A stretch of DNA of 64,000 nucleotides from a bacterium (GTDB lineage: Bacteria; SAR324; JACQKK01), in contig OZ251219.1 in assembly GCA_965240465.1 (NCBI GenBank), positions 224,001 through 288,000 on the forward strand, read 5' to 3'. Below are positions 1 through 64,000 of this stretch, in pieces. A model generated the notes under the pieces. It saw nothing but the letters and a program-made list of their open reading frames with translations, did not search any database and was not told the origin of the DNA. Within the stretch, counting starts at the first letter, position 1. Each line of letters starts with the position of its first letter. The position numbers were made by a program, and so were the translations under genes.

Positions 1-1776
1 CTAATTGAAGGCATACAGATGGATAACTCGCCCATCTGGATGCAAAAACGTCTACAAGCTGCTGGCATGCGACCCATTAACGCGGTGGTAGATGCTACCA
101 ATTATGTCCTGCTGTCTCGGGGTCAGCCTCTACATGCCTTTGATTTCAACCGACTACGCGGTAAGCAAGCTCAAGCAATCGTCACGGTGAGACGTGCTAA
201 ACCTAGAGAGAAAATCCAAACCCTTGACAACCAATCACACCTCCTGGATGAGCAAATGCTACTAATTGCCGATGCTAAAAAGCCCTTGGCTATCGCAGGT
301 GTGATGGGCGGCAAGGAAACAGAAATTCAACCAGATACCACCGATGTACTACTGGAGGCAGCTAATTTTGATTTCCTTAACATACGCCGTACCAGTCAGA
401 TGCTAAAAATTCGTAGCGAATCTGCTGATCTCTTTGGCAAGCGTGTAGATGCTGAGCAAACCCTAGTAGCAGCCCTTGAATGTGCCCAGCTAATTACCCA
501 GCATTGCGGAGGTCACATCCACTCCCAAGCTGCAGATATATATACCTCCCCCAAAAAATCTGTAGCAATTGAGCTTTCGCTGGAATGGCTGGAAAGATTG
601 CTAGGCAAGCGAATCCCCACTGCGGAAATTAAACGTATTCTCACCGCCCTCGGGCTTAAGGTCACCGGGAACGACCCTCTTTCTGTAATACCCCCCAGCT
701 TCCGACAAGACATCTCTCAACCCGCAGATCTAGCAGAAGAAATAGCCCGCATCCATGGCTATAACCACTTCACTCCCACCCGCATGACCTCTCCCATACC
801 CCCTCCCAGAGACAACCAACCTCTACGCTGTCAAGAACACATACGCGACATCCTAGCTGCTAGCGGATTGAATGAAATCATCACCTACTCCCTGACATCG
901 CCTCAAGATGAACAAAAATTGCAAAATAGCTCACCACCTTCTACATCGTTTTCCTATCTGGGACTAAAAAAACCCCAAACCCCCGAACGCACTCACCTTA
1001 GACAGACCTTGCTACCAAGCATGATACGCACTGTGGCAGAGAACCTCCGTTTCTTACCGTCGGTAGCCGTATTTGAACTGGGAAAAGTATTTGCCCTGCC
1101 TGTACCCCAAAAAACCTCCTTACCCATGGAATCACTACGCTTGACAGCTGCACTTTGCGGCTTGAGAAACCAACCTTATTGGCAAAACATTGACCATAAT
1201 TCATCAGATAACTTTGACTTTTATGACCTAAAAGGCATCACTGAAACGCTTCTGACAGCCCTGCATATCGAATCCGTTACTTTCCGCACTGAAATTGCCT
1301 CATTGCATGCGGGATTTCACCCTGGTCGCCAAGCAGAAATTTGGGCGAATAATCGCTCGCTGGGATATATCGGCGAACTACATCCCTCAGCTGCGATAGC
1401 TTTTCAATTGGGTGGCCCTTCAGTCAACTTGCTGGACCTCAATGCCCAAACCCTGATTGACATGTGGCAAGAAAATCATCGCGCCCAGCCCATCAGCCCT
1501 CATCCTCCGATATATGAAGATTTAGCCTTTGTGGCTGACACCTCTTTGGCAGCTGAAGAAATCCGTCAACAGATAATCAAGGCTGGTGCCCCCTTGCTAA
1601 AAAATGTGCAACTATTTGATTACTGGGAGGGCGACACCCTGCCGAAAGGAAAAAAATCTCTGACCTATGCCCTCATCTACCAATCCCCCGAACGCACCTT
1701 GTCTGACAAAGAGGTAGCCAAAATTAGAGCTAATATTATCGGCAAATTAGAGCAAATGGGGGCCGTACTCCGCTAA
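1..1776 (+). CDS. pheT: Phenylalanine--tRNA ligase beta subunit (5' truncated by window)
   Basis: Frame is open from base 1. Contains GMRPINAVVDATNYV, GQPLHAFD, LLEAANF, DLAEEIARIHGY, FHPGRQA and a C-terminal FDX-ACB domain (DLAFV...GKKSL). Confidence 0.96.
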   Translation, partial: LIEGIQMDNSPIWMQKRLQAAGMRPINAVVDATNYVLLSRGQPLHAFDFNRLRGKQAQAIVTVRRAKPREKIQTLDNQSHLLDEQMLLIADAKKPLAIAGVMGGKETEIQPDTTDVLLEAANFDFLNIRRTSQMLKIRSESADLFGKRVDAEQTLVAALECAQLITQHCGGHIHSQAADIYTSPKKSVAIELSLEWLERLLGKRIPTAEIKRILTALGLKVTGNDPLSVIPPSFRQDISQPADLAEEIARIHGYNHFTPTRMTSPIPPPRDNQPLRCQEHIRDILAASGLNEIITYSLTSPQDEQKLQNSSPPSTSFSYLGLKKPQTPERTHLRQTLLPSMIRTVAENLRFLPSVAVFELGKVFALPVPQKTSLPMESLRLTAALCGLRNQPYWQNIDHNSSDNFDFYDLKGITETLLTALHIESVTFRTEIASLHAGFHPGRQAEIWANNRSLGYIGELHPSAAIAFQLGGPSVNLLDLNAQTLIDMWQENHRAQPISPHPPIYEDLAFVADTSLAAEEIRQQIIKAGAPLLKNVQLFDYWEGDTLPKGKKSLTYALIYQSPERTLSDKEVAKIRANIIGKLEQMGAVLR

Positions 1777-1887
1777 TTTTCTGCTAGTATTTCTGGTATT
1801 GATGCAGATCAATCTTGGTTTTTGCTATCATAGAATAACTTTGGGATGGGGTCCTTTTATGGAAGGGGCTAGTCATCTAAGCAAGGG

Positions 1888-2352
1888 AGGTGAGGTAGTA
1901 GAGTTAGAAAACGCGGGCCGCTGTTTATGGAGGGATATAGTCCCTTACATCAAATAGAGGAAAGTCCGGGCTCCACAGAGTAGGATGCTGGTTAACGGCC
2001 AGTGGGGGCAACCCCAAGGAAAGTGCCGCAGAAAATAAACCGCCGATGGAAGATAAGCCCATTTTGGCTTAAACTTCACAGGCAAGGGTGAAAAGGTGGG
2101 GGCTATCTAGCCTTAATGTAAGAGCCCACCGCGGCGGTGGTGACATCGCTGGCATGGCAAACCCCATTCGGAGCAAGTCCAAGCAGGCAGTGATAAGGCT
2201 ACTCGTCTTTAGTGCTGCCGGGTAGGATGCTAGAAATCGTTGGCAACGACGATTCCAGATAGATGGCCCGTAGCCAATGATGGCTCTGGTGCATATTGTA
2301 TCATCATCACTGGAACAGAACCCGGCTTATTGAAAACTCTGCTACTTCGCCT
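1888..2352 (+). ncRNA. rnpB: RNase P RNA, bacterial type A
   Basis: GAGGAAAGTCCGGGCTCC at 1957, GGAAAGTGCCGCAGAAA, AAGGGTGAAAAGGTGG, GGCAAACCCCATTCGGAGCAAG and ACAGAACCCGGCTTAT at ~2315. The 5' AGGTGAGGTAGTAGAGTT pairs with the 3' AACTCTGCTACTTCGCCT (P1). Confidence 0.96.
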
Positions 2353-2388
2353 TTTTATAGTCGCTTCTTTGCTAGGAAAAACAATAGC

Positions 2389-3243
2389 ATGAATAAGAAA
2401 ATGAATTCTTTGCCTAACGAATACCACAACCAGATATTTAACCGTGACGTCATGGAGGTGCTGCGTAAATTACCTTCTGGCTGCCTTGATATGATCTACG
2501 GTGACCCTGATTACAATGTAGGGATAAATTACAATGGCCAGAAATTCAATCGTAGCTGGGAAGATTATATTGATTGGTACGGTCAGTTAAGCGAGGAATG
2601 CATGCGAGTGCTACACCCTGAAGGCAATTTGTTTTTGATAAATTACCCTCGCCAAAACGCTTGGTTGCGGGTTAAGAAATTAGAATCTTTAGCCTTTGGC
2701 GTACATGATTACGCATGGGTTTATAACACCAACATTGGTCATTCTAACCGTCATTTTACCACTGCACATCGTTCTATTTTGCATGCGACCAAGTCTAAGC
2801 ATAATAGTTTTTATAAGGAACAAGTAGCCCAGCCCTACAAAAATCAACATGACAAGCGAATTTTAGCCAGAATTAAAAACGGTCATTCTGGCCGGATGCC
2901 ATATTCTTGGTTTTATTTTGATTTGGTAAAGAATGTCTCCCAAGAAAAGACCTTCCATGCTTGCCAAATTCCCATAAAATTATTTGAAATGCTCATGCAT
3001 TCTTCTACTAAGGTAGGCGATAAAGTATTTGTTTTGTTTGGCGGTAGCGGCTCAGAGGTAGTAACTGCCAAGCACGGGCAGCGGATATTTACATCTTGTG
3101 AAATTCACCCAAAGTACTACCGATTGATTGTATCTCGCTTGTACGAAGAAAATGTCCTTTCAGCGATCAAGTCTTCTGGGGACAGATCCATTGCCTCAAA
3201 GACCAATCAACAGATTCCAATTGGGTTGGATTTATTGCCATGA
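2389..3243 (+). CDS. Orphan DNA amino-methyltransferase (N4-C/N6-A, beta class)
   Basis: Motif IV-like DPDY near the N-terminus, H-x-C-Q-I-P (HPxQKP-like) segment, and SAM-binding LFGGSGS near the C-terminus. Start moved to ATG 2389 (AGGA upstream) because the longer ORF overlaps rnpB. Confidence 0.85.
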   Translation: MNKKMNSLPNEYHNQIFNRDVMEVLRKLPSGCLDMIYGDPDYNVGINYNGQKFNRSWEDYIDWYGQLSEECMRVLHPEGNLFLINYPRQNAWLRVKKLESLAFGVHDYAWVYNTNIGHSNRHFTTAHRSILHATKSKHNSFYKEQVAQPYKNQHDKRILARIKNGHSGRMPYSWFYFDLVKNVSQEKTFHACQIPIKLFEMLMHSSTKVGDKVFVLFGGSGSEVVTAKHGQRIFTSCEIHPKYYRLIVSRLYEENVLSAIKSSGDRSIASKTNQQIPIGLDLLP

Positions 3244-3271
3244 TAAGACCCAATCTGCATCAGCTTGCCTA

Positions 3272-4402
3272 CTAAAGCAACCTAAAATTTGCCAATGGCA
3301 TTCCTTGGGGGGATACAGCTAGTTTGCTTGAGGTAAGTTTTTTCAAGTTCACCATGGAGAGACCAAAAATATGCTCTTCAAAGGGCAGCTTACCGAGGCT
3401 AGTAATCTGGGCTACTGGGGTTTCTTCCTGTTCTGAGTTAGTAAAGGAGGAATCTTGAGGAGACCAAAGAAATGAATCACATGCAGAAGAATCCGGTGCT
3501 TCCAGCCAGAATGCTGCTAGCCGTTTTTGAAGCTTGCCCCGATGACGCAAGCGAGCATGAACTTCCTGACCTAAATAGCACCCTTTGGTCGCCGAGATAT
3601 GAGTATTCAATCCTGCTTCTGCAGTTAAATTAGCCGCATCATAATCCACTCCTGCCAAGGGACGCCCCACAGCAATACGCACCTCTTCCCAAGCTGCCCT
3701 TCCTGCCAGCTGTACCGATGAACTCAATAATGTTGCCAGTATTTCTTCTGCGTCTTCACTGGGCATAAATACCCAATACAGCGGTGGACGCGGCGGAAGC
3801 CACCAAATATCTTTGGCAGCTAGTAAAGGCATACCCTCTCCTCTTCCCCCAGTGGCAGATAACCCCCATGAGTGCAAAACTCTCTCGCTCTCCCTCCCAC
3901 TCAACCCTAGTACCAGTAGCGGTGCTTGACCAATCTCCACCTGCTCGCGAACTCTAAATCCCTCCAAATGAGCGGCTACTTCCGATAACTGACCACCAGC
4001 CGTCAATACTAAAAATTGCTCGCTATCCAAACGTAATACCTCAACCTCGTAAAGTGGCTTGCCATAACGATTGCAAAATAAATTGGGCTGAGTGTGAAAC
4101 ACATCTCTGTTTTCATCATTTTTGTCTGTTTCTCCTCTATTCTTACCAGAAATTGCTTTCCCTACCTCGTCCAAACCCGACAATCCCCGAATGTCGTTGC
4201 TGGCTAAACTATGCAGTAAACCCTCTGCATCCCGCCCCCGCACCAACAACACCCCCCTATCCTCCCACAACAACACCCCCGCACCTTCCCATAACGCCCG
4301 GGCTTCTGTTGACACATCACCATAATGCACCACCACTCCATCATTATTTAATACCCCTCCCTGAACAATATGAAATGCTTTCCAATCAGTGGTATTCATC
4401 AT
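3272..4402 (-). CDS. ygfZ: YgfZ/GcvT-family folate-binding protein (Fe-S/tRNA modification)
   Basis: Signature KGCYLGQE motif and GcvT-like N-terminus. Confidence 0.88.
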   Translation of the reverse strand: MMNTTDWKAFHIVQGGVLNNDGVVVHYGDVSTEARALWEGAGVLLWEDRGVLLVRGRDAEGLLHSLASNDIRGLSGLDEVGKAISGKNRGETDKNDENRDVFHTQPNLFCNRYGKPLYEVEVLRLDSEQFLVLTAGGQLSEVAAHLEGFRVREQVEIGQAPLLVLGLSGRESERVLHSWGLSATGGRGEGMPLLAAKDIWWLPPRPPLYWVFMPSEDAEEILATLLSSSVQLAGRAAWEEVRIAVGRPLAGVDYDAANLTAEAGLNTHISATKGCYLGQEVHARLRHRGKLQKRLAAFWLEAPDSSACDSFLWSPQDSSFTNSEQEETPVAQITSLGKLPFEEHIFGLSMVNLKKLTSSKLAVSPQGMPLANFRLL

Positions 4403-4544
4403 TTTATTAAGGGAAATTTAACAATAGTACTTACCAAGCAAGCATACCGAAAAAACCATCATCAATGGGTTTTTATCTGAAAATACTATATAATTGACTT
4501 ACTTCGTAGTTTCCGCATGGAGGATCTCATGTGTGTTAATTTTT

Positions 4545-6251
4545 ATGTTCGCAATTCATCCGCGAAAAATATCATCCCTAGGTCTCTACTGTCTGTTGCT
4601 TGGTACGCTTTTATTAGCTCAGTGTGACAGCAAAAGCGATAGCCCAGCTTCCTCCAATGAGATACCTCCTGTTACTCCTGAACCTCCTGTTACTCCTGAA
4701 CCTCCTGTTACTCCTGAACCTCCTGTTACTCCTGAACCTCCTGTTACTCCTGAACCTCCTGTTACTCCTGAACCCACTTATCCTGACGATCCTCTATACT
4801 CCGTACAATGGCACCTAAACAACGACGACGATACTGATATCAACGCCCCTGAGGCTTGGGCAATAACCAAAGGAGATTCCAGTATACTGTTGTCTATTGT
4901 GGATGATGGAGTAGTAATATCCCATCCAGACTTAGCTGCTAATCACCGTGCTGGCTACAGTTATAACTATATCGACGGTGGTAGCAATCCAGACATCCCC
5001 TCCAGCGATATTGCCTCAAAGCATGGGACATCTGTGGCTGGTTTGGCAGTAGCGGTGGGTAATAATGGGATTGGCGTCAGCGGAGTAGCTCCTCAAGTTC
5101 AGTTTTTTAGCGTGAATCTTGTACAAAGATACACCCTTGCAAATTCAACAAATGCCATTTTGAGACATAAGACTGAGACAGCTGTTTCTAGCAATAGCTG
5201 GACCCGTGGTAATTCAGGATTCTTTTATCAATCTGATTCAAGCTGGAAAATTGCTCTTAATGAGGGAATCACAAATGGCTACAACGGCAAGGGAATTTTC
5301 TACGCATTTGCAACCGGAAACGATCATACCGTGAATGGCGTTCTGGCAGACAACGCTAATTACAGCGAGCATAACAACCACTACGCTATAGCTACCATTT
5401 GTGCGACTAATGATCGTGGACAGAGGGCACACTATTCATTAAAGGGAGCCAATCTGTGGGTTTGTGCTCCCTCAGGCGGCGGTACCAATGGTCTGGTAAC
5501 AACAGATGAACCTGGAGGAGAGGGTTATAATGGTTCTGATTATAACAGATCATTTACTGGCACTTCTGGTGCTACTCCTATTGTATCGGGAGTGGCAGCT
5601 TTGATGCGTTCTGCCAATTCAAGATTAGGATGGCGAGATGTGCGTCTTATTTTAGCATCCACTGCTAAAAAGATTGATGGTAGCAACGCAGGATGGTTCG
5701 CAGGAGCTGCTAGTTACAATGGCACCGATTACTCTGGCCAGAGCTATAACCATAATCATGAATATGGTTTTGGTCTTGTTGATGCTGGATCTGCTGTGAA
5801 TCAAGCTTTAAGCTGGAACAATGTAGGTAGCATGGTGGTTATAGATGGCAATAGCGAGAGCATACCTGCCAATCAACAAATTATTCCTGACAATAACGCA
5901 ACTGGGCTAAGCAGCACTATTACTGTTTCGGATGTGAATACCAACCTTGATTTTATAGAATACGTTGGGACTACCGTTGAAATAAAAGGAGATTATTATG
6001 GGAATTTAGAAATAGAATTAACTTCACCAGCAGGCACAACCAGTGTTTTGGCTGAGCAACATAGTTGTTTTAGATTAGGAAATCCAGCAAATTGTACAAC
6101 TCCCAAAAAAAATATCTATTTCGGTTCTGCCCGCCACCTGGGCGAATCTCCCAATGGAGATTGGCAATTGAGGGTCGCAGACGTTGTTGCTAATAACGAA
6201 CACGAGATTTTTTCATGGAGTCTCAAGTTTTACGGTCATAAAAAACCCTAG
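4545..6251 (+). CDS. S8 kexin/furin-like serine protease with P domain, probable lipoprotein
   Basis: Catalytic D (IVDDG), H (HGTSVAG), oxyanion N (GND) and S (GTSGATP). Also has WRDVR, YGFGLVDAG and a C-terminal P-domain (GDWQLRV..WSLKFYG). Hydrophobic signal ends LLAQC. Start ATG 4545 preferred. Confidence 0.9.
   Translation: MFAIHPRKISSLGLYCLLLGTLLLAQCDSKSDSPASSNEIPPVTPEPPVTPEPPVTPEPPVTPEPPVTPEPPVTPEPTYPDDPLYSVQWHLNNDDDTDINAPEAWAITKGDSSILLSIVDDGVVISHPDLAANHRAGYSYNYIDGGSNPDIPSSDIASKHGTSVAGLAVAVGNNGIGVSGVAPQVQFFSVNLVQRYTLANSTNAILRHKTETAVSSNSWTRGNSGFFYQSDSSWKIALNEGITNGYNGKGIFYAFATGNDHTVNGVLADNANYSEHNNHYAIATICATNDRGQRAHYSLKGANLWVCAPSGGGTNGLVTTDEPGGEGYNGSDYNRSFTGTSGATPIVSGVAALMRSANSRLGWRDVRLILASTAKKIDGSNAGWFAGAASYNGTDYSGQSYNHNHEYGFGLVDAGSAVNQALSWNNVGSMVVIDGNSESIPANQQIIPDNNATGLSSTITVSDVNTNLDFIEYVGTTVEIKGDYYGNLEIELTSPAGTTSVLAEQHSCFRLGNPANCTTPKKNIYFGSARHLGESPNGDWQLRVADVVANNEHEIFSWSLKFYGHKKP
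4665..4772 (+). repeat. Perfect 18-bp tandem repeat x6 encoding (PPVTPE)6
   Basis: CCTCCTGTTACTCCTGAA repeated six times with no variation. Confidence 0.98.
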
Positions 6252-6383
6252 GGTCAGTTGTTTGACAATGTGCCGAAGGAGTGGCAACCTCAGCGAGTAT
6301 TTCTGCTCCCTAAACAATGGCAACGAATCACGGTGATTCTCACCAAAACCACTTCCTAGCGGTATATTTTTTTAGGAGACAAA

Positions 6384-7025
6384 ATGCAATTAAACACCCT
6401 GTTAATACCATCCCACCCTGTTTTGACCGCCCAATTAGGTTGGCAACGCAACATCCTGACGAAGGTTTTGTTGTGCCTAGGATTTGCTATTTTTACGTTT
6501 GCAATGGCTCAGTTGAAGATTAGGCTACCTTGGACGCCAGTGCCGATAACCGGCCAGACCCTGGCAGTGTTGTTATGTGGGATAACCTTGGGACCTCGTT
6601 TGGCAGCCGCGAGTATAGGATTGTATCTCTTGGCAGGTATATCAGGTCTACCTGTTTTTGCTGGATTCAAGGCTGGCTGGGCTGTGATAGTGGGTCCAAC
6701 TGGAGGATATTTGCTTAGTTTTCCGTTGGCAGCATCACTGGTAGGATTTTTTGCATCTCGCGGCTGGGATAGAAATCCATTACTGACAGCAATAGCCATG
6801 ACCGCAGCTTCTTTGGTGATTTATGCTATTGGACTGATATGGTTGGGCTATTGGCTAAGATTGGGAGGCAAATTGCCCGGCGGCTGGGAAGGAGCAGTAC
6901 GGACGTTCAACCTTGGAATGAAACCATTTTTGATTGGTGATGCCTTGAAAATAGTCTTGGCAATGGTGATAATGCCTTCCGCTTGGTGCTTTATTCCAGA
7001 TCGCTTCTTGTCTAGCCGGTCTTAA
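6384..7025 (+). CDS. bioY: Biotin transporter BioY (ECF S component)
   Basis: PVPITGQTLAVLL, GLPVFAG, GPTGGYL and PFLIGDALK motifs. AGGAG RBS. Confidence 0.93.
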   Translation: MQLNTLLIPSHPVLTAQLGWQRNILTKVLLCLGFAIFTFAMAQLKIRLPWTPVPITGQTLAVLLCGITLGPRLAAASIGLYLLAGISGLPVFAGFKAGWAVIVGPTGGYLLSFPLAASLVGFFASRGWDRNPLLTAIAMTAASLVIYAIGLIWLGYWLRLGGKLPGGWEGAVRTFNLGMKPFLIGDALKIVLAMVIMPSAWCFIPDRFLSSRS

Positions 7026-7091
7026 TCTGGCCTTTCTTAGACATTATGTTGTATGTCATGCGGAAACTGCTACGCCGATTAACTTAGCTGC

Positions 7092-7511
7092 TTAGTTGAG
7101 CCGAACTGGTTTGTTTTTCAGCAAGTAATCTGCTGTAGCTTGGTGTTCCACTCGTAGCATTCCGTTTTGGAGTGTACACCCTGGAGGCAGTTGTTTTTTG
7201 TTTTCGGCAAGGAATTTTTCTAGCATTTTTTCTAAGACACTCTCTCCGCCCAGAATACTCTCCAGAGCAGCAGGCAGTTTGAGCCCCAACAAAGTGTAGC
7301 TGTCCGAGGTCTCTACCACCTTAATGTGCACCGATAAAGCCCCTAATTTCCCCAGCATTCCAGGAGGACGAATACATAAACAAACACCATCCCCCTTTAT
7401 CTTGATATCATCAATCATGGCACCATTTATGTCGGGAGAAGATTTGGCTAATGCTCGTCCAAAAGCAGATAAAGCCAGGAGCAAAGAACAATCTACCTCA
7501 TTGTCACTCAT
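7092..7511 (-). CDS. Hypothetical protein
   Basis: 139-aa ORF with protein-like composition, co-oriented downstream of gltA. Confidence 0.55.
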   Translation of the reverse strand: MSDNEVDCSLLLALSAFGRALAKSSPDINGAMIDDIKIKGDGVCLCIRPPGMLGKLGALSVHIKVVETSDSYTLLGLKLPAALESILGGESVLEKMLEKFLAENKKQLPPGCTLQNGMLRVEHQATADYLLKNKPVRLN

Positions 7512-7546
7512 AATCAGACTACAATGCTATAAAGATGTGATGTTAA

Positions 7547-7813
7547 TTATGGTTGCCAGCGGGCACGTTCCAGTGTTTTCTTGCGACGCATCTCTTGAGC
7601 CAGTGCATGCAGTCGCTCTAAGTGTAACTGAAGTGGTGACCATTCCCAATTAGGATTTTGGTGCTCTATCTCCCTTAAAACTTCCAGCGTTGTATGCCAT
7701 TGATGTAGCAACTCACTATGATCATGTTTTTCAATAGGCACTTCTGGCGTGATTGGACCAGGTTGCTGATTTTTTTTGTCAGACATTATTAGTTTTTTCT
7801 CCTCATATCGCAA
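7547..7813 (-). CDS. Small hypothetical protein (start probably ATG 7786)
   Basis: 88-aa ORF. GAGGAG lies upstream of the internal Met (MSDKK). Confidence 0.5.
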   Translation of the reverse strand: MRYEEKKLIMSDKKNQQPGPITPEVPIEKHDHSELLHQWHTTLEVLREIEHQNPNWEWSPLQLHLERLHALAQEMRRKKTLERARWQP

Positions 7814-7879
7814 GCCATGACACGTCTATTCTGGTAGGTCGTAAGCCCGGATACATTGTCTACAACCATATGTGTAGCG

Positions 7880-9193
7880 TTATCCTCGTTTTGAAAGAGG
7901 CTGGAAATGGCGCTCAGTTGAGCCTGTATAAACTTGTCGGGGACGGCAAATGCGGCTTGTTTGATCTAGACGCATCTCTCTCCAGTGTGCAATCCAACCC
8001 GGCAAACGACCCAGACTGAACATTACTGTGAACATGTTTTCTGGAATTCCTATTGCTCGGTACAAAATCCCGCTATAAAAATCTACATTGGGATAAAGTT
8101 TTCGTTGTAAGAAATACTCATCTTTTAGAGCAGCTGTCTCCAATTCCTTGGCGATGTCCAACATAGGATCCTTCAGATTCAGCAATTTCAGTACCCTGTC
8201 AACATGTATCTTAATTATACGCTCACGGGGATCAAAGTTTTTATACACCCGATGCCCAAATCCCATCAATCGTATCCCATTGGTTTTATTTTTTACCTTT
8301 GATATAAAATCCTCAACCCCCATTCCATTTTTTTCAATTGCCCGTAACATTTCCAGCACTGACTGATTAGCCCCTCCGTGCAAAGGCCCCCTTAAGGCAC
8401 CTACCCCCGCGGCAATAGAGGTACACAAATCCGAATGCGAACTGCCAACCATACGCACCGTAGAAGTAGAACAATTCTGCTCGTGGTCGGCATGCAAAAT
8501 AAACAATATATCCAAAGCTCTTACCAGCTCAGGCCTGATCCGGTAAGACTGTGTGGGTAGGGAGAACATCATGTTAAGGAAATTCTCTGTGTAGCTCAAG
8601 TTGTTGTCAGGATATACCATAGGCTGATCCAGCATGTGCTTGTATATCCAAGCTGCAATAGTTGGCAGTTTAGCCATCAATTTCTGTGCGGTTAGATCAA
8701 CTTGTTCTGAGTCATATTTATCGGAAAAATCAGAATAAATTCCCCCCAGGGCCGCAACCGCTGCCGACATAAGTGCCATGGGATGAGCATGGCGACTAAA
8801 TGATCCAAAAAATCTATGGAACGCCTCTGGCAACAAAGTATGATTAGTAATCACATCTGCATATGCCTCTAACTGTTCCTTGGTAGGCAATTGACCATTA
8901 TAAAGCAAATAACTAACTTCTATAAAACTTGCTCCCTCACACAACTCCTCGATTGGATACCCCCTATATCGTAGTATTCCTTTTTCACCGTCTAGAAAAG
9001 TAATCTGGCTCTCACAAGAACCAGTATTCGCATATCCTTTATCCATGGTGATCAGACCGGTGCACTTACGAAGGAGGTTTATATCAAGTGCTCGTTCTCC
9101 TTCGCTACCCTCAATGATTGGCAATTGAAAATCATTGCCCCCATAATTAAGCTGTGCGGTTTTTTTATCCACTGATTTTATTGCATAAGTCAA
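7880..9193 (-). CDS. gltA: Citrate synthase (type II/hexameric-like)
   Basis: LHADHEQNCST, GPLHGGAN, GFGHRVYKNFDPR and YPNVDFYSG. Confidence 0.97.
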   Translation of the reverse strand: MTYAIKSVDKKTAQLNYGGNDFQLPIIEGSEGERALDINLLRKCTGLITMDKGYANTGSCESQITFLDGEKGILRYRGYPIEELCEGASFIEVSYLLYNGQLPTKEQLEAYADVITNHTLLPEAFHRFFGSFSRHAHPMALMSAAVAALGGIYSDFSDKYDSEQVDLTAQKLMAKLPTIAAWIYKHMLDQPMVYPDNNLSYTENFLNMMFSLPTQSYRIRPELVRALDILFILHADHEQNCSTSTVRMVGSSHSDLCTSIAAGVGALRGPLHGGANQSVLEMLRAIEKNGMGVEDFISKVKNKTNGIRLMGFGHRVYKNFDPRERIIKIHVDRVLKLLNLKDPMLDIAKELETAALKDEYFLQRKLYPNVDFYSGILYRAIGIPENMFTVMFSLGRLPGWIAHWREMRLDQTSRICRPRQVYTGSTERHFQPLSKRG

Positions 9194-9566
9194 TTTTATA
9201 GGCGGTAATCACTGTTATACTAAGCCATCTTGGCTTATAAATATAACAGTCCTATGTTATTCTCGCAAATTCTTAAATTGGGTACAAATTATTAAAAAAA
9301 ACTTGATTTATTGAATTAAGTCTGTTACGGGTGGAGGGTATGGTGTTCTGATTTGCGATCAAGGTAAAAAAAGACTGGTTAATCAGAGGCTAGGAAAGCC
9401 GTTTTTAGTATCTAGGGTAGGAGTCAAAAGTATCTATAGTTTTTCATGCCGTGCTCCCCGGCTTTTTGGGAGTTTTGGACTAGGGCTGAAAGAAGGAATT
9501 ATGGCATGTGTTTGCGATGATTGCTTTTTTCAGGCCGTTTAACCTCATTCATTAAGGAGAATAACA

Positions 9567-10778
9567 ATGTCCAACCAAATAAAAATAGCAAGTCTGAGCA
9601 CTCTCGGAGTGACTTTGGCTCTGCTTCTAAGTACACAAGCACTCGCTCAACCGGAAATCTCTGGTATGGCGAGAACTTCTTTCGGTCAATTTGGCGTCAG
9701 TACCAAAGTGGGAAGTGATAAGGCTGAAAGTTCCTCCGGCTTTGCTGGTAGCTTCCTAGGCGGGTTGATTATTGAAGGCACAGCTGGGGCGGTCGGTTAT
9801 TCTTTCGGATTAATTGGCGAAGCCAAAAATGGTGGCACTGAGTACGGTGGTACTTACGAGAGAGATGACACTGTAGGAGTGTCAGGTGAGCTCACCTTTT
9901 CTCCCATTGAAAGCTTAACCATAGCGTTAGGAAATAGTGTAGGCGTGGGTGAGGGAAACATCACCAATGTCAGTGTCGGAGGCTACCCCATTGGAATTAA
10001 CCGACCGTCTGACTTTGGTTTCAGTGCCGGTTCTCAACTTGTGTTTCGTTTTGATGATGGTACCTTCCAAGCCGGTTTTGGATTCGGTGGTGATAAGTCA
10101 GATGAGCTGGTAGTAATAGAAAAAGCTTCAGCAGATGACGCATCTACCCCTGATGTAGACGAAACAGTTGCAGTAGTTAAAGAAGGTTCTTTAAATGAAA
10201 CACTTTACTTTGCCAATGGTAAATTACTGGATGGTGCTCTGTTTGTAGGTCTACGAGGTAACATGGTCACCGAAACCGCCACAGATGAAGAGGTAGCTAC
10301 TAAGTTAACCAATAAGACTACTAGTTCAGCCCTAGGATTTGGGGCTAAATTTACCCAAGATCTATTCTCAGTCGGTTTTGAGAGTGGCACCACCAGTGGC
10401 ACTTTGAAAATAGGTGATAAGGAAAAGCTGGATACATTTAATACTAGTATTATAGCCCTTGGAGGCTCTGTTAATGTTGGAACTGGTGTTATAGCCATTG
10501 GTTATAGTGCCGACACAACCTCCCTTGCCAAAGCTCCTAAAGGAGAAGGTGCGAAGAAAGGTGAAAAAACTGATGTGGTAACCCTGGTAGAGTATAAATT
10601 GAATCCCAACATCAATTTTGTCTTTGGTAGCCAAGCCGTTACTGATGACCTTGTTGCTGATACCTCGTTAGATACTTATGGTGCCACCAAAGATGTTGTT
10701 GTCGCTGGTGTAACGACTAGTCTCAAGTCAACAGAAACACAATCTTTCATTGGTTTGGTTCTTAAGGCTACATTCTAG
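9567..10778 (+). CDS. Putative outer-membrane beta-barrel/porin-like protein
   Basis: Sec signal (STQALA), Gly/Ser/Thr-rich alternating hydrophobic strands, C-terminal Phe. Strong AAGGAG RBS. Confidence 0.65.
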   Translation: MSNQIKIASLSTLGVTLALLLSTQALAQPEISGMARTSFGQFGVSTKVGSDKAESSSGFAGSFLGGLIIEGTAGAVGYSFGLIGEAKNGGTEYGGTYERDDTVGVSGELTFSPIESLTIALGNSVGVGEGNITNVSVGGYPIGINRPSDFGFSAGSQLVFRFDDGTFQAGFGFGGDKSDELVVIEKASADDASTPDVDETVAVVKEGSLNETLYFANGKLLDGALFVGLRGNMVTETATDEEVATKLTNKTTSSALGFGAKFTQDLFSVGFESGTTSGTLKIGDKEKLDTFNTSIIALGGSVNVGTGVIAIGYSADTTSLAKAPKGEGAKKGEKTDVVTLVEYKLNPNINFVFGSQAVTDDLVADTSLDTYGATKDVVVAGVTTSLKSTETQSFIGLVLKATF

Positions 10779-10824
10779 GATAGCTTAAAAAAGTTGCTTT
10801 TAGCAAACTGTAGCTTGACGGTTG

Positions 10825-10858
10825 AAACTCCCCATGTTACACACATGGGGAGTTTTTT
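10825..10858 (+). terminator. Rho-independent terminator
   Basis: AAACTCCCCATGT-TACAC-ACATGGGGAGTTT followed by a T run. Confidence 0.85.
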
Positions 10859-10908
10859 GTTTATGTTGACTAGAATGAATTGTCAATTACATTTTACAGG
10901 AGGACTTT

Positions 10909-12177
10909 GTGTCTAATTTTTTTAAGCTGGGATTAGGGGTTATTCTTTTTTTGCTATTAAGCACGCAAGCATTTTCCCAAGATCAGCCCCCGGCAGAAGA
11001 TTCCAGTGCTGATACAGAAGGTGAAGAGTCTTCAGAACCTCTTGAGATTAGTAGTTCTGTAAGTGTATCATATGGTCGGTTGAGTAGTACCATCAAGCCT
11101 GCTCTCAGTGGATACAGCGTTCAAGATGGGAACACATTTGGTGGTAGCTTTTCAGGCAGCTTATCTTTTAGTGGTGATACCGATTTGTTTTCTTATGGTT
11201 TTGGGCTTTCGGGTTCGTCCGGTTCGGGGACAACCAAATCTGGGGCAAACATTAGCTCTGAGAGTGGTAGCGTGTCGTTAGGCGGCTCGATAAATTTTTC
11301 TTTTGCTGAGGAATTCGGTCTTAGCATAGGCAATAGTGTTGGCAGTGGCAGTATTGTAGCAGCCAGTGTGGGTAGAGGAGGTTCTCCTGTTTCCATCAGC
11401 CATCCCTCTTCTATAGGATTATCTGGACATAGCTTCATACTAAATTATAATAGCGAACTGCTACAAGCCGGTTATGGGGTAGGTAATAGCACAGCTGCGA
11501 TACCTCTTGTAGCTGCCGATGAAAGTAATCAGGACGATACTAATGGCAATTTGACTCATGTGCTGTACTACGCCAATGCTAGCCTGCTTGATGAAAGTTT
11601 GTCATTGGGGTTCCGTTCTCGCACTTCAACCACCACAGTAGATGTTCAAAGTCAGCCCGAAAGGCCAACAAGTCCCAATAGCAATAACCTTGTCCCCGCC
11701 ATAGTTGGTCGCACCAATAGGCATGTGTCAATTAGCAATGGTTTTGATGTGCGTTTCTCCAAAGATGCCCTATCTATAGGATTTGAATCAGGGAATAACC
11801 TCAAAAGCATTGATTCAGGTGAGGGTGTTCTTAATGTAAAAGGCGACTACGAAAAAACCTCTAGTACCGCTATTGGTGCTAGCTATGGCTCATTTGCTTT
11901 TGCACAAAGTAATAGCGTAACCAAGCCTGTCACCTTTGTAGGGTTTGTAGGAGTAGGTGAAGGCAAGAAGTGGGAAAAAACTAGTATTGCCCGTACCTTA
12001 GGATATATTATCAATGACAGTACCCACGTTATCTATGGAAGCAGATCTTCTAAAGATAATTCAGACCCTGATAATGCAAATTCATTTACCGTTTACGGCT
12101 CAGCATTTATAAATGGCACAAAAGAAACAAATGAAATCTTTATTGGTGCAGTTTTCAGTGCTGGTGCTTCAAACTAA
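10909..12177 (+). CDS. Putative outer-membrane protein, paralog of upstream gene
   Basis: Shares LLLSTQA signal, EIS..S[FY]G, G[ST]F.G, GNSVG, YYAN/YFAN, GFESG and terminal FIG motifs with 9567..10778. AGGAGG RBS. Confidence 0.6.
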   Translation: MSNFFKLGLGVILFLLLSTQAFSQDQPPAEDSSADTEGEESSEPLEISSSVSVSYGRLSSTIKPALSGYSVQDGNTFGGSFSGSLSFSGDTDLFSYGFGLSGSSGSGTTKSGANISSESGSVSLGGSINFSFAEEFGLSIGNSVGSGSIVAASVGRGGSPVSISHPSSIGLSGHSFILNYNSELLQAGYGVGNSTAAIPLVAADESNQDDTNGNLTHVLYYANASLLDESLSLGFRSRTSTTTVDVQSQPERPTSPNSNNLVPAIVGRTNRHVSISNGFDVRFSKDALSIGFESGNNLKSIDSGEGVLNVKGDYEKTSSTAIGASYGSFAFAQSNSVTKPVTFVGFVGVGEGKKWEKTSIARTLGYIINDSTHVIYGSRSSKDNSDPDNANSFTVYGSAFINGTKETNEIFIGAVFSAGASN

Positions 12178-12308
12178 TTGATGGTTTGTTATTTTTCAAT
12201 AAAATGAGAAATATCCAGCAGGCAACCTTGTGTACCATCCACCTCTCTTCGGGTAGTCCCCGTGGAATGATGAGGCAATGATGGGCGGTACTCGTCTGGG
12301 ATGGCCAT

Positions 12309-13214
12309 ATGGTTGGTGTTCAAATGAGTTTGCGGAGGAGGTATCGCTTTCGGGGGATTGGCATTCATAGTGGTTTGGAGACGGAGGTAATGTTAAATCC
12401 GGCAGAGGATGATAGCGGGGTGCAATTTATTTTTAATAACCAGAGGGGATATACTAGTAGCAGGAATGACTGCGATAAAAAGTTCCCTAGGTTGAAGGCA
12501 CATTGGGATAACATTAGCGATACAAACTTAAATACCACCTTGTCTGGAGAAGCAGGTACGGTTAAGACGGTTGAGCATTTACTTTCGGCATTGGTAGGCA
12601 TGGGGGTGAATAACGTATTGATTGAGACTAGCGGAGGTGAAATTCCTGCTATGGACGGAAGTGCCCGTCCATTTGTGGAGGGTATAGCTCGGGCGGGTCG
12701 GAAGCCGGGGAAGAGTACCTTGAAATACTTGAAAGTTTTGTGTGCGGTGGAGGTAGAAGAAGGAGAGGCTGTAGCTGGACTATATCCCTCGGCTGAATTA
12801 GTTTATGATTGTAGCATTGAATTTCCTCAGGTACATATCGGTAATCAACGGGTGCGGATAAAGATGTCAGCAGAGAAGTATGCTGCAGAAATAGCCGCAG
12901 CACGTACATTTGGTTTTCAGGAGCAGTTGCAGCAGTTGAAGTTGTCGGGGCGGGGTTTAGGTGCCAGCCTGCACAATGCGATAGGTTTGGGAGTAAATGG
13001 CGAGGTATTAAACGATGATGGGCTACGCTTCCCTGATGAATTGGTACGCCATAAATTGCTGGATGCAGTGGGCGATTTATCATTGGCAGGAGGACCGCTA
13101 TTGGCAGAATATCGATCTTTTAAGCCTAATCACAAGTTACATCAGCGGCTTTTGCAGGCCTTATTTTCAGATTCTTCCAATTATCGGTGGATACTGAGGA
13201 AAGAAATCTACTAG
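12309..13214 (+). CDS. lpxC: UDP-3-O-acyl-N-acetylglucosamine deacetylase
   Basis: GIGIHSG, TVEHLLSAL, EIPAMDGSA, ARTFGF and HKLLDAVGDL. Confidence 0.96.
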   Translation: MVGVQMSLRRRYRFRGIGIHSGLETEVMLNPAEDDSGVQFIFNNQRGYTSSRNDCDKKFPRLKAHWDNISDTNLNTTLSGEAGTVKTVEHLLSALVGMGVNNVLIETSGGEIPAMDGSARPFVEGIARAGRKPGKSTLKYLKVLCAVEVEEGEAVAGLYPSAELVYDCSIEFPQVHIGNQRVRIKMSAEKYAAEIAAARTFGFQEQLQQLKLSGRGLGASLHNAIGLGVNGEVLNDDGLRFPDELVRHKLLDAVGDLSLAGGPLLAEYRSFKPNHKLHQRLLQALFSDSSNYRWILRKEIY

Positions 13215-13336
13215 GTGTTTTTAGGGTCTGTAGCAAATAAGGCGATAAGAAGCAGGTTCTCTTAGAGGATAGACGTAGGTCACAATGATGATATGGTTGT
13301 ACTTTGTTTTAGCTTATAAAGAAGGAATCCTGACGA

Positions 13337-14089
13337 GTGAACTGGCGTAAATTGATTACCCTTATTATATCCGTAGATGAGGGGCGTTCATTTTATTGGA
13401 GTTTGCCTTGCTGGCGATTGTTGCTGTGGGCATCAATGGGTGCGTTTTGTTTGGGATTGTTATTGTTTGTTTCTATTGATTATTTGTTTGCCCATGGTCG
13501 TCTGAATAACCTACAGGCACAATTAGCAGATATTACCAAGCAGGCACAAGCATTTGAGAAACGGTTGTTTTTTGCAGATAAGCGGAATTTTGAGAGTTCT
13601 TATTCACCCCCAGCTGTAGAGGGAGATGAAGATTATCAGCTACCCTTGTCCTTGAAGAGTGCTCGTGCTTGGGTTGGCAGTAATACAGTGGAGTTAGATT
13701 TTGTTCTACAGTTGAGATCTACAGGATCTTCTTACGGAGGAGATTCATTGAGTAATGTTCCTTCTCCTTTGAGTGGTACCATGGTGGCAGTGCTAGCTAA
13801 CGAGGATGAAACTCCGGTGCAGTATTTAAGTATTCCAAGAATGAATGTAACTGAGCGTGGATTTCCAAGTAATCGTTTTGCTGGTATTCATTTTTATCAG
13901 GTGCGTAGAAAGTTACATTTTCGCCGCAGAGTATCATTGTCTGTGAATAGAGATTATTTTACTCATGTTTTGCTATATGTTTTTTCCTCGCGAGGAGGCA
14001 TTATCTGGCATCAGCGTTTTAAGATGGAGCGAGAATGGTTTGCACGCCCCATAGAACACGAGCCACATCCACTTGTGTCTACTTTTTGA
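13337..14089 (+). CDS. Hypothetical membrane-anchored protein (TM helix + coiled coil)
   Basis: 250-aa ORF with one hydrophobic segment followed by a helical segment. AAGGA upstream. Confidence 0.6.
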   Translation: MNWRKLITLIISVDEGRSFYWSLPCWRLLLWASMGAFCLGLLLFVSIDYLFAHGRLNNLQAQLADITKQAQAFEKRLFFADKRNFESSYSPPAVEGDEDYQLPLSLKSARAWVGSNTVELDFVLQLRSTGSSYGGDSLSNVPSPLSGTMVAVLANEDETPVQYLSIPRMNVTERGFPSNRFAGIHFYQVRRKLHFRRRVSLSVNRDYFTHVLLYVFSSRGGIIWHQRFKMEREWFARPIEHEPHPLVSTF

Positions 14090-14105
14090 GATAGTAACAA
14101 CGAGC

Positions 14106-14146
14106 AAGATTTTTCAGTGCTAAGATTTTTTAGTGCTAAGATTTTT
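14106..14146. repeat. Intergenic 16-bp tandem repeat (~2.5 copies)
   Basis: AAGATTTTTCAGTGCT AAGATTTTTTAGTGCT AAGATTTTT. Confidence 0.8.
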
Positions 14147-14272
14147 ATGAACAAGAAGACCATCAAATCATTTATAATGAGGAGATAATTGGTGAAAAAT
14201 TTGTGATTAAAGGGTCTAAGAGAATAACAATATTGATTATTAAGGTCTTATTTTAAGAAGAAAGTATACCCA

Positions 14273-14701
14273 ATGTTTTGGCGGAAATGGATAAAATCAG
14301 ATCAAGGGAATATCAGCTTATTAGGTAAGGATACTAAACTGGTGGGCGACATTTGCTTTTCTGGCACTTTGCGTATTGAAGGGAAGGTGTATGGATCAGT
14401 AAAAGGCGATGGCCAATCTACCGCCAACTTGATGCTAAATCACCAAGCCCGAGTACAAGGCCCGGTACGGGTGGATAACATCAAAATAGGTGGCTTCTTA
14501 AATGGCAATGTTCATGCCTCTCAGAGAGTGGAAGTGTTACCATCTGGTTGTTTGGATGGAAATGTTTATACTACTGATTTTGTAATTCAAAAAGGCGGTC
14601 AATTTAAGGGTACTTGTTATAAGTATTCCAATATTAAAAAACCCTTGTTCACAAAAAATAAGGTGCTTCGTCCAAAATCATCTGTTCGTAAATTATCCTA
14701 A
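14273..14701 (+). CDS. Bactofilin (polymer-forming cytoskeletal protein)
   Basis: GDICFSGTLRIEGKVYG...GNVHASQRVEV...IQKGGQFKG beta-helix pattern. Confidence 0.88.
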   Translation: MFWRKWIKSDQGNISLLGKDTKLVGDICFSGTLRIEGKVYGSVKGDGQSTANLMLNHQARVQGPVRVDNIKIGGFLNGNVHASQRVEVLPSGCLDGNVYTTDFVIQKGGQFKGTCYKYSNIKKPLFTKNKVLRPKSSVRKLS

Positions 14702-14895
14702 CTACCCCATCCCAGAGACTCTTGATTGGCTACTACAAAAAAATTACAGGGTGCTAAAACACCAGCCTTGCCATTATTTTTCACTAAACATGCTTGACAT
14801 AGAGCTACTAATTTTTCCACACTTTGGGGATACTTGCAGAAAACAGGTCGTATTTACACATAACCTACGGTGCTACCCTGATCGAAGGACATATT

Positions 14896-16017
14896 TTGAA
14901 ATCATTTGTTCATTCTATTAAACATTTTTTATCTCATTGGCTCTGGCAACGATGTTTGTTCATAGGGTTAATGTTGCTGGGATTATTTTCCTTGGCAGGT
15001 TGTGATAAATCTTCTTCCACCAGACAATCTACTGAGCAAATACGCTGGAAGCTAGCTGCTGCCTATCCTTCCACCCTGCCTGTCTTAGGGGAGGGGGCCA
15101 CCTATTATGTAGAAAGAGTGCGTACCATTACTCAGGGACGGTTGGACATTAAATTATTTGAGCCTAATAAATTGGTACCCCCTTTAGAGATGTTTGATGC
15201 TGTAAGTAAAGGCTCCATTGATGCTGCTTGGTCTGCCCCAGGTTATTGGACCGGCAAGATTCCTGCGGCTGCACTTTTTGCGGCAGTGCCATTTGGTCCT
15301 GATGTTACCGAGTACCTGACCTGGATTTACCAAGGCGGAGGACTAAAATTGTGGCGTGAAATATATGGTCGCAGCAATGTCGTGCCTATTCCCTGCGGGT
15401 TGCTTCCACCTGAAGCTTCAGGATGGTTTCGGAAGCCAATTGTTTCTCCTCAGGATTTTAAGGGGATGAAAATTCGTTTTTATGGATTGGGTGGATCGGT
15501 ATTGGAAAAACTAGGAGCTTCGGTACAATTGCTACCTGTAGCAGAAACCTACCCTGCCTTGGAAAGCGGTCTTCTGGATGCTGCAGAGTTATCCATGCCT
15601 AGCATTGATGACAAGCTCGGATTCGCTAAGATAGCGAAATATTACTATTTTCCGGGTTGGCATCAACAGGCTTCTTTTTTGGAATTGTTGATAGCTAAAC
15701 CACGTTGGAAAGAATTGTCTACCGCTGATAAGAGCCTGCTGGAGAGTGTCTGTCGGGATACCATTGTGGAACATGTAGTACTAGGAGAATCTCAGCAAGG
15801 TAGTGCTTTGCGTAAGCTAGAGAGTCAAGGAGTAACTATTAATCGTTGGAATAATGAAATTCTAACTGCGTTCCGTGGTGCTTGGCAAAAAGTAGTAAAA
15901 GAACAAAGTGCAAAAGATAAAGATTTTCGCCGCGTTTATAAGTCTTACCAAACATTCCGGAATGATTACGCTCGCTGGGCAGATTTATCACGCTTGCCTG
16001 CTAAAAGTAGCCAGTAG
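14896..16017 (+). CDS. dctP: TRAP transporter substrate-binding lipoprotein (DctP/TakP-like)
   Basis: Lipobox LAGC, FDAVSKG, GYWTGKIPA, GMKIRFYGLG and YYFPGWHQ. Start TTG 14896 after AAGGA (the ORF extends to 14824). Confidence 0.9.
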   Translation: MKSFVHSIKHFLSHWLWQRCLFIGLMLLGLFSLAGCDKSSSTRQSTEQIRWKLAAAYPSTLPVLGEGATYYVERVRTITQGRLDIKLFEPNKLVPPLEMFDAVSKGSIDAAWSAPGYWTGKIPAAALFAAVPFGPDVTEYLTWIYQGGGLKLWREIYGRSNVVPIPCGLLPPEASGWFRKPIVSPQDFKGMKIRFYGLGGSVLEKLGASVQLLPVAETYPALESGLLDAAELSMPSIDDKLGFAKIAKYYYFPGWHQQASFLELLIAKPRWKELSTADKSLLESVCRDTIVEHVVLGESQQGSALRKLESQGVTINRWNNEILTAFRGAWQKVVKEQSAKDKDFRRVYKSYQTFRNDYARWADLSRLPAKSSQ

Positions 16018-16114
16018 CTAACTGAGCCACGGCTACATCCGTACCTGATACTGCCTAGGTGCGGTTGCTCCTCCTTCGGTGTTGGATCAGATAGGCTTAC
16101 TCTTCGGGAAAAAC

Positions 16115-16687
16115 ATGCCTAAATTGATATCTCGGCAGTGTGTTGCCAATCGTTTGGAAAAGTGGTGTTCCCTAGTAGGTAAGAAAGCAGCTTGGCTTTA
16201 TTTGTTGGTAGTTTTAGTGATTGTGTGGGATGTCATTACCAGACGGTTGTTGGATCGGGGTTCGGTGTTATTGCAGGAGTTGGAGTGGCATGTTCATTCG
16301 GTGGTTTTTTTGGCTTGTTTGGCATGGACCTATGGACGTGATGAACACATTCGGTTAGATTTGCTTCGCCCCTTTATGAGTACCAGATTGAAGGCCCAAA
16401 TAGAATTATGGGGCTGTCTACTGCTACTATTGCCCTGGAGCATTTGGACCACGGTATGGGGATGGCAATTTGTGGCTGCCTCTTTTAACATTGGCGAGCG
16501 TTCTAATGCTCCCAGCGGATTAGGTGCTCGTTGGCTGATAAAATCTGCTTTGCCACTGGGGATGATGCTGTTGACACTGCAGGGCTGGGCTCAAGTATTA
16601 CGACTGCTTACCTTATTGTTTCCTAGGTTGGCCACCGCACCTCCAAATATGTCTGTTTCTCAACAACCATCTTCTTTTGATCGCTAA
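16115..16687 (+). CDS. dctQ: TRAP transporter small permease
   Basis: LQELEWH, EHIRLD and GERSNAPSGL..RWLIK. Lies between dctP and dctM. Confidence 0.88.
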   Translation: MPKLISRQCVANRLEKWCSLVGKKAAWLYLLVVLVIVWDVITRRLLDRGSVLLQELEWHVHSVVFLACLAWTYGRDEHIRLDLLRPFMSTRLKAQIELWGCLLLLLPWSIWTTVWGWQFVAASFNIGERSNAPSGLGARWLIKSALPLGMMLLTLQGWAQVLRLLTLLFPRLATAPPNMSVSQQPSSFDR

Positions 16688-18045
16688 TGACATGGCTTGA
16701 TTCGCTCGCTTTGCTGATGTTTCCTCTGCTGGCGTTTGGATTATTAAGTGGTTATCCAGTAGCTTTTGTGCTGGCAGGCATAGCCATGTTTGGAGGTCTG
16801 TTGGGTATGGGATTGGGATCTTTTCAAGCAGCAGAGTTTTACAACATAGTGTTGCGTAGTTGGGGAGTTGCTTCCAATCCCTTGTTAATATCCATTCCTA
16901 TGTTTGTTTTGATGGGGGTCACCCTAGAACATACTAAGATGGCAGAAGAATTACTGGAGAATTTGTCCAGTTGCCTAAGGCGTGTTCCGGGGGGATTAGC
17001 CATAGCAGTGGTAGTTATGGGAACCGTGACAGCTGCTGCCACGGGAATTATTGCGGCGTCAGTGGTTATGATGGGTCTGGTGGCCCTACGTCCGATGTTA
17101 AAACAGGGGTATCAGAAGGAATTTGCCTGCGGTACTGTTTGTGCATCTTCCACTCTGGGGATTCTCATTCCGCCCAGCATTATGCTGATACTAATGGGGC
17201 ATTTGCTTTCCCTGCCTGTTGGTGATTTGTTTTTAGGAGCTATTATTCCGGGCTTATTGCTATCATTTTTGTATGTAGGATATATTTTGCTACGTTGTAC
17301 CATGCAGCCTCAGTTAGCACCTGCCACCACGGAAAAACATAAGGAATGGTCTTGGCGAGCTATTGCTTCTCTGGTGAGGGTTTTGCTGCCAATAACATTA
17401 TTAGTGTTTTTGGTGTTAGGCAGTATTTTTAATGGTTGGGCTACTGCCACCGAAGCCTCTGGTGTGGGAGCAGCAGGGGCATTATTACTAGCGACATTAA
17501 AAAAATCTCTATCTTTGAAAGTACTCAAGAATATTGTGGAACGCAGTGCTCTGATCACGGCAAAAGCGTTCGCGATTATTTTAGGAGCGACTGCGTTTGC
17601 TTATGTTTTTCGTTCTTTGGGAGGGGAAGAATCCATAGAAAGCTTGTTGCTGGCACTTCCTTTTGACGGTTGGGGGTTACTAATTATCTTAATGGGATTG
17701 ATTTTCCTACTGGGATTTTTCTTTGATTGGATAGAGATTGTGCTGATTATTCTACCTTTATTTGCTCCACTGGCTGCCCAGCTGCCATTGGGATTGGGTA
17801 TTGATTCACAACAGCAAGTTTTGTGGTTTGCAATTTTGGTATCCATTAATTTGCAGACTTCCTTTTTAACGCCTCCATTTGGTTTTGCTCTGTTTTATCT
17901 AAAGGGCAGTGCTCCACCAGAAATATCATCAGTTCACATTTATCGTGGTATCATTCCCTTTGTGCTATTGCAATTATTAGGCTTAGGCCTAGTGATGCTA
18001 TTTCCTTCCCTGGCCTTGTGGTTACCTGCTCAAGTCAATTCTTAG
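16687..18045 (+). CDS. dctM: TRAP transporter large permease
   Basis: GYPVAF, TLGILIPPSI and NLQTSFLTPPFG. Confidence 0.93.
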   Translation: MTWLDSLALLMFPLLAFGLLSGYPVAFVLAGIAMFGGLLGMGLGSFQAAEFYNIVLRSWGVASNPLLISIPMFVLMGVTLEHTKMAEELLENLSSCLRRVPGGLAIAVVVMGTVTAAATGIIAASVVMMGLVALRPMLKQGYQKEFACGTVCASSTLGILIPPSIMLILMGHLLSLPVGDLFLGAIIPGLLLSFLYVGYILLRCTMQPQLAPATTEKHKEWSWRAIASLVRVLLPITLLVFLVLGSIFNGWATATEASGVGAAGALLLATLKKSLSLKVLKNIVERSALITAKAFAIILGATAFAYVFRSLGGEESIESLLLALPFDGWGLLIILMGLIFLLGFFFDWIEIVLIILPLFAPLAAQLPLGLGIDSQQQVLWFAILVSINLQTSFLTPPFGFALFYLKGSAPPEISSVHIYRGIIPFVLLQLLGLGLVMLFPSLALWLPAQVNS

Positions 18046-19697
18046 GTATTGCCCAAGCGAGCTGCTCTCATCAGGGATACCCCTAGTGCATTTGCTGTTG
18101 TGATTTTTTGCCCGGTATCTTGATGAAGACCGTTACGCCAATGTTCTAGCAATTGTTGTGATAATACCTTTCCTAATTGTACTCCTTCTTGGTCAAATGA
18201 GTTGATATTCCACAAAAAGCCTTGAAAAACCACCTTGTGTTCATAAAAGGCTAGCAATGCTCCCATCACATATGGTGTCAGGCGGTCTGCCAACAGTAGC
18301 CAGCTAGGACGATTGCCGGGGAAAACTCGGTTTGGATTGTCGCTTTTTTGTCCTGAAGCGAGTGCCAGTACCTGTGCCAATAAATGGGCTAGCAGCTTCT
18401 GCTGGCTGGAAACACCACTTATTTTTGCGTCTTCGTGACACTGGGATTGGCGAAAGCCTATAAATTCACACGGTACAATTGATTCGCTCTGATGAATCAT
18501 CTGGTAGAAAGCGTGCTGTCCGTTGCTGCCTGGTTCTCCCCATACTACTGGTACGGTGGTAAAATCCACTTCCTTTCCAGTACGACTGATTCGTTTGCCA
18601 TTACTTTCCATTTCCAATTGTTGAAGATGAGCCGTAAATCTAATCAGGGACTCGCTGTATGGGAGTACTGCTACGGTTTCCATCCCCAATCCATTGCGAT
18701 TCCAAATCCCCAATAAGGCTGCCGTCAGCGGCAGATTTTTCTTAGGTTCAGCGGTATAAGCATGCAAATCCATCTCACGTGCCCCGCGTAGAATCTGCTT
18801 GAAATTTTCCATTCCCAATCCAAAACCCAAGCTCACCCCTCCCACCATGGAAGTAACACTAAAACGACCCCCCACATAATCAAACATTTCAAATGTTTCC
18901 AAGTAATCACCGCGACCCTCCATAGGGCTGCCTTTTCCGGTAACGCAGATAAAATGCCGCTGATCTTCTAAACCTTGTGCCTTAAAATAAGAGCGTGCCC
19001 TTAATTCATTAGTTAGGGTTTCCATTGTATTTCCACTCTTAGAAACCACGTTCACTAAGGTCCGAGATAAATTCAATCCCCTAAGTACCACCACCAATGC
19101 ATCTGGATCAACATTAGACACATAATGTACTCGCCTTTCCCGAATTCCAAATGTTTGCAAGGCTAAGTACATTGCCTTAGCACCTAAATCAGACCCTCCA
19201 ATGCCAATATTAACTAGATCGGTAAATGGCTGTTGTTCTTGATTAATCAATACCTTATCGTCTAGCTTTTTTAGAAAGGAATCCAATTTATCAAATTGTA
19301 CCCGGGCATCTAGCTGTGCTTGAGAGGTCTTTTCCATATCCTCTGGCCAAGTCAGATCATCAAACACCTGACGACTAGCTGTGTGTAGTACCTGACGATT
19401 TTCACTTTCTACCCCCGCAATTGTATTCATCACTTCCCCTGCTACCATCTGTTTAAATTGCTGCTGTATATTTGTTTGGCACGCCAAATTATACAATTCG
19501 CCCATTACAATTTCATCTACCCGCTGAGTACCATACAAAAAATCAAACCCGCAGGCTTGCAATCGCATACTCCCTATCCGTTGTGGAGTGAGAACCTGGC
19601 TGTCAGTCAAATCTACAGGCCGACCCGCCAATCTCTGCAAGGTCTTCCAAGCAGAGACATCCTTGAAACATTTATAATTAGATATTACTGCAGACAT
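18042..19697 (-). CDS. pgi: Glucose-6-phosphate isomerase
   Basis: IGIGGSDLG, VGGRFSV, QQLEMESNGK and SFDQEGVQLGK. Confidence 0.96.
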   Translation of the reverse strand: MSAVISNYKCFKDVSAWKTLQRLAGRPVDLTDSQVLTPQRIGSMRLQACGFDFLYGTQRVDEIVMGELYNLACQTNIQQQFKQMVAGEVMNTIAGVESENRQVLHTASRQVFDDLTWPEDMEKTSQAQLDARVQFDKLDSFLKKLDDKVLINQEQQPFTDLVNIGIGGSDLGAKAMYLALQTFGIRERRVHYVSNVDPDALVVVLRGLNLSRTLVNVVSKSGNTMETLTNELRARSYFKAQGLEDQRHFICVTGKGSPMEGRGDYLETFEMFDYVGGRFSVTSMVGGVSLGFGLGMENFKQILRGAREMDLHAYTAEPKKNLPLTAALLGIWNRNGLGMETVAVLPYSESLIRFTAHLQQLEMESNGKRISRTGKEVDFTTVPVVWGEPGSNGQHAFYQMIHQSESIVPCEFIGFRQSQCHEDAKISGVSSQQKLLAHLLAQVLALASGQKSDNPNRVFPGNRPSWLLLADRLTPYVMGALLAFYEHKVVFQGFLWNINSFDQEGVQLGKVLSQQLLEHWRNGLHQDTGQKITTANALGVSLMRAARLGNT

Positions 19698-20009
19698 AAT
19701 TTTTTATTTATTAGCACCCATGTTATTTATCCCTCAAACGTATATCTATTATAGCCCAATGATAAAAATTAAAGTACGTACTAAAAAAACATCAATGTTT
19801 CCCTCACTAAAAAGGATTTCTTGCTTATTACTATCAAAAAATTATACAATAAGGTCACCAGTAGTACTGGGTTAGAATTCCCTTATAGAGTATTCTTGGG
19901 GTACTGGCTTTATAGTTGCATGAGAATTGTTAATTATTCCTTACAATTTCATAAGCTATAACGGCATTCTTTAGGATGTAGAACACCGCTCTATCATTTT
20001 ATTTATCAG

Positions 20010-22265
20010 TTGAGTGCCATGAAAACACCCTTACCAACGGTGGTCCATCCTGACGAATTACCCCTGCATAATAAAGGTGCCCACACGATTTACTCGCCTG
20101 ACCAGCAAGATAAAAATGACCCCTACCAGCGTTTTAAGGTACTCAGAAAATACTCTAAAAATTTAAGATCATTAAAATATTCAATTTATAAATGCCACAA
20201 CAAAGTTGGTTTTCGCCCCAAACGAATGCTGGCTCGTGCCTTAGCTGATGCCCGTAGTGGTCATCGGGGGCAGTGGAGAATTTCAGAGGAACCTTATATT
20301 TTACATCCTATGCGAGTAGCCCTGATGACCGCCCAGGCAGGACTGGGGGTGGAGGCTACCGTGGTGGCCTTACTGCATGATTTGATTGAAGACACCTCAT
20401 TTACCAAAACACAAATGAAGCAAACCTACGGTTCTTCAATTGCTGACATGGTAGAAGGTCTCACCAAGGTACGTCAGGTGAAAGAGGGCCCCCAGGGGAC
20501 GAGTGCGTTGCCCGTGTTTGCGACTTATCGCCGCCTTATTTCGCAGTCAGTACGGGATATTCGTACTTTGCAGGTAAAATTGTTTGATCGTCTAGACAAC
20601 ATGCGAGATCTGGAGCCTTTGTCCAGAGGCAAACAAAGGATCATCAGCCGCGAGACATGGGGAGTTTACGTACCAATGGCTGAGAGGATAGGCATGCAAA
20701 ACATATCAACAGAATTATCTTCATTGGCATTTCGTTATCTTTACCCCTTGCGTTACTCCAAGGTGGAAGCCCTATTGAAAGAAAAAAAGAAGGAAGAATC
20801 TGTTAAGGTGCGAGGACTTTGTCGCTTATTGGAAAAAGAATTAATACCTGTAACTAAAACACCAGTAGTTGAACCCATTTATCATATAGCTTCAGAATTC
20901 ATAATTAGTGATGATGTTCCCAGTTGCAGTTTTAAGGGGATAGAAATTACTGCTCAAAACGCAAAGACCTGTTACATAATACTGGGGCATCTCCACATGA
21001 TTTTTCGTGTTTCCCCCCTTAGCATTCGTGATTACATAAGTAATCCCTTGCCGAACCATTATCAGGCTTTGCACACAGAAATGTTTATAGGGGGAGAAAA
21101 AGTTTTTTTCCGCTTGGTGTCTTCTCAAATGAAACACACTAATCAGCTTGGCATTATAGCGGGTTGGAAAGGAAGTCAGGAAGAATTGGAACACTACTAC
21201 TCCAGCTATCTGGGGATGTTAGATAACTATCATGAAGATAACCTGCGAATGGAAGATGTGTTACGTCAGTCCAAAATGGATACCTTGCAAGTATTTACTC
21301 CCAAAGGAGATCTGCATACCCTTCCCGCTGGTGCCAGTGTGCTGGATTTTGCCTTTGCTATTCACACAGACCTGGGACTGCATTGTTGCGGAGCCAAAAT
21401 ATACAATAAACGCACCACCCCCTTTCAAATTCTGAATGATGGAGATGTAGTGAAAATTCTCTCTCGTGCTGATACCTTCCCAAGTTCTTCATGGCTACAA
21501 TATGTGCGTTCCAACCGTGCAAAATTGAGCATTCGTCGCTGGATCAATTATCGCACAGACAGAAACATCCGCATTATAGGACGGCAACGCATGCAAAATA
21601 TACTCAAAGATGTCCTCCCTTCAGCTCCTACCTCAAAAATACGCCGTGTGTTCTTGAAGGCTCTGCAAAAAGAAAACCTCAGACTTAAGTCTTTCTATTT
21701 TCAAGTGGGAGAAGGAAAAATAGATGCCCGCCTATTCTTCCTTAAGCATCAAATTTTTTCTAAGTCCCAGCTAAATATGCTCCAAACACAAAAAACTCCT
21801 CGTTGGATTTCCTGGTTCCAAAAAAGAGCCATCCAACCTCAACTTAAATTAAAACATAACTCAGAATCTCTTAGCATTATCAACCTTGCTCCATGCTGCC
21901 TACCACTCCCCGGAGATGAAGTCATTGCAGTCCAGAAAAAACACCAACTAACCATCCATCGTACCAATTGTGAACAGATATCTCTCATACTACCGCAGCA
22001 TCGTATCAACATTTCTTGGCAAGAATTTGAAAACAACCATCCTCCAGCCCTGCATATCCGTGTTTGGGAAAGCGGGCCCGGGCAGATATTATCCATCGCT
22101 CGTAGCCTCCGCGGATTCAACATCAGCAATATACAAACAGATACGCGTGTCACCGATAAAATTACCATACAGATGGGAGACATGAGCTTAAAAAATTTCC
22201 GTAGCATCGTTCAACGCTTGCGTGCATTGAAACCAGTCAAGGAAGTAAATATATCAAAACCTTGA
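20010..22265 (+). CDS. Long RelA/SpoT homologue (HD hydrolase, degenerate synthetase, TGS, ZFD, ACT-like)
   Basis: EPYILHP, LLHDLIEDT, KLFDRLDNMR. TGS VFTPKG...LDFAFAIHT. APCCLPLPGD...IHRTNC. Confidence 0.9.
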   Translation: MSAMKTPLPTVVHPDELPLHNKGAHTIYSPDQQDKNDPYQRFKVLRKYSKNLRSLKYSIYKCHNKVGFRPKRMLARALADARSGHRGQWRISEEPYILHPMRVALMTAQAGLGVEATVVALLHDLIEDTSFTKTQMKQTYGSSIADMVEGLTKVRQVKEGPQGTSALPVFATYRRLISQSVRDIRTLQVKLFDRLDNMRDLEPLSRGKQRIISRETWGVYVPMAERIGMQNISTELSSLAFRYLYPLRYSKVEALLKEKKKEESVKVRGLCRLLEKELIPVTKTPVVEPIYHIASEFIISDDVPSCSFKGIEITAQNAKTCYIILGHLHMIFRVSPLSIRDYISNPLPNHYQALHTEMFIGGEKVFFRLVSSQMKHTNQLGIIAGWKGSQEELEHYYSSYLGMLDNYHEDNLRMEDVLRQSKMDTLQVFTPKGDLHTLPAGASVLDFAFAIHTDLGLHCCGAKIYNKRTTPFQILNDGDVVKILSRADTFPSSSWLQYVRSNRAKLSIRRWINYRTDRNIRIIGRQRMQNILKDVLPSAPTSKIRRVFLKALQKENLRLKSFYFQVGEGKIDARLFFLKHQIFSKSQLNMLQTQKTPRWISWFQKRAIQPQLKLKHNSESLSIINLAPCCLPLPGDEVIAVQKKHQLTIHRTNCEQISLILPQHRINISWQEFENNHPPALHIRVWESGPGQILSIARSLRGFNISNIQTDTRVTDKITIQMGDMSLKNFRSIVQRLRALKPVKEVNISKP

Positions 22266-22339
22266 AACAATCCTTATCCTCTAAAAATATCCAAATTACA
22301 TCCCTTAGTTACAATTCTTAGTTATTTGTCATGAGCTAG

Positions 22340-25300
22340 TTATTCAGATATAGCCAAGGCCTGCTTAACCTGAAAGTCTTGAGACAACGGATGATAACTC
22401 AGCTTAGATTGATTCCTAATACTCCATAAGGATTCCACCAGAGTGCGAGATGCTTCAATAGTGGTATAGTACGGTATCTGATAATTTAATAACATTCTGC
22501 GAAAATGATATGGTTCTAAGTATTGTTTCTTGGAGCTGGTAGTATTGATCACTAAGGAAATTTCTTGGCGTGCCATGGCCTCAAAGAGGATTTGCGAGCC
22601 TTTTCCGTGCATACTTACTGTGCGTATGTTTTTAAGTCCAGCACTGATAAGGACCTGATGAGTACCCTTGGTAGCCAGTATTTTATATCCCAGCTGTTGC
22701 AATGTTTTTGCCAAGGGTGCCATATGAATTTTATCTTCATTACGTACGCCTATAAAGACACTGCCTTCCAGACGCATTAAGGGGAAAGCTGCCAGTTGTG
22801 ATTTAATAAATGCTTCAGCAAAATTATTTCCATGCCCCATAACTTCTCCTGTAGAGAGCATTTCTGGTCCCAGTTTCAGTTCTACCCCTGGCAATTTGGA
22901 AAAGGGAAATACCGTTTCCTTCACTGCAAAATAGTTACCCGGTTGAGGCAAACAAAAATTTTCTGCTAGCTTAGCCCCAATCATAAGATGAGTAGCCAGC
23001 TGAGCAACAGGCATTCCCACCGACTTGCTAACAAAAGGGACGGTACGCGAAGCACGTGGATTAACCTCTAGTAGCAATACCTGATTGTCTTTCACTGTAA
23101 ACTGAATGTTCATCAAGCCCACCACTCTCAATTCCAAGGCCAGCATCTCAGATTGAGAACGCATAGCTTCTTGCACCTCTAGAGATAAACTATGAGGTGG
23201 CAAAACACAGGCACTATCTCCAGAATGAACTCCCGCATTTTCAATATGCTCCATCATTCCTACCACCATAGCGCGCTGACCATCACAGATAACATCTACA
23301 TCCACCTCTTCAGCATTTTCTATAAAGCTATCCAGTAGTACTGGATGTCGCGGAGAAACCTTAGCTACCTGGTGAAAGAATTGCTTTAGTTCCTCTTCAT
23401 CACGTATCACCTGCATAGCCCGTCCCCCCAGTACATAGGAAGGACGCATAATCAAAGGATAACCAACCTCTCTGGCACAAATAATAGCATCGGACAAGGA
23501 AGAAGTCGTTTTACAACGAGGCTGACACAGATTAAGTTTCTCAACCAACTCAGAAAATCTTTGGCGATTTTCAGTACGGTCAATGCTGTCATAGCTGGTA
23601 CCCAGTATCGGTACTCCCGCTTCCTCTAGAGCTTGTGCGAGTTTCAATGGAGTTTGCCCTCCTAGCTGTACAATAACTCCATCGGGGGCTTCCAGCTTGA
23701 TAACCTCTAAGACATCTTCCAGAGTGATTGGCTCAAAGTAGAGCCGATGTGAAACATCGTAATCAGTGCTGACAGTCTCAGGATTGCAGTTCACCATTAT
23801 GGACTTCCAACCTGCTTCTTTCAGAGCCAGTGCAGCATGGACACAGCAATAGTCAAACTCTATTCCTTGACCGATCCGATTAGGTCCGCCGCCTAAGATA
23901 ATCGCTTTAGGACCTGTGAGAGGAGTGGCCTCATTTTCTTCTTCGTAACAGGAATAAAAATACGGGGTAGAGGCCTGGAATTCAGCTGCACAGGTATCTA
24001 CTTTTTTGAAAACTGGTCTCACTTTCAGTTGATGACGGTGTTTGCGTACTTGTTCTTCTGTTTGGTTGAGTAATTTTGCTATTCTGGAGTCAGAAAAGCC
24101 CCAACATTTCCAGGTTCGCATTTCTTGGAATTGAACACTTGAAATATCTCGGGTAGCAATTTGTTTTTCTGCCTCTACTAGTTGACGTATTTGAGTAATA
24201 AACCAAGGGTCTATGTCACTAATACGATTCACTTCAACCTCAGAAAACCCCCTGCGAAGTGCTTCTGCCACGATCAACAATCTTCTGGGAGTGGGATAGG
24301 CTAGTTCCTGACGTAAGATTTGTGCTGCTTCATTTTCATCCTTGGGTAGCAAAGGTGATATGAGTCCATCTTGTTCTAGTTCCAAGGAGCGCAGTGCTTT
24401 TTGCAAGCTTTCTTTAAAAATTCGTCCGATTGCCATCACCTCTCCCACCGATTTCATTTGCATTCCCAGTTGTAGTCCGGCACCGGGAAATTTTTCCAAA
24501 GAGAAACGCGGAATTTTTGTTACTACATAATCGATAGCTGGTTCAAAACAAGCGAGGGTTTTTTTAGTGATATCATTACATAGTTCATCCAAGGTAAAGC
24601 CTATCGCTAATTTTGTGGCTATCTTGGCAATGGGGAATCCAGTAGCCTTAGAAGCCAAAGCACTGGAACGAGATACGCGTGGGTTCATTTCAATAACCCG
24701 TATCTCTCCATTATGAGGATTAATGGCAAATTGAATGTTAGATCCACCGGTATCCACCCCTATTTCACGGATAATAGCCAGTGATAAATCACGCAGTTTT
24801 TGATATTCCTTATCACTCAAAGTTTGTGCAGGAGCTACAGTAATGCTATCCCCGGTATGGATACCCATGGGATCTAGGTTTTCAATAGCACAAACAATCA
24901 CCACATTGTCTTTGCTGTCCCGCATTACTTCCATTTCAAATTCTTTCCATCCCAAGACAGATTCTTCCACCAGCACCTGTTTTAGCGGAGAAGCTATCAG
25001 AGCAAGATTTAGCAGCTGAGCTAGATCTTCCTCATTATGAGATATGCCTCCACCCGTTCCCCCCAACGTGAAAGAGGGCCTGACAATGGTAGGCAAACCA
25101 ATCTTGCGTGCAACCAACAAGCCCTCTTCCACCGATGACACCACCGCACTACGAGGAACAACAGCACCTATGCGTTTCATGGCAGCACTAAATATCTGAC
25201 GATCTTCAGCTTTGTTGATAGAATCTATCCCTGCACCTATCAATTTTATCTTGTGTTTCTGTAGAATTCCCTCCTTATGCAACTGTAAGGTTAGGTTCAA

Positions 25301-25585
25301 GGCTACCTGTCCTCCCACAGTCGGCAACAAGGAATCGGGATGCTCTTGCTCAATTATATTTTTCAAGGTAGCTGTTGTAAGCGGTTCCATATAGGTTCGG
25401 GCCGCCATTTTTGGATCTGTCATTATAGTAGCTGGATTACTATTCACCAACACCACCCGCAAACCTTCTTCATTCAAAGCACGACAAGCCTGAGTACCAC
25501 TGTAATCAAACTCTGAAGCCTGACCAATGACAATTGGCCCAGAACCAATTACCAGCACTGTATTGATGTCTTTGCACTTAGGCAT
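22340..25585 (-). CDS. carB: Carbamoyl-phosphate synthase large subunit
   Basis: [49 protein letters not shown] and EVNPRASRT. Confidence 0.98.
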
Positions 25586-25598
25586 AGCAATTGGGCTA

Positions 25599-26093
25599 TC
25601 AGGATATGCTTAAAAGAGGTCCAAAAAATTCGGCTAGTGCATGTCGGTACACATCGCGCTTAAAAGGAACTACCTCAGCAATGGCTTGTTGAGGTACTGA
25701 CCAACGCCAGCTATCAAATTCGGGTTTAGGATGCTGAACTAAAGAAATATCTTTTTCATTATTTGGCAATCGCACTAGAAACCAAGTTTGTTCTTGACCA
25801 TCGTAGCTGTATTTTTCAATTCCTGTTTGCCTAAGACGCTGCTTGACCTCAGGTGGATACACATAGCGAAGCTTATACGGCAACTGCTGCAAAATCTCTA
25901 TTTTATTTGCCCCTATTTCTTCTTGCAGTTCTCGTCTTATCCCTTGCTCAGGCACTTCGCCTTCCAAGAGACCTCCTTGAGGAAATTGCCAACGCTGCTC
26001 GATTAATTCATCCACCCGGCGAAATAACAATACCCGACGACATTCAGTATCGGTCACTACAGCACACACATTAGGACGAAACACTAGCATCAA
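25599..26093 (-). CDS. rppH: RNA pyrophosphohydrolase (Nudix)
   Basis: [36 protein letters not shown] and VPFKRDVY. Confidence 0.9.
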
Positions 26094-26161
26094 TATCTCT
26101 CTAGATCGCTAGATTTTTAAATCTCTCACAGCAAGATTTACCAGTTTGTTGAATACATTTT

Positions 26162-26941
26162 CTAAACTCTCGCCCGTATTTTAGTCTGCCAGTTAGTCAA
26201 CATATCTGGCTTTAGTAGCGATAGGTACAACAATGTTTGAACCGCAGCCCCAAATGGATTAGCCAAAGAAGAAAAAATAACCACTAATAATGGAGATAAA
26301 GGTCCTGGAAAAAACGAATTCTGTATTAGTAGCAAAAGAAAAGGCTGCACTTTAACTATAAGAAATACTACCAAGAACAATCCTAAACTGGTGAAAAAAT
26401 CCGAACGAATCAAACCTACCGAACGTGCCATAGCCGCATGTGGTAAAGGATTATCCCATAATGCTGTACACACCACCAGCTGCAATAGAGTCCCCAACAG
26501 TATTCCGGGAATAATCAATAATATAAATCCCAACACACTGATAAAACTAGCAGCCGCGTACGTCAGCAATACCCCTACCCAAGGAACTCCCACTGCCAGT
26601 TTCAATAAACATTTTATCCCCAACGATCGCTTGTTTTTGCCGTCATCACTGGTATTCTCAAGCACCGCATACCCCGCTGCCAAAGTCAGCATCATCAAAG
26701 ATGCTCCATCGCTTAACACCGTCACCAATAAGTAAAAACCCAGTGTCACCCCTGATATTTTATCGCCTTGTAAATCCAAACCCAATAACATCAACAATAC
26801 CACCAGCTGTGGCAACAGGGCCAAGCTAAACCACAACGATAAATTCCGAACATATAATTTGCCTGCTAATTTCAATAGCTGAAATGCAGACATCCTTTTC
26901 AAGCTCAACAATTCCATGTTTTTCTCATTTGCAGCTATCAA
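26162..26941 (-). CDS. Hypothetical integral membrane protein
   Basis: About 6 hydrophobic segments, LGFILLIIPGI motif. Overlaps the dut stop (coupled). Confidence 0.7.
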   Translation of the reverse strand: MIAANEKNMELLSLKRMSAFQLLKLAGKLYVRNLSLWFSLALLPQLVVLLMLLGLDLQGDKISGVTLGFYLLVTVLSDGASLMMLTLAAGYAVLENTSDDGKNKRSLGIKCLLKLAVGVPWVGVLLTYAAASFISVLGFILLIIPGILLGTLLQLVVCTALWDNPLPHAAMARSVGLIRSDFFTSLGLFLVVFLIVKVQPFLLLLIQNSFFPGPLSPLLVVIFSSLANPFGAAVQTLLYLSLLKPDMLTNWQTKIRARV

Positions 26942-27411
26942 GTTCCACTGCTACCAAAACCACCCTCGCCCCGAGTAGTCTCTGTTGAACTATCCTTACT
27001 AACTACTTGTACACGCTCCAAACGACGCACCAATAGCTGGGCGATCCTTTTGCCTAGCAATTTATCAGCTGCTACTTTCGCACTGCTAGCCGTCCCTAAA
27101 TATCGCAGCACTGCCAAGATAGGACCCCGATAACCTGCATCAATCACCCCTACTCCATTGGCCAACATAAAATCCTCCTTGCACAAACTTGAGCGTGCTA
27201 CTACCTCGCAATAATACCCTGCCGGAGGCTCCACCGACAACCCGCAATCAAATGCAAACAAAGATTCCCCCCATTGCTCAACCAACATACCAGTTAAATC
27301 CCATCCCGCATCCCCTGCATAAGCACGCTTTAACCTAGGCACATCATCTAGGCGGTAAGACACCCTTAACTGCATATTGTTTGTTGCTTTATCTGCTTGC
27401 TGATGTTCCAT
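26938..27411 (-). CDS. dut: dUTP diphosphatase
   Basis: AGWDL, ARSS, GVIDAGYRG, RIAQL and RGEGGFGSSG. Confidence 0.93.
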   Translation of the reverse strand: MEHQQADKATNNMQLRVSYRLDDVPRLKRAYAGDAGWDLTGMLVEQWGESLFAFDCGLSVEPPAGYYCEVVARSSLCKEDFMLANGVGVIDAGYRGPILAVLRYLGTASSAKVAADKLLGKRIAQLLVRRLERVQVVSKDSSTETTRGEGGFGSSGT

Positions 27412-27426
27412 TCTATTATTTCGAAT

Positions 27427-28236
27427 TTAGTCCTTCCGCCTTTTTTCAGCATCATCAAAACTTTCCTTCTTACTACGTCGTATATGCATCTGTTCTACAA
27501 ATGAAGCCCCCAGCAGACCCGATGAAAATGCCAGTACCAACACCCCAAATACCTGTAAGATACCTCCCAGAAAACGACCCAAGGGAGTGACGGGAACTAT
27601 ATCTCCATAACCAACCGTAGTCAAGGTGGTTACAGCCCACCAAAAAGAGGCTGTTAGGCTGTTAAAAACTTCTGGCTGAGCATCACCTTCCACGTAGTAC
27701 ATTAAGCTAGCAGAAAAAGAGAGGGCAAATAACCATAACACTACCAACATCCACAAATATTTTCCCAAGTACGTCATTGTTTCCTTTATCAAATCAAGAA
27801 CCAAGCTATGGCGTGCTAATTTAAAAACTCGCATTAGGCGTATAATCCGAATGAGCCGTAAATCTATCCCGAGCGAAAATAAAAAAGGTAGCAATACCAA
27901 TAGATCTAGTATCATCACTGGTTGCAAAATAAATTTGATTCTTACTTTGAGTCTACTGCGTTTTTTATTCTCATATGCCGTGCAAGACCAAACCCGTAAT
28001 AGATACTCTATCAGAAACACTGCCAATGAAAATTGCTCCAAACCTTGAAGCCAGAATTCATTAGTTATTTTTATCAGCCAATCTTCCAGCAGCAACGCCG
28101 TAAAATTGACGATTATTAAAAACACCAGAAAGCCACGCACCCCAACCGCCAATCTGCTGGAAGAAATCCTCTCTTCCAGTAGCTTAAACACATATCTGTG
28201 TAGCTGAGATAAACTTAGGGGGCGGCTATTGGTCAA
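27427..28236 (-). CDS. Voltage-gated-type potassium channel (6 TM)
   Basis: S4-like RLIRIIRLMRVFKLARH and pore WWAVTTLTTVGYGD. Confidence 0.93.
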   Translation of the reverse strand: MTNSRPLSLSQLHRYVFKLLEERISSSRLAVGVRGFLVFLIIVNFTALLLEDWLIKITNEFWLQGLEQFSLAVFLIEYLLRVWSCTAYENKKRSRLKVRIKFILQPVMILDLLVLLPFLFSLGIDLRLIRIIRLMRVFKLARHSLVLDLIKETMTYLGKYLWMLVVLWLFALSFSASLMYYVEGDAQPEVFNSLTASFWWAVTTLTTVGYGDIVPVTPLGRFLGGILQVFGVLVLAFSSGLLGASFVEQMHIRRSKKESFDDAEKRRKD

Positions 28237-28258
28237 CAGGATTGGCTTCTAAAGTGAA

Positions 28259-29743
28259 CTAATTTTTTTGCCAGCGTAAGATCGGATTGCGTGCTGCGTT
28301 AACCTCATCAAGGCGGCGGCGAGGAGTACAATGAGGCGCACTTTTTACCAACTCTGGATTTTCTTTTGCTTCAGACAGAATGGCATGAAAAGCTTCCACA
28401 AAGCGATCCAGTTCTGCCTTGGGTTCGGATTCTGTCGGTTCTATCATCAAGGCTCCGCTAACGGTAAGAGGAAAATATATGGTGGGAGGATGAAAACCAT
28501 AATCCAATAATCTCTTAGCGACATCCAAGGTGCTTACACCCAACTCTGCTAAGGTTTTATCGGTGAACACCACTTCATGCATGGTAGGCAAGTTGGTGCT
28601 ACATTGAAGTACATTTTGTAATTTGTACTTGAGATAATTGGCATTGAGTACTGCCACTCTACTCATGAGGCTCAAGCCATCTCCTCCCATAGCTTTGATG
28701 TAAGAAAGTGCCCGCAACAGTATGCCCGTGTTACCATAAAAAGCAACCAGCTTACCAACGCTATGGGGTTTATCCCAGTTGAGAACATAACGATCATTTT
28801 GAGCTTCAATCCTAGGGACAGGGAGAAAAGGTTCTAATTCTTTGGTGCATAAGCAAGGACCCGCTCCCGGACCTCCACCACCGTGAGGGGTAGAAAAAGT
28901 CTTGTGAAGATTGATGTGCATCACATCCATGCCATAATCCCCAGGGCGCGATACCCCAACCTGGGCGTTCATATTGGCACCATCACAATAAATATAACCA
29001 CCCTTGTCATGGACAATATCAACAATTGTTTTAATCTGGGGCTCAAAAATACCCAGGGTGTTAGGGTTGGTTAACATCAATCCTGCCACCCGCTCATCCA
29101 TTTGAGAGTGTAGGTGCTCAATATCCATAGTACCTTGCTCAGTACTCTTTAACTCTTTAACCTCAAAGCCTGCGATAACAGCACTGGCAGGATTGGTGCC
29201 ATGTGAACTATCGGGTATCAACATAATTGGTCTTTGCTCACCTTTTTGTTTAAGTCGGGTTCGGATCAGAAAAACACCTGTTAATTCTCCTTGGGCACCC
29301 GCAGCTGGTTGCAGAGAAACTGCATCAAAACCACTTATTTCCAATAATGCCTCTTGCAAATGCCACATAACCTCCATAGTTCCTTGTGCCAATTTATCAG
29401 GTGCTAGAGGATGGACATTCTGATAAGCCGGAATACGGGAAACTACCTCGTTGATGCGAGGATTGTACTTCATAGTGCAAGACCCTAAAGGATACATAGC
29501 AGCATCAATAGATACATTCATCTTGGACAAACGAGTAAAATGACGCACAGTTTCAAATTCCGACAGCTGCGGCAACCCACTTAAACCATCCGAACGCAAA
29601 GCAACCCCTTTTAGAACTTGATTAAGATCCACCGCAGAAACATCCAGTGGATCTAATTTGACCCCACCTTCTCCTTCTTCAAGATATTCAAAACTAAGCA
29701 ACTGTTCTTGAATCATCCCCCCAAGAGTAACATGCTTACTCAT
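28259..29743 (-). CDS. gcvPB: Glycine dehydrogenase (decarboxylating) subunit 2
   Basis: YPLGSCTMKYNP, SLQPAAGAQGE and NLHKTFSTPHGGGGPG. Confidence 0.96.
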   Translation of the reverse strand: MSKHVTLGGMIQEQLLSFEYLEEGEGGVKLDPLDVSAVDLNQVLKGVALRSDGLSGLPQLSEFETVRHFTRLSKMNVSIDAAMYPLGSCTMKYNPRINEVVSRIPAYQNVHPLAPDKLAQGTMEVMWHLQEALLEISGFDAVSLQPAAGAQGELTGVFLIRTRLKQKGEQRPIMLIPDSSHGTNPASAVIAGFEVKELKSTEQGTMDIEHLHSQMDERVAGLMLTNPNTLGIFEPQIKTIVDIVHDKGGYIYCDGANMNAQVGVSRPGDYGMDVMHINLHKTFSTPHGGGGPGAGPCLCTKELEPFLPVPRIEAQNDRYVLNWDKPHSVGKLVAFYGNTGILLRALSYIKAMGGDGLSLMSRVAVLNANYLKYKLQNVLQCSTNLPTMHEVVFTDKTLAELGVSTLDVAKRLLDYGFHPPTIYFPLTVSGALMIEPTESEPKAELDRFVEAFHAILSEAKENPELVKSAPHCTPRRRLDEVNAARNPILRWQKN

Positions 29744-31095
29744 GCTGCCTCCTTTAGCGTTTTTACCAACAAATCCAACTTAAACTTATTCTTCAATTCC
29801 GTAACTGCTATCAGCAATCGTTTATCATCCTGATTCCTAAACTGACCCAAATCTAACCCCGGCAACACCCCACGAACTAGGCAACGTTCTACTACTTCGG
29901 CTGCCAAACAAGGACATTCCAAAGTGACCTCGTTAAACACCGCAGAAGAAAATGCTACCCTATATTGAGGTAAATCCCGCTCTATACAATCCAATAAATA
30001 CTGCATATAACTAACATTCTGATGTGCAACTTCTAACAAACCCTTTCTTCCCATAAGGGTCAAATATACCAACCCTGCCACCATTACCAAATTCTGATTG
30101 CTACAAATGTTGCTGGTAGCACGAGCACGACGAATATGCTGCTCCCTAGTAGCTAAGGTCAACACAAAACCACGGCGATTATCAACATCCTGTGTAACCC
30201 CAGCCAAACGACCGGGAATCTGACGCACATACTCCCGACACGAAGCCAAAAAACCCAAATGTGGTCCCCCAAACATAGGAGAAATCCCAAAACCCTGGGC
30301 TTCCCCAGCTACAATGTCCGCACCACACCGACCCGGAGGCCGCAATACACTCAAACTATGCGGCTCGTTCACCACTACCACCAACAATGCTCCCGCCTCA
30401 TGGACCACCTTAGCTAAATCCGTCAAGTCCTCTACTACTCCATAAAAATTGGGCTGCTGTACCACTAGGCAACTTACTTCATCATTCAAAGCCTTCCGCA
30501 AGGCTGATAAATCAACAATACCACTACCCATCTCCAACGGAACACTCTCCAAAACAATACCCAAACACTGCACATAAGACTCAGTAACCCGTCTATAAAA
30601 AGGATGCACACTCTCCGCTATTAAAACCCGAAAACGATCCCGACTACACCTATCAGCCATCAATACCCCCTCAGCACAAGCACTAGCACCATCGTACATG
30701 GAAGCATTGGAAACTTCCAAACCCGTTAATTCACAAATAAAAGTTTGAAACTCAAAAATAGCCTGCAAAGTTCCCTGACTAACCTCAGGCTGATACGGTG
30801 TGTATGAGGTGAAAAACTCACAACGCGAAATAATGCTATCCACCACCAAAGGAGAAAAATGCTCATAACAACCCGCCCCTATAAATGACTCATAACGATT
30901 ATAATCATTCTTGCTAGCCAACTGCCGAAACCACTCCAACTGCTCTGCCTCAGCCATTCCATCTGGCAACCTCAGGCTACGCTTAAAACAAGCCTGCTCA
31001 GGCACCGCTTTCAATAATAACTCCTCTATGCTGGATACTCCCATCTCTCTCAACATCTTCCGCTGAACCGCTTCGCCATTAGGAATAAATCGCAC
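29740..31095 (-). CDS. gcvPA: Glycine dehydrogenase (decarboxylating) subunit 1
   Basis: YTPYQPEVSQG, NASMYDGA and TREQHIRR..ATSNICSN. GTG start with AGGAGG RBS. Confidence 0.96.
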   Translation of the reverse strand: MRFIPNGEAVQRKMLREMGVSSIEELLLKAVPEQACFKRSLRLPDGMAEAEQLEWFRQLASKNDYNRYESFIGAGCYEHFSPLVVDSIISRCEFFTSYTPYQPEVSQGTLQAIFEFQTFICELTGLEVSNASMYDGASACAEGVLMADRCSRDRFRVLIAESVHPFYRRVTESYVQCLGIVLESVPLEMGSGIVDLSALRKALNDEVSCLVVQQPNFYGVVEDLTDLAKVVHEAGALLVVVVNEPHSLSVLRPPGRCGADIVAGEAQGFGISPMFGGPHLGFLASCREYVRQIPGRLAGVTQDVDNRRGFVLTLATREQHIRRARATSNICSNQNLVMVAGLVYLTLMGRKGLLEVAHQNVSYMQYLLDCIERDLPQYRVAFSSAVFNEVTLECPCLAAEVVERCLVRGVLPGLDLGQFRNQDDKRLLIAVTELKNKFKLDLLVKTLKEAA

Positions 31096-31277
31096 AAACT
31101 CCTCCTACTAAAAATTACAAAAATAACTCTTCTTCAAATACCGCTTCTAAAAACTTACCTATATCAAAATTGCTTTATTCTCATTTCAACTATATATACC
31201 TTAGTGTATTTTAATATCATAGAATATGTCTTTGTTTTACTATCAGTACCCAAAATAAAAATGATTGCCACTACCTT

Positions 31278-31353
31278 TGGTACCCCTGCCAGGACTTGAA
31301 CCCGGAACTGAGCTTTAGGAAAGCCCTGTTTTATCCAGTTGAACTACAGGGGC
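31278..31353 (-). tRNA. tRNA-Arg (anticodon CCT)
   Basis: Reverse complement folds as GCCCCTG/CAGGGGT acceptor stem, GGGCT-TTCCTAA-AGCTC anticodon arm and CCGGG-TTCAAGT-CCTGG T arm, with encoded CCA. 76 nt. Confidence 0.93.
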
Positions 31354-31428
31354 ACTTCGCTATAACTTGCCTATCTTTCACTTATCAAGTCAAATTATCC
31401 TGCGTGGTACACTATAAACATTAAAACA

Positions 31429-32121
31429 ATGACAAAAAAGACCGAACCAGCACAACTGATCCTTTCTCAGGAGAAAAACCAAGCAAAACAAATCCCCCTA
31501 CGCCTGCGAACCCTAGCTAATCTGCTCATCAGCTGCCAACCTTCTAAACAACTGGCTACCGAAATTAATCAAACCATCACCTACTGGGAACAGTCCCTCC
31601 TAAGAACACCAAACCCCGATACTCCACCCCCAACAACTCCCCACCAAACCCCATCCTCTACCATTCACCCTCCCGAGTCCATAAAGGAACCTGAAATACA
31701 GGCTTGGTGCGATGGCTCTTGCTCGCCTAACCCAGGACCCGGCGGCTGGGGAGTACTCATTCACGCCGAAGGAAAAAAATATGAACTCAGCGGAGCAACT
31801 CACAATAGCACCAACAACATTATGGAACTCACCGCAGCCATCCAAGCCATCACCCCCACCCAAACAGGATGCCACCTGATTATCACTACTGATAGCCGCT
31901 ACCTCATAGAAGGTATTACTCGCTGGCTACCACGATGGAAAAAAAACGGCTGGCGTAAAGCTGATGGCAAACCAGTTCTAAATCAAAAAATCTGGCACCA
32001 ACTGGACGCCCTCTGCCAAACACGAACTATACACTGGAACTGGATCCCCGCCCACACAGGACACCCCGAAAACGAACTCTGCGACCAACTCGCCAACCTA
32101 GCACGCCTTAAACTAAAATAA
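31429..32121 (+). CDS. rnhA: Ribonuclease HI with ~85-aa N-terminal extension
   Basis: CDGSCSPNPGPGGWG, TNNIMEL, TDSRY, WKKNGWR..GKPVLN and HTGHPENELCDQLA. Confidence 0.95.
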   Translation: MTKKTEPAQLILSQEKNQAKQIPLRLRTLANLLISCQPSKQLATEINQTITYWEQSLLRTPNPDTPPPTTPHQTPSSTIHPPESIKEPEIQAWCDGSCSPNPGPGGWGVLIHAEGKKYELSGATHNSTNNIMELTAAIQAITPTQTGCHLIITTDSRYLIEGITRWLPRWKKNGWRKADGKPVLNQKIWHQLDALCQTRTIHWNWIPAHTGHPENELCDQLANLARLKLK

Positions 32122-32125
32122 AAAA

Positions 32126-32150
32126 TGGGGCAGATAATAAATCTGCCCCA
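32126..32150 (-). terminator. Hairpin terminator between convergent rnhA and array gene 1
   Basis: TGGGGCAGAT-AATAA-ATCTGCCCCA. T-rich tail on the minus strand. Confidence 0.85.
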
Positions 32151-32159
32151 ATACTCTAA

Positions 32160-35100
32160 CTACTGAACACCAATAACATCAACTTGGAGCTGATCACAAT
32201 TGTTATTGTTATTGGCTACTTCCTCAGCATATCCACCACTACCATCACTACTAACACAAACTGTATAGTAATATGTCGTATCGTTTGCCACAGTTGGCAC
32301 CGTAATACTCCCAGAGGTAAGCTCACGGTAGGCATCGGAGTTGCTCAAGTTGGCGGCGGCAACTGCAGCATCGGCGGAGGTATCTACATTAGTAGTAGTA
32401 ACCGACGATATCTTCTTGGCACCATCATCAGCAGGAACAATGGCGGCACTATCCGTGGATCTATAATAGTCAAATGTTAGAGTACCTGGAGTACCTGAAT
32501 CCCAATCTCCTATGTTCACAACCTTAAAGCTAAGTGTTATATCACTATTAGATTGAACATTGCCATCGGTGGGAGTAGCTAAAGCTAAACCAAACAGACT
32601 TAGATCAGGGGTCTCATTGCCGGTGACACCCACATTCACCTTAATCTTACTGGTACAGTTGTTGTCGGGGTTTGAATCCGCAGTGCTACCAGAACCAGTA
32701 CTTGTTACACAAGCGTAATAATAATATACGCCTGGAGGGCCTATCGCTGGAAAAGTCGTACCCTTAGCAGGAGTGGCCGAGCCAGAGGCCACTCCAGTCC
32801 CAACCAGAGCATTTATAGCAATTTCCCCTACAGTTCCCGTTCCCACGGCTTCTGCAGCAACGGGGCTGGTGATACTATTATTGCTAGCAGAGCGGTAATA
32901 TTTCAGTGTTTCCGCCGCCGAGGATGCACTCCCAACGTTATACACCCTAGCAGAGAAGGTAACATTCTGATCCAGGATGAGATCTTGGGTACCGGACAAT
33001 TTACCCATTTCTAGATCAGGGGCGGGGAGTACGATCACCTTAACCTTCTTGCTACAGTTGTTGGTGAGGTTTGAATCCGCAGTGCTACCAGAACCAGTAC
33101 TTGTTACACAAGCGTAATAATAATACACGCCACCATTCGCTGAAAAAGACTTATCACCAACGGCTACTCCATTCGCATCCAAAGCAGATATAGTAACTGT
33201 TGCTCCTGTAACAATTTCTCCAGCAACGGGGCTGGTGATAACATTACTGTTCTCAGAGAGGTAATATTGCAATGTTTCCTCCACTGAGGATACACCCCCA
33301 ATGTTCTCCACCTGCACCGAGAATTCAACATTTTCATTAGAGTCCGAGTCAACAGTGTCGTCAGCAATTGTCAATTCACCCATTTGTGGATCGGGGGGGG
33401 TATTCACGATCACCTCAACTATATTGCTGCAGTTGGTGGCGGTTCCCGTATTAGTTACACAAGCGAAGTAATAATATGTGTTAGCAGGACCTGCCACTGT
33501 CAAAGTACTAGTATCAGAGTATGTATTTGTAGCTGTACCACTCTCAGTCAAAGCAGATACGGTAACACTTTCAATGGAGGTTAGTGATTGAGGGTTATTA
33601 CTGGCAGTAGTAGAGCGGTAATAACTCAGTGTTTCCGACCCCGAGGCTATATTCCCTCCGTTAGTCACAATCACCGCAAAAGCAGCATCGCCACCCACGG
33701 TAATAGAAGCTGTGTCACTACTACCACCGACCGTCAATGTACCCAAGGTTAGATTAGCTAGGGCCGCGGTGACGCCCACCGCAACTGTATTGCTGCAGTT
33801 GGTGGCGGTTCCCGTATTAGTTACACAAGCGTAGTAATAATATGTGCCAGCATGGCCTGTCACTGTCAAAGTACTAGCACCAGAGTATGTATTTGTACTA
33901 GCATCTGTACCACTCTTAGTCAAAGCAGATACGGTAACATCTTTAATGGAGGTTAGTGATTGAGGGTCATTACTGTCAGTAGTAGAGCGGTAATAACTCA
34001 GTGTTTCCTCCACCGAGGCTATATTCCCTTCGTTAGTCACAGTCACCGCAAAAGCAGCATCTCCATCCACGGCAATAGAAGCTGTGTCACTACCACCGAC
34101 CGTCAATGTACCCAAGGTTAGATCAGCTGCCTGGGCCGCGATGACGCCCACCCCAACTGTATTGCTGCAGTCGACGGTGCCTCCCGTATTAGTTACACAA
34201 GCGTAGTAATAATAGACGTCATTAACAGTACCTAACACTGAAAAAGTCTTAGTATTAGAGAATGTATTTGTACTAGCAATTGTACCATTCTTAGTCAAAG
34301 TATTAACAGTAACCACCCCCGTAATAGCGGTGCCATCAGTAGTATTATTGTTAGCATTGCTGTAATAGGTTAGTGTTTCAGATTCCGAGTCTGCATTCCC
34401 TTTGTTAGTCACAGTCACCGTAAAATCAGCACTGCCACCCTCGGCAACAGTAGCAACTATGCTACTATTATTGACCGTCAATGTACCCAAGGTTAGATTA
34501 GCTGCCTGGACCGCGGAGACGGTCACCGCAACTGTATTGCTGCAGTTGGTGGCGGTTCCCGTACTTACACAAGCGTAGTAATAATAGGTGGTGCCAACAG
34601 TACCTGTTACTGTCAAAGTACTAGCATCAGAGTATGTATTTGTAGTTGTACCACTATCAGTCAAAACATCTACGGTAACACTTTTAATGGAGGTAGCTAG
34701 TGGTTGAGGGTCACTACTGTTACTATCAGAGCGGTAATACTTCAGTGTTTCCGACCCCGAGGCTATATTCCCTTCGTTAGTCACAATCACCGCAAAATCA
34801 GCAGTGCCACCCACGGTAATAGAAGCTGTGCTGCCACCACCGACCGTCAATGTACCCAAGGTTAGATTAGCTGCCTGGACCGCGGAGACGGTCACCGCAA
34901 CTGTATTGCTGCAGTTGGTGGCGGTTCCCGTACTTACACAAGCGTAGTAATAATAGGTGGTGCCAACAGTACCTGTCACTGTCAAAGTACTAGTATCAGA
35001 GTATGTATTTGTACTAGAACTTGTACCACTCTCAGTCAAAGTACTAACTTTAACCGTCCCCGTGGCGGTGCCACCAGTAGTACTATTGCTAGCATTGCTG

Positions 35101-37193
35101 TAATAGGTTAGTGTCTCAGATGCCGAGGCTATATTCCCTTCGTTAGTCACAGTCACCGTAAAATCAGCACTGCCACCCACGGTAACAGCAGCTGTGTTGA
35201 CCGTCAATGCACCCAAGGTTAGATTAGCTGCCTGGGCCGCGGTGACTTCCACCGCAACTGTATTGCTACAGTTGGTGGTGCTTCCCGTGCTTACACAAGC
35301 GAAGTAATAATAGGTGGTGCCAACAGTACCTGTCACTGTCAAAGTACTAGCATCAGAGTATGTATTTGTAGTTGTACCACTATCAGTCAAAACATCTACG
35401 GTAACACTTTTAATGGAGGTAGCTAGTGGTTGAGGGTCACTACTGTTACTATCAGAGCGGTAATACTTCAGTGTTTCCGACCCCGAGGCTATATTCCCTT
35501 CGTTAGTCACAATCACCGCAAAATCAGCAGTGCCACCCACGGTAATAGAAGCTGTGCTGCCACCACCGACCGTCAATGTACCCAAGGTTAGATTAGCTGC
35601 CTGGGGGGGGGCCGCGGTGACGGACACCGCAACTGTATTGCTACAGTTGGTGGTGCTTCCCGTACTTACACAAGCGTAGTAATAATAGGTGGTGCCAACA
35701 GTACCTGTCACTGTCAAAGTACTAGTATCAGAGTATGTATTTGTACTAGAACTTGTACCACTCTCAGTCAAAGTACTAACTTTAACCGTCCCCGTGGCGG
35801 TGCCACCAGTAGTACTATTGCTAGCATTGCTGTAATAGGTTAGTGTCTCAGATGCCGAGGCTATATTCCCTTCGTTAGTCACAATCACCGCAAAATCAGC
35901 AGTGCCACCCACGGTAATAGAAGCTGTGCTGCCACCACCGACCGTCAATGTACCCAAGGTTAGATTAGCTGCCTGGGGGGGGGCCGCGGTGACGGACACC
36001 GCAACTGTATTGCTACAGTTGGTGGTGCTTCCCGTACTTACACAAGCGTAGTAATAATAGGTGGTGCCAACAGTACCTGTCACTGTCAAAGTACTAGTAT
36101 CAGAGTATGTATTTGTACTAGAACTTGTACCACTCTCAGTCAAAGTACTAACTTTAACCGTCCCCGTGGCGGTGCCACCAGTAGTACTATTGCTAGCATT
36201 GCTGTAATAGGTTAGTGTCTCAGATGCCGAGGCTATATTCCCTTCGTTAGTCACAGTCACCGCAAAAGTAGCATCTTCACCCACGGTAACAGAAGCTGTG
36301 CTGCCACCACCGACCGTCAATGCACCCAAGGTTAGATTAGATTGGGCCGCGGTGACGGACACCGCAACTCGCGAGCTGCAGTCGTTGTTGGAGTTTGTAT
36401 CTTCAGCACTATCAGTACCATTACTTGTCACACAAGCGTAATAATAATATGTGCCAGCAGTGTTTGGCACTTGAACCGTCGCATCATGAGATTCTTCACC
36501 AACTCCTGCAGTCAAAACACCTATATCATCATCCTTACCCGCAATGGCGGTGCCATCAGCAGTCATACTGCTAGCACGGTAATAGGTTAGTGTCTCAGCT
36601 ACCGAGTCTGCACTCCCAACATTCCTCACTCTCACTGAAAGCACAACATCTCCACCCGTGACAGCAGTATCTGGATTAACTGCAAATTGATCCACTCCTA
36701 GATCCGCTTTAGCAGTTTCGGTAAAGATAACTTCCTTGCCAGCGGTACAATCATTGCTGGTGTCGGTGTCATCGGTCGTTACTACACAAGCTCCGTAGAA
36801 AACTGACTTTGCAGTGTCTTCGGTAGCGGTGGTACTTAATTCATCGGACAATGCTCCTCCATCCAAACTAGTGATAGAGGTGTCTGTTAGTACTTCATCA
36901 TCGGAGGTAATAGTTTCGTCTGCAGACTTGTAAAAGGTTACAGTTACGGCTCCTGAAGTGGCTGCTGTCCCTTGATTTTTCACCTTCAAGGAAAGTGTTA
37001 CGTTAGTGTCTTTAACAACGCTGGTGGGACTGACAGCAAAATCATCTGGTATTAAATCAACCCCAGTAGTTTTTGTGCTGGAGGAGTTACTGCCACCACC
37101 ACCACAGGAGGTTAAGAAGAGTGCCGGCAGGACAGTTAACAAAAAGGCAGGCAGAGCTGCGAATTTTAAGAAAGATTGGATGTTTTTATTCAT
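32160..37193 (-). CDS. Surface lipoprotein, 13 tandem Ig/CARDB-like domains (array gene 1)
   Basis: Lipobox LTSC then a Gly/Ser linker. ~125-aa Thr/Ser-rich repeats with [DN]L..V.N.G...ET L.YY...YYYACV...NCS. GAGG RBS. Confidence 0.88.
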   Translation of the reverse strand: MNKNIQSFLKFAALPAFLLTVLPALFLTSCGGGGSNSSSTKTTGVDLIPDDFAVSPTSVVKDTNVTLSLKVKNQGTAATSGAVTVTFYKSADETITSDDEVLTDTSITSLDGGALSDELSTTATEDTAKSVFYGACVVTTDDTDTSNDCTAGKEVIFTETAKADLGVDQFAVNPDTAVTGGDVVLSVRVRNVGSADSVAETLTYYRASSMTADGTAIAGKDDDIGVLTAGVGEESHDATVQVPNTAGTYYYYACVTSNGTDSAEDTNSNNDCSSRVAVSVTAAQSNLTLGALTVGGGSTASVTVGEDATFAVTVTNEGNIASASETLTYYSNASNSTTGGTATGTVKVSTLTESGTSSSTNTYSDTSTLTVTGTVGTTYYYYACVSTGSTTNCSNTVAVSVTAAPPQAANLTLGTLTVGGGSTASITVGGTADFAVIVTNEGNIASASETLTYYSNASNSTTGGTATGTVKVSTLTESGTSSSTNTYSDTSTLTVTGTVGTTYYYYACVSTGSTTNCSNTVAVSVTAAPPQAANLTLGTLTVGGGSTASITVGGTADFAVIVTNEGNIASGSETLKYYRSDSNSSDPQPLATSIKSVTVDVLTDSGTTTNTYSDASTLTVTGTVGTTYYYFACVSTGSTTNCSNTVAVEVTAAQAANLTLGALTVNTAAVTVGGSADFTVTVTNEGNIASASETLTYYSNASNSTTGGTATGTVKVSTLTESGTSSSTNTYSDTSTLTVTGTVGTTYYYYACVSTGTATNCSNTVAVTVSAVQAANLTLGTLTVGGGSTASITVGGTADFAVIVTNEGNIASGSETLKYYRSDSNSSDPQPLATSIKSVTVDVLTDSGTTTNTYSDASTLTVTGTVGTTYYYYACVSTGTATNCSNTVAVTVSAVQAANLTLGTLTVNNSSIVATVAEGGSADFTVTVTNKGNADSESETLTYYSNANNNTTDGTAITGVVTVNTLTKNGTIASTNTFSNTKTFSVLGTVNDVYYYYACVTNTGGTVDCSNTVGVGVIAAQAADLTLGTLTVGGSDTASIAVDGDAAFAVTVTNEGNIASVEETLSYYRSTTDSNDPQSLTSIKDVTVSALTKSGTDASTNTYSGASTLTVTGHAGTYYYYACVTNTGTATNCSNTVAVGVTAALANLTLGTLTVGGSSDTASITVGGDAAFAVIVTNGGNIASGSETLSYYRSTTASNNPQSLTSIESVTVSALTESGTATNTYSDTSTLTVAGPANTYYYFACVTNTGTATNCSNIVEVIVNTPPDPQMGELTIADDTVDSDSNENVEFSVQVENIGGVSSVEETLQYYLSENSNVITSPVAGEIVTGATVTISALDANGVAVGDKSFSANGGVYYYYACVTSTGSGSTADSNLTNNCSKKVKVIVLPAPDLEMGKLSGTQDLILDQNVTFSARVYNVGSASSAAETLKYYRSASNNSITSPVAAEAVGTGTVGEIAINALVGTGVASGSATPAKGTTFPAIGPPGVYYYYACVTSTGSGSTADSNPDNNCTSKIKVNVGVTGNETPDLSLFGLALATPTDGNVQSNSDITLSFKVVNIGDWDSGTPGTLTFDYYRSTDSAAIVPADDGAKKISSVTTTNVDTSADAAVAAANLSNSDAYRELTSGSITVPTVANDTTYYYTVCVSSDGSGGYAEEVANNNNNCDQLQVDVIGVQ
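34490..36345. repeat. Near-identical ~360-372-bp tandem domain repeats within gene 1
   Basis: G9-GCCGCGGTGACGGACACC recurs at 35603 and 35975 (period 372). Domains 3/4/6 and 5/7 are near-identical in DNA. Confidence 0.93.
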
Positions 37194-37243
37194 TTTTTCC
37201 TCATTAGAAGATTGTCAGCATATTCTACTCATAACCAAGTCGC

Positions 37244-37272
37244 AGGTTATCACACCGTTTTGAGGAATGCAA
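37244..37272 (-). promoter_or_regulatory. sigma70-type promoter of array gene 1
   Basis: Minus strand TTGCAT-N17-TAACCT with TGn extension. Conserved in all five units. Confidence 0.7.
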
Positions 37273-37297
37273 CAAAGAAGCTGCTAGGAATGAAGAA

Positions 37298-37422
37298 ACC
37301 AACTGGACGCCCTCTGCCAAACACGAACAATACACTGGAACTGGATCCCCGCCCACACAGGACACCCCGAAAACGAACTCTGCGACCAACTCGCCAACCA
37401 AGCACGCCTTAAACTAAAATAA
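37298..37422 (+). pseudogene. Duplicated 3' fragment of rnhA (copy 1)
   Basis: Matches 31997-32121 except for two T>A substitutions. Confidence 0.95.
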
Positions 37423-37426
37423 AAAA

Positions 37427-37499
37427 TGGGGCAGATAATAAATCTGCCCCAAAGAAAACCACTTAAAAAAAGAAGCGGGGCAGATTTATTATCTGCCCC
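37427..37499 (-). terminator. Double hairpin terminator
   Basis: GGGGCAGAT-AATAA-ATCTGCCCC (37428) and GGGGCAGAT-TTATT-ATCTGCCCC (37477). Confidence 0.8.
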
Positions 37500-37509
37500 C
37501 ATACTCTAA

Positions 37510-40500
37510 CTACTGAATGACATCAACTCGGAGCTGATCACAATTGTTATTGTTATTGGCTGCTTCCTCATTAGCGTCACTAACACAAACTGTATAGTAA
37601 TATGTCGTATCGGATGCCACATTTTGCACCGTAATATTCCCAGAGGTAACCTTACGGAGTCTCCCATTCTTATCCAAGCTGGCATCTGCAGCGGCGGCGG
37701 TGGTATCTGTATTAGCAGTAGTAACCGACGATATCTTCTTGCCAACATCATCAGCAGGAACAATGGCGGTGCTATCCTCAGAGACATAATAGTCAAATGT
37801 TATATTACCTGAATCCACATCTCCTATGTTCACAACCCCAAAGCTAAGTGTTATATCACCACTAGATTGAACATTGCCATTGGTGGGAGTAGCTAAAGCT
37901 AAACCAAACACACTTAGATCAGGGGTACCATTGCCGGTGACACCCACATTCACCTTAAGCTTACTGGTACAGTTGTCGTCGGGGTTTGAATCTGCGGTGC
38001 TACCAGAACCAGTTGTTACACAAGCGTAATAATAATATACGCCTGTATTGCCTGTTATTGAAAATTTCTTATCAGCATCGGCTAAACCACCAGCAGCCAA
38101 AACATCTACAGTAACTACTTGTGCTGGCACAATGGCTTCTGAAGCAACGGGGCTGGTGATATTATTATTGCTAGTAGAGCGGTAATATGTCAGTGTTCCC
38201 GCCGCCGAGTCTGCACTCCCAGCGTTCCTCACACCACTCCCCACATAGAAGGTAGCCTCAGCATTCGAGTTCTGATATTGGTTATTGACTGAAAATCCAT
38301 CCCCCCCCCTTACTACTAGATCAGGGGCGGGGAGTACTATCACCTTAACCTTATTGCTACAGTTGTTGGTGAGGTCTGAATCTGCGGTGCTACCAGAACC
38401 AGTACTTGTTAAACAAGCGTAATAATAATATACGCCACCATTCGCTGAAAAAGAATTATCACCAGAGGCTATTCCATCCGCACCCAAAGCAGATATAGCA
38501 ACTGTTTCTCCTGCAACAATTTCTGTCCCATCGGGGCTGGTGATAACATTACTGTTCTCAGAGCGGTAATATTGCAATGTTTCCGCCACTGAGGATACAC
38601 CCCCAATGTTCTCCACCTGCACCGAGAATTGAACTTTTTCATTAGAGTCCGAGTCAACAGTGTCGTCAGCAATTGTCAATTCACCCATTTGTGGATCTGG
38701 GGTGGTGGTGGCGGCGGCATTCACGGTCACCGCAACTGTATTGCTACAGTTGGTGGCGGTTCCCGTACTTACACAAGCGAAGTAATAATAGGTGGTGCCA
38801 ACAGTACCTGTCACTGTCAAAGTACTACCACCAGGGGCTGTACCATTCACATCCAAAGCAGATATGGCAACATCTTTAATGGAGGTAGCTAGTGGTTGAG
38901 GGTTATTACTGTCAGTAGTAGAGCGGTAATACTTCAGTGTTTCTGACACCGAGGCTGCATTCCCGCTGTTAGTCACAGTCACCGCAAAAGTAGCATCTCC
39001 ATCCACGGTAACAGAAGCTGTGCTGCCACCACCGACCGTCAATGTACCCAAGGTTAGATTAGCTGCCTGGATCGCGGAGACGGTCACCGCAACTGTATTG
39101 CTGCAGTTGGTGGCGGTTCCCGTACTTACACAAGCGTAGTAATAATAGGTGGTGCCAACAGTACCTGTCACTGTCAAAGTACTAGTATCAGAGAATGTAT
39201 TTGTACTAGCAATTGTACCACTCTTAGTCAAAGCAGATACGATAACATCTTTAATGGAGGTAGCTAGTGGTTGAGGGTTATTACTGTCAGTAGTAGAGCG
39301 ATAATACTTCAGTGTTTCTGACACCGAGGCTGCAGTCCCGCTGTTAGTCACAGTCACCGCAAAATCAACATTGCCACCCTCGGTAATAGAAGCTGTGCTG
39401 CCACCACCGACCGTCAATGTACCCAAGGTTAGATTAGCTGCCAGGGCCGCGGTGACGCCCACCGCAACTGTATTGCTGCAGTTGGTGGCGGTTCCCGTAC
39501 TTACACAAGCGTAGTAATAATAGATCTCATTAGCAGTACCTAACACTGAAAAAGTCTTAGTATTAGAGAATGTATTTGTACTAGCAATTGTACCATTCTT
39601 AGTCAAAGCATTAACAGTAACCACCCCCGTAATAGCGGTGCCACCAGTAGTATTATTGTTAGTATTGCTGTAATAGGTTAGTGTTTCAGATTCCGAGTCT
39701 GCATTCCCTTTGTTAGTCACAGTCACCGTAAAATCAGCACTGCCACCCTCGGTAACAGCAATAGCTGTGCTACTATCATTGACCTTCAATGTACCCAAGG
39801 TTAGATTAGCTGCAGCTGCCTGGGCCGCGGTGACGGTCACCGCAACTGTATTGCTACAGTTGGTGGTGCTTCCCGTACTTACACAAGCGAAGTAATAATA
39901 GGTGGTGCCAACAGTACCTGTCACTGTCAAAGTACTACCACCAGGGGCTGTACCATTCACATCCAAAGCAGATATGGCAACATCTTCAATGGAGGTTAGT
40001 GATTGAGGGTCATTATTGCCATCAGTAGTAGAGCGGTAATACTTCAGTGTTTCTGACACCGAGGCTGCATTCCCGCTGTTAGTCACAGTCACCGCAAAAG
40101 TAGCATCTCCATCCACGGTAACAGAAGCTGTGCTGCCACCACCGACCGTCAATGCACCCAAGGTTAGATTAGCTGCCTGGGAGGGGGGCGCGGTGACTTC
40201 CACCGCAACTCGCGAGCTGCAGTCGTTGTTGGAGTTTGTATCTTCAGCACTACCAGTACCACTACTTGTCACACAAGCGTAATAATAATATGTGCCAGCA
40301 GTGTTTGGCACTTGAACCGTCGCATCATCAGAGAATGTATTTGCATTAGGATCTGTACCACTCAAAACACCTACATCAGCATCCTTACCCGCAATGGCGG
40401 TGCCAGCAACAGCAATATCGCTAGTATCAGCGCGGTAATAGGTTAGTGTCTCAGCTGCCGAGTCTGCACTCCCACTATTCCTCACTATCACCGAAAGCAC

Positions 40501-40707
40501 AACCTCACCACTCGGGGCAATAGTACTTGGATTAACTGCAAATTGATCCACTCCTAGATCCGCTTTAGCAGTTTTTGTGCCGGAGGAGTTACTGCCGCCG
40601 CCGCCGCCGCCACCACCACAGGAGGTTAAGAAGAGTGCCGGCAGGACAGTTAACAAAAAGGCAGGCAGAGCTGCGAATTTTAAGAAAGATTGGATGTTTT
40701 TATTCAT
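37510..40707 (-). CDS. Surface lipoprotein, 8 Ig/CARDB-like domains (array gene 2)
   Basis: Signal peptide identical to gene 1, poly-Gly linker and the same domain motif. Confidence 0.88.
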   Translation of the reverse strand: MNKNIQSFLKFAALPAFLLTVLPALFLTSCGGGGGGGGSNSSGTKTAKADLGVDQFAVNPSTIAPSGEVVLSVIVRNSGSADSAAETLTYYRADTSDIAVAGTAIAGKDADVGVLSGTDPNANTFSDDATVQVPNTAGTYYYYACVTSSGTGSAEDTNSNNDCSSRVAVEVTAPPSQAANLTLGALTVGGGSTASVTVDGDATFAVTVTNSGNAASVSETLKYYRSTTDGNNDPQSLTSIEDVAISALDVNGTAPGGSTLTVTGTVGTTYYYFACVSTGSTTNCSNTVAVTVTAAQAAAANLTLGTLKVNDSSTAIAVTEGGSADFTVTVTNKGNADSESETLTYYSNTNNNTTGGTAITGVVTVNALTKNGTIASTNTFSNTKTFSVLGTANEIYYYYACVSTGTATNCSNTVAVGVTAALAANLTLGTLTVGGGSTASITEGGNVDFAVTVTNSGTAASVSETLKYYRSTTDSNNPQPLATSIKDVIVSALTKSGTIASTNTFSDTSTLTVTGTVGTTYYYYACVSTGTATNCSNTVAVTVSAIQAANLTLGTLTVGGGSTASVTVDGDATFAVTVTNSGNAASVSETLKYYRSTTDSNNPQPLATSIKDVAISALDVNGTAPGGSTLTVTGTVGTTYYYFACVSTGTATNCSNTVAVTVNAAATTTPDPQMGELTIADDTVDSDSNEKVQFSVQVENIGGVSSVAETLQYYRSENSNVITSPDGTEIVAGETVAISALGADGIASGDNSFSANGGVYYYYACLTSTGSGSTADSDLTNNCSNKVKVIVLPAPDLVVRGGDGFSVNNQYQNSNAEATFYVGSGVRNAGSADSAAGTLTYYRSTSNNNITSPVASEAIVPAQVVTVDVLAAGGLADADKKFSITGNTGVYYYYACVTTGSGSTADSNPDDNCTSKLKVNVGVTGNGTPDLSVFGLALATPTNGNVQSSGDITLSFGVVNIGDVDSGNITFDYYVSEDSTAIVPADDVGKKISSVTTANTDTTAAAADASLDKNGRLRKVTSGNITVQNVASDTTYYYTVCVSDANEEAANNNNNCDQLRVDVIQ

Positions 40708-40757
40708 TTTTTCCTCATTAGAAGATTGTCAGCATATTTTACTCATAACCAAGTTAC

Positions 40758-40786
40758 AGGTTATCACACCGTTTTGAGGAATGCAA
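40758..40786 (-). promoter_or_regulatory. sigma70-type promoter of array gene 2
   Basis: TTGCAT-N17-TAACCT on the minus strand. Confidence 0.7.
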
Positions 40787-40811
40787 CAAAGAAGCTGCTA
40801 GGAATGAAGAA

Positions 40812-40936
40812 ACCAACTGGACGCCCTCTGCCAAACACGAACAATACACTGGAACTGGATCCCCGCCCACACAGGACACCCCGAAAACGAACTCTGCGAC
40901 CAACTCGCCAACCAAGCACGCCTTAAACTAAAATAA
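40812..40936 (+). pseudogene. Duplicated 3' fragment of rnhA (copy 2)
   Basis: Same sequence and same left breakpoint as copy 1. Confidence 0.95.
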
Positions 40937-40940
40937 AAAA

Positions 40941-40965
40941 TGGGGCAGACGATAAATCTGCCCCA
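40941..40965 (-). terminator. Hairpin terminator
   Basis: TGGGGCAGA-CGATAAA-TCTGCCCCA. Confidence 0.8.
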
Positions 40966-40974
40966 ATACTCTAA

Positions 40975-41031
40975 CTACTGAACACCAATTGGTGGGAGTG
41001 CTAAACCTAAATCAAACACCTCTAGATCAGG
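40975..41031 (-). pseudogene. Remnant of deleted terminal domain of gene 3
   Basis: Minus strand, out of frame with gene 3, reads PDLEVFDLGLALPP-IGVQ*. This is the start of the terminal domain fused to the gene-1-type C-terminus. Confidence 0.8.
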
Positions 41032-43762
41032 GAGAGCTGATATTCACCATAACCTTATTGCTACAGTTGTTGTCGGGGTTTGAATCTGCAGTGATACCAG
41101 AACTAGTACTTGTTACACAAACGTAATAATAATATACGCCTGCAGGGCCTGTCGCTGTAAAAGACTTACCACCATCGTAGTAATTACCCGCAGTCAATTG
41201 AGCACCTACAGAAAATACTTTTCGTGGCGAAAAGGCTTCTAAAGCAACGGGGCTGGTGATAGCATCACTGTTATCAGAGCGGTAGTACTCAAATTTTTCC
41301 ACCGCCGAGAGTGCACTCCCAATGTTATTCACCCTCACAGAGAATAAAATACTGCCACCCATGTTGAGATCTTGGGGACTAGCCGCCAAGACACCCATTG
41401 TTAGATCGGGGGCGGGGAGTACGATCACCTTAACCTTATTGCTACAGTTGTTGGTGAGGTTTGAATCTGCGGTGCTACCAGAACCAGTACTTGTTAAACA
41501 AGCGTAATAATAATATACGCCGCCATTCGCTGAAAAAGACTTATCACCAGAGGCTATTCCATCCGCACCCAAAGCAGGTATAGTAACTGTTTTTCCTATA
41601 ACAATTTCTGTCCCATCGGGGCTGGTGATAACATTACTGTTCTCAGAGCGGTAATATTGCAATGTTTCCTCCACTGAGGATACACCCCCAATGTTCTTCA
41701 CCTCCACCGAGAATACAACATTCTCATCAAGGATGCCTACCACGGAAATAGTGTCGTCAGCAATTGTCAATTCACCCATTTGTAGATCTGGGGTGGCGGG
41801 GGTGGCATTCACGGTCACCGCAACTGTATTGCTACAGTTGACGGTGGTTCCCGTATTAGTTACACAAGCGTAGTAATAATACATGCCAGCAGTGTTTGAC
41901 ACTTGAACCATCTTAGTATTAGGGAATGTATTTGTACTAGCAATTGTACCACTCTCAGTCAAAGCAGTAACATCAACCGTCCCCGTAATAGCGGTGCCAC
42001 CAGTAGTATTATTGTTAGTATTGCTGTAATAGGTTAGTATTTCATCCACCGAGGTTGCAGTTCCGCTGTTAGTCACAGTCACCGCAAAATCAACATTGCC
42101 ACCCTCGGTAATAGAAGCTGTGCTGCCATTATTGACCGTCAATGTACCCAAGGTTAGATTAGCTGCAGCTGCCTGGGCCGCGGTGACGGACACCGCAACC
42201 TTATTGCTGCAGTTGACGGGGGGGATGATTCCCGTATTATTTACACAAGCGTAGTAATGATATGTGGTGCCAACATCACCTGACACTATAATACCCTCAC
42301 TACTCTTGAATCCTACATTCTTACCCACAGCATTTATAGAAAATGTTTGTTCTGGCGAAAGGATTTCGTTGGTGTCGGGGCTGGTGATAGCAGCACTGCT
42401 AGCAGAGCGGTAATATTTCAGTTCTTCCACCGCTGAGAGTATATTCCCTCTGTTAGTCACAGTCACCGCAAAAGTAGCATCGCTACCTACGACAACATCA
42501 ACTGTAGTACTACTACCATTGACCGTCAATGTACCCATTTGTAGATTGGGGGCATTCACGGTCACCTCAACTGTATCGCTGCAGTCGACGGTGGCTACCG
42601 TATTAGTTACACAAGCGAAGTAATAATAGATGCCAGCAGGGCCTATCACTGTCAAAGTACTAGGATAATCTTTATCACCATTACCACCCAAAGGAGCTAC
42701 GGTAACACTACTTCCAATTTTAGTGGAGGTTGATGATTGAGGGTTATTACTGTCAGTAGTAGAGCGGTAATAACTCAGTGCTTCCTCCACCGAGTCTACA
42801 TCCCCTTCGTTAGACACACTCGCCACAAAATCAACCATACCCGCGGTAACAGTAGCTGGGTCTCCACTACCATTGACCGTAAGGGACACTTGTAGACTGG
42901 CGGGGTCGGAGGCATTCACGGTCACCTCAACTGTATCGCTGCAGTCGACGGTGCCTCCCGTATTAGTTACACAAGCGTAATAATAATATGTGCCAGCAGT
43001 GCCTGACGCTTGAACCGTCGCATCATAAGATTGTGTAGCACCCATAGTCAAAACGTCTACAGTAGCATCCTTACCTATAATGGCGGTGCCATTAACAGTA
43101 CTATTGGTAGTATTGCTGTAATAGGTTAGTGTCTCAGCTACCGAGTCTGCACTCCCACTATTCCTCACCATCACTGAAAGCACAACCTCACCACTCGTGG
43201 CAATAGTACTTGGATTAACTGCAAATTGATCCACTCCTAGATCCGCTTTAGCAGTTTCGGTAAAGGTAACTTGCTTGCCAGCGGTACAATCATTGCCGAG
43301 GTTGGTGTCATCGGTCGTTTTTACACAAGCTCCGTAGAAAACTGACTTTGCAGTGCCTTCGGTAGCGGTGGTACTTAACTCATCGGACAATTCTCCTCCA
43401 TCCAAACTAGCGATAGAGGTGTCCCCTGTTAGTACATCATCATCGGAGGTAATAGTTTTGTCTATGGACTTGTAAAAGGTTACAGTTACGGCTCCTGAAG
43501 TAGCTGCTGTCCCTTGATTTTTCACCTTCAAGGAAAGTGTTACGTCAGTGCCTTTAACAACGCTGGTGAGACTGACAGCAAAATCATCTGGTATTAAATC
43601 AATTCCAGTAATTTTTGTGCCGGAGGAGTTACTGTCACCATCGCCGCCGCCGCCATCATCACCGCCACCACCACAGGATGTTAAGAAGAGTGCCGGTAGG
43701 ACGGTTAACAAAAAGGCAGGCAGAGCTGCGAATTTTAAGAAAGATTGGATGTTTTTATTCAT
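41027..43762 (-). CDS. Surface lipoprotein, 7 Ig/CARDB-like domains (array gene 3)
   Basis: Same signal peptide, lipobox and domain motif. C-terminally shortened. Confidence 0.88.
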   Translation of the reverse strand: MNKNIQSFLKFAALPAFLLTVLPALFLTSCGGGGDDGGGGDGDSNSSGTKITGIDLIPDDFAVSLTSVVKGTDVTLSLKVKNQGTAATSGAVTVTFYKSIDKTITSDDDVLTGDTSIASLDGGELSDELSTTATEGTAKSVFYGACVKTTDDTNLGNDCTAGKQVTFTETAKADLGVDQFAVNPSTIATSGEVVLSVMVRNSGSADSVAETLTYYSNTTNSTVNGTAIIGKDATVDVLTMGATQSYDATVQASGTAGTYYYYACVTNTGGTVDCSDTVEVTVNASDPASLQVSLTVNGSGDPATVTAGMVDFVASVSNEGDVDSVEEALSYYRSTTDSNNPQSSTSTKIGSSVTVAPLGGNGDKDYPSTLTVIGPAGIYYYFACVTNTVATVDCSDTVEVTVNAPNLQMGTLTVNGSSTTVDVVVGSDATFAVTVTNRGNILSAVEELKYYRSASSAAITSPDTNEILSPEQTFSINAVGKNVGFKSSEGIIVSGDVGTTYHYYACVNNTGIIPPVNCSNKVAVSVTAAQAAAANLTLGTLTVNNGSTASITEGGNVDFAVTVTNSGTATSVDEILTYYSNTNNNTTGGTAITGTVDVTALTESGTIASTNTFPNTKMVQVSNTAGMYYYYACVTNTGTTVNCSNTVAVTVNATPATPDLQMGELTIADDTISVVGILDENVVFSVEVKNIGGVSSVEETLQYYRSENSNVITSPDGTEIVIGKTVTIPALGADGIASGDKSFSANGGVYYYYACLTSTGSGSTADSNLTNNCSNKVKVIVLPAPDLTMGVLAASPQDLNMGGSILFSVRVNNIGSALSAVEKFEYYRSDNSDAITSPVALEAFSPRKVFSVGAQLTAGNYYDGGKSFTATGPAGVYYYYVCVTSTSSGITADSNPDNNCSNKVMVNISSP

Positions 43763-43812
43763 TTTTTCCTCATTAGAAGATTGTCAGCATATTTTACTCA
43801 TAACCAAGTCAC

Positions 43813-43841
43813 AGGTTATCACACTGTTTTGAGGAATGCAA
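43813..43841 (-). promoter_or_regulatory. sigma70-type promoter of array gene 3
   Basis: TTGCAT-N17-TAACCT on the minus strand. Confidence 0.7.
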
Positions 43842-43864
43842 AAGAAGCTGCTAGGAATGAAGCA

Positions 43865-43980
43865 ACCAACTGGACGCCCTCTGCCAAACACGAACAATAC
43901 ACTGGAACTGGATCCCCGCCCACCCTCAAAACGAACTCTGCGACCAACTCGCCAACCAAGCACGCCTTAAACTAAAACAA
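43865..43980 (+). pseudogene. Duplicated 3' fragment of rnhA (copy 3)
   Basis: As copies 1-2 but with a 9-bp deletion between CAC repeats and a few further substitutions, including loss of the stop codon. Confidence 0.93.
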
Positions 43981-43984
43981 AAAA

Positions 43985-44057
43985 TGGGGCAGACAATAAA
44001 TCTGCCCCAAAGAAAACCACTTAAAGAAAGGAGTGGGGCAGACAATAAATCTGCCCC
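43985..44057 (-). terminator. Double hairpin terminator
   Basis: Two GGGGCAGA-CAATAAA-TCTGCCCC hairpins separated by AAAGAAAACCACTTAAAGAAAGGAGT. Confidence 0.8.
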
Positions 44058-44067
44058 CATACTCTAA

Positions 44068-47000
44068 CTACTGAACAGCAATTCGGTCATAAATACAATG
44101 TTCGTCACTACCATCAGAGGATTTACTAATACAAGCCCCATAATAATACTCTCCCGAAACAAGACCGCTTTGGGTTTTAGTACCAGTCATGGTGTCAGTA
44201 AGGGAACTACCACTATCACCATTCGCAGCTACTGAACTAATACCTTTTGCAGATTGTTGTGGTACGTCACTAGTATTAAGGACATCATTATCTGATCCAT
44301 AATATCTTAAAGTAAGTGCTGCACTTGCTGCATCACCCAGATTTTTAATAACCACCCTCATTTTGATATTATCCCCATTACTCACAGAACCTTCTCCGTA
44401 TGTGACAACAGTCTCTACGCCACTACTATCAACCTTGTACACTACCAGGTCATGCAGTTTAATATCTACTCCGCTGGTAGCATTAACAACAACCGCTTGA
44501 CTGACACAATTGTTGCCTGTATTGGCACTGTCCTCACCACCTCCCGAAATACAAACTCCATAATATAATGTGCCTTTATCTCGTTGGGTTAAAAAATCGG
44601 ATTTTAGTACATCCTTCTCACTACCAACAGCCAATCCACTACTAAAAGAAGTTGTACCAACAACTTCGTCATCAGCAAAGCTTGTATCAGCTGACATGTA
44701 ATATTTTACAGTGATTACCTCACCACTTGCTAAAACAGCGTTACTGCTGTTGTTTCTAACCTTCACGCTAATTTGGATACTATCCCCAGCTAGGAGAGTG
44801 CCTCCATCTGCAATCACGGCGTTGCCCGAGTTTATGGAATTTCTCAATACTAAACCAGTCGGTATCAAATCTAGACTCTGGACAACAACAGGGGCAATGA
44901 CAGGAACTGCGAGCTGATCACAATTGTTAGCTTTAGCGGTTGCTGCCTCATTAAGAGTGGCACTCACACAAACTGTATAGTAATATGTTGCATTGGATGT
45001 CACAGTTTCCACCGTAATTGTTCCAGAGATAACACTACGTTCGCCCGCACTGACGGTCAAGTTGGCGACATCTGCGGCAACAGTGGCAGTATCAGGAACC
45101 GATATCTTCTTGCTACTATCATTAGCAGGATTAATGGCGGTGCTATCCGTGGATCTATAATAGTCAAATGTTAGAGCACCTGAACCCCCAGTAGTTCCTA
45201 TGTTTTGAACCTTAAAGCCAAGTTTTATATCACTACCAGATTTAACATCGCCACTGCTGGGAGTATTTAAAGCTAAATCAAACACCTTTAGATCAAGGGT
45301 CGCACTACCGACGACACTCACATTCACCCTAACCTTATTGCTACAGTCGTTGGCAGAGTTTGAATCTACAGCGACACCAGTACCAGTGCTTGTTATACAA
45401 GCATAATAATACCACGTGCCTTTAGGGGTTGTCGCTGGAAAAGTCTCACCACCAGGGGCTGTTCCACCCGCAATCAAAACATCTACATCAACTACTTGTT
45501 CTGGCGAAAGGGCTTCGCTGGTGACGGAGCTGGTGACGGGGCTGTCGAGATTACCACCAGTAGTAGAGCGGTAATATATCAAGTCTTCCTCCGCCGAACT
45601 TACAGTCCCTTCGTTAGTCACGGTCACCGAGAATTCAATATTGTCATTCACCGAAACATCGCTGTCAGTGACTGTCAATGTACCCACTCCTAGATCGGGA
45701 GCGGGGGCTCCCACGATCACCGAAACTGTATTGCTACAGTTGGGGGTAGATCCCGTATTACTTACACAAGCGAAGTAATAATAGGTGGTGCCAACAGTAC
45801 CTTCCACTATCAAACCTCTACTATCAGAGATTGTACGAGACGCATCCAAAGCAGCTATGTTAACACTTTCAATGTCGGTTAGTGATTGAGGGTCATTACT
45901 GTTAGTAGTAGAGCTGTAATATTTCAGTGTTTCCGCACCCGATATTGCAGTCCCGCTGTTAGTCACAGTCACCGCAAAAGCAGCACTTTTACCCTTGGCA
46001 ACAGTAGCTGTGCTACTACCCTTGACCGTCAATGTATCACCCAAGGTTAGATTGGGTGTCTGGGTGCCAGAGGTCATCACGGTCAACTCAGCTCGCGAGC
46101 TGCAGTCGTTGCTGGAGTTTGCATCTGCAGTGCTACCAGTACCAGTACTTGTCACACAAGCGTAATAATAATATGTGCTAGCAGTGCCTGCTTGAACCAT
46201 CGCAGTATAAGATTGTGTAGCACCCATAGTCAAAACGTCTACAGTAGCATCCTTACCTGTAATGGCGGTGCCATCAGCAGTCATACTGCTAGCGAGGTAA
46301 TAGGTTAGTGTTTCAGCTGCCGAAGCTGCACTCCCACTATTCTTCACTCTCACTGAAAGCACAACCTCACCACTCGGGGCAATAGTACTTGGAGCAACTG
46401 CAAATCGATCCAATGCTAGATCCGCGCTAGCAGAATCGGTAAAGATAACTTCCGTGCCAGCGGTACAATCATTGCTGGCGTCGGTGTCATCGGTCGTTAC
46501 TACACAAGCTCCGTAGTAAACTGAACCTGCAGCACTTTCGGTGGCCATGGTACTTGACTCAGCAGACAATGCTCCCATACCCAAACCAGTGAGAGCGAAA
46601 CCATTTCCTACTTCAGTATCGGAGGAGTCAATAGTTTCGTCTGTAGATTTGTAAAAGGTTAGAATTGCGGCTGTTGAAGCAGCTGTCCCTTGATTTTTCA
46701 CCTTCGAGGAAAGTGTTACGTTATCGTCTTTAACAACACTGGTAGCACTGACAGCAAAACCATATGGTATTAAATCAACCCCCGCAGTTTCGGTAAAGGT
46801 AACTTTCGTGCCAGCGGTACAATCATTGCTGGTGTCGGTGTCATCGGTCGTTTCTACACAAGCTCCGTAGAAAACTGGACCTGCAGCGTTTTCGGTGGCC
46901 ATGGTACTTAACTCAGCAGACAATGTTTCTCCATCCAAACTAAGGATAGTGGCGTCCCTTCCTAATACAGTATCATCGGAGGGGGTAATAGTTCCGTCTG

Positions 47001-47283
47001 TAGACTTGTAAAAGGTTACAGTCACGGCTCCTGAAGCCTCTGTCCCTTGATTTTTCACCTTCAAGGAAAGTTTTACTTCAGTGCCTTTAACAACACTGGT
47101 AGCACTGACAGCAAAATTATCTGGTGTTAAATCAATTCCAGCAACAGGTCCAGTAGTTTCTGTGCCGGAAGATTTATCTTCATCACCGCCACCACAGGAG
47201 GTTAAGAAGAGTCCCGATAGGACGGTTAACAAAAAGGCAGGCAGAGCTGCGAACTTTAAGAAAGATCGGATGTTTTTATTCAT
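44068..47283 (-). CDS. Surface lipoprotein, 8 Ig/CARDB-like domains (array gene 4)
   Basis: Slightly diverged signal peptide (LSGLFLTSC) and the same domain motif. Has two distinct C-terminal domains. Confidence 0.88.
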   Translation of the reverse strand: MNKNIRSFLKFAALPAFLLTVLSGLFLTSCGGGDEDKSSGTETTGPVAGIDLTPDNFAVSATSVVKGTEVKLSLKVKNQGTEASGAVTVTFYKSTDGTITPSDDTVLGRDATILSLDGETLSAELSTMATENAAGPVFYGACVETTDDTDTSNDCTAGTKVTFTETAGVDLIPYGFAVSATSVVKDDNVTLSSKVKNQGTAASTAAILTFYKSTDETIDSSDTEVGNGFALTGLGMGALSAESSTMATESAAGSVYYGACVVTTDDTDASNDCTAGTEVIFTDSASADLALDRFAVAPSTIAPSGEVVLSVRVKNSGSAASAAETLTYYLASSMTADGTAITGKDATVDVLTMGATQSYTAMVQAGTASTYYYYACVTSTGTGSTADANSSNDCSSRAELTVMTSGTQTPNLTLGDTLTVKGSSTATVAKGKSAAFAVTVTNSGTAISGAETLKYYSSTTNSNDPQSLTDIESVNIAALDASRTISDSRGLIVEGTVGTTYYYFACVSNTGSTPNCSNTVSVIVGAPAPDLGVGTLTVTDSDVSVNDNIEFSVTVTNEGTVSSAEEDLIYYRSTTGGNLDSPVTSSVTSEALSPEQVVDVDVLIAGGTAPGGETFPATTPKGTWYYYACITSTGTGVAVDSNSANDCSNKVRVNVSVVGSATLDLKVFDLALNTPSSGDVKSGSDIKLGFKVQNIGTTGGSGALTFDYYRSTDSTAINPANDSSKKISVPDTATVAADVANLTVSAGERSVISGTITVETVTSNATYYYTVCVSATLNEAATAKANNCDQLAVPVIAPVVVQSLDLIPTGLVLRNSINSGNAVIADGGTLLAGDSIQISVKVRNNSSNAVLASGEVITVKYYMSADTSFADDEVVGTTSFSSGLAVGSEKDVLKSDFLTQRDKGTLYYGVCISGGGEDSANTGNNCVSQAVVVNATSGVDIKLHDLVVYKVDSSGVETVVTYGEGSVSNGDNIKMRVVIKNLGDAASAALTLRYYGSDNDVLNTSDVPQQSAKGISSVAANGDSGSSLTDTMTGTKTQSGLVSGEYYYGACISKSSDGSDEHCIYDRIAVQ

Positions 47284-47331
47284 TTTTTCTCATTAGAAAT
47301 TGTTGATATATTGTACTCACAACTAAGCCGC

Positions 47332-47360
47332 AGGGTATCACACTGTTTTGAGGAATACAA
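47332..47360 (-). promoter_or_regulatory. sigma70-type promoter of array gene 4
   Basis: TTGTAT-N17-TACCCT at the homologous position. Confidence 0.6.
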
Positions 47361-47386
47361 CAACAAAAACTGCTAGGAATGAAGAA

Positions 47387-47527
47387 ACCAGCTGGACGCC
47401 CTCTGCAAAAACACGAACAATACACTGGCACTGGATCCCTGCCCACATCGGACACCCTTAAAACGAACTCTGCGACCAACTCGCCAACCAAGCACGCCTC
47501 AAACTAAAAGCCCATCCCCCAAAATAA
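47387..47527 (+). pseudogene. Duplicated 3' fragment of rnhA (copy 4, most diverged)
   Basis: Same breakpoint. Has a 1-bp insertion, GAA>TAA, several substitutions and a longer 3' end (KLKAHPPK*). Confidence 0.9.
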
Positions 47528-47529
47528 AC

Positions 47530-47551
47530 GGGACAGATGAACATCTGCCCC
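47530..47551 (-). terminator. Diverged hairpin terminator
   Basis: GGGACAGATG-AA-CATCTGCCCC. Confidence 0.65.
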
Positions 47552-47552
47552 A

Positions 47553-49178
47553 TTAATTTAGACGCTGCTGAATATCAATTATTATATGCTTACAATTGTC
47601 CCCTATTTTGGCAGTATCTTCACCACCTCCCGAAAGACAAGCTCTATAATTGGTTGTGCCAAGCGTTACACCAATAGAAGCAGTTTGGGCTTTTTCAGCA
47701 CTGGTGCGATTAACTCTATCATTACCCCCACCATTTGCACTCAATCCAGTAATAGTCTTTGCTGGCTCAAAAAGGGCGCCACCACTGCCATCAGGACCCG
47801 AGTTTCTACGAAATTCTAAAGTAACATCAGATGTTGGAGCAGTATTACCCAGGCTTTTAATACTCACATATATTCTGAGAGTATCGCCTATGTAGATAAC
47901 GGCTGAGGGTGCAAGGGGAGTGGCGATTCCATTCAAGACCCTGTATACCACTAACTCCTCCAGTAACAAATCTATTCCGTCGGGAGCATTAGCAACAGTA
48001 ATTTCTTTACTAAGGCATTTAGTGCCTGTAGTGCCATCATTAGCTAGTTCAACACAAGCTCCAAAATAAAACGTGCCAATATCTATTTGGTTGAATTCAA
48101 CACTGGTAATATTCTCAACAAGACCTTGTTGCCCAGCCAATGAGTCGTTGATAACTTTGCTTTCAAGAAGAACATCGTCTATGCCATCAACAGCTGATGC
48201 GGATCTATAAAATTTTACAGTGGCTTTACCAGCTGCTACATCACCATCACCACTGTTTCCAACATTTATAAGCATGTGGATTTTGCCTTCATAGTTGATA
48301 CTTTGGTCTGTATCCTCACTGGAGCCATCGTATAATCTTAAATTATCCAGTGACAAATCTGGATTATTGGTAAAGGTAACTTCCGTGCCAGCGGTACAAT
48401 TATTGCTGGTGTCGGGTTCACCGATCGTTACTACACAAGCTCCGTAGTAAACTGGACCTGCAGTGCTTTCGGTGGCCATGACACTCAATTCATCAGACAA
48501 TGCTCCTCCATCCAAACTAGTGAGAGCCTTATTTCCTACTGCAGTATCAGCGGAGGTAATAGTTCCGTCTGCAGACTTGTAAAAGGTTACAGTTACGGTT
48601 CCTGAATCAGCTGTCCCTTGATTTCTCACCTTCAAGGAAAGTTTTACGTTACTGCTTTTAACAACACTGGTAGCACTGACAGCAAAACCATATGGTATTA
48701 AATCAACCCCCGCAGTTTCGGTAAAGGTAACTTTCGTGCCAGCGGTACAATCATTGTTGGCGTTGGTGTCATCGGTCGTTACTACACAAGCTCCGTAGTA
48801 AACTGGACCTGCAGTGCTTTCGGTGGTGGTAGTACTTAACTCAGCAGACAATGCTCCTCCATCCAAACTAGCGATAGAGGTGTCCACTTCTACTTCATCA
48901 TCGGAGGAGCTAATAGTTCCGTCTATAGACTTGTAAAAGGTTACAGTTACGGTTCCTGAATCATCTGTCCCTTGATTTCTCACCTTCAAGGAAAGTCTTA
49001 CTTCAGTGTCTTTGACAACACTGGTAGCACTGACAGCAAAATCATCCGGTGTTAAATCAACGCCGGAGGATTTCTTTTCATCACCGCCACAAGAGATTAA
49101 GAAGAGTGCTGGCAGGACGGTTAACAAAAAGGCAGGCAGAGCCACGAATTTCAAGAAAGATTTAACGTTCTTATTCAT
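47553..49178 (-). CDS. Surface lipoprotein, 4 Ig/CARDB-like domains (array gene 5)
   Basis: Start at ATG 49178 (MNKNVKSF, homologous to the other four, GGGAG RBS). Lipobox LISC. Confidence 0.88.
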   Translation of the reverse strand: MNKNVKSFLKFVALPAFLLTVLPALFLISCGGDEKKSSGVDLTPDDFAVSATSVVKDTEVRLSLKVRNQGTDDSGTVTVTFYKSIDGTISSSDDEVEVDTSIASLDGGALSAELSTTTTESTAGPVYYGACVVTTDDTNANNDCTAGTKVTFTETAGVDLIPYGFAVSATSVVKSSNVKLSLKVRNQGTADSGTVTVTFYKSADGTITSADTAVGNKALTSLDGGALSDELSVMATESTAGPVYYGACVVTIGEPDTSNNCTAGTEVTFTNNPDLSLDNLRLYDGSSEDTDQSINYEGKIHMLINVGNSGDGDVAAGKATVKFYRSASAVDGIDDVLLESKVINDSLAGQQGLVENITSVEFNQIDIGTFYFGACVELANDGTTGTKCLSKEITVANAPDGIDLLLEELVVYRVLNGIATPLAPSAVIYIGDTLRIYVSIKSLGNTAPTSDVTLEFRRNSGPDGSGGALFEPAKTITGLSANGGGNDRVNRTSAEKAQTASIGVTLGTTNYRACLSGGGEDTAKIGDNCKHIIIDIQQRLN

Positions 49179-49224
49179 TTTCTCCCATTTGGAAAATTGC
49201 CGATGCTGTACACGGCAGAGCTGT

Positions 49225-49253
49225 ATGCTATCACACTGTTTTAAGGGATGCAA
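49225..49253 (-). promoter_or_regulatory. sigma70-type promoter of array gene 5
   Basis: TTGCAT-N17-TAGCAT with TGn. Conserved despite divergence of the flanking DNA. Confidence 0.7.
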
Positions 49254-49376
49254 TGCAAGAAAATCGGCAAATTACAAAAAATAATTTGCAAAGTTGGTTA
49301 TGTGGGTATACTTTGGGATAGGTAGTGATCGTTCTCATTACAGAATGAAGTTTTTCTAGTTTTGGTTTAAGAAGTC

Positions 49377-50591
49377 ATGAAAGACGTAATTTACATGGAT
49401 AACCATTCCACCACCCAGATGGATGAGAGGGTGTTAGAGGTTATGTTGCCTTATTTCAGCCAGTATTTTGGCAATGCGGCGAGCCGTAACCATGGTTTTG
49501 GCTGGGAGGCAGAAGAAGCTGTAGATGCGGCTCGTAGACAGATTTCTAATTTAGTAGGAGCTGAGGAGAGGGAGGTTATTTTCACTAGTGGTGCTACCGA
49601 ATCTAACAATTTAGCAATTATTGGAGTAGCGGAATTTTACCGAGAGAAGGGCAATCACATCATCACCAGCCCTATTGAGCACAAGGCGGTTTTGGACACC
49701 TGCCTGATGCTGGAGAGTAAAGGCTTTCAGATCACCTATTTGAAGGTAGATTCTGATGGTTGCATAGGCCTGGATCAGTTGCGGGACGCCATAACCGATA
49801 AGACCATACTAGTCACGCTGATGGCGGCTAATAACGAGATTGGGACTTTGCATCCTCTTAAGGAGATTGGTCAGTTATGCCGTGAGCGTGGTGTTCTTTT
49901 CCATACTGATGCTACTCAGGGGGTAGGACACATGGAGCTTGATGTAGAGAGTATGTGCCTTGATTTGGTTTCTTTTACGGCTCACAAGATTTATGGGCCT
50001 AAGGGTATAGGAGCGTTATATGTTAGGAGGCGAAAGCCTCGGGTTCGCCTTACTCCGCTTATTTTGGGTGGTGGTCATGAGCGAGGCATGCGTTCTGGTA
50101 CTTTGAATGTGCCGGGCATTGTGGGATTTGGCAAAGCAGCGGAGTTAATTTGTCAAGAATCTCAGCAGGAGAAGGATAGGCTGATCGGATTAAGAGACTA
50201 TCTTCACAAAAGTCTAAATGAGGAATTAGGGGATCTCAAGCTAAACGGACACCCCACTCAAAGACACCCTGGCAACCTCAATTTAAGTTTTGCTTATGTT
50301 GAGGGTGAAAGTCTGCTAATGGGCATCAGTGATATTGCTGTTTCTTCTGGTTCTGCTTGTACTTCGGCTAGTTTAGAGCCTTCTTATGTGTTGCAGGCTT
50401 TGGGGGTAGGCGAAGAATTAGCACATTCTTCCATCCGTTTTGGGCTGGGTCGTTTTACCACTCAAGAAGAGGTAGACTATGTAATCAAGAGGGTAGCTGC
50501 AGAAGTCATCAAGTTACGCGAAATGTCACCTCTATATGAAATGGCACAAGAAGGCATTGACCTCAGCACCGTACAATGGAAATCCCACTAG
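49377..50591 (+). CDS. iscS: Cysteine desulfurase
   Basis: [40 protein letters not shown] and [17 protein letters not shown]. Confidence 0.97.
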
Positions 50592-50628
50592 TTAACCCCC
50601 CAGCCTAGTGACTTTGCCCTTATATATG

Positions 50629-50637
50629 TGTTATAAT
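50629..50637 (+). promoter_or_regulatory. Extended -10 promoter upstream of iscU
   Basis: Perfect TGTTATAAT in the iscS-iscU gap. Confidence 0.55.
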
Positions 50638-50707
50638 CTGTTGCGTTTTATTTTTACCTAGTTTTTTTATCCCCCCTTTGTTAAACCCTTTATTAGAGAA
50701 TATTCCC

Positions 50708-51091
50708 ATGGCTTATAGCGAAAAAGTGCTTGACCACTATAAAAACCCCCGCAATGTGGGCAGTTTTGACAAAAATGACAAAGATACTGGCACCGGAATC
50801 GTAGGAGCACCCGAATGCGGCGATGTCATGAAACTACAAATTAAGGTGAACAATGGACACATTGTAGAAGCCTGCTTCAAAACCTTTGGCTGTGGTAGTG
50901 CTATCGCCAGTTCCAGCCTAGCCACCGAGTGGTTACAAGGCAAAAGCCTAGCCGAGGCCAACAACATCAAAAACACCGATATCGTAGCAGAACTATCCTT
51001 GCCACCAGTAAAAATACACTGCTCGGTCTTGGCAGAAGATGCTATCAAATCGGCGATCGCTGATTATAAGAAAAAGGTAGCCTCTTCTTAA
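50708..51091 (+). CDS. iscU: Fe-S cluster scaffold
   Basis: MAYSEKVLDHY.NPRNVG, APECGDVM, FGCGSAIASSS and LPPVKIHCS. Confidence 0.97.
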   Translation: MAYSEKVLDHYKNPRNVGSFDKNDKDTGTGIVGAPECGDVMKLQIKVNNGHIVEACFKTFGCGSAIASSSLATEWLQGKSLAEANNIKNTDIVAELSLPPVKIHCSVLAEDAIKSAIADYKKKVASS

Positions 51092-51104
51092 TCTCGGGAC
51101 CACT

Positions 51105-51671
51105 ATGCCTTCTACAGCAACGAACTCATTTGCTCTGTTTGGCTTACCTCAGCAATATCAACTGGATCGCCAAAAGCTGGAAGAATGTTACCGACAGGAG
51201 AGCTTCCAATCTCACCCCGATTTGGCCGCTGATGACCCCCAAGCCCAACAAATAGCCCTAGAACGCACTGCACTTGTCAACCAAGCCTTCCAAACCCTCA
51301 GCGACGATACCAAACGAGCCCAATTACTGCTCACCCTGTTGTTGGAAGACCGCTCGCTGGAAACAGACCAGCTCCCACCGGGCTTCTTGCAGGAAATGTT
51401 TGCCTTGCAAGAACAAACCGATGAACTACTCAGTCAAGAGTCTGATCCAGCCGTATCCTCAGAGGAAAAACAAACTAGCCAAACCTTGCAAGAACAAACC
51501 GAAGCCCGACGCGATAAGTTACTCCAACAGCGTAACCAGTTATTTACAATGGCATCTGCCAGTACTCCGTCCTCACTGGAGGTGCTCCAGTCTATTCAGA
51601 ATAACCTTAATTGTGAACGCTATCTCAACCGATTGATTTTCAACCTGAAAGGCAAAGAAACAGACCTGTAG
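51105..51671 (+). CDS. hscB: Co-chaperone HscB
   Basis: FALFGL, J-domain HPD and NQAFQTL..RA..L, FL.E motif. ISC context. Confidence 0.88.
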   Translation: MPSTATNSFALFGLPQQYQLDRQKLEECYRQESFQSHPDLAADDPQAQQIALERTALVNQAFQTLSDDTKRAQLLLTLLLEDRSLETDQLPPGFLQEMFALQEQTDELLSQESDPAVSSEEKQTSQTLQEQTEARRDKLLQQRNQLFTMASASTPSSLEVLQSIQNNLNCERYLNRLIFNLKGKETDL

Positions 51672-51680
51672 GATCTGACC

Positions 51681-53591
51681 ATGACTTCCACATCTTCCCC
51701 AGACAGGCACACAGGAACACCACCCACCCAAGAAGCAAAACCGTCTCCTACTAATCAAAACACAGCTCAACCTCCAGCCCCAGGGTCAGTGATCGGCATT
51801 GATTTAGGAACTACCAATAGCTTGGCCGCGGCGGTATTTCCTCATGGAGCGGAAACTCTGGGTACCAAGGATAATGGAGCCATTGTGCCTTCTGTTTTGT
51901 GTAGGAGGAATGGTAGCTGGATAGTGGGTCAGGCTGCACAGGCATTAGCCTCAGAGTATCCTCAGCAGACGGTATATTCGGTTAAAAGACTGATGGGCAG
52001 AGACATTCAGGATTTGCAACTGGAACTGAAAAGATTGCCCTATGCCATCAAACCTGCTCAACGAGGCTTGGTTCAAGTTCAAATAGGCAAGGAATTATTT
52101 ACTCCTCAGGAGTTATCGGCAGAGATTTTGCTGGGCGTCAAGCAGCGAGCGGAAGCATGCTTGGGAACCAAGGTAAAAAAGGTAGTTATTACCGTGCCAG
52201 CCTATTTTGATGATTCCCAGCGTCAAGCCACCCGTGATGCTGCCCGCTTGGCAGGGCTGGAAGCAGTACGCATCTTAAATGAACCTACCGCGGCTGCTAT
52301 CGCCTATGGTCTAGACCAGAAAAAAACTGGCTGGCTGGCTGTTTATGACTTAGGTGGAGGAACCTTTGATGTTTCCATCTTGCAGCTAACAAAGCAGGTT
52401 TTCAGAGTTATTGCTACCCATGGAGATACCCACCTAGGAGGAGATGATTTTGATGCCCTCTTAGCTGACTGGTTTAAGGAACAAATCCACCAGCAACACC
52501 CCCAAGCTGATACCGATTCTCCCCTGGCACGCCGCTTACTAAGCCACATAGCTGAGCTAGTAAAGATAGACTTAAGTAATTCCGATGGCACCAATTGGCA
52601 GATTAAGCTCCCGCATAAATCATCATCCATTACGGCTCAGGGGCAGATAACCCGTAGCCAATTTGAAACCTTAATTACCCCCTTAGTTAAACGCACTCTG
52701 GATTCTTTTCAATTAGCCCTCAATGTCGCCAAGTGCAAGGTGGAAGAAATAGAAGAAGTGGTCTTGGTAGGAGGAGCTTCCCGAATTCCCCTAGTGAGAA
52801 AACAAGTAGAGATCTTCTGTGGAAAACGCCCCCAACTATCCATTGACCCCGATACAGCAATCGCCATAGGAGCAGGCATTCAGGCTAATTTGTTAGCAGG
52901 AGGGCGTCGTGATTTTTTGCTACTGGATGTCATTCCCCTTTCTTTAGGGCTTGAAACCCTAGGCGGAGCCTTTAACAAGCTCATTGCTGCTAATACCAAC
53001 ATTCCTGCTCAAGCGGAAGAACTATTCACCACCCAAGTGGAAAACCAGACTGGGGTGAACATAAACATCTATCAAGGGGAACGCGAACTGGTGAAGGATT
53101 GTCGTAAATTAGGTCGTTTTAACCTATCTGGTATTCCTCCTATGCCCGCGGGTCTGCCAAAAATTCGGGTGCGTTTCTTGGTAGATGCCAATGGCATTCT
53201 GACCGTCTCCGCCTTGGAGGAACGCAGTGGTCAAAAATCAGAAATAGAGGTTATCCCCTCACATGGTCTTACCCAAGCTGAGATAGACCGAATGATGGAA
53301 GAATCTTTTAGCCACTCCCAAAAAGATATGCAAGAACGCCTGATGATAGATTTTAGTAACACCGCCCAAGCGGTCTTACGAGGAATTGAGAAATCATGGC
53401 ACCAAGCCGAAAAATTGTTGTCCAAAAAGGATGCCGAAATCCTACGCCAACAAGTACAAACAGTCAAGGATGCCCTACAGGGTACCGACCCCATGCTACT
53501 ACGCCGAGCACTAGATACCCTCGGCGAAACAACCCGTCCCTTAGCCGATGAAATCTTCAGCCAAGCAGCCACAAAAAATCTGCTTTCTTAG
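51681..53591 (+). CDS. hscA: Fe-S assembly Hsp70 chaperone HscA
   Basis: IGIDLGTTNSL, DLGGGTFDVS and LLDVIPLSLGLET. ISC context. Confidence 0.92.
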   Translation: MTSTSSPDRHTGTPPTQEAKPSPTNQNTAQPPAPGSVIGIDLGTTNSLAAAVFPHGAETLGTKDNGAIVPSVLCRRNGSWIVGQAAQALASEYPQQTVYSVKRLMGRDIQDLQLELKRLPYAIKPAQRGLVQVQIGKELFTPQELSAEILLGVKQRAEACLGTKVKKVVITVPAYFDDSQRQATRDAARLAGLEAVRILNEPTAAAIAYGLDQKKTGWLAVYDLGGGTFDVSILQLTKQVFRVIATHGDTHLGGDDFDALLADWFKEQIHQQHPQADTDSPLARRLLSHIAELVKIDLSNSDGTNWQIKLPHKSSSITAQGQITRSQFETLITPLVKRTLDSFQLALNVAKCKVEEIEEVVLVGGASRIPLVRKQVEIFCGKRPQLSIDPDTAIAIGAGIQANLLAGGRRDFLLLDVIPLSLGLETLGGAFNKLIAANTNIPAQAEELFTTQVENQTGVNINIYQGERELVKDCRKLGRFNLSGIPPMPAGLPKIRVRFLVDANGILTVSALEERSGQKSEIEVIPSHGLTQAEIDRMMEESFSHSQKDMQERLMIDFSNTAQAVLRGIEKSWHQAEKLLSKKDAEILRQQVQTVKDALQGTDPMLLRRALDTLGETTRPLADEIFSQAATKNLLS

Positions 53592-53685
53592 GAGTATACA
53601 TTGCTAATGTATGCTTGCTAATCTTAAGCCGTCCGCAAAACTAATGCCGAATTAATTGTCAAATACTCGTTGGAGCTAATCATCT

Positions 53686-53898
53686 ATGAGCTTAAAATGG
53701 ACTGACATTGAAGATATTGGAATCTTGCTACATGAGCGTGAACCTCAGCTTGACCCGCTGACGGTTCGCTTTACGGATTTGCGAGACAAGATCTTGGCCC
53801 TACCAGATTTCCAAGAAGCAACCGCTTCTCTAAACGAGAAAAAACTGGAAGCCATCCAGATGGCATGGTATGAGGAATACCAAGAATCCAAGGAATAG
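53686..53898 (+). CDS. iscX: Fe-S assembly protein IscX
   Basis: LKWTD..DI...L.E..P..DP..VRFTDL...LEAIQMAW. Confidence 0.93.
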   Translation: MSLKWTDIEDIGILLHEREPQLDPLTVRFTDLRDKILALPDFQEATASLNEKKLEAIQMAWYEEYQESKE

Positions 53899-53931
53899 CT
53901 AAGCTGATTTCACCTACAAGCTGACCAAAAT

Positions 53932-55407
53932 CTAAAGCGGCTTCCAGTTAAGTACGAACTCAGTTAGGGTTGCTACCCCTACTCCAGTGGCTCCTGTGTC
54001 AGGAATATGTCCGATATTTTGTACATCCCAAGCAGTGCCAGCGATATCCAAGTGTACCCAAGGAGTTTCTTTGATGAACCTTTTGAGGAATAAGCCAGCC
54101 GTGATGGCACCAGCATATCTTCCACCAATGTTTTGAATATCTGCATATTTGCTTTTAAGATCCAGCTCATATTCGGGAAATGATGGCAAAGGACAAATCC
54201 CCTCACCAGCACGTTTGCTAGCATCAATTACTTGTTTTTGGAGGGGTTTGGAATTAGTTACCAGCCCGCTGGCATAATTTCCCAAAGCTACCAGACATGA
54301 CCCCGTGAGGGTAGCGAGGTCTATAATGGCAGCTGGTTTGAATTTTTTTACAGTCCAAGCTAGGGCATCTGCCAGAATCAAGCGTCCTTCGGCATCTGTA
54401 TTGAGGATTTCCACCGTGGTTCCATCGCAGCCAGTATGAATATCACCGGGTTTGGTAGCTTGACCACCGGGCATGTTTTCAACGGATGGTACTACAAAAA
54501 CTACATTAACCTTGGGCTTAAGCTGAGCGATCACCTCCATTGCTCCAAATACCGCCGCAGCTCCGCACATATCATATTTCATTTCGTCCATTTTTGCACC
54601 GGGCTTGAGGGAAATACCACCTGAGTCAAAGGTAACTCCCTTGCCCACTAGTGCCAGCGTATCCTTAGCCTTGGGATAACGGTACTGAGCAACAATTAAG
54701 CAGGCTGGTTCTCGGGATCCTTGGGCGACTCCGAGTAGGAGTTCCATTTTTTCTTTTTTGAGTGTTTTTTCATCCATAATTCGGATGGGAAGACGATATT
54801 TTTTAGCTATTTTTTCAGCTTCTTTGGCTAGTTTTACAGGGGTAAGCACATTACCGGGCTGATTCCCTAGATCGCGAGCTAAGCAGATACCATCGGCACG
54901 CAATTGTCCTGTTTTAACCAGATTTGCTGCTTCTGGAAGAGAGGCATCAAATATTGTCAATTGCTTTAGTTTGGCATTCTTTTTGTCTTTTTCAGGAGCT
55001 TTATACTGATCAAACCGATAGCTACCTAGTACTGCTCCTTCTGCCAGAGCGCGCAGATCTTGCTTATCGAGTCCTGTGGGTGCCAGCAGTCCAGCAGAGG
55101 AGATTCCCAATTTAGCCAAGCTGTTACCAGCTACACCTGCTGCTCGCCTGAATTGTTCGGTAGTGGGTTTGGCATCCAAGCCGACCAACAACAAGCGGGA
55201 TATGCTTTTATAATCGGTGGGCAATGCTAGAACTGCTTCTTGTTTTACCTCAAAGATACCGCTCTTGATAGCTTGGGAGGCTAGTTCTTTCAGAGGGGCA
55301 GGCAATTTAGCAGGAATCTTGGGAGTACTAGCACTTTTCGTAATAAAAGCAACTAGGCACTCAGCGATTTTAGGCAACGATGAAGAGTAGGTGATTGCGG
55401 TGGACAT
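53932..55407 (-). CDS. pepA: Leucyl aminopeptidase (M17)
   Basis: VGKGVTFDSGG, MKYDMCG, NTDAEGRL and DLATLTG. Confidence 0.94.
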   Translation of the reverse strand: MSTAITYSSSLPKIAECLVAFITKSASTPKIPAKLPAPLKELASQAIKSGIFEVKQEAVLALPTDYKSISRLLLVGLDAKPTTEQFRRAAGVAGNSLAKLGISSAGLLAPTGLDKQDLRALAEGAVLGSYRFDQYKAPEKDKKNAKLKQLTIFDASLPEAANLVKTGQLRADGICLARDLGNQPGNVLTPVKLAKEAEKIAKKYRLPIRIMDEKTLKKEKMELLLGVAQGSREPACLIVAQYRYPKAKDTLALVGKGVTFDSGGISLKPGAKMDEMKYDMCGAAAVFGAMEVIAQLKPKVNVVFVVPSVENMPGGQATKPGDIHTGCDGTTVEILNTDAEGRLILADALAWTVKKFKPAAIIDLATLTGSCLVALGNYASGLVTNSKPLQKQVIDASKRAGEGICPLPSFPEYELDLKSKYADIQNIGGRYAGAITAGLFLKRFIKETPWVHLDIAGTAWDVQNIGHIPDTGATGVGVATLTEFVLNWKPL

Positions 55408-55458
55408 GTTTCTCCTTTTTAATGATCATACCAAACAGATAAAGATTTAATGGTAGCA

Positions 55459-56508
55459 CTATATTAGGGCGTATTTGCTAGTTTTAAGATGTTCTGAGGA
55501 TTTTGGTTCCAAAGAAGCAGGCAGAGGAAAGGAAACGTTTTCTTGGGTCAGCGTTAATTCTTCCACTCGGGGGTGATGAACACTGGAGAACCAAACTACC
55601 ATCTTTTGGACCACATCTTCGGGAGCAGAGGCTCCTGCCGTTATACCTACCACTTGCACATTTTTCAACCAAGCGAGTTTAATATCATGATGTGATTCCA
55701 CCAGATAGGCAGGCACACCATCCCGACGGGCAACTTCTACCAGTCTATTAGAATTGGAACTATTGGTAGATCCCACCACAAACACTACCTCAGCCGAGAG
55801 GGATAAATGCTTAACCGCATTCTGTCTATTTTGGGTAGCATAGCAAATATCATCTTTCCGAGGTGATCTTAAGACCGGAAAACGACGCTTGAGTACCTGA
55901 AGAATCTCATGGGTATCATCCAGAGATAGCGTAGTCTGAGTAAGATAAACAACTTGTTCGGGGTCTACTGCTTGTACCTGTTCGGCAGCTTGGATATCAC
56001 CTACTACCACAATATGCTCAGGAGCTACTCCTCGGGTACCTACCACTTCCACATGGTCTTCATGCCCCACTAGAAAAATAGTACGCTGCTGTGCCGAATA
56101 ATGACGGGCCTTATTATGAACCTTGGTCACCAAAGGACAAGTGGCATCCAGCACTTCTAAAGAGCGTTGCTTGGCTTGTTCATAAGCACTAGGCGGTACC
56201 CCATGGGCTGAAAATACAACTCGTGCTCCCTCAGGCACTTCTGTTAGTTCCTCTACAAACACCGCCCCCATTTTCTCCAACTGCTCCACCACATGACGAT
56301 TGTGCACAATCGCATGTTTGACGTACATCGGTGATCCAAAACGCTCTAAAGCTAGCTCCACTATCTGAATGGCTCTATCCACCCCCGCACAAAAGCCGCG
56401 AGGATTAGCCAACAGAATAGTCTTAATGTTGCCCAGTACAGACTCGAAACCAGCAGAGCAGTCATCTTCGGTAGCTATGAGATTATTTTTTCCGCCCGAG
56501 ACCACCAT
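55459..56508 (-). CDS. ispH: 4-hydroxy-3-methylbut-2-enyl diphosphate reductase (true start may be ~25 codons later)
   Basis: PRGFCAGV, DATCPLV, DICYATQNRQ, SSNSNRL and TAGASAP. Confidence 0.96.
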   Translation of the reverse strand: MVVSGGKNNLIATEDDCSAGFESVLGNIKTILLANPRGFCAGVDRAIQIVELALERFGSPMYVKHAIVHNRHVVEQLEKMGAVFVEELTEVPEGARVVFSAHGVPPSAYEQAKQRSLEVLDATCPLVTKVHNKARHYSAQQRTIFLVGHEDHVEVVGTRGVAPEHIVVVGDIQAAEQVQAVDPEQVVYLTQTTLSLDDTHEILQVLKRRFPVLRSPRKDDICYATQNRQNAVKHLSLSAEVVFVVGSTNSSNSNRLVEVARRDGVPAYLVESHHDIKLAWLKNVQVVGITAGASAPEDVVQKMVVWFSSVHHPRVEELTLTQENVSFPLPASLEPKSSEHLKTSKYALI

Positions 56509-56663
56509 TGCTATTTGTCAATACATTCATAAAAAACATTCATAAAAATTAGGGCTAGTATTTTCGTCTTGAACTAAAAGATTATCTCCCTGAATGGTAT
56601 AAATTAATTTAGCCAACCGCAAGTATAAATTCTGACCTGTATAAGTGATCCTCTTTCGGCAAT

Positions 56664-57443
56664 TTACCTCAGTTTTTTTGAGCCCTCCTGCTGAGATTTT
56701 AGCTGCTGAGATTTTAGCTGCTGCCATTTATCGCTGATGAGGGTGTGCATGGTTTGGGAGATTTCTTGTCTATTAGCAGTCTTGTATGTACTTTGCGTTT
56801 GTGCAGGATGAATATGCACCTGAACTTTATTAAAAAAACGACGACCATTATGCTCACTGCCAAAAATGGTAACTGGCAAAACCGTCAAGCCTTGTTCCAA
56901 GAACAACTGCATGCTACCCGACTTAAAAGGTTTGGGTCCTTTCCATGGTTGACGATTTCTGGTTCCTTCAGGAAAAATCACCAATACCCCCGTTCTTGAT
57001 TGACGCATATTCTCGGTGTGTTTTCGGAATCTCTCCATCGCTTGCCGAGGCTTGCTACGATCCAAGGGTAGGCATTTTAAGATTTTCATACAAGCATGTA
57101 GTAATGGAACACGATACAAGGTGTGCTTAGCCACAAACCCAATCGCAATCTTCAGGCTATATACCAAGATGGGAATATCATAGAGAGATTGATGATTAGC
57201 CACCACGATAAAAGGTTTGTAGCTGGGAATGTTCTGCTGTCCAGTAACCGAGACAGAGCAACCTGTCTGCCACAGAAGAAATTGTGCCCAGTAACGATGA
57301 GCTAAAATATCAATGGTTTTTTCTTGCTTTTGTTTATCGCGGACAAAGATCCGGTAAGTAAATGATATCGGTCGTAGTATGTTCAGGTACAAGAATTGGA
57401 TACCCAATACCAGCCAAACACGGAACAGGATTGCAACAAACAC
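56664..57443 (-). CDS. plsC: 1-acyl-sn-glycerol-3-phosphate acyltransferase
   Basis: NHQSLYD, FVAK and FPEGTR. Confidence 0.88.
   Translation of the reverse strand: MFVAILFRVWLVLGIQFLYLNILRPISFTYRIFVRDKQKQEKTIDILAHRYWAQFLLWQTGCSVSVTGQQNIPSYKPFIVVANHQSLYDIPILVYSLKIAIGFVAKHTLYRVPLLHACMKILKCLPLDRSKPRQAMERFRKHTENMRQSRTGVLVIFPEGTRNRQPWKGPKPFKSGSMQLFLEQGLTVLPVTIFGSEHNGRRFFNKVQVHIHPAQTQSTYKTANRQEISQTMHTLISDKWQQLKSQQLKSQQEGSKKLR
56688..56723. repeat. 15-bp tandem duplication at plsC 3' end
   Basis: CTGCTGAGATTTTAG x2 plus a partial copy. Encodes QQLKS repeats. Confidence 0.85.
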
Positions 57444-57498
57444 AGGCTAGCAGATAAAATGGAAGCACCCAATGAAATGCTAGGATGCTATGGCAAAT

Positions 57499-58191
57499 TT
57501 AGGACACCCTACGTAGCTTTTTGTAAATAATCGGGATAAGAGCAAATAGTCCCAACAGGGCAAAAGAACCCAGTACTGCAGGTGACAAAATATCTGCTAA
57601 TTGTTTTATTTCTCCCAGGGCACGACCAGCATTCACATAGACAAATGAACCCGGAATAATGCCAACCGCAGTGCCCAAAAAGAATACCGAAAAACGCATC
57701 GGAGTGAGTCCTGCCACTAGATTGATCAAGAAAAACGGAAATAGCGGTACCAAACGTACGAATAGTAGAAAATTGATCCCGCTCTTTTTCACACCATCAT
57801 TGATAACTTGGATCACTTTTCCTTTAGCCTTTTTCTGAACCCATTCTCCCAATAAGAAGCGAGCAAACAAAAAAGCTAATGACGCCCCAATCGTGGCTGA
57901 GATAACCACTACTACCAGCCCCACTCCCAATCCAAATAGCAACCCAGCTGCCAATGAAAACAGGGTGGTCAAGGGCAAAGCTAGTGCTGCTGAGATCACA
58001 TAAGCCAACGCAAATAGACCTGTTGCCAAAACTGGTTGAGCATCCACTGCTTGCTGAATACGAAACTGGTTGGCTACTAAGCTCTCAAAACTAAGGCTAT
58101 CTTGAGGAGCGTACAAAAACCAGGCAACCAGCACGGTAGCCACCAACAAAAGTAAGACTATTTTTATAACACGCCGAGTAGTAACAGACAT
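57499..58191 (-). CDS. TVP38/TMEM64 (VTT/DedA-superfamily) membrane protein
   Basis: AGLLFG, GASLAFLFARF, RLVPLFPFFLIN and GIIPGSFVY. Start ATG 58191. Confidence 0.88.
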   Translation of the reverse strand: MSVTTRRVIKIVLLLLVATVLVAWFLYAPQDSLSFESLVANQFRIQQAVDAQPVLATGLFALAYVISAALALPLTTLFSLAAGLLFGLGVGLVVVVISATIGASLAFLFARFLLGEWVQKKAKGKVIQVINDGVKKSGINFLLFVRLVPLFPFFLINLVAGLTPMRFSVFFLGTAVGIIPGSFVYVNAGRALGEIKQLADILSPAVLGSFALLGLFALIPIIYKKLRRVS

Positions 58192-58258
58192 AAAAACACC
58201 AATATAAAAAACAAAACACCTAAAAAAATGATAAGCCCTATAAGAAAAGCCTACCGAA

Positions 58259-58591
58259 TCAAGAATCACTAGCTTGTCTACTGGAACGATCAAGTATCAG
58301 CTTACCACGTAGCATTTTCTGGCGATAGTATTTCACATAAAAGCGACAGTGCTCCACCGTTTCTAAGTAAAATATTTCTTCCGATTTTATAAAGCCTGCC
58401 AAATCAGAGGATAATTTATAAGGCAAACTGCCTTCTTTCATTAGCAAGACACTGCCTTCTTTTACCTCCACAGATAGCCAACTACCTTTAGGAACAGTCT
58501 GCGGCTGACGCCAAGACAAAGGCAATGTGTGCTGATTATAACAAGGAGAAATATTTTCTAAAACCGCATTAAAAGGAATGGGAGAGATCAT
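58259..58591 (-). CDS. Small hypothetical protein, possibly DUF1971/YeaR-like
   Basis: The pattern TLP...KGSW..VEV.EG....RFYV.Y recalls the TehB N-terminal/DUF1971 fold. Not certain. Confidence 0.4.
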   Translation of the reverse strand: MISPIPFNAVLENISPCYNQHTLPLSWRQPQTVPKGSWLSVEVKEGSVLLMKEGSLPYKLSSDLAGFIKSEEIFYLETVEHCRFYVKYYRQKMLRGKLILDRSSRQASDS

Positions 58592-58617
58592 ATAGGCAAA
58601 CTTGCTAGTAGATTTTC

Positions 58618-59778
58618 TTATTTGCCAGTGTCTTTCTCGCCAGTGTCTTTCTTGGCAGGGTCTTTTTTGCCAGTGTCTTTTTTGGCAGGGTCTTTATCTA
58701 TCAGATCTTGAGCACTAGCGGGCAGACGCTTTATATCCCAACGGCTAAGAAGCATGGTATGCCTTAGTTGTAGCTCGTTCAACCTAGCAGCAAGTGCACG
58801 AGTATCTTCATCAGCTTCAGAAGACGCCGAGACCGATAAAACAACGGGATGCTGCATATCTTTTTTGGATGGCTTCTCATTGAAGCGTAACTCATATTGT
58901 AGACCACTAACCAAGTTCAGCTTTAATTTCATCGGAAGGCCTGGTCCTAGGCGACCTGACTTTCTCCGCCGAGTAACCTTATCCAAGCCTGCCAATTCCC
59001 AACCTCCCACCGTGCGTACCAGCTCTGAAACAGAAGAGACATCCAGGACTCCTTCTGCTCCCATCAATTGCCAAGGAGCATTATCAGCTTTCCTTTCTAA
59101 TTTAATCAAAATTTTGCCTTTGCGTTCCAGCTGCAACACCCTCAAATCCGAGTAAAAATCACCCCCGAATAAGCGTTTTTGTACCCAGTTAAAAGGAAAA
59201 TCATCCAAAATTAGATCATTTCCCGTCAGCCAAGCCGTTTCTCCATCATCCAGCCGTAAATATCTCCCCGAAAACCTGGATGCCCTACTAGTATTAGAAC
59301 GTTGCTCTCCAATGGTCAGTGTGAATAGAGGAATCCCCTCTTTATTCAATAGTTGCAACTGTTGCCCTTGCCAAAAAGATTCACTAGCATTTTCTTCCTT
59401 GGATGGCTCCATAGCATCCCCAGCCAACTCAGGTGGCCCAATTAAACCCAAAGAACTCAATATTTCTTCTCCTTCCCCTATTGAACGATCTAGAGTCAAA
59501 CGCTTAATCTGTAACAATAATTCCCGCAATTTTAATTCATCAGCCGGATAATTGCTCTGCTCACGCACCTGCCAACCCGTCTCAATACGTTCCAGATTCA
59601 CTTGCTCACCTGCAGAAACAATCACCACTCGAGCGACTTCCTCCAAGGCAACTCCTTCCAACAGATTTCCAAGGCTAGATCCTGCACCACGGTTTTGCTT
59701 CCAAACCTGCCAACCCAATATCATCAGGGACAAAGAAATCATTATTCCCACCCCTAAAACCAAGGGCTTCAATTTCAT
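58618..59778 (-). CDS. DUF4340-like periplasmic protein
   Basis: N-terminal TM, GWQV....YPAD..KL..LL, L.IG...RYLR...WL. Lies directly after the GldG-like gene. Confidence 0.75.
   Translation of the reverse strand: MKLKPLVLGVGIMISLSLMILGWQVWKQNRGAGSSLGNLLEGVALEEVARVVIVSAGEQVNLERIETGWQVREQSNYPADELKLRELLLQIKRLTLDRSIGEGEEILSSLGLIGPPELAGDAMEPSKEENASESFWQGQQLQLLNKEGIPLFTLTIGEQRSNTSRASRFSGRYLRLDDGETAWLTGNDLILDDFPFNWVQKRLFGGDFYSDLRVLQLERKGKILIKLERKADNAPWQLMGAEGVLDVSSVSELVRTVGGWELAGLDKVTRRRKSGRLGPGLPMKLKLNLVSGLQYELRFNEKPSKKDMQHPVVLSVSASSEADEDTRALAARLNELQLRHTMLLSRWDIKRLPASAQDLIDKDPAKKDTGKKDPAKKDTGEKDTGK
58621..58695. repeat. 15-bp tandem repeat x5 at gene end (KDPAK/KDTGK)
   Basis: Five units of the form YTYG(C/G)CAG(T/G)GTCTTT immediately before the stop codon. 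Confidence 0.9.
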
Positions 59779-59826
59779 TTCTCAAATATCTCCTTATCCA
59801 AAAGTACTTATCTCCTTTTCAGCATC

Positions 59827-61749
59827 TCACTCACCGCGACGAGAACGCCTACCAATAAACCAAAATCCAAATCCGCTCACCAGCACAGGAACCAAAAGTA
59901 AATTGAACGCCAACAGCCAAGACCCTAATCTCTCAATATCTTCACGCAACAATTTACGCACTTCACGCAAAGCTCGGCGGGTTTTTTGCTCTTCTTGTAA
60001 GAAACGATCCATTTCCTTCTGCTGAGCACTATTGATCAAAATATCATCAGTTTGTGTATCCTGCAGGGATCGCAAGCGTTCACGCACCTCAGACAGGCGA
60101 ACATTCAATTGAGCTTCTTGCTCTTGAAAACGCTTTGCTGCCCGAACCTGTATATCTACCAAGCGTGTAAAAGGACGAGCTGTTTTTCCCCGAGAACGCA
60201 CTGCGATTAAATCCTGTCCTCCGCTAAATAATTCTAAGGCATTAAGCAGGAAAGTGAAATTATCATTCAAAGGCTGCAAAAATACATTGCCCAGAAACTT
60301 GGTACGCTGCACCGCGTAATCATCAGCTATGAAATCGGTGTCTGCCATTAGCAGGATGGAATTCTCAGTAGCTGCTTTCTCAAGATGGGGAGACAACTCA
60401 GTCTGGAATTTCTTTTCACTGGCGGTAGCCTCAGGAGCTCCATCAGGATAGGCTGTTTTGAACTTGCCACTGATCAAAGCTGCGGGGATGCGTGGTTTAC
60501 CATCGGTTTGTAGCGAGCGTACTTGAGCCAGCGGTGACTGAAAACTTAAGGAGGAAACTCCCAGCTGCCCTGAATTTTCAGAAGTGATCAGCAAGGGAGT
60601 AAAGCGATAAGCAAATTCCTTTTTAGGAGTAAAGGAACCGCTGTTGACTAGCAATATATTTTCCAGTTGGGAGGTAAGCACATGGTCTTGATTCATTTGT
60701 CCAGGACCTAGATCTAGCCAGAATGGATAGTTCAGCGTTCCCTGCTGAGTACGTACATCCTTGCCGTGGCTAACATCGCCTATTACATGGACGGGAGAGT
60801 ATTCCATCCCCCAGGCATCAAGAAGTACCGATAGATCACTGCTAGGTTGGCTGTTGAATCCTGGTTGTCCTGATAGGTCTTTGGTGGATAAGGGATCTAA
60901 GAACAAGATCAGCTTGCCCCCTGCCAGCACGTATTGATCAATGGCGTAGTTATTGCGTTCGGAAATAACTTCTTCTTTAGGATGTAGCAAGATCATCACA
61001 TCTACATCTTTAGGAGCTGCGATCAAATCGTTGATGGTTAGGATTTCCAGTTGGTAATTCTTGGATATTTCGTTGACAAATGCCCAAGACGGTTGGTTCA
61101 GGGCGGGCAGATCGGCACCATAATCTTTTCCACCTACGGGAAGAAAGGATATCAGCTGGACACTGGGGAGGCTTTTTCTAGTAACCCGTACAATGGCTTC
61201 AGAGATACTGTATTCTAGAGAGCTTTCTCGGCGTGGATCCAGATAAGGGGCGACGGCTTCGCGTTCTTGTTGGAGAGCAACTAGTCCAAAAAACAATCGT
61301 TCTCCTGTTGCCAGTCTGGATTCATTTATTCCATAGCGTAGTGCCCATTCTTCTTGCTCGGTGTCGGGTTTGGGGTCAATTATTTCTACCTTAACTTTGC
61401 CTTTGGAGTACCGTTGGTAAGAGCGTAACAACCCCTTCACCCGACGAGAATGTACTTGCAGTGTCAGCGGGAGATTATCCAAACTCTGAGAGTAATAAAG
61501 TCGCAGCGTGACTGGATATTCTAGCTTGGTGAGCAATTTGCGTGAGCCTTTGGAAAGGGTGAAAACACGCCCTTCGGTAATATCTAACTGAAACGGTAAC
61601 AGGCTACCGAGCACATTGAAAGACACCAGACCCATCAGTAGTAAGAACACTACCGTCAGAGGCTTAAATCGCCCCGTAAGAATATGGGGCGGTAGTTGCT
61701 TGAAAAATTTAGCAATAGAATGAATAAACGACATAAATATAGCTGGCAA
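59827..61749 (-). CDS. GldG-like ABC-associated protein (start may be ATG 61734)
   Basis: DITEGRVFTLS, IDPKPD..EE.A, AIDQYVLAGGK...DP, ADTDFI, and a C-terminal coiled coil plus TM. Confidence 0.85.
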   Translation of the reverse strand: MPAIFMSFIHSIAKFFKQLPPHILTGRFKPLTVVFLLLMGLVSFNVLGSLLPFQLDITEGRVFTLSKGSRKLLTKLEYPVTLRLYYSQSLDNLPLTLQVHSRRVKGLLRSYQRYSKGKVKVEIIDPKPDTEQEEWALRYGINESRLATGERLFFGLVALQQEREAVAPYLDPRRESSLEYSISEAIVRVTRKSLPSVQLISFLPVGGKDYGADLPALNQPSWAFVNEISKNYQLEILTINDLIAAPKDVDVMILLHPKEEVISERNNYAIDQYVLAGGKLILFLDPLSTKDLSGQPGFNSQPSSDLSVLLDAWGMEYSPVHVIGDVSHGKDVRTQQGTLNYPFWLDLGPGQMNQDHVLTSQLENILLVNSGSFTPKKEFAYRFTPLLITSENSGQLGVSSLSFQSPLAQVRSLQTDGKPRIPAALISGKFKTAYPDGAPEATASEKKFQTELSPHLEKAATENSILLMADTDFIADDYAVQRTKFLGNVFLQPLNDNFTFLLNALELFSGGQDLIAVRSRGKTARPFTRLVDIQVRAAKRFQEQEAQLNVRLSEVRERLRSLQDTQTDDILINSAQQKEMDRFLQEEQKTRRALREVRKLLREDIERLGSWLLAFNLLLVPVLVSGFGFWFIGRRSRRGE

Positions 61750-61767
61750 AATTATCCAGAAAAGAAC

Positions 61768-62592
61768 TCAGCGGCGACGGTGTTCCAATACTAGTAGGCA
61801 GCTCAGCAGCATGATCCCGATGATAGATACAAAATAGCTTATATCAGCCAAGTCTAGCAATCCTCGCTGGATGGAATCGAAATGGGTGGTAAAGCTGAAA
61901 GCCGAGATCAAATTGGCGATGCTGGGGGGAAAGATTACTGCCAGGGTGCGCGTTAGTACACCCAATCCCAACAACAACAAGAGCAAACAAACCAGCACAC
62001 TAGTTATAAAGCTAACCACCTGATTCTTGGTGAGAGCAGAGGTAAAACAAGAAATTGAAAGATATGCACCAGCCATCAAAAAACTACCTAGGTAACCAGT
62101 CAGCATTACTCCCTTGTCTGGGTCTCCTAAGAAGAGTACCGTAAGCACCATAGGGAAAGTGAGCAAGAGAGATAATCCCAGAAATAACCAAGCCGCCAAA
62201 AACTTGGCCAGTATTATATGTCCCAAACCCAACGGCCAAGTGTACAGGAGCTCCAAAGTGCCCGAGCGTTGTTCTTCGGACCACAAACGCATGCCCACCG
62301 CAGGCACTAATATCAAATATAGCCACGGATGAAAGAAAAAAAACCACTCCAAACTGGCGTGGTTAGATTGGTAAAAATTACCCACATACCAAGTCAAACC
62401 CACCGAACCCAACAGGAAAATAACCTGAAACACATAGGCTACCGGAGAACGAAAGTACCCCATCCACTCACGCCTCAAAACCGGCATACCCGACCAACTA
62501 GACAACCACTCCCCCAATAATTTTATCCCAAACCAAGTTCTCACCAGAACACCCTGCTTGCTACTCTTAGCCATCCGCAACCCTTGCATCAA
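61768..62592 (-). CDS. ABC-2 permease (GldF-like)
   Basis: RE..GYF.SPVAY, MRLWSEEQRSGTLELL and SALTKNQVV. Confidence 0.9.
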   Translation of the reverse strand: MMQGLRMAKSSKQGVLVRTWFGIKLLGEWLSSWSGMPVLRREWMGYFRSPVAYVFQVIFLLGSVGLTWYVGNFYQSNHASLEWFFFFHPWLYLILVPAVGMRLWSEEQRSGTLELLYTWPLGLGHIILAKFLAAWLFLGLSLLLTFPMVLTVLFLGDPDKGVMLTGYLGSFLMAGAYLSISCFTSALTKNQVVSFITSVLVCLLLLLLGLGVLTRTLAVIFPPSIANLISAFSFTTHFDSIQRGLLDLADISYFVSIIGIMLLSCLLVLEHRRR

Positions 62593-64000
62593 ATACCTTT
62601 TGCCCTGCTCTTAGTATATCTACTACTAGCTGACTTACTACCAACTGCCTTGCTGCCGACCACTTTGCCACTAGCTGACTTACTACCAACTGCCTTGCTG
62701 CCGACCACTTTGCCACTAGCTGACTTACTATCAACTGCCTTGCTACCGACCGCTTTGCTACTAGCTGACTTACTACCAACTGCCTTGCTACCGACCGCTT
62801 TGCTACTAGCTGACTTACTACCAACTGCCTTGCTACCGACCGCTTTGCTACTAGCTGACTTACTACCAACTGCCTTGCTACCGACCGCTTTGCTACTAGC
62901 TGACTTACTACCAACTGCCTTGCTACCGACCGATTTGCTACTAGCTGACTTACTACCAACTGCCTTGCTACCGACCGCTTTGCTACTAGCTGACTTACTA
63001 CCAACTGCCTTGCTACCGACCGATTTGCTACTGGCTGACTTACTATCAACTGCCTTGCTGCTGGCTACTTTCTTGTTACTGACCGACTCGCTACCGAAAG
63101 CTACCCTGCCTGTTATTTTTCTGGAAATTGCCCCTGAATCCTTAGTCAGAGTGCGAAACACTTCATCCACCCGACCGCGTTCCGTGTAAATCTCTAAGAT
63201 GTTTAACTTCTTGTTACGAAGATAAGCTTCTACCTTTACCGCGTAGTCCGCCTGAGCTGGTTGTTCAGGCAACAAATAATGACGCCAGCCATCATCTATA
63301 TTTTCGCTACGAACCTCCTTAACTCTGGGAGCAGAAGTCAATATTTTCAGCGTTTTTTCATCGCCAGTATCTGTTACTACTGCCAAGGCTTGATGAAAGA
63401 CTGAAAGGGCTGCCATCTCTTTAGGAGTTCCATTGAAAGCAATTTTCCCTTCGTTAATCACCACCGCCCGATCACAGACAGCTTCCATTTCTTCTAAAAT
63501 ATGAGTGGATAAAATAATGGTCTTCCTACGACCCATCTGCCTAATTAAAGCCCGTACATGATGCTTTTGATTGGGGTCTAGTCCATCAGTGGGTTCATCT
63601 AATATCAGCACCGCAGGATCATGAATCACCGCCTGAGCAAAGCACACCCGTTGACGATAACCCTTAGACAAGGTATCAATGATCCGATCCCTAGTTCCCT
63701 TTAGGCCGATCAACTTCATCACTTCAGCCGTCCGATTACTCAACACTTCGCCTTTCAATCCGTGCAGTTCCCCCACGAAACTCAAGAATTCGCCCACCGT
63801 CATTTCGCCATAAGAAGATGCACTCTCGGGCAGATAGCCTATTAAACGCTGCACTTTCAGGGATTCCTCCACCACATCAAACCCTCCCACCTTAACACTA
63901 CCGGCGGTAGGCAACAAGAAGCCTGTTATCACCTTCATGGTGGTGGATTTTCCAGCCCCATTGGGACCCAAAAACCCCAACACCTGACCCGCTTCCGCCC
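62589..64000 (-). CDS. ABC ATP-binding protein (GldA-like) with long repeat tail; 5' end outside window
   Basis: Walker A GPNGAGKS, LSKGYRQRV, Walker B LILDEPT and STH. The frame stays open to the window edge. Confidence 0.93.
   Translation of the reverse strand, partial: AEAGQVLGFLGPNGAGKSTTMKVITGFLLPTAGSVKVGGFDVVEESLKVQRLIGYLPESASSYGEMTVGEFLSFVGELHGLKGEVLSNRTAEVMKLIGLKGTRDRIIDTLSKGYRQRVCFAQAVIHDPAVLILDEPTDGLDPNQKHHVRALIRQMGRRKTIILSTHILEEMEAVCDRAVVINEGKIAFNGTPKEMAALSVFHQALAVVTDTGDEKTLKILTSAPRVKEVRSENIDDGWRHYLLPEQPAQADYAVKVEAYLRNKKLNILEIYTERGRVDEVFRTLTKDSGAISRKITGRVAFGSESVSNKKVASSKAVDSKSASSKSVGSKAVGSKSASSKAVGSKAVGSKSASSKSVGSKAVGSKSASSKAVGSKAVGSKSASSKAVGSKAVGSKSASSKAVGSKAVGSKSASSKAVGSKAVDSKSASGKVVGSKAVGSKSASGKVVGSKAVGSKSASSRYTKSRAKGI
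62625..63060. repeat. 45-bp tandem repeat (~9.7 copies) made of three 15-bp sub-units
   Basis: ACTAGCTGACTTACTA recurs every 45 bp from 62625 to 63030. Encodes (SKSASSKAVGSKAVG)n. Confidence 0.97.

What the first reader, a model, noticed from the sequence alone, without database searches (positions are those of the whole stretch)
31997..49270. Cassette-like array of five Ig-domain lipoprotein genes amplified together with the 3' end of rnhA
Seen: five head-to-tail units, each [last ~125 bp of rnhA][GGGGCAGA..TCTGCCCC hairpin][lipoprotein gene][own promoter]. The four internal junctions (37298, 40812, 43865, 47387) share one breakpoint, ...CTGCTAGGAATGAAG(A/C)A|ACCA(A/G)CTGGACGCC. Gene 5's promoter is followed by iscS DNA instead of an rnhA fragment, which implies an ancestral layout of rnhA-><-gene, iscS->. 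The array holds about 40 domains in total, and no recombinase is encoded in the window. Inference: one founding duplication created the junction, and the array now expands, contracts and shuffles by recombination, giving a variable surface-protein (adhesin/decoy) repertoire anchored on a core gene. I do not recognise this as a described locus.
Basis: partly seen in the sequence, partly recalled or inferred. Interest (0 to 1): 0.88.

Follow-up and report, generated by a model that had tools for sequence, protein, structure and literature searches.

The report
Tandem array of surface lipoprotein genes
Five related genes for long, bead-like surface lipoproteins sit head to tail between two housekeeping genes of a small bacterial genome, each copy carrying the same scrap of the neighbouring gene, which shows how one duplication grew into a fast-changing gene family.

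Summary
Five minus-strand genes (4-13 CARDB-type domains each, 40 in all) lie between rnhA and iscS. All four internal junctions share one breakpoint and carry the last 125 nt of rnhA plus a terminator hairpin.

In the congener, rnhA is followed directly by iscS, so the array is a lineage-specific expansion. The four rnhA scraps share two substitutions absent from the live gene, which points to one founding junction. Amplification by homologous unequal crossing-over then followed; recA is present.

The genes are full-length, each with a ribosome-binding site, lipobox signal peptide and terminator. They are not silent cassettes, and no recombinase, invertible site or reverse transcriptase was found.

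The domains are mosaic (permutation test 0 of 1000). The ectodomains have dN/dS of about 1.2-1.9, against at most 0.46 for the signal peptide.

Other public assemblies hold alleles with clustered replacement tracts and one extra domain. The genome has at least eight further lipoprotein arrays.

Verdict: an ordinary mechanism (tandem paralog expansion) in an undescribed locus. It is a recombining, probably diversifying surface-protein family, and not a programmed cassette system.

The parts
31429..32121 (+). rnhA (RNase HI), the intact gene. Its last 125 nt (31997-32121) is the segment copied into every unit.
   Evidence: Pfam RNase_H E 2e-43, residues 90-224. NCBIfam ribonuclease HI, 177.9 bits against a cut-off of 160.
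32126..32150 (-). Terminator hairpin of gene 1, followed by a U-tract that is the complement of the end of rnhA.
   Evidence: -19.7 kcal/mol, z -6.15.
32160..37193 (-). Gene 1: lipoprotein of 1677 aa with 13 domains (A, B, 8 x C, D, E, F).
   Evidence: Tandem repeat of 8.0 copies of 372 nt.
37194..37297 (-). Upstream region of gene 1: ribosome-binding site and a conserved 25-nt block at 37248-37272 (putative promoter or operator).
   Evidence: No consensus promoter was found.
37298..37422 (+). rnhA fragment j1, 98.5% identical to rnhA and identical to j2.
37427..37499 (-). Two terminator hairpins of gene 2 (37427-37451 and 37477-37499). The loop of the second is inverted.
37510..40707 (-). Gene 2: lipoprotein of 1065 aa with 8 domains (B, 4 x C, D, E, F).
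40708..40811 (-). Upstream region of gene 2, with the conserved block at 40762-40786.
40812..40936 (+). rnhA fragment j2.
40941..40965 (-). Terminator hairpin of gene 3.
40966..41026 (-). Out-of-frame relic of a deleted F-type domain: its start is fused to the old gene end ..IGVQ*.
41027..43762 (-). Gene 3: lipoprotein of 911 aa with 7 domains (A, B, 3 x C, D, E).
43763..43864 (-). Upstream region of gene 3, with the conserved block at 43817-43841.
43865..43980 (+). rnhA fragment j3, with a 9-nt deletion; 95.9% identical to rnhA.
43985..44057 (-). Two terminator hairpins of gene 4.
44068..47283 (-). Gene 4: lipoprotein of 1071 aa with 8 domains (A, A, B, C, E, F, G, H).
47284..47386 (-). Upstream region of gene 4, with the conserved block at 47336-47360.
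47387..47510 (+). rnhA fragment j4, the most decayed: 91% identical to rnhA, with a 1-nt insertion and an internal stop. The end coordinate is approximate.
47527..47554 (-). Terminator hairpin of gene 5.
   Evidence: -17.9 kcal/mol, z -2.79.
47553..49178 (-). Gene 5: lipoprotein of 541 aa counted from the ATG (the ORF is open up to a TTG at 49253), with 4 domains (A, A, G, H).
   Evidence: The exact 541-aa form is on record in the protein collection.
49179..49376 (.). Original intergenic region between gene 5 and iscS, with the conserved block at 49229-49253 and no rnhA fragment.
49377..50591 (+). iscS, followed by iscU, hscB and hscA.
   Evidence: Pfam Aminotran_5 E 2.2e-86, NifU_N, DnaJ, HSP70.

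Best explanation
This is a lineage-specific family of five complete, tandemly amplified genes for large lipoproteins. Each protein consists of 4-13 CARDB-type (Ig-like) domains, each with one cysteine pair, hung on a Gly/Ser-rich tether behind a lipobox cysteine.

Origin. A single gene once lay tail to tail with rnhA, between rnhA and iscS. One illegitimate recombination joined a point about 104 nt upstream of that gene's start to a point 125 nt before the rnhA stop codon. This duplicated a self-sufficient unit running from terminator to upstream region. The rnhA scrap came along because the gene's terminator abuts the end of rnhA and uses it as its U-tract.

Growth. RecA-type unequal crossing-over between the repeats then raised the copy number stepwise. 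The youngest junctions lie nearest rnhA. Recombination within and between genes keeps adding, deleting and swapping whole domains and sub-domain tracts.

Selection. The signal peptide and 5' region stay conserved. The ectodomains change at least as fast at amino-acid-changing sites as at silent sites, which suggests diversifying selection on an exposed surface.

Status of each step. Shown: the anatomy, the single junction, the synteny, the mosaicism, and the existence of variant alleles elsewhere. Inferred: the order of events, separate transcription of each gene, surface exposure, and a role in contact with a host (perhaps a sponge), phage or grazer.
For: Anatomy and junction:
- All four junctions share one breakpoint. 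Copies of the rnhA end occur nowhere else in the genome.
- All four scraps share two substitutions against the live rnhA. j1 and j2 are identical over 130 of 130 nt. Identity to rnhA falls from 98.5% and 98.5% to 95.9% and 91.0% with distance from rnhA, and j3 and j4 carry indels.

Synteny:
- In the congener G001, rnhA and iscS are 212 nt apart.
- iscS follows rnhA within 0.2-1.2 kb in 6 of 11 relatives' loci.
- With the g3 protein as query, only 2 of 31 related genomes matched: the window's own genome, and G001 at 32% identity at other loci.

Gene completeness:
- All 5 genes have a lipobox signal peptide and a terminator.
- The genome encodes LspA, Lgt and RecA. lpxC lies in the window.
- Pfam CARDB scores above its cut-off in 5 of 5 proteins and in 22 of 40 single domains.

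Mosaicism:
- Tracts of 120-490 nt at 95-100% identity link non-allelic repeats.
- In 14 C-type domains, 79 informative sites gave a neighbour incompatibility of 0.414 against 0.511 in permutations; 0 of 1000 permutations were as low.
- j1 and j2 are identical although g1 and g2 differ at dS 0.07-0.34.

Selection:
- dN/dS exceeds 1 in 28 of 35 ectodomain pairs, against 0-0.46 for the signal peptide.
- Pooled by gene pair, dN/dS is 1.20-1.93, with one-sided p of 0.016-0.16.
- Controls in the same genome: protease array 0.38-0.80, GLUG array 0.47-0.66.

Variants elsewhere:
- P0004 differs from g3 at 65 of 914 columns. The differences are strongly clustered (0 of 10000 permutations as clustered), and the longest identical run is 204 residues.
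- P0005 has an extra A domain. P0004 looks like its in-register fusion.
- Pieces like g3, g4 and g5 all report a contig of the same length, 61,794 nt.
Against: - Expression, lipidation and surface exposure were not tested. No RNA data were looked at.
- No consensus promoter was found in any of the five upstream regions. Read-through from a single promoter upstream of gene 5 is therefore not excluded.
- Pooled dN/dS is only marginally above 1: 3 of 5 gene-pair sets reach p < 0.05, and the G/H domains give 0.85. The method ignores recombination and codon bias, so relaxed constraint could explain much of the signal.
- The order and copy number of the units rest on one assembly. In the two runs that hold the region, no contig spans it: the flank contigs stop at 32026 and start at 49113.
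- The alleles from other assemblies are frameshifted, so that assembly is noisy or the genes there are decaying. I could not see their DNA or their samples.
- The Ig-like fold is taken from what is known of the Pfam family.
Confidence: 0.7

Rival explanations
1. It is a programmed antigenic or phase-variation system. One expressed gene would be rewritten from silent cassettes, or genes would be switched on and off by site-specific inversion or slipped-strand repeats.
For: The 5' regions and signal peptides of g1-g3 are near-identical (96-100%) while the repetitive ectodomains diverge. This is the pattern of mycoplasma variable lipoprotein loci. Mosaic alleles exist.
Against: All 5 genes are complete, point the same way, and each has a ribosome-binding site, signal peptide and terminator. 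The only inverted repeats are the terminator hairpins. No recombinase was found among 43 of 44 window ORFs scanned. The whole genome has only two tyrosine recombinases, at 309 kb and 1446 kb, and no reverse transcriptase. No long homopolymer or short-unit repeat was seen in the aligned upstream regions.
Confidence: 0.07
2. It is a neutral birth-and-death array. The duplicates are tolerated and drift under relaxed constraint towards decay, with no adaptive diversification.
For: Pooled dN/dS is close to 1 (1.20-1.36 in three of five sets, 0.85 for G/H). g3 has lost its last domain by deletion and frameshift. The alleles on the 61.8-kb contig are split by frameshifts.
Against: All five ORFs of 541-1677 aa are open. 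Both cysteines are invariant in all 40 domains, and 8 further positions are at least 90% conserved. The signal peptide is under purifying selection. The A and B domains reach dN/dS of 1.6-2.3. Other arrays in the same genome give 0.4-0.8 by the same method.
Confidence: 0.17
3. It is an assembly artefact. Strain alleles of a single gene would have been strung together, or the repeat number would have been mis-resolved.
For: The genome is a metagenome-type assembly, and its marker-gene completeness is 83.6%. No contig of the two runs spans the array. Variant letters and joints show that more than one form is present in the sample.
Against: The five genes differ in architecture (13, 8, 7, 8 and 4 domains) and are only 35-59% identical overall, so they are not alleles. 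The junction copies differ from each other by point changes and indels in a graded way. Pieces like three different array genes are reported from a contig of one and the same length in another assembly. All 30 depth bins of the region are covered in both runs. The domain count within g1, whose repeats are 96-98% identical, is the part most open to error.
Confidence: 0.04

Closest known systems
Mycoplasma variable surface lipoprotein loci (Vpma of M. agalactiae; Vsp and Vlp families)
   Same: Both are clustered families of lipoprotein genes in a small genome. Upstream regions and signal peptides are highly conserved, while the mature parts are repetitive and vary in size and sequence. Both are thought to vary the cell surface. 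The abstracts of PMC5634654 and PMC2268961, seen in the search listing, describe Vpma switching. The conserved 5' ends of the Vsp and Vlp genes are recalled, not read here.
   Different: Vpma switching works by Xer1 site-specific recombination at one expression site (PMC5634654 abstract). Here no adjacent recombinase, recombination site or inverted gene was found, and every gene has its own 5' region. The organism is a diderm (lpxC), and the domains are CARDB-type.
   Same: Both are lipoproteins built of a long string of Ig-like domains behind a lipobox, and paralogs arose by partial duplication. The Lig proteins act as host-matrix adhesins.
   Different: The domain family differs: Lig proteins use Big_2, and no Big_2 match was found in the five proteins. 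The Lig genes number two and do not form a five-unit head-to-tail array with a shared junction.
Tandem gene amplification by an illegitimate join followed by RecA-dependent unequal crossing-over (textbook model, recalled)
   Same: There is one novel junction repeated at every unit boundary. Units lie head to tail. An intact flanking gene sits at one end and the original upstream DNA at the other. recA is present.
   Different: Laboratory amplifications are usually identical, unstable copies. Here the copies are old enough to have diverged to 35-59% protein identity and to have different domain numbers.
Pfam CARDB (PF07705) multi-domain surface proteins of other symbiont genomes
   Same: The domain family is the same, and so is the two-cysteine motif. 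Relatives at 24-38% identity occur in metagenome-assembled genomes of Dehalococcoidia, Poribacteria, Latescibacterota, Gemmatimonadota, Acidobacteriota and Actinomycetota. Two of these carry bin names that PMC11706023 (passage read) assigns to the sponges Aplysina aerophoba and Ircinia ramosa. Loci L022 and L024 hold 3-4 clustered paralogs.
   Different: Many of those relatives are larger proteins that mix CARDB with LDL-receptor, NHL, fn3 or cadherin domains. In the loci I examined, those I looked at begin with ordinary signal peptides and not lipoboxes. None has the rnhA-scar array.

Membership tests
Pfam CARDB (PF07705) | Profile score above the curated gathering cut-off (22.7 bits). | tested here: met
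   5 of 5 proteins score 51.6-115.3 bits. 22 of 40 single domains match at E <= 0.01, best 4.5e-09. The other 18 are tied in only by the internal alignment and tree.
Pfam CARDB (PF07705) | Ig-like beta-sandwich fold. | not testable with these tools
No solved structure matched by sequence: best E 0.033 to a cellulase, taken as spurious, and none at all.
Bacterial lipoprotein (signal peptidase II substrate) | Positively charged N-terminal region, hydrophobic region, and a lipobox L-[AST]-[GAS]-C. | tested here: met
   All 5 proteins begin MNKN(I/V)..FL(T/I)SC followed by a Gly/Ser-rich stretch.
Bacterial lipoprotein (signal peptidase II substrate) | The maturation enzymes Lgt and LspA are encoded in the genome. 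| tested here: met
   LspA E 3.3e-31. Lgt E 4.0e-69.
Bacterial lipoprotein (signal peptidase II substrate) | Actual lipidation and exposure on the outer surface. | not testable with these tools
   The search for the surface-lipoprotein transporter family PF04575 found nothing, but its control rang in 0 of 14 genomes, so the result is uninformative.
Tandem amplification from one founding duplication | The same novel junction at every unit boundary, with units head to tail. | tested here: met
   4 of 4 junctions share the breakpoint. The fragments share 2 derived substitutions.
Site-specific inversion systems of variable lipoproteins (Vpma type) | A recombinase gene at the locus and recombination sites or inverted genes. 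| tested here: not met
   No recombinase was found in 43 of 44 window ORFs scanned. All genes lie on one strand. The only inverted repeats are the terminator hairpins.
Silent-cassette gene conversion systems (vls, pilS, msp2 type; features recalled) | One expression site plus promoterless, truncated donor cassettes. | tested here: not met
   5 of 5 copies have a start codon, ribosome-binding site, signal peptide, open frame and terminator.
Diversity-generating retroelement | A reverse transcriptase with template and variable repeats. | tested here: not met
   There was no RVT_1 match in the whole genome, while the control rang in 3 of 14 genomes.
Known anti-phage defence or phage proteins | A match to PADLOC or PHROGs profiles. 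| tested here: not met
   PADLOC matched 0 of 5 proteins. PHROGs gave one weak hit of unknown function, for g5 only, E 9.4e-06.

The most novel reading that the evidence does not exclude
A genome-reduced diderm symbiont, perhaps of sponges, may run a mycoplasma-like surface strategy without any dedicated switch. At least 8.4% of its 1.6-Mb genome consists of tandem arrays of giant lipoproteins (CARDB, GLUG, RCC1 and protease-linked families). These arrays are remodelled by ordinary homologous recombination, and at least two of them evolve with dN/dS above 1. The CARDB module is shared, possibly by gene transfer, among symbionts of at least six phyla that live in the same kind of host. On this reading the array would be one visible arm of a host-, phage- or grazer-driven arms race, with recombinant forms coexisting inside one host sample.
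Probability: 0.3. Interest if true: 0.6.

Novelty: new member of a known kind. Interest (0 to 1): 0.38.

Why it matters
The locus is an unusually legible record of how a surface-protein family is born. The scrap of rnhA marks every unit, so both the founding event and the order of later amplifications can be read straight from the sequence.

If the proteins are exposed and under diversifying selection, they are candidates for the molecules through which an uncultured, genome-reduced symbiont meets its host, its phages or its grazers. Together with the other arrays in this genome, they would show that small-genome diderm symbionts can keep a large variable surface repertoire by plain homologous recombination.

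For genome annotation the lesson is practical. The 41-codon rnhA-like fragments are scars, not genes. The domain counts of such arrays need checking with long reads.

Tried and rejected

Searches that found nothing useful:
- Sequence searches of solved structures gave only E 0.033 to a cellulase with the domain profile and nothing for two A domains.
- In metagenome contigs, the junction pattern had 0 matches and the g3 protein had 0 relatives.
- tblastn against plasmids gave no match. PADLOC matched 0 of 5 proteins. PHROGs gave one weak hit of unknown function.
- The search for the surface-lipoprotein transporter family was uninformative because its control was silent.
- The consensus promoter scan found no site in the five upstream regions.

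Reads:
- Two runs from one sample hold 78-81% of the sampled words but are kept only as short contigs.
- Nothing spans the array, so unit order and copy number could not be checked.
- A third run of the same species label held nothing.
- Nine joints were listed. The 4 whose intervening letters are known are all in frame (4 of 4) and join matching positions of different domains, at depths of 2.9-29 against 54-187 for the flanks.
- I read these joints only as a weak hint of minor recombinant forms, because the sides are 30-83 nt and such contigs can mislead.

Literature:
- 'CARDB' + sponge + symbiont matched 28 papers by word start. The 15 listed were irrelevant.
- Whole-word 'CARDB' + sponge matched 2 papers, both irrelevant.
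- I found no description of this locus. Supplementary tables, for example those of PMC3909097, could not be seen.

Technical missteps:
- A first BLAST self-comparison under-reported repeats and was replaced by diagonal chaining.
- One script failed, and one call had a coordinate slip (corrected).
- A scan of the intergenic DNA of the other arrays overflowed. It shows only that stretches I had treated as intergenic hold more GLUG-like DNA.

Ideas considered and dropped:
- Diversity-generating retroelement: no reverse transcriptase in the genome.
- Inversion shufflon: no inverted repeats other than the terminator hairpins.
- Integration at the nearby tRNA-Arg: the array lies beyond rnhA, not at the tRNA.
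Full report
OBSERVATION

The region holds five long ORFs on the minus strand: 32160-37193, 37510-40707, 41027-43762, 44068-47283 and 47553-49253. All begin with nearly the same signal peptide, which ends in a lipobox, MNKN(I/V)..FL(T/I)SC. A glycine/serine-rich stretch follows. For the fifth gene the matching ATG is at 49178, giving 541 aa, and that exact product is on record.

rnhA (31429-32121, plus strand) precedes the array. iscS, iscU, hscB and hscA follow it.

An alignment of the six boundary regions shows the following at 37298, 40812, 43865 and 47387. The roughly 104 nt upstream of each gene stop at the same base and are followed by the last 125 nt of rnhA and a GGGGCAGA..TCTGCCCC hairpin.

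The 178-nt end of rnhA has 7 matches in the 1.6-Mb genome, all inside the array.

Each protein has exactly two cysteines per repeat. That gives 13, 8, 7, 8 and 4 domains, 40 in all. A profile built from the domains finds the same numbers.

SETTING

The window lies in a single-contig genome of 1,599,138 nt with 45.4% G+C and a marker-gene completeness of 83.6%.

In the only genome of the same genus held (G001), rnhA ends 212 nt before iscS. Among 11 loci around rnhA in relatives, iscS follows within 0.2-1.2 kb in 6. Three of the other five are cut short by contig ends.

With gene 3 as query, 2 of 31 related genomes matched: the window's own genome, and G001 at 32% identity at other loci. G001 has its own small clusters of CARDB-bearing lipoproteins elsewhere.

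The array is therefore an expansion peculiar to this lineage, inside a conserved rnhA-iscS neighbourhood.

The window encodes housekeeping functions. No recombinase was found in 43 of 44 ORFs scanned, and 7 ORFs have no family.

THE UNIT AND ITS ORIGIN

On the minus strand every gene is followed by a strong hairpin with a U-tract (-17.9 to -48.6 kcal/mol). That U-tract is the complement of the A-rich end of rnhA. A duplication that kept the terminator therefore had to include some rnhA sequence. I read the remaining 110 nt or so as a passenger.

The four scraps share two substitutions that the live rnhA lacks. j1 and j2 are identical over 130 of 130 nt. j3 has a 9-nt deletion. j4 has a 1-nt insertion and a stop. 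Identity to rnhA is 98.5, 98.5, 95.9 and 91.0% in that order. This supports one founding junction and stepwise amplification, with the youngest junctions next to rnhA. It gives no sign of ongoing copying from the live gene.

Upstream regions are 96-97% identical among g1-g3, 83-85% identical to g4 and 61-67% identical to g5. A 25-nt block 55-79 nt before each ATG is kept in all five. It occurs nowhere else in the genome apart from one five-mismatch hit.

No consensus sigma-70 promoter was found in these regions. 'Own promoter' therefore remains an inference from the terminators and the conserved block.

THE PROTEINS

Pfam CARDB is the only family matched. It scores above its cut-off in 5 of 5 proteins and in 22 of 40 single domains.

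A tree of the 40 domains sorts them into types A to H. These occur in one collinear order, with gains and losses:
- g1: A, B, 8 x C, D, E, F
- g2: B, 4 x C, D, E, F
- g3: A, B, 3 x C, D, E
- g4: A, A, B, C, E, F, G, H
- g5: A, A, G, H

Both cysteines are invariant, and eight further positions are at least 90% conserved. The genome encodes Lgt and LspA. lpxC lies in the window.

I therefore infer outer-membrane lipoproteins of a diderm cell that project strings of Ig-like domains.

DYNAMICS

Recombination:
- Ungapped tracts of 120-490 nt at 95-100% identity link non-allelic repeats within g1 and between g1, g2 and g3. They are embedded in more diverged sequence.
- g1 holds 8.0 copies of a 372-nt period.
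- In 14 C-type domains, 51% of informative site pairs fail the four-gamete test. Neighbouring sites are less incompatible than shuffled ones (0.414 against 0.511; 0 of 1000 permutations as low). This is the signature of recombination.
- The j1 and j2 scraps are identical although g1 and g2 differ at silent sites by 0.07-0.34. Either the 5' and intergenic parts were homogenised recently, or the coding parts were rebuilt.
- g3 carries, after its stop codon, the out-of-frame start of an F-type domain fused to the old gene end. A domain was therefore lost by deletion.

Selection:
- dN/dS by the Nei-Gojobori method exceeds 1 in 28 of 35 ectodomain pairs. It is 0-0.46 in the signal peptide.
- Pooled per gene pair, dN/dS is 1.20, 1.24, 1.36, 1.26 and 1.93, with one-sided p of 0.16, 0.11, 0.045, 0.042 and 0.016. 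For the old G/H domains it is 0.85.
- The same script gives 0.38-0.80 for the protease array and 0.47-0.66 for a GLUG array. It gives 1.9-2.3 for an RCC1 array.
- The signal is real relative to controls but only marginally above neutrality. The method ignores recombination.

VARIANTS ELSEWHERE

The large protein collection holds close relatives from other assemblies.
- P0004 (913 aa) is an allele of g3. It is identical at 849 of 914 columns, and its 65 differences are packed into a few tracts (0 of 10000 permutations as clustered; longest identical run 204).
- P0005 plus P0066 form a split g3 allele with an additional A domain. P0004 looks like an in-register fusion of its two A domains.
- P0069 plus P0068 (g5-like), P0070 (g4-like, 77-78%) and P0082 (C-type) all report a contig of 61,794 nt, as does P0005. 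This suggests, but does not prove, that several array genes sit together there too.
- The frameshifts point to a noisy assembly or to decay.

In the two runs that hold the window's sequence, only short contigs are kept and none spans the array. The four joints that can be checked are all in frame and in register between domains, at low depth. I treat that only as a hint.

THE WIDER GENOME

A lipobox search finds 54 ORFs of at least 250 aa, covering 134.7 kb or 8.4% of the genome. Most lie in tandem arrays.

Of 38 such proteins scanned, 34 carry the GLUG motif, 1 carries RCC1 repeats, 2 are subtilase-plus-P-domain proteins (one of them with CARDB), and 1 is CARDB only.

Tandem arrays of large lipoproteins are thus a theme of this genome. 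The array under study is one of at least nine.

RELATIVES

The exhaustive search gives 3415 representatives at E <= 1e-3 and 471 at E <= 1e-30. The best outside this species are 33-40% identical, and many are giant multi-domain proteins.

Named genomes with relatives belong to Dehalococcoidia, Poribacteria, Latescibacterota, Gemmatimonadota, Acidobacteriota, Actinomycetota and Chloroflexota. Two bin-name prefixes are assigned to the sponges Aplysina aerophoba and Ircinia ramosa in a passage of PMC11706023. Passages of PMC3909097 describe Poribacteria as sponge symbionts that carry LDL-receptor, Ig-like, fn3 and cadherin proteins with signal peptides.

That the present organism is a sponge symbiont is therefore a lead, not a result.

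MECHANISM AND RIVALS

My reading (0.7) is ordinary tandem paralog expansion from one illegitimate join. RecA-type unequal exchange and conversion followed (recA is present). The result is a set of separately terminated, probably separately transcribed, surface lipoproteins whose exposed domains diversify.

A programmed cassette or inversion system (0.07) fails its defining features. Neutral birth-and-death (0.17) fits the near-neutral pooled dN/dS and the decay seen in g3. It fits less well with five long open frames and the invariant framework residues. Mis-assembly (0.04) is unlikely given the different architectures and the graded junction divergence. The domain count of g1 is the weakest point of the assembly.

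COMPARISON AND NOVELTY

The locus works most like mycoplasma variable lipoprotein families, with conserved 5' ends and variable repetitive bodies. It lacks their recombinase-driven switch (abstracts of PMC5634654 and PMC2268961).

In protein design it resembles Leptospira Lig proteins (recalled), but the domain family differs. The amplification signature is the textbook one.

I found no paper on this locus or on CARDB arrays in sponge symbionts.

I rate it a new member of a known kind, with interest 0.38. It is a clean, instructive example with some promise for symbiosis biology, and not a new kind of system.

Noticed in passing
G000:C1 313-348 kb, 691-716 kb, 793-811 kb, 871-898 kb, 1341-1358 kb (loci L032-L039): Five or six tandem arrays of large lipoproteins (about 400-2627 aa) share the signal peptide MKKLSLLSA..FLASCGG. 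34 of 38 proteins scanned carry the Pfam GLUG motif. Together with the other families, lipobox ORFs of at least 250 aa cover at least 8.4% of the genome. Stretches I had treated as intergenic (for example 315482-322109 and 893701-896204) hold further GLUG-like DNA.
   Followed up: partly
G000:C1:1379667-1388432 (L040): Three tandem RCC1-repeat lipoproteins of about 849 aa have dN/dS of 1.9-2.3 between copies, and the intergenic DNA is 98% identical over 475 nt. This is a second array with more amino-acid than silent change.
   Followed up: partly
G000:C1:911837-924999 (L041); window 4494-6251 (+): There is an array of one plus four lipoproteins of about 670-800 aa. Each carries an N-terminal CARDB-like domain, a subtilase domain and a proprotein-convertase P domain (dN/dS 0.4-0.8). 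A further subtilase-plus-P-domain ORF lies in the window itself.
   Followed up: partly
window 40966-41026: Behind the stop codon of gene 3 lies the out-of-frame start of an F-type domain, fused to the last codons of the ancestral gene end (..IGVQ*). It is a relic of a deleted domain. The allele P0004 from another assembly ends at the same residue.
   Followed up: yes
window 37427-37499 and 43985-44057: The terminator hairpin is doubled behind genes 2 and 4, with a 25-26 nt spacer. In the first pair the loop of the second hairpin is inverted relative to the first. In the second pair both loops point the same way.
   Followed up: partly
window 31278-31353 (-) and 31429-31695 (+): A tRNA-Arg (CCT) lies 76 nt before the rnhA ORF. 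The first 85-89 residues of that ORF match no RNase H profile, and relatives match from residue 64-90 onward. The true start of rnhA may therefore lie further downstream.
   Followed up: no
L022 and L024 (Dehalococcoidia genomes): Each locus holds three or four clustered paralogs of about 426-493 aa with 2-3 of the same two-cysteine CARDB-type domains behind an ordinary signal peptide. Clustering of this family is therefore not confined to the window's organism.
   Followed up: no
G001:C1:1252010-1264220 (L044, L045): The congener has six lipoproteins of 435-487 aa that share the signal peptide MKTLQSSYTVPG..LASCGGGG, in two clusters. It also has two tandem CARDB-bearing genes at 1239216-1244098. 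Its arrays differ from those of the window's genome in family and in place.
   Followed up: no
window 1900-2344 (+): A bacterial RNase P RNA of class A (256.8 bits).
   Followed up: no

Follow-up and report, generated by a model that had tools for sequence, protein, structure and literature searches.

Structure of the array

The window, the whole 64,000-nt stretch of DNA analysed, contains five paralogous lipoprotein genes in the same orientation, flanked by rnhA and iscS; each of the four junctions carries a copy of the last 125 bases of rnhA. The rnhA gene (31429..32121, + strand) encodes ribonuclease HI with an N-terminal extension (Pfam PF00075, E 2e-43; NCBIfam PRK00203, 177.9 bits against a cut-off of 160), and each of the four copies begins at rnhA base 31997. 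The right flank is formed by a gene (49377..50591, +) for an iscS-like cysteine desulfurase. The lipoprotein signal of genes 1-5, which are head-to-tail paralogues on the - strand, was read from the sequence, and lipid attachment is a prediction.

Gene 1 (32160..37193) encodes a predicted lipoprotein of 1677 aa with 13 CARDB-like modules, and contains the youngest internal repeats of the array (401 nt, perfect). It is followed by a single terminator-like hairpin with a T-run (32126..32150, -) and preceded by its leader (37194..37297, -), in which a sigma-70-like candidate promoter was picked out by eye from the alignment (-35 at 37267-37272, -10 at 37244-37249, 17-nt spacer). This putative element is kept in all five leaders, at scores under the threshold of the scan. 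The first rnhA copy, c1 (37298..37422, +), is adjoined by a double terminator (37427..37499, -), the second hairpin of which has an inverted loop, and by gene 2 (37510..40707, -; predicted lipoprotein, 1065 aa, 8 modules). Copy c2 (40812..40936, +) is followed by a single terminator (40941..40965, -), and the next 29 nt equal the stretch following the terminator of rnhA. Gene 3 (41027..43762, -; predicted lipoprotein, 911 aa, 7 modules) has its last module deleted and out of frame, with a remnant at about 40967-41035. Copy c3 (43865..43980, +) and its double terminator (43985..44057, -) precede gene 4 (44068..47283, -; predicted lipoprotein, 1071 aa, 8 modules), and copy c4 (47387..47509, +) precedes the single, diverged terminator (47527..47554, -) of gene 5 (47553..49178, -; predicted lipoprotein, 541 aa, 4 modules), whose leader closes the array before iscS.

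The short ORFs at the junctions are out of frame with rnhA. None of eight look-ups in the protein collection gave a match; since two of the eight were of ordinary control genes, this negative says nothing about the ORFs. The Atlas returned CARDB clusters only, at a recognition value under the reliable range.

Divergence of the rnhA copies

The sequence-only reading described the copies as decaying progressively with distance from rnhA. The gradient is real, but it is not simple decay. Over 122 nt c1 equals c2, and both depart from rnhA 31997-32118 at the two sites 32028 and 32099; c3 has four substitutions in 113 nt and a 9-bp deletion; and c4, as had been noticed, is changed at many positions (11 of 122, with a 1-nt insertion and a stop). 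The two sites in c1 and c2 were rightly recognised, but their direction, given as T>A in the copies, probably has to be reversed. Both sites are A in all four copies; at 32099 the congener G001, which has no array, also has A, and the residue of this codon is Gln in 7 of 14 relatives and Leu in none, so the change was likely A>T in the live rnhA. Similarly, the deletion and the few substitutions of c3 are present, but the two substitutions beyond those of c1 and c2, at 32067 and 32068, equal the bases of G001 and therefore look like retained older rnhA states, not decay. Codon 214 is Glu, the state of rnhA, in 13 of 14 relatives; the Gln of G001 could be a change of its own. The agreement of c4 with G001 at 32038 was discounted as an older state, since one match among the seven private substitutions of c4 could be due to chance.

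Given the A states common to the copies and the older rnhA bases in c3 (two adjacent bases, polarised by one distant outgroup, G001, with 64% protein identity), the copies are likely to be nested snapshots of older rnhA ends. It is likewise probable from these sites that, after the first duplication, there was at least one exchange of sequence between rnhA and the array. Rooted with G001, the maximum likelihood tree reads (c4,(c3,(rnhA,(c1,c2)))), with bootstrap values of 95, for (rnhA,c1,c2), and 70. A ladder matching the physical order was thus obtained for c4, which is outermost, and for c3, but c1 is the sister of c2, not of rnhA.

A single capture followed by pure decay, without later exchange with rnhA and with the gradient produced by the chance order of copy-to-copy duplications, would account for the two bases that all four copies have in common against rnhA, and the KH and SH tests do not reject placing rnhA outside all copies (0.09-0.10). 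The AU test does reject this placement (p 0.03, few replicates), and the bootstrap of 95 speaks for (rnhA,c1,c2). Such a history would also require that c3 agreed with G001 at two neighbouring bases by chance, and that c1 and c2 gained no private change while c4 gained seven, so that we regard it as improbable.

Leaders, signal peptides and terminators

The leaders follow the gradient, as stated in the sequence-only reading: differences from the leader of gene 1 amount to 3/104, 4/102, 14/102 and 35/100 in genes 2, 3, 4 and 5, and neighbour-to-neighbour distances climb strictly along the array (0.02, 0.04, 0.12 and 0.26). The signal peptides of genes 1-3 are identical as proteins, in agreement with that reading, but the DNA of gene 3 is not; of 90 nt, 0, 3, 6 and 11 differ from gene 1 in genes 2, 3, 4 and 5. 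The "exons" mentioned for these peptides do not exist. The terminators, which had been placed on the same gradient, do not follow it: rnhA and c2 are followed by a single terminator, c1 and c3 by a double one, the base in the loop places c2 with c3, and only the terminator after c4 is plainly diverged. Apart from these terminators, of 23-28 nt, no hairpin was seen at the junctions.

Probable recombination at the junctions

Each junction comprises a signal peptide, a leader and an rnhA copy, about 320 nt in all. Junctions 1 and 2 differ at 3 of 316 positions, against 17 of 267 fourfold-degenerate sites between genes 1 and 2 (Fisher p 0.0004), and c1 and c2 at 0 of 122, against 11 of 199 (p 0.008), although the silent-site divergence of the gene bodies may be inflated by module shuffling. 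The far greater likeness of the junctions points to recombination there. The longest perfect match between units (193 nt) lies at a junction, and perfect matches of at least 40 nt add up to 2,563 nt for the pair of units 1 and 2, to 1,861 nt inside unit 1, and to 181 nt for the pair of units 4 and 5.

Three incompatible splits occur within about 250 nt, namely (rnhA,c1,c2|c3,c4) at 32067, (c2,c3|rnhA,c1,c4) in the terminator loop, and (rnhA,c2|c1,c3) in terminator number. Module trees also conflict, A joining genes 1 and 3 (20 of 27 informative sites) and B genes 1 and 2 (12 of 19). Pooled dN/dS is 1.24-1.75 in eight of nine gene pairs and 0.89 in the remaining pair. A two-unit (ABAB) duplication fits the terminator number and the ends of genes 1 and 3; it fails because gene 2 is nearer to genes 1 and 3 than to gene 4.

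The congener, another haplotype and other arrays

In G001 rnhA stands beside iscS, which follows after 200 nt, and there is no array. Among the 31 genomes, copies of the rnhA 3' end were found only in the array-bearing genome (G000), and gene 4 has matches in only two. A 30-nt pattern search of metagenome contigs gave no match, and none of 112 candidate stretches in these contigs matched gene 5, which has two distant loci (37-38%) in genome contigs.

Another haplotype, known from the proteins of a 61,794-nt contig, carries nearly identical iscS (403/404) and hscA (635/636), a gene 5 allele identical at 384 of 401 residues and a gene 3 allele at about 93%. Its modules are mosaic, the gene-3-like allele differs in module number, and this protein bears a signal peptide of the distal type. 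Variation between strains had been expected to concentrate at the rnhA end; in this protein comparison the alleles of genes 3 and 5 vary at the far end too. The protein P0131 has a gene-4-like linker (175/224 to gene 4), yet is nearer to gene 1 (166/205). Short pieces of gene 4 were sought with words from its residues 1-500, which leaves the lack of C-terminal pieces without meaning. Loose contig ends number 4, 0, 4, 3 and 1 for genes 1-5 (12 of 16, with weak placement of paralogues by likeness).

The variant lipoprotein sequences in the sample, and the fact that no single sample contig spans the array, could suggest an assembly artefact from mixed haplotypes. We hold this to be scarcely credible, since the contigs of both runs of the one sample cover 30 of 30 bins with unique pieces in every gene, the five frames are intact or cleanly truncated, the copies bear distinct lesions, and gene-3-like and gene-5-like proteins are encoded on one further contig that also has iscS.

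Many further tandem arrays exist in this genome. One of them (C1:1,379,141-1,388,432) also has the 3' end of a neighbouring gene at each junction, but no gradient, the far copy being slightly nearer to the live gene (90.9 vs 89.3%). The rank correlation of leader distance reached 1.0 in only one of seven other arrays, and over a much shallower range. By inspection, their young blocks lie at the upstream end, in the middle or near the end, and stand in no uniform relation to fork or transcription.

Search for insertion enzymes

The genome searched is a single contig, 83.6% complete by markers. The view that no dedicated enzyme is visible was borne out: Cas1 (PF01867; control 7/14), reverse transcriptase (PF00078; control 3/14) and serine recombinases (PF00239 and PF07508) gave no match in this genome. 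Tyrosine recombinases (PF00589) gave two, at C1:309 kb and 1,446 kb, of which one scores 51.8 bits with the integron integrase model TIGR02249 (cut-off 265) and the other does not match it. The genes recA, mutS and comEC are present.

Circular units with a replacement 3' end could have been integrated repeatedly at base 31997 by a trans-acting recombinase, so that every insertion displaced the previous rnhA end outward, as happens with tandem islands at ssrA or tRNA genes. The geometry fits, with 3' fragments downstream, in the same orientation and from one breakpoint; the displaced ends would be old rnhA states; and strict insertion yields a ladder most often in toy simulations (0.22). However, only lipoprotein ORFs lie between the rnhA fragments, no unit having a recombinase, and the two tyrosine recombinases lie outside the array, one being XerD-like and the other common to the array-less G001 at 69%. 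The cargo consists of five paralogues, not unrelated genes, and the second array captured the end of a different gene. Identical c1 and c2 together with two changes in rnhA only arose in 1-2% of strict-insertion runs, whose joint score lies under that of the matching unbiased model (0.004 vs 0.008). Site-specific integration is therefore very unlikely.

Polarity of the array

A monotone order has a probability of 1/12 under random permutation of four copies, by arithmetic, and a frequency of 0.12-0.28 in simulations of unbiased unequal crossover. In those simulations 0.02-0.06 of runs gave a gradient as steep as that observed; over the unbiased toy models as a whole the share was 2-7%, and the joint pattern was reached in 0.1-1.6%. 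A model of end-biased growth combined with crossovers at the junctions improves the fit some 3-4 times (0.014 vs 0.004). When gains and losses are balanced, the bias makes little difference (0.007-0.020 vs 0.001-0.016). As far as toy models go, they would favour a bias to the rnhA end only about threefold, and strict cassette insertion is not favoured.

Exchange might be truly biased to the rnhA end, as a standing, enzyme-free polar growth that makes the array a lasting chronological record. For example, a fork coming from gene 5 would meet rnhA transcription head-on, stall within the end of rnhA, restart in c1 and re-copy unit 1. The positions of dnaA (C1:605,143) and of the GC-skew minimum (607,845) would indeed put rnhA head-on and last in the path of the fork, and the ladder tree, the likelihood ratio of 3-4 from the toy models and the steady drop of perfect homology away from rnhA agree with such growth, as does the lack of a gradient in the co-directional array at C1:1.38 Mb, one case against one. 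Conversely, c1 equals c2 although two changes are private to rnhA, genes at the far end differ between haplotypes, and the young blocks of other arrays are not tied to fork or transcription; besides, three similar units in a row out of five reach an end in two of the three possible placements, by arithmetic, and the bias is of little effect under balanced gain and loss. Standing polar growth is accordingly a possibility that we entertain only tentatively. Its fuller form, a leader-like array without an enzyme, in which the 3' end of rnhA is the entry point and head-on stalling drives RecA re-copying into age-ordered surface-protein genes, appears doubtful. If it were true, each surface-protein gene would be tagged with a dated copy of the end of rnhA.

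Origin of the gradient

We consider it probable that the array grew and was homogenised by ordinary RecA-type unequal exchange at its near-identical junctions, latest in the three rnhA-proximal units. This model is inferred from the sequences. One tandem duplication would first have caught the rnhA end, its terminator and one gene with its leader. Crossovers and conversions would then concentrate at the junction, with module shuffling and selection diversifying the bodies of the genes. Since rnhA, c1 and c2 share bases not found in c3 and c4 (two adjacent sites, by outgroup), the live rnhA would have joined at least one later exchange, which would leave the copies as snapshots of its older ends. 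Polarity could arise in the absence of an enzyme, as fresh rnhA sequence would enter at one end only, young identical units would recombine most, and exchanges carrying the lesions of c3 or c4 into rnhA would be purged. The young block would then mark a local burst that reinforces itself, and no fixed site of insertion. The earlier proposal that units arise or are homogenised at the rnhA-proximal end thus fits the present state of the array, but the support does not extend to a standing leader-end rule, as sites in the terminators and leaders conflict with the ladder.

The junctions stay 97-100% alike while the gene bodies diverge with dN/dS above 1, and the locus suggests that the end of a housekeeping gene was drawn into a recombining junction. 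The non-coding rnhA copies serve as an internal clock of a rare kind, and as a record polarised by an outgroup, within a surface-protein array that is otherwise an ordinary tandem lipoprotein array.

Comparison with known systems

Integron and CRISPR arrays show an apparent order from youngest to oldest, starting from one end, and the array resembles them in this respect. The proposed likeness fails on the enzymes and sites examined: the array has neither IntI nor Cas1, no single array promoter, and mosaic junctions. Its units are paralogous genes of 2-5 kb instead of short CRISPR repeats with unique spacers, and, unlike promoterless, unrelated integron cassettes, its five paralogues each have a conserved leader and terminator. 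The gradient is likely to result from ordinary recombination between near-identical junctions, not from an integron- or CRISPR-like insertion enzyme.

The ssrA tandem islands of Dehalococcoides have 20-bp repeats, differing cargo and, in most cases, their own integrase; some lack an integration module and none is duplicated within a strain (PMC3146451). In these and in tRNA/tmRNA islands, the unit adjoining the gene is taken as the newest (PMC3146451; Islander, PMC4383910). In the array, too, 3' fragments of a live gene mark the units, here four, downstream, in the same orientation and from 31997, but the pieces are 125 nt long and flank paralogues, and no integrase lies in the array.

The literature searched, whose coverage excludes most subscription papers, yielded no relevant match. 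As described in PMC2568036, the p35 cluster of Mycoplasma penetrans and the vsp cluster of M. bovis combine a conserved 5' signal-peptide or upstream block with variable bodies. On that description, the array is built alike. The p35 and vsp clusters switch by site-specific inversion, whereas here the genes all have the same orientation, every one with a leader of its own, and there is no invertase nearby.

The lpl cluster of S. aureus, on nuSa-alpha, has a conserved block that is a likely site of homologous recombination, and unequal crossing-over leads to duplication, deletion and apparent conversion (Tsuru and Kobayashi 2008, PMC2568036). The cluster and the array have in common tandem lipoprotein paralogues, a conserved block, part-wise incongruent trees and an evolutionary unit that spans two genes. 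The features found here are paralogues with a predicted lipoprotein signal, a shared junction block, incongruent trees and mosaic alleles between haplotypes. The conserved block is central in each lpl ORF, but here it is made up of a signal peptide, a leader and a defunct fragment of a housekeeping gene, and the leftmost member of the series, unlike in lpl, is the live rnhA; the word "polar" is absent from the lpl paper. As the evidence stands, the array is no new system, but a good natural test case for enzyme-free growth of tandem arrays from one end.

Organisation of the rnhA array

The genome comprises a single contig (C1) of 1.60 Mb with 45% G+C, of which the window covers C1:224,001-288,000. 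The rnhA gene (31429-32121, plus strand), recognised by profile matches, faces five convergent minus-strand genes (genes 1-5; 1677, 1065, 911, 1071 and 541 aa), whose products have a predicted lipoprotein-type signal and CARDB-like modules; an iscS-like gene beyond gene 5 flanks the array. Each gene-gene boundary contains a copy of the rnhA 3' end starting at 31997 (c1-c4, c1 being nearest to rnhA), followed by a terminator-like hairpin, and these four are the only rnhA-end copies in the genome. In the congener G001, used as an outgroup, the array is absent and rnhA lies 200 nt from iscS; a search of 30 other genomes, 25 of which gave an rnhA match, found no 3'-end copies.

Between the leader and the rnhA copy, a stretch of about 25 nt (37273-37297) is common to junctions 1-4, with no BLAST match in the gene 5 upstream region or elsewhere in the genome. 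The rnhA gene has an N-terminal extension (31429-31690), about 88 residues long and including a Pro/Thr-rich linker, which is missing from the ORF called in G001 (159 aa); several family relatives align from residue 15-20, and one sequence run, X1, differs from the window at 31504, inside the extension. Gene 3 lacks its last module via a deletion and a frameshift (40967-41035). Because the truncated end occurs in two other haplotypes (P0001, P0123), it is shared and no assembly error; misassembly is a scarcely credible source of the array itself.

Gradient along the array

The c1 and c2 copies each differ from rnhA at 2/122 sites, c3 at 4/113 sites with a 9-bp deletion, and c4 at 11/122 sites with one insertion. 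Differences also climb along the array in the leaders (3, 4, 14 and 35 per ~100 nt) and in signal-peptide DNA (0, 3, 6 and 11 per 90 nt). The terminators do not follow this order: they are single behind rnhA and c2 and double behind c1 and c3, and c2 and c3 have one loop base in common. The polarised decay described in the sequence-only reading is partly confirmed. Of eight arrays compared in the genome, this one shows the cleanest gradient. Pure decay, with no later exchange between the copies and rnhA, is improbable. Compared with the first terminator behind c1, the second (37477-37499) shows a micro-inversion of the loop between the hairpin arms, while the loop of the pair behind c3 is not inverted. 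The gene 5 leader (49179-49290) is 35% diverged from the others, yet c4 is only 9% from rnhA; since the first duplication should have given rise to both, this suggests that c4 was likewise refreshed.

Direction of change

At 32028 and 32099 all four copies have A. G001 also has A at 32099, and 7/14 relatives have Gln there and none Leu, so the live rnhA likely changed. At 32067-32068, c3 matches G001 and c4 is one transition away from c3, while rnhA, c1 and c2 have another state in common. Under G001 polarity, c3 has no private substitution and all differences between rnhA and c1-c3, except the deletion, fall on the live-gene line, although two adjacent bases carry this polarity and the Glu of rnhA is the usual family residue (13/14). 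The maximum likelihood tree was (G001,(c4,(c3,(rnhA,(c1,c2))))), with bootstrap values of 95 and 70. The AU test, with few replicates, rejected a position of rnhA outside all copies (p 0.03), whereas KH and SH did not. Of the ladder predicted earlier, the ordered branching of c4 and c3 was recovered, but c1 is sister to c2.

A 61,794-nt contig of another haplotype, possibly from the same sample as the window, encodes IscS and HscA identical at 403/404 and 635/636 residues, and likely identical IscU, HscB and IscX (exact look-up; each on two contigs); rnhA and the genes to its left are apparently not on it. Its gene-5 allele differs at 17/401 residues, 8 of them in the part without a close paralogue, and its gene-3-like allele, ~93% identical, has one additional module at the N terminus and gene-4/5-type residues in the signal peptide. 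P0001, a third allele of gene 3, is identical at 849/910 residues and may likewise come from the window's sample. Far-end genes are therefore not frozen, nor is the signal-peptide gradient fixed between haplotypes. The expectation that strain variation concentrates at the rnhA end was thus half checked, on gene-3 and gene-5 alleles only, and far-end genes do vary.

Probable exchange at the junctions

Junctions 1 and 2 (signal peptide, leader and rnhA copy, ~320 nt) differ at 3/316 sites, against 17/267 fourfold-degenerate sites in genes 1 and 2 (p 0.0004); the values were 0/122 against 11/199 for c1 and c2 (p 0.008) and 2/113 against 16/137 for c2 and c3 (p 0.0025). Three of the nine junction-versus-gene comparisons were not significant, and module shuffling may inflate the silent differences in genes. 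The longest perfect match between units (193 nt) is located at a junction. Perfect matches of at least 40 nt add up to 2,563 nt between units 1 and 2, 827 nt between 2 and 3, 241 nt between 3 and 4, and 181 nt between 4 and 5, each unit being extended by 200 nt so that junction matches count in several pairs; within unit 1 they total 1,861 nt. Conflicting splits occur inside the junction and also among modules. Pooled dN/dS (Nei-Gojobori counts) was 1.24-1.75 in 8/9 pairs and 0.89 in one; the pooling covers six module groups chosen by tree, and biased composition and mosaicism can inflate the values.

In toy forward simulations with guessed parameters, 12-28% of runs without positional bias ended in a monotone order, and 2-7% also reached the observed steepness. 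When gains balanced losses, 0.1-1.6% of runs showed the joint pattern without bias, and 0.7-2.0% did so with end bias; in growth-only models the ladder was ~3-4-fold commoner with end bias. The joint score, which adds c1/c2 identity and comes from runs without selection, was best for end bias with junction crossovers (0.014). Unbiased copying that began at the fragment start scored 0.008, as against 0.004 for both strict cassette insertion and unbiased crossovers at the junctions, and 0.002 or less for crossovers spread across gene bodies. These results point modestly to the rnhA end as the place of recent activity and give cassette-like insertion no advantage. The proposal that units arise or are homogenised at this end is partly supported. 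A standing bias of exchange towards that end is possible but unlikely; its candidate cause is an origin near C1:606 kb, since a fork coming from there would meet rnhA head-on and reach it last. Polar growth without an enzyme is more doubtful.

Other arrays in the genome

Tandem arrays are common in this genome, and G001 has its own. At C1:1,379,141-1,388,432, where three similar lipoprotein genes have RCC1-like repeats by eye, ~250 nt of the upstream neighbour's 3' end occur at both junctions. The captured ends are closer to each other than to the live gene, the far copy being slightly closer to it; this is a second neighbour capture, with no gradient. The position of young blocks varies among the seven other arrays: terminal, close to an end, mid-array or alternating. 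Arrays at C1:915,058-928,685 and C1:1,341,973-1,357,161 contain peptidase-like and other lipoprotein genes, and the alternating (ABAB) similarity of the latter suggests two-gene duplications. A very young 2.4-kb tandem duplication (99.6%) at C1:1,057,604-1,062,163 takes in the 5' end of a divergent neighbour, and a 177-nt direct repeat (86%) lies outside the window at genome position 30,558, in a glycine-cleavage P-protein region. Nearly all distant multi-CARDB relatives (26-38%; L036, L037, P0005-P0120) belong to ENA metagenome assemblies, and two loci are in an Acidimicrobiales genome; bacteria of one habitat that are otherwise unrelated may have the family in common.

Mechanism and comparison with known systems

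The genome encodes recA, mutS and comEC, while reverse transcriptase, Cas1 and both serine-recombinase families had no match (genome 83.6% complete by markers). Two tyrosine recombinases are both distant from the array: one is XerD-like, far under the integron-integrase cut-off, and the other, at L035:1474-2463 (C1:1,446 kb), fits neither XerC nor XerD models, is conserved in G001 (69%) and may stand in for XerC. The likeness to integrons and CRISPR failed in those tests that were run.

Most likely, and with better than even confidence, a single duplication captured the rnhA end, the units would then have been expanded and homogenised by unequal exchange between conserved junctions, and rnhA would have taken part in one or more of the later exchanges. 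That the newest block lies next to rnhA would reflect the entry of fresh rnhA sequence from one end, the most frequent recombination being that of identical units, and selection against importing lesions from the far copies. Our literature search, of limited coverage, found no relevant published case of this kind. The array parallels the S. aureus lpl cluster (PMC2568036) in how it works; it resembles tandem ssrA islands (PMC3146451, PMC4383910) in look, but without their integrases, and site-specific islands are a very improbable explanation for it.
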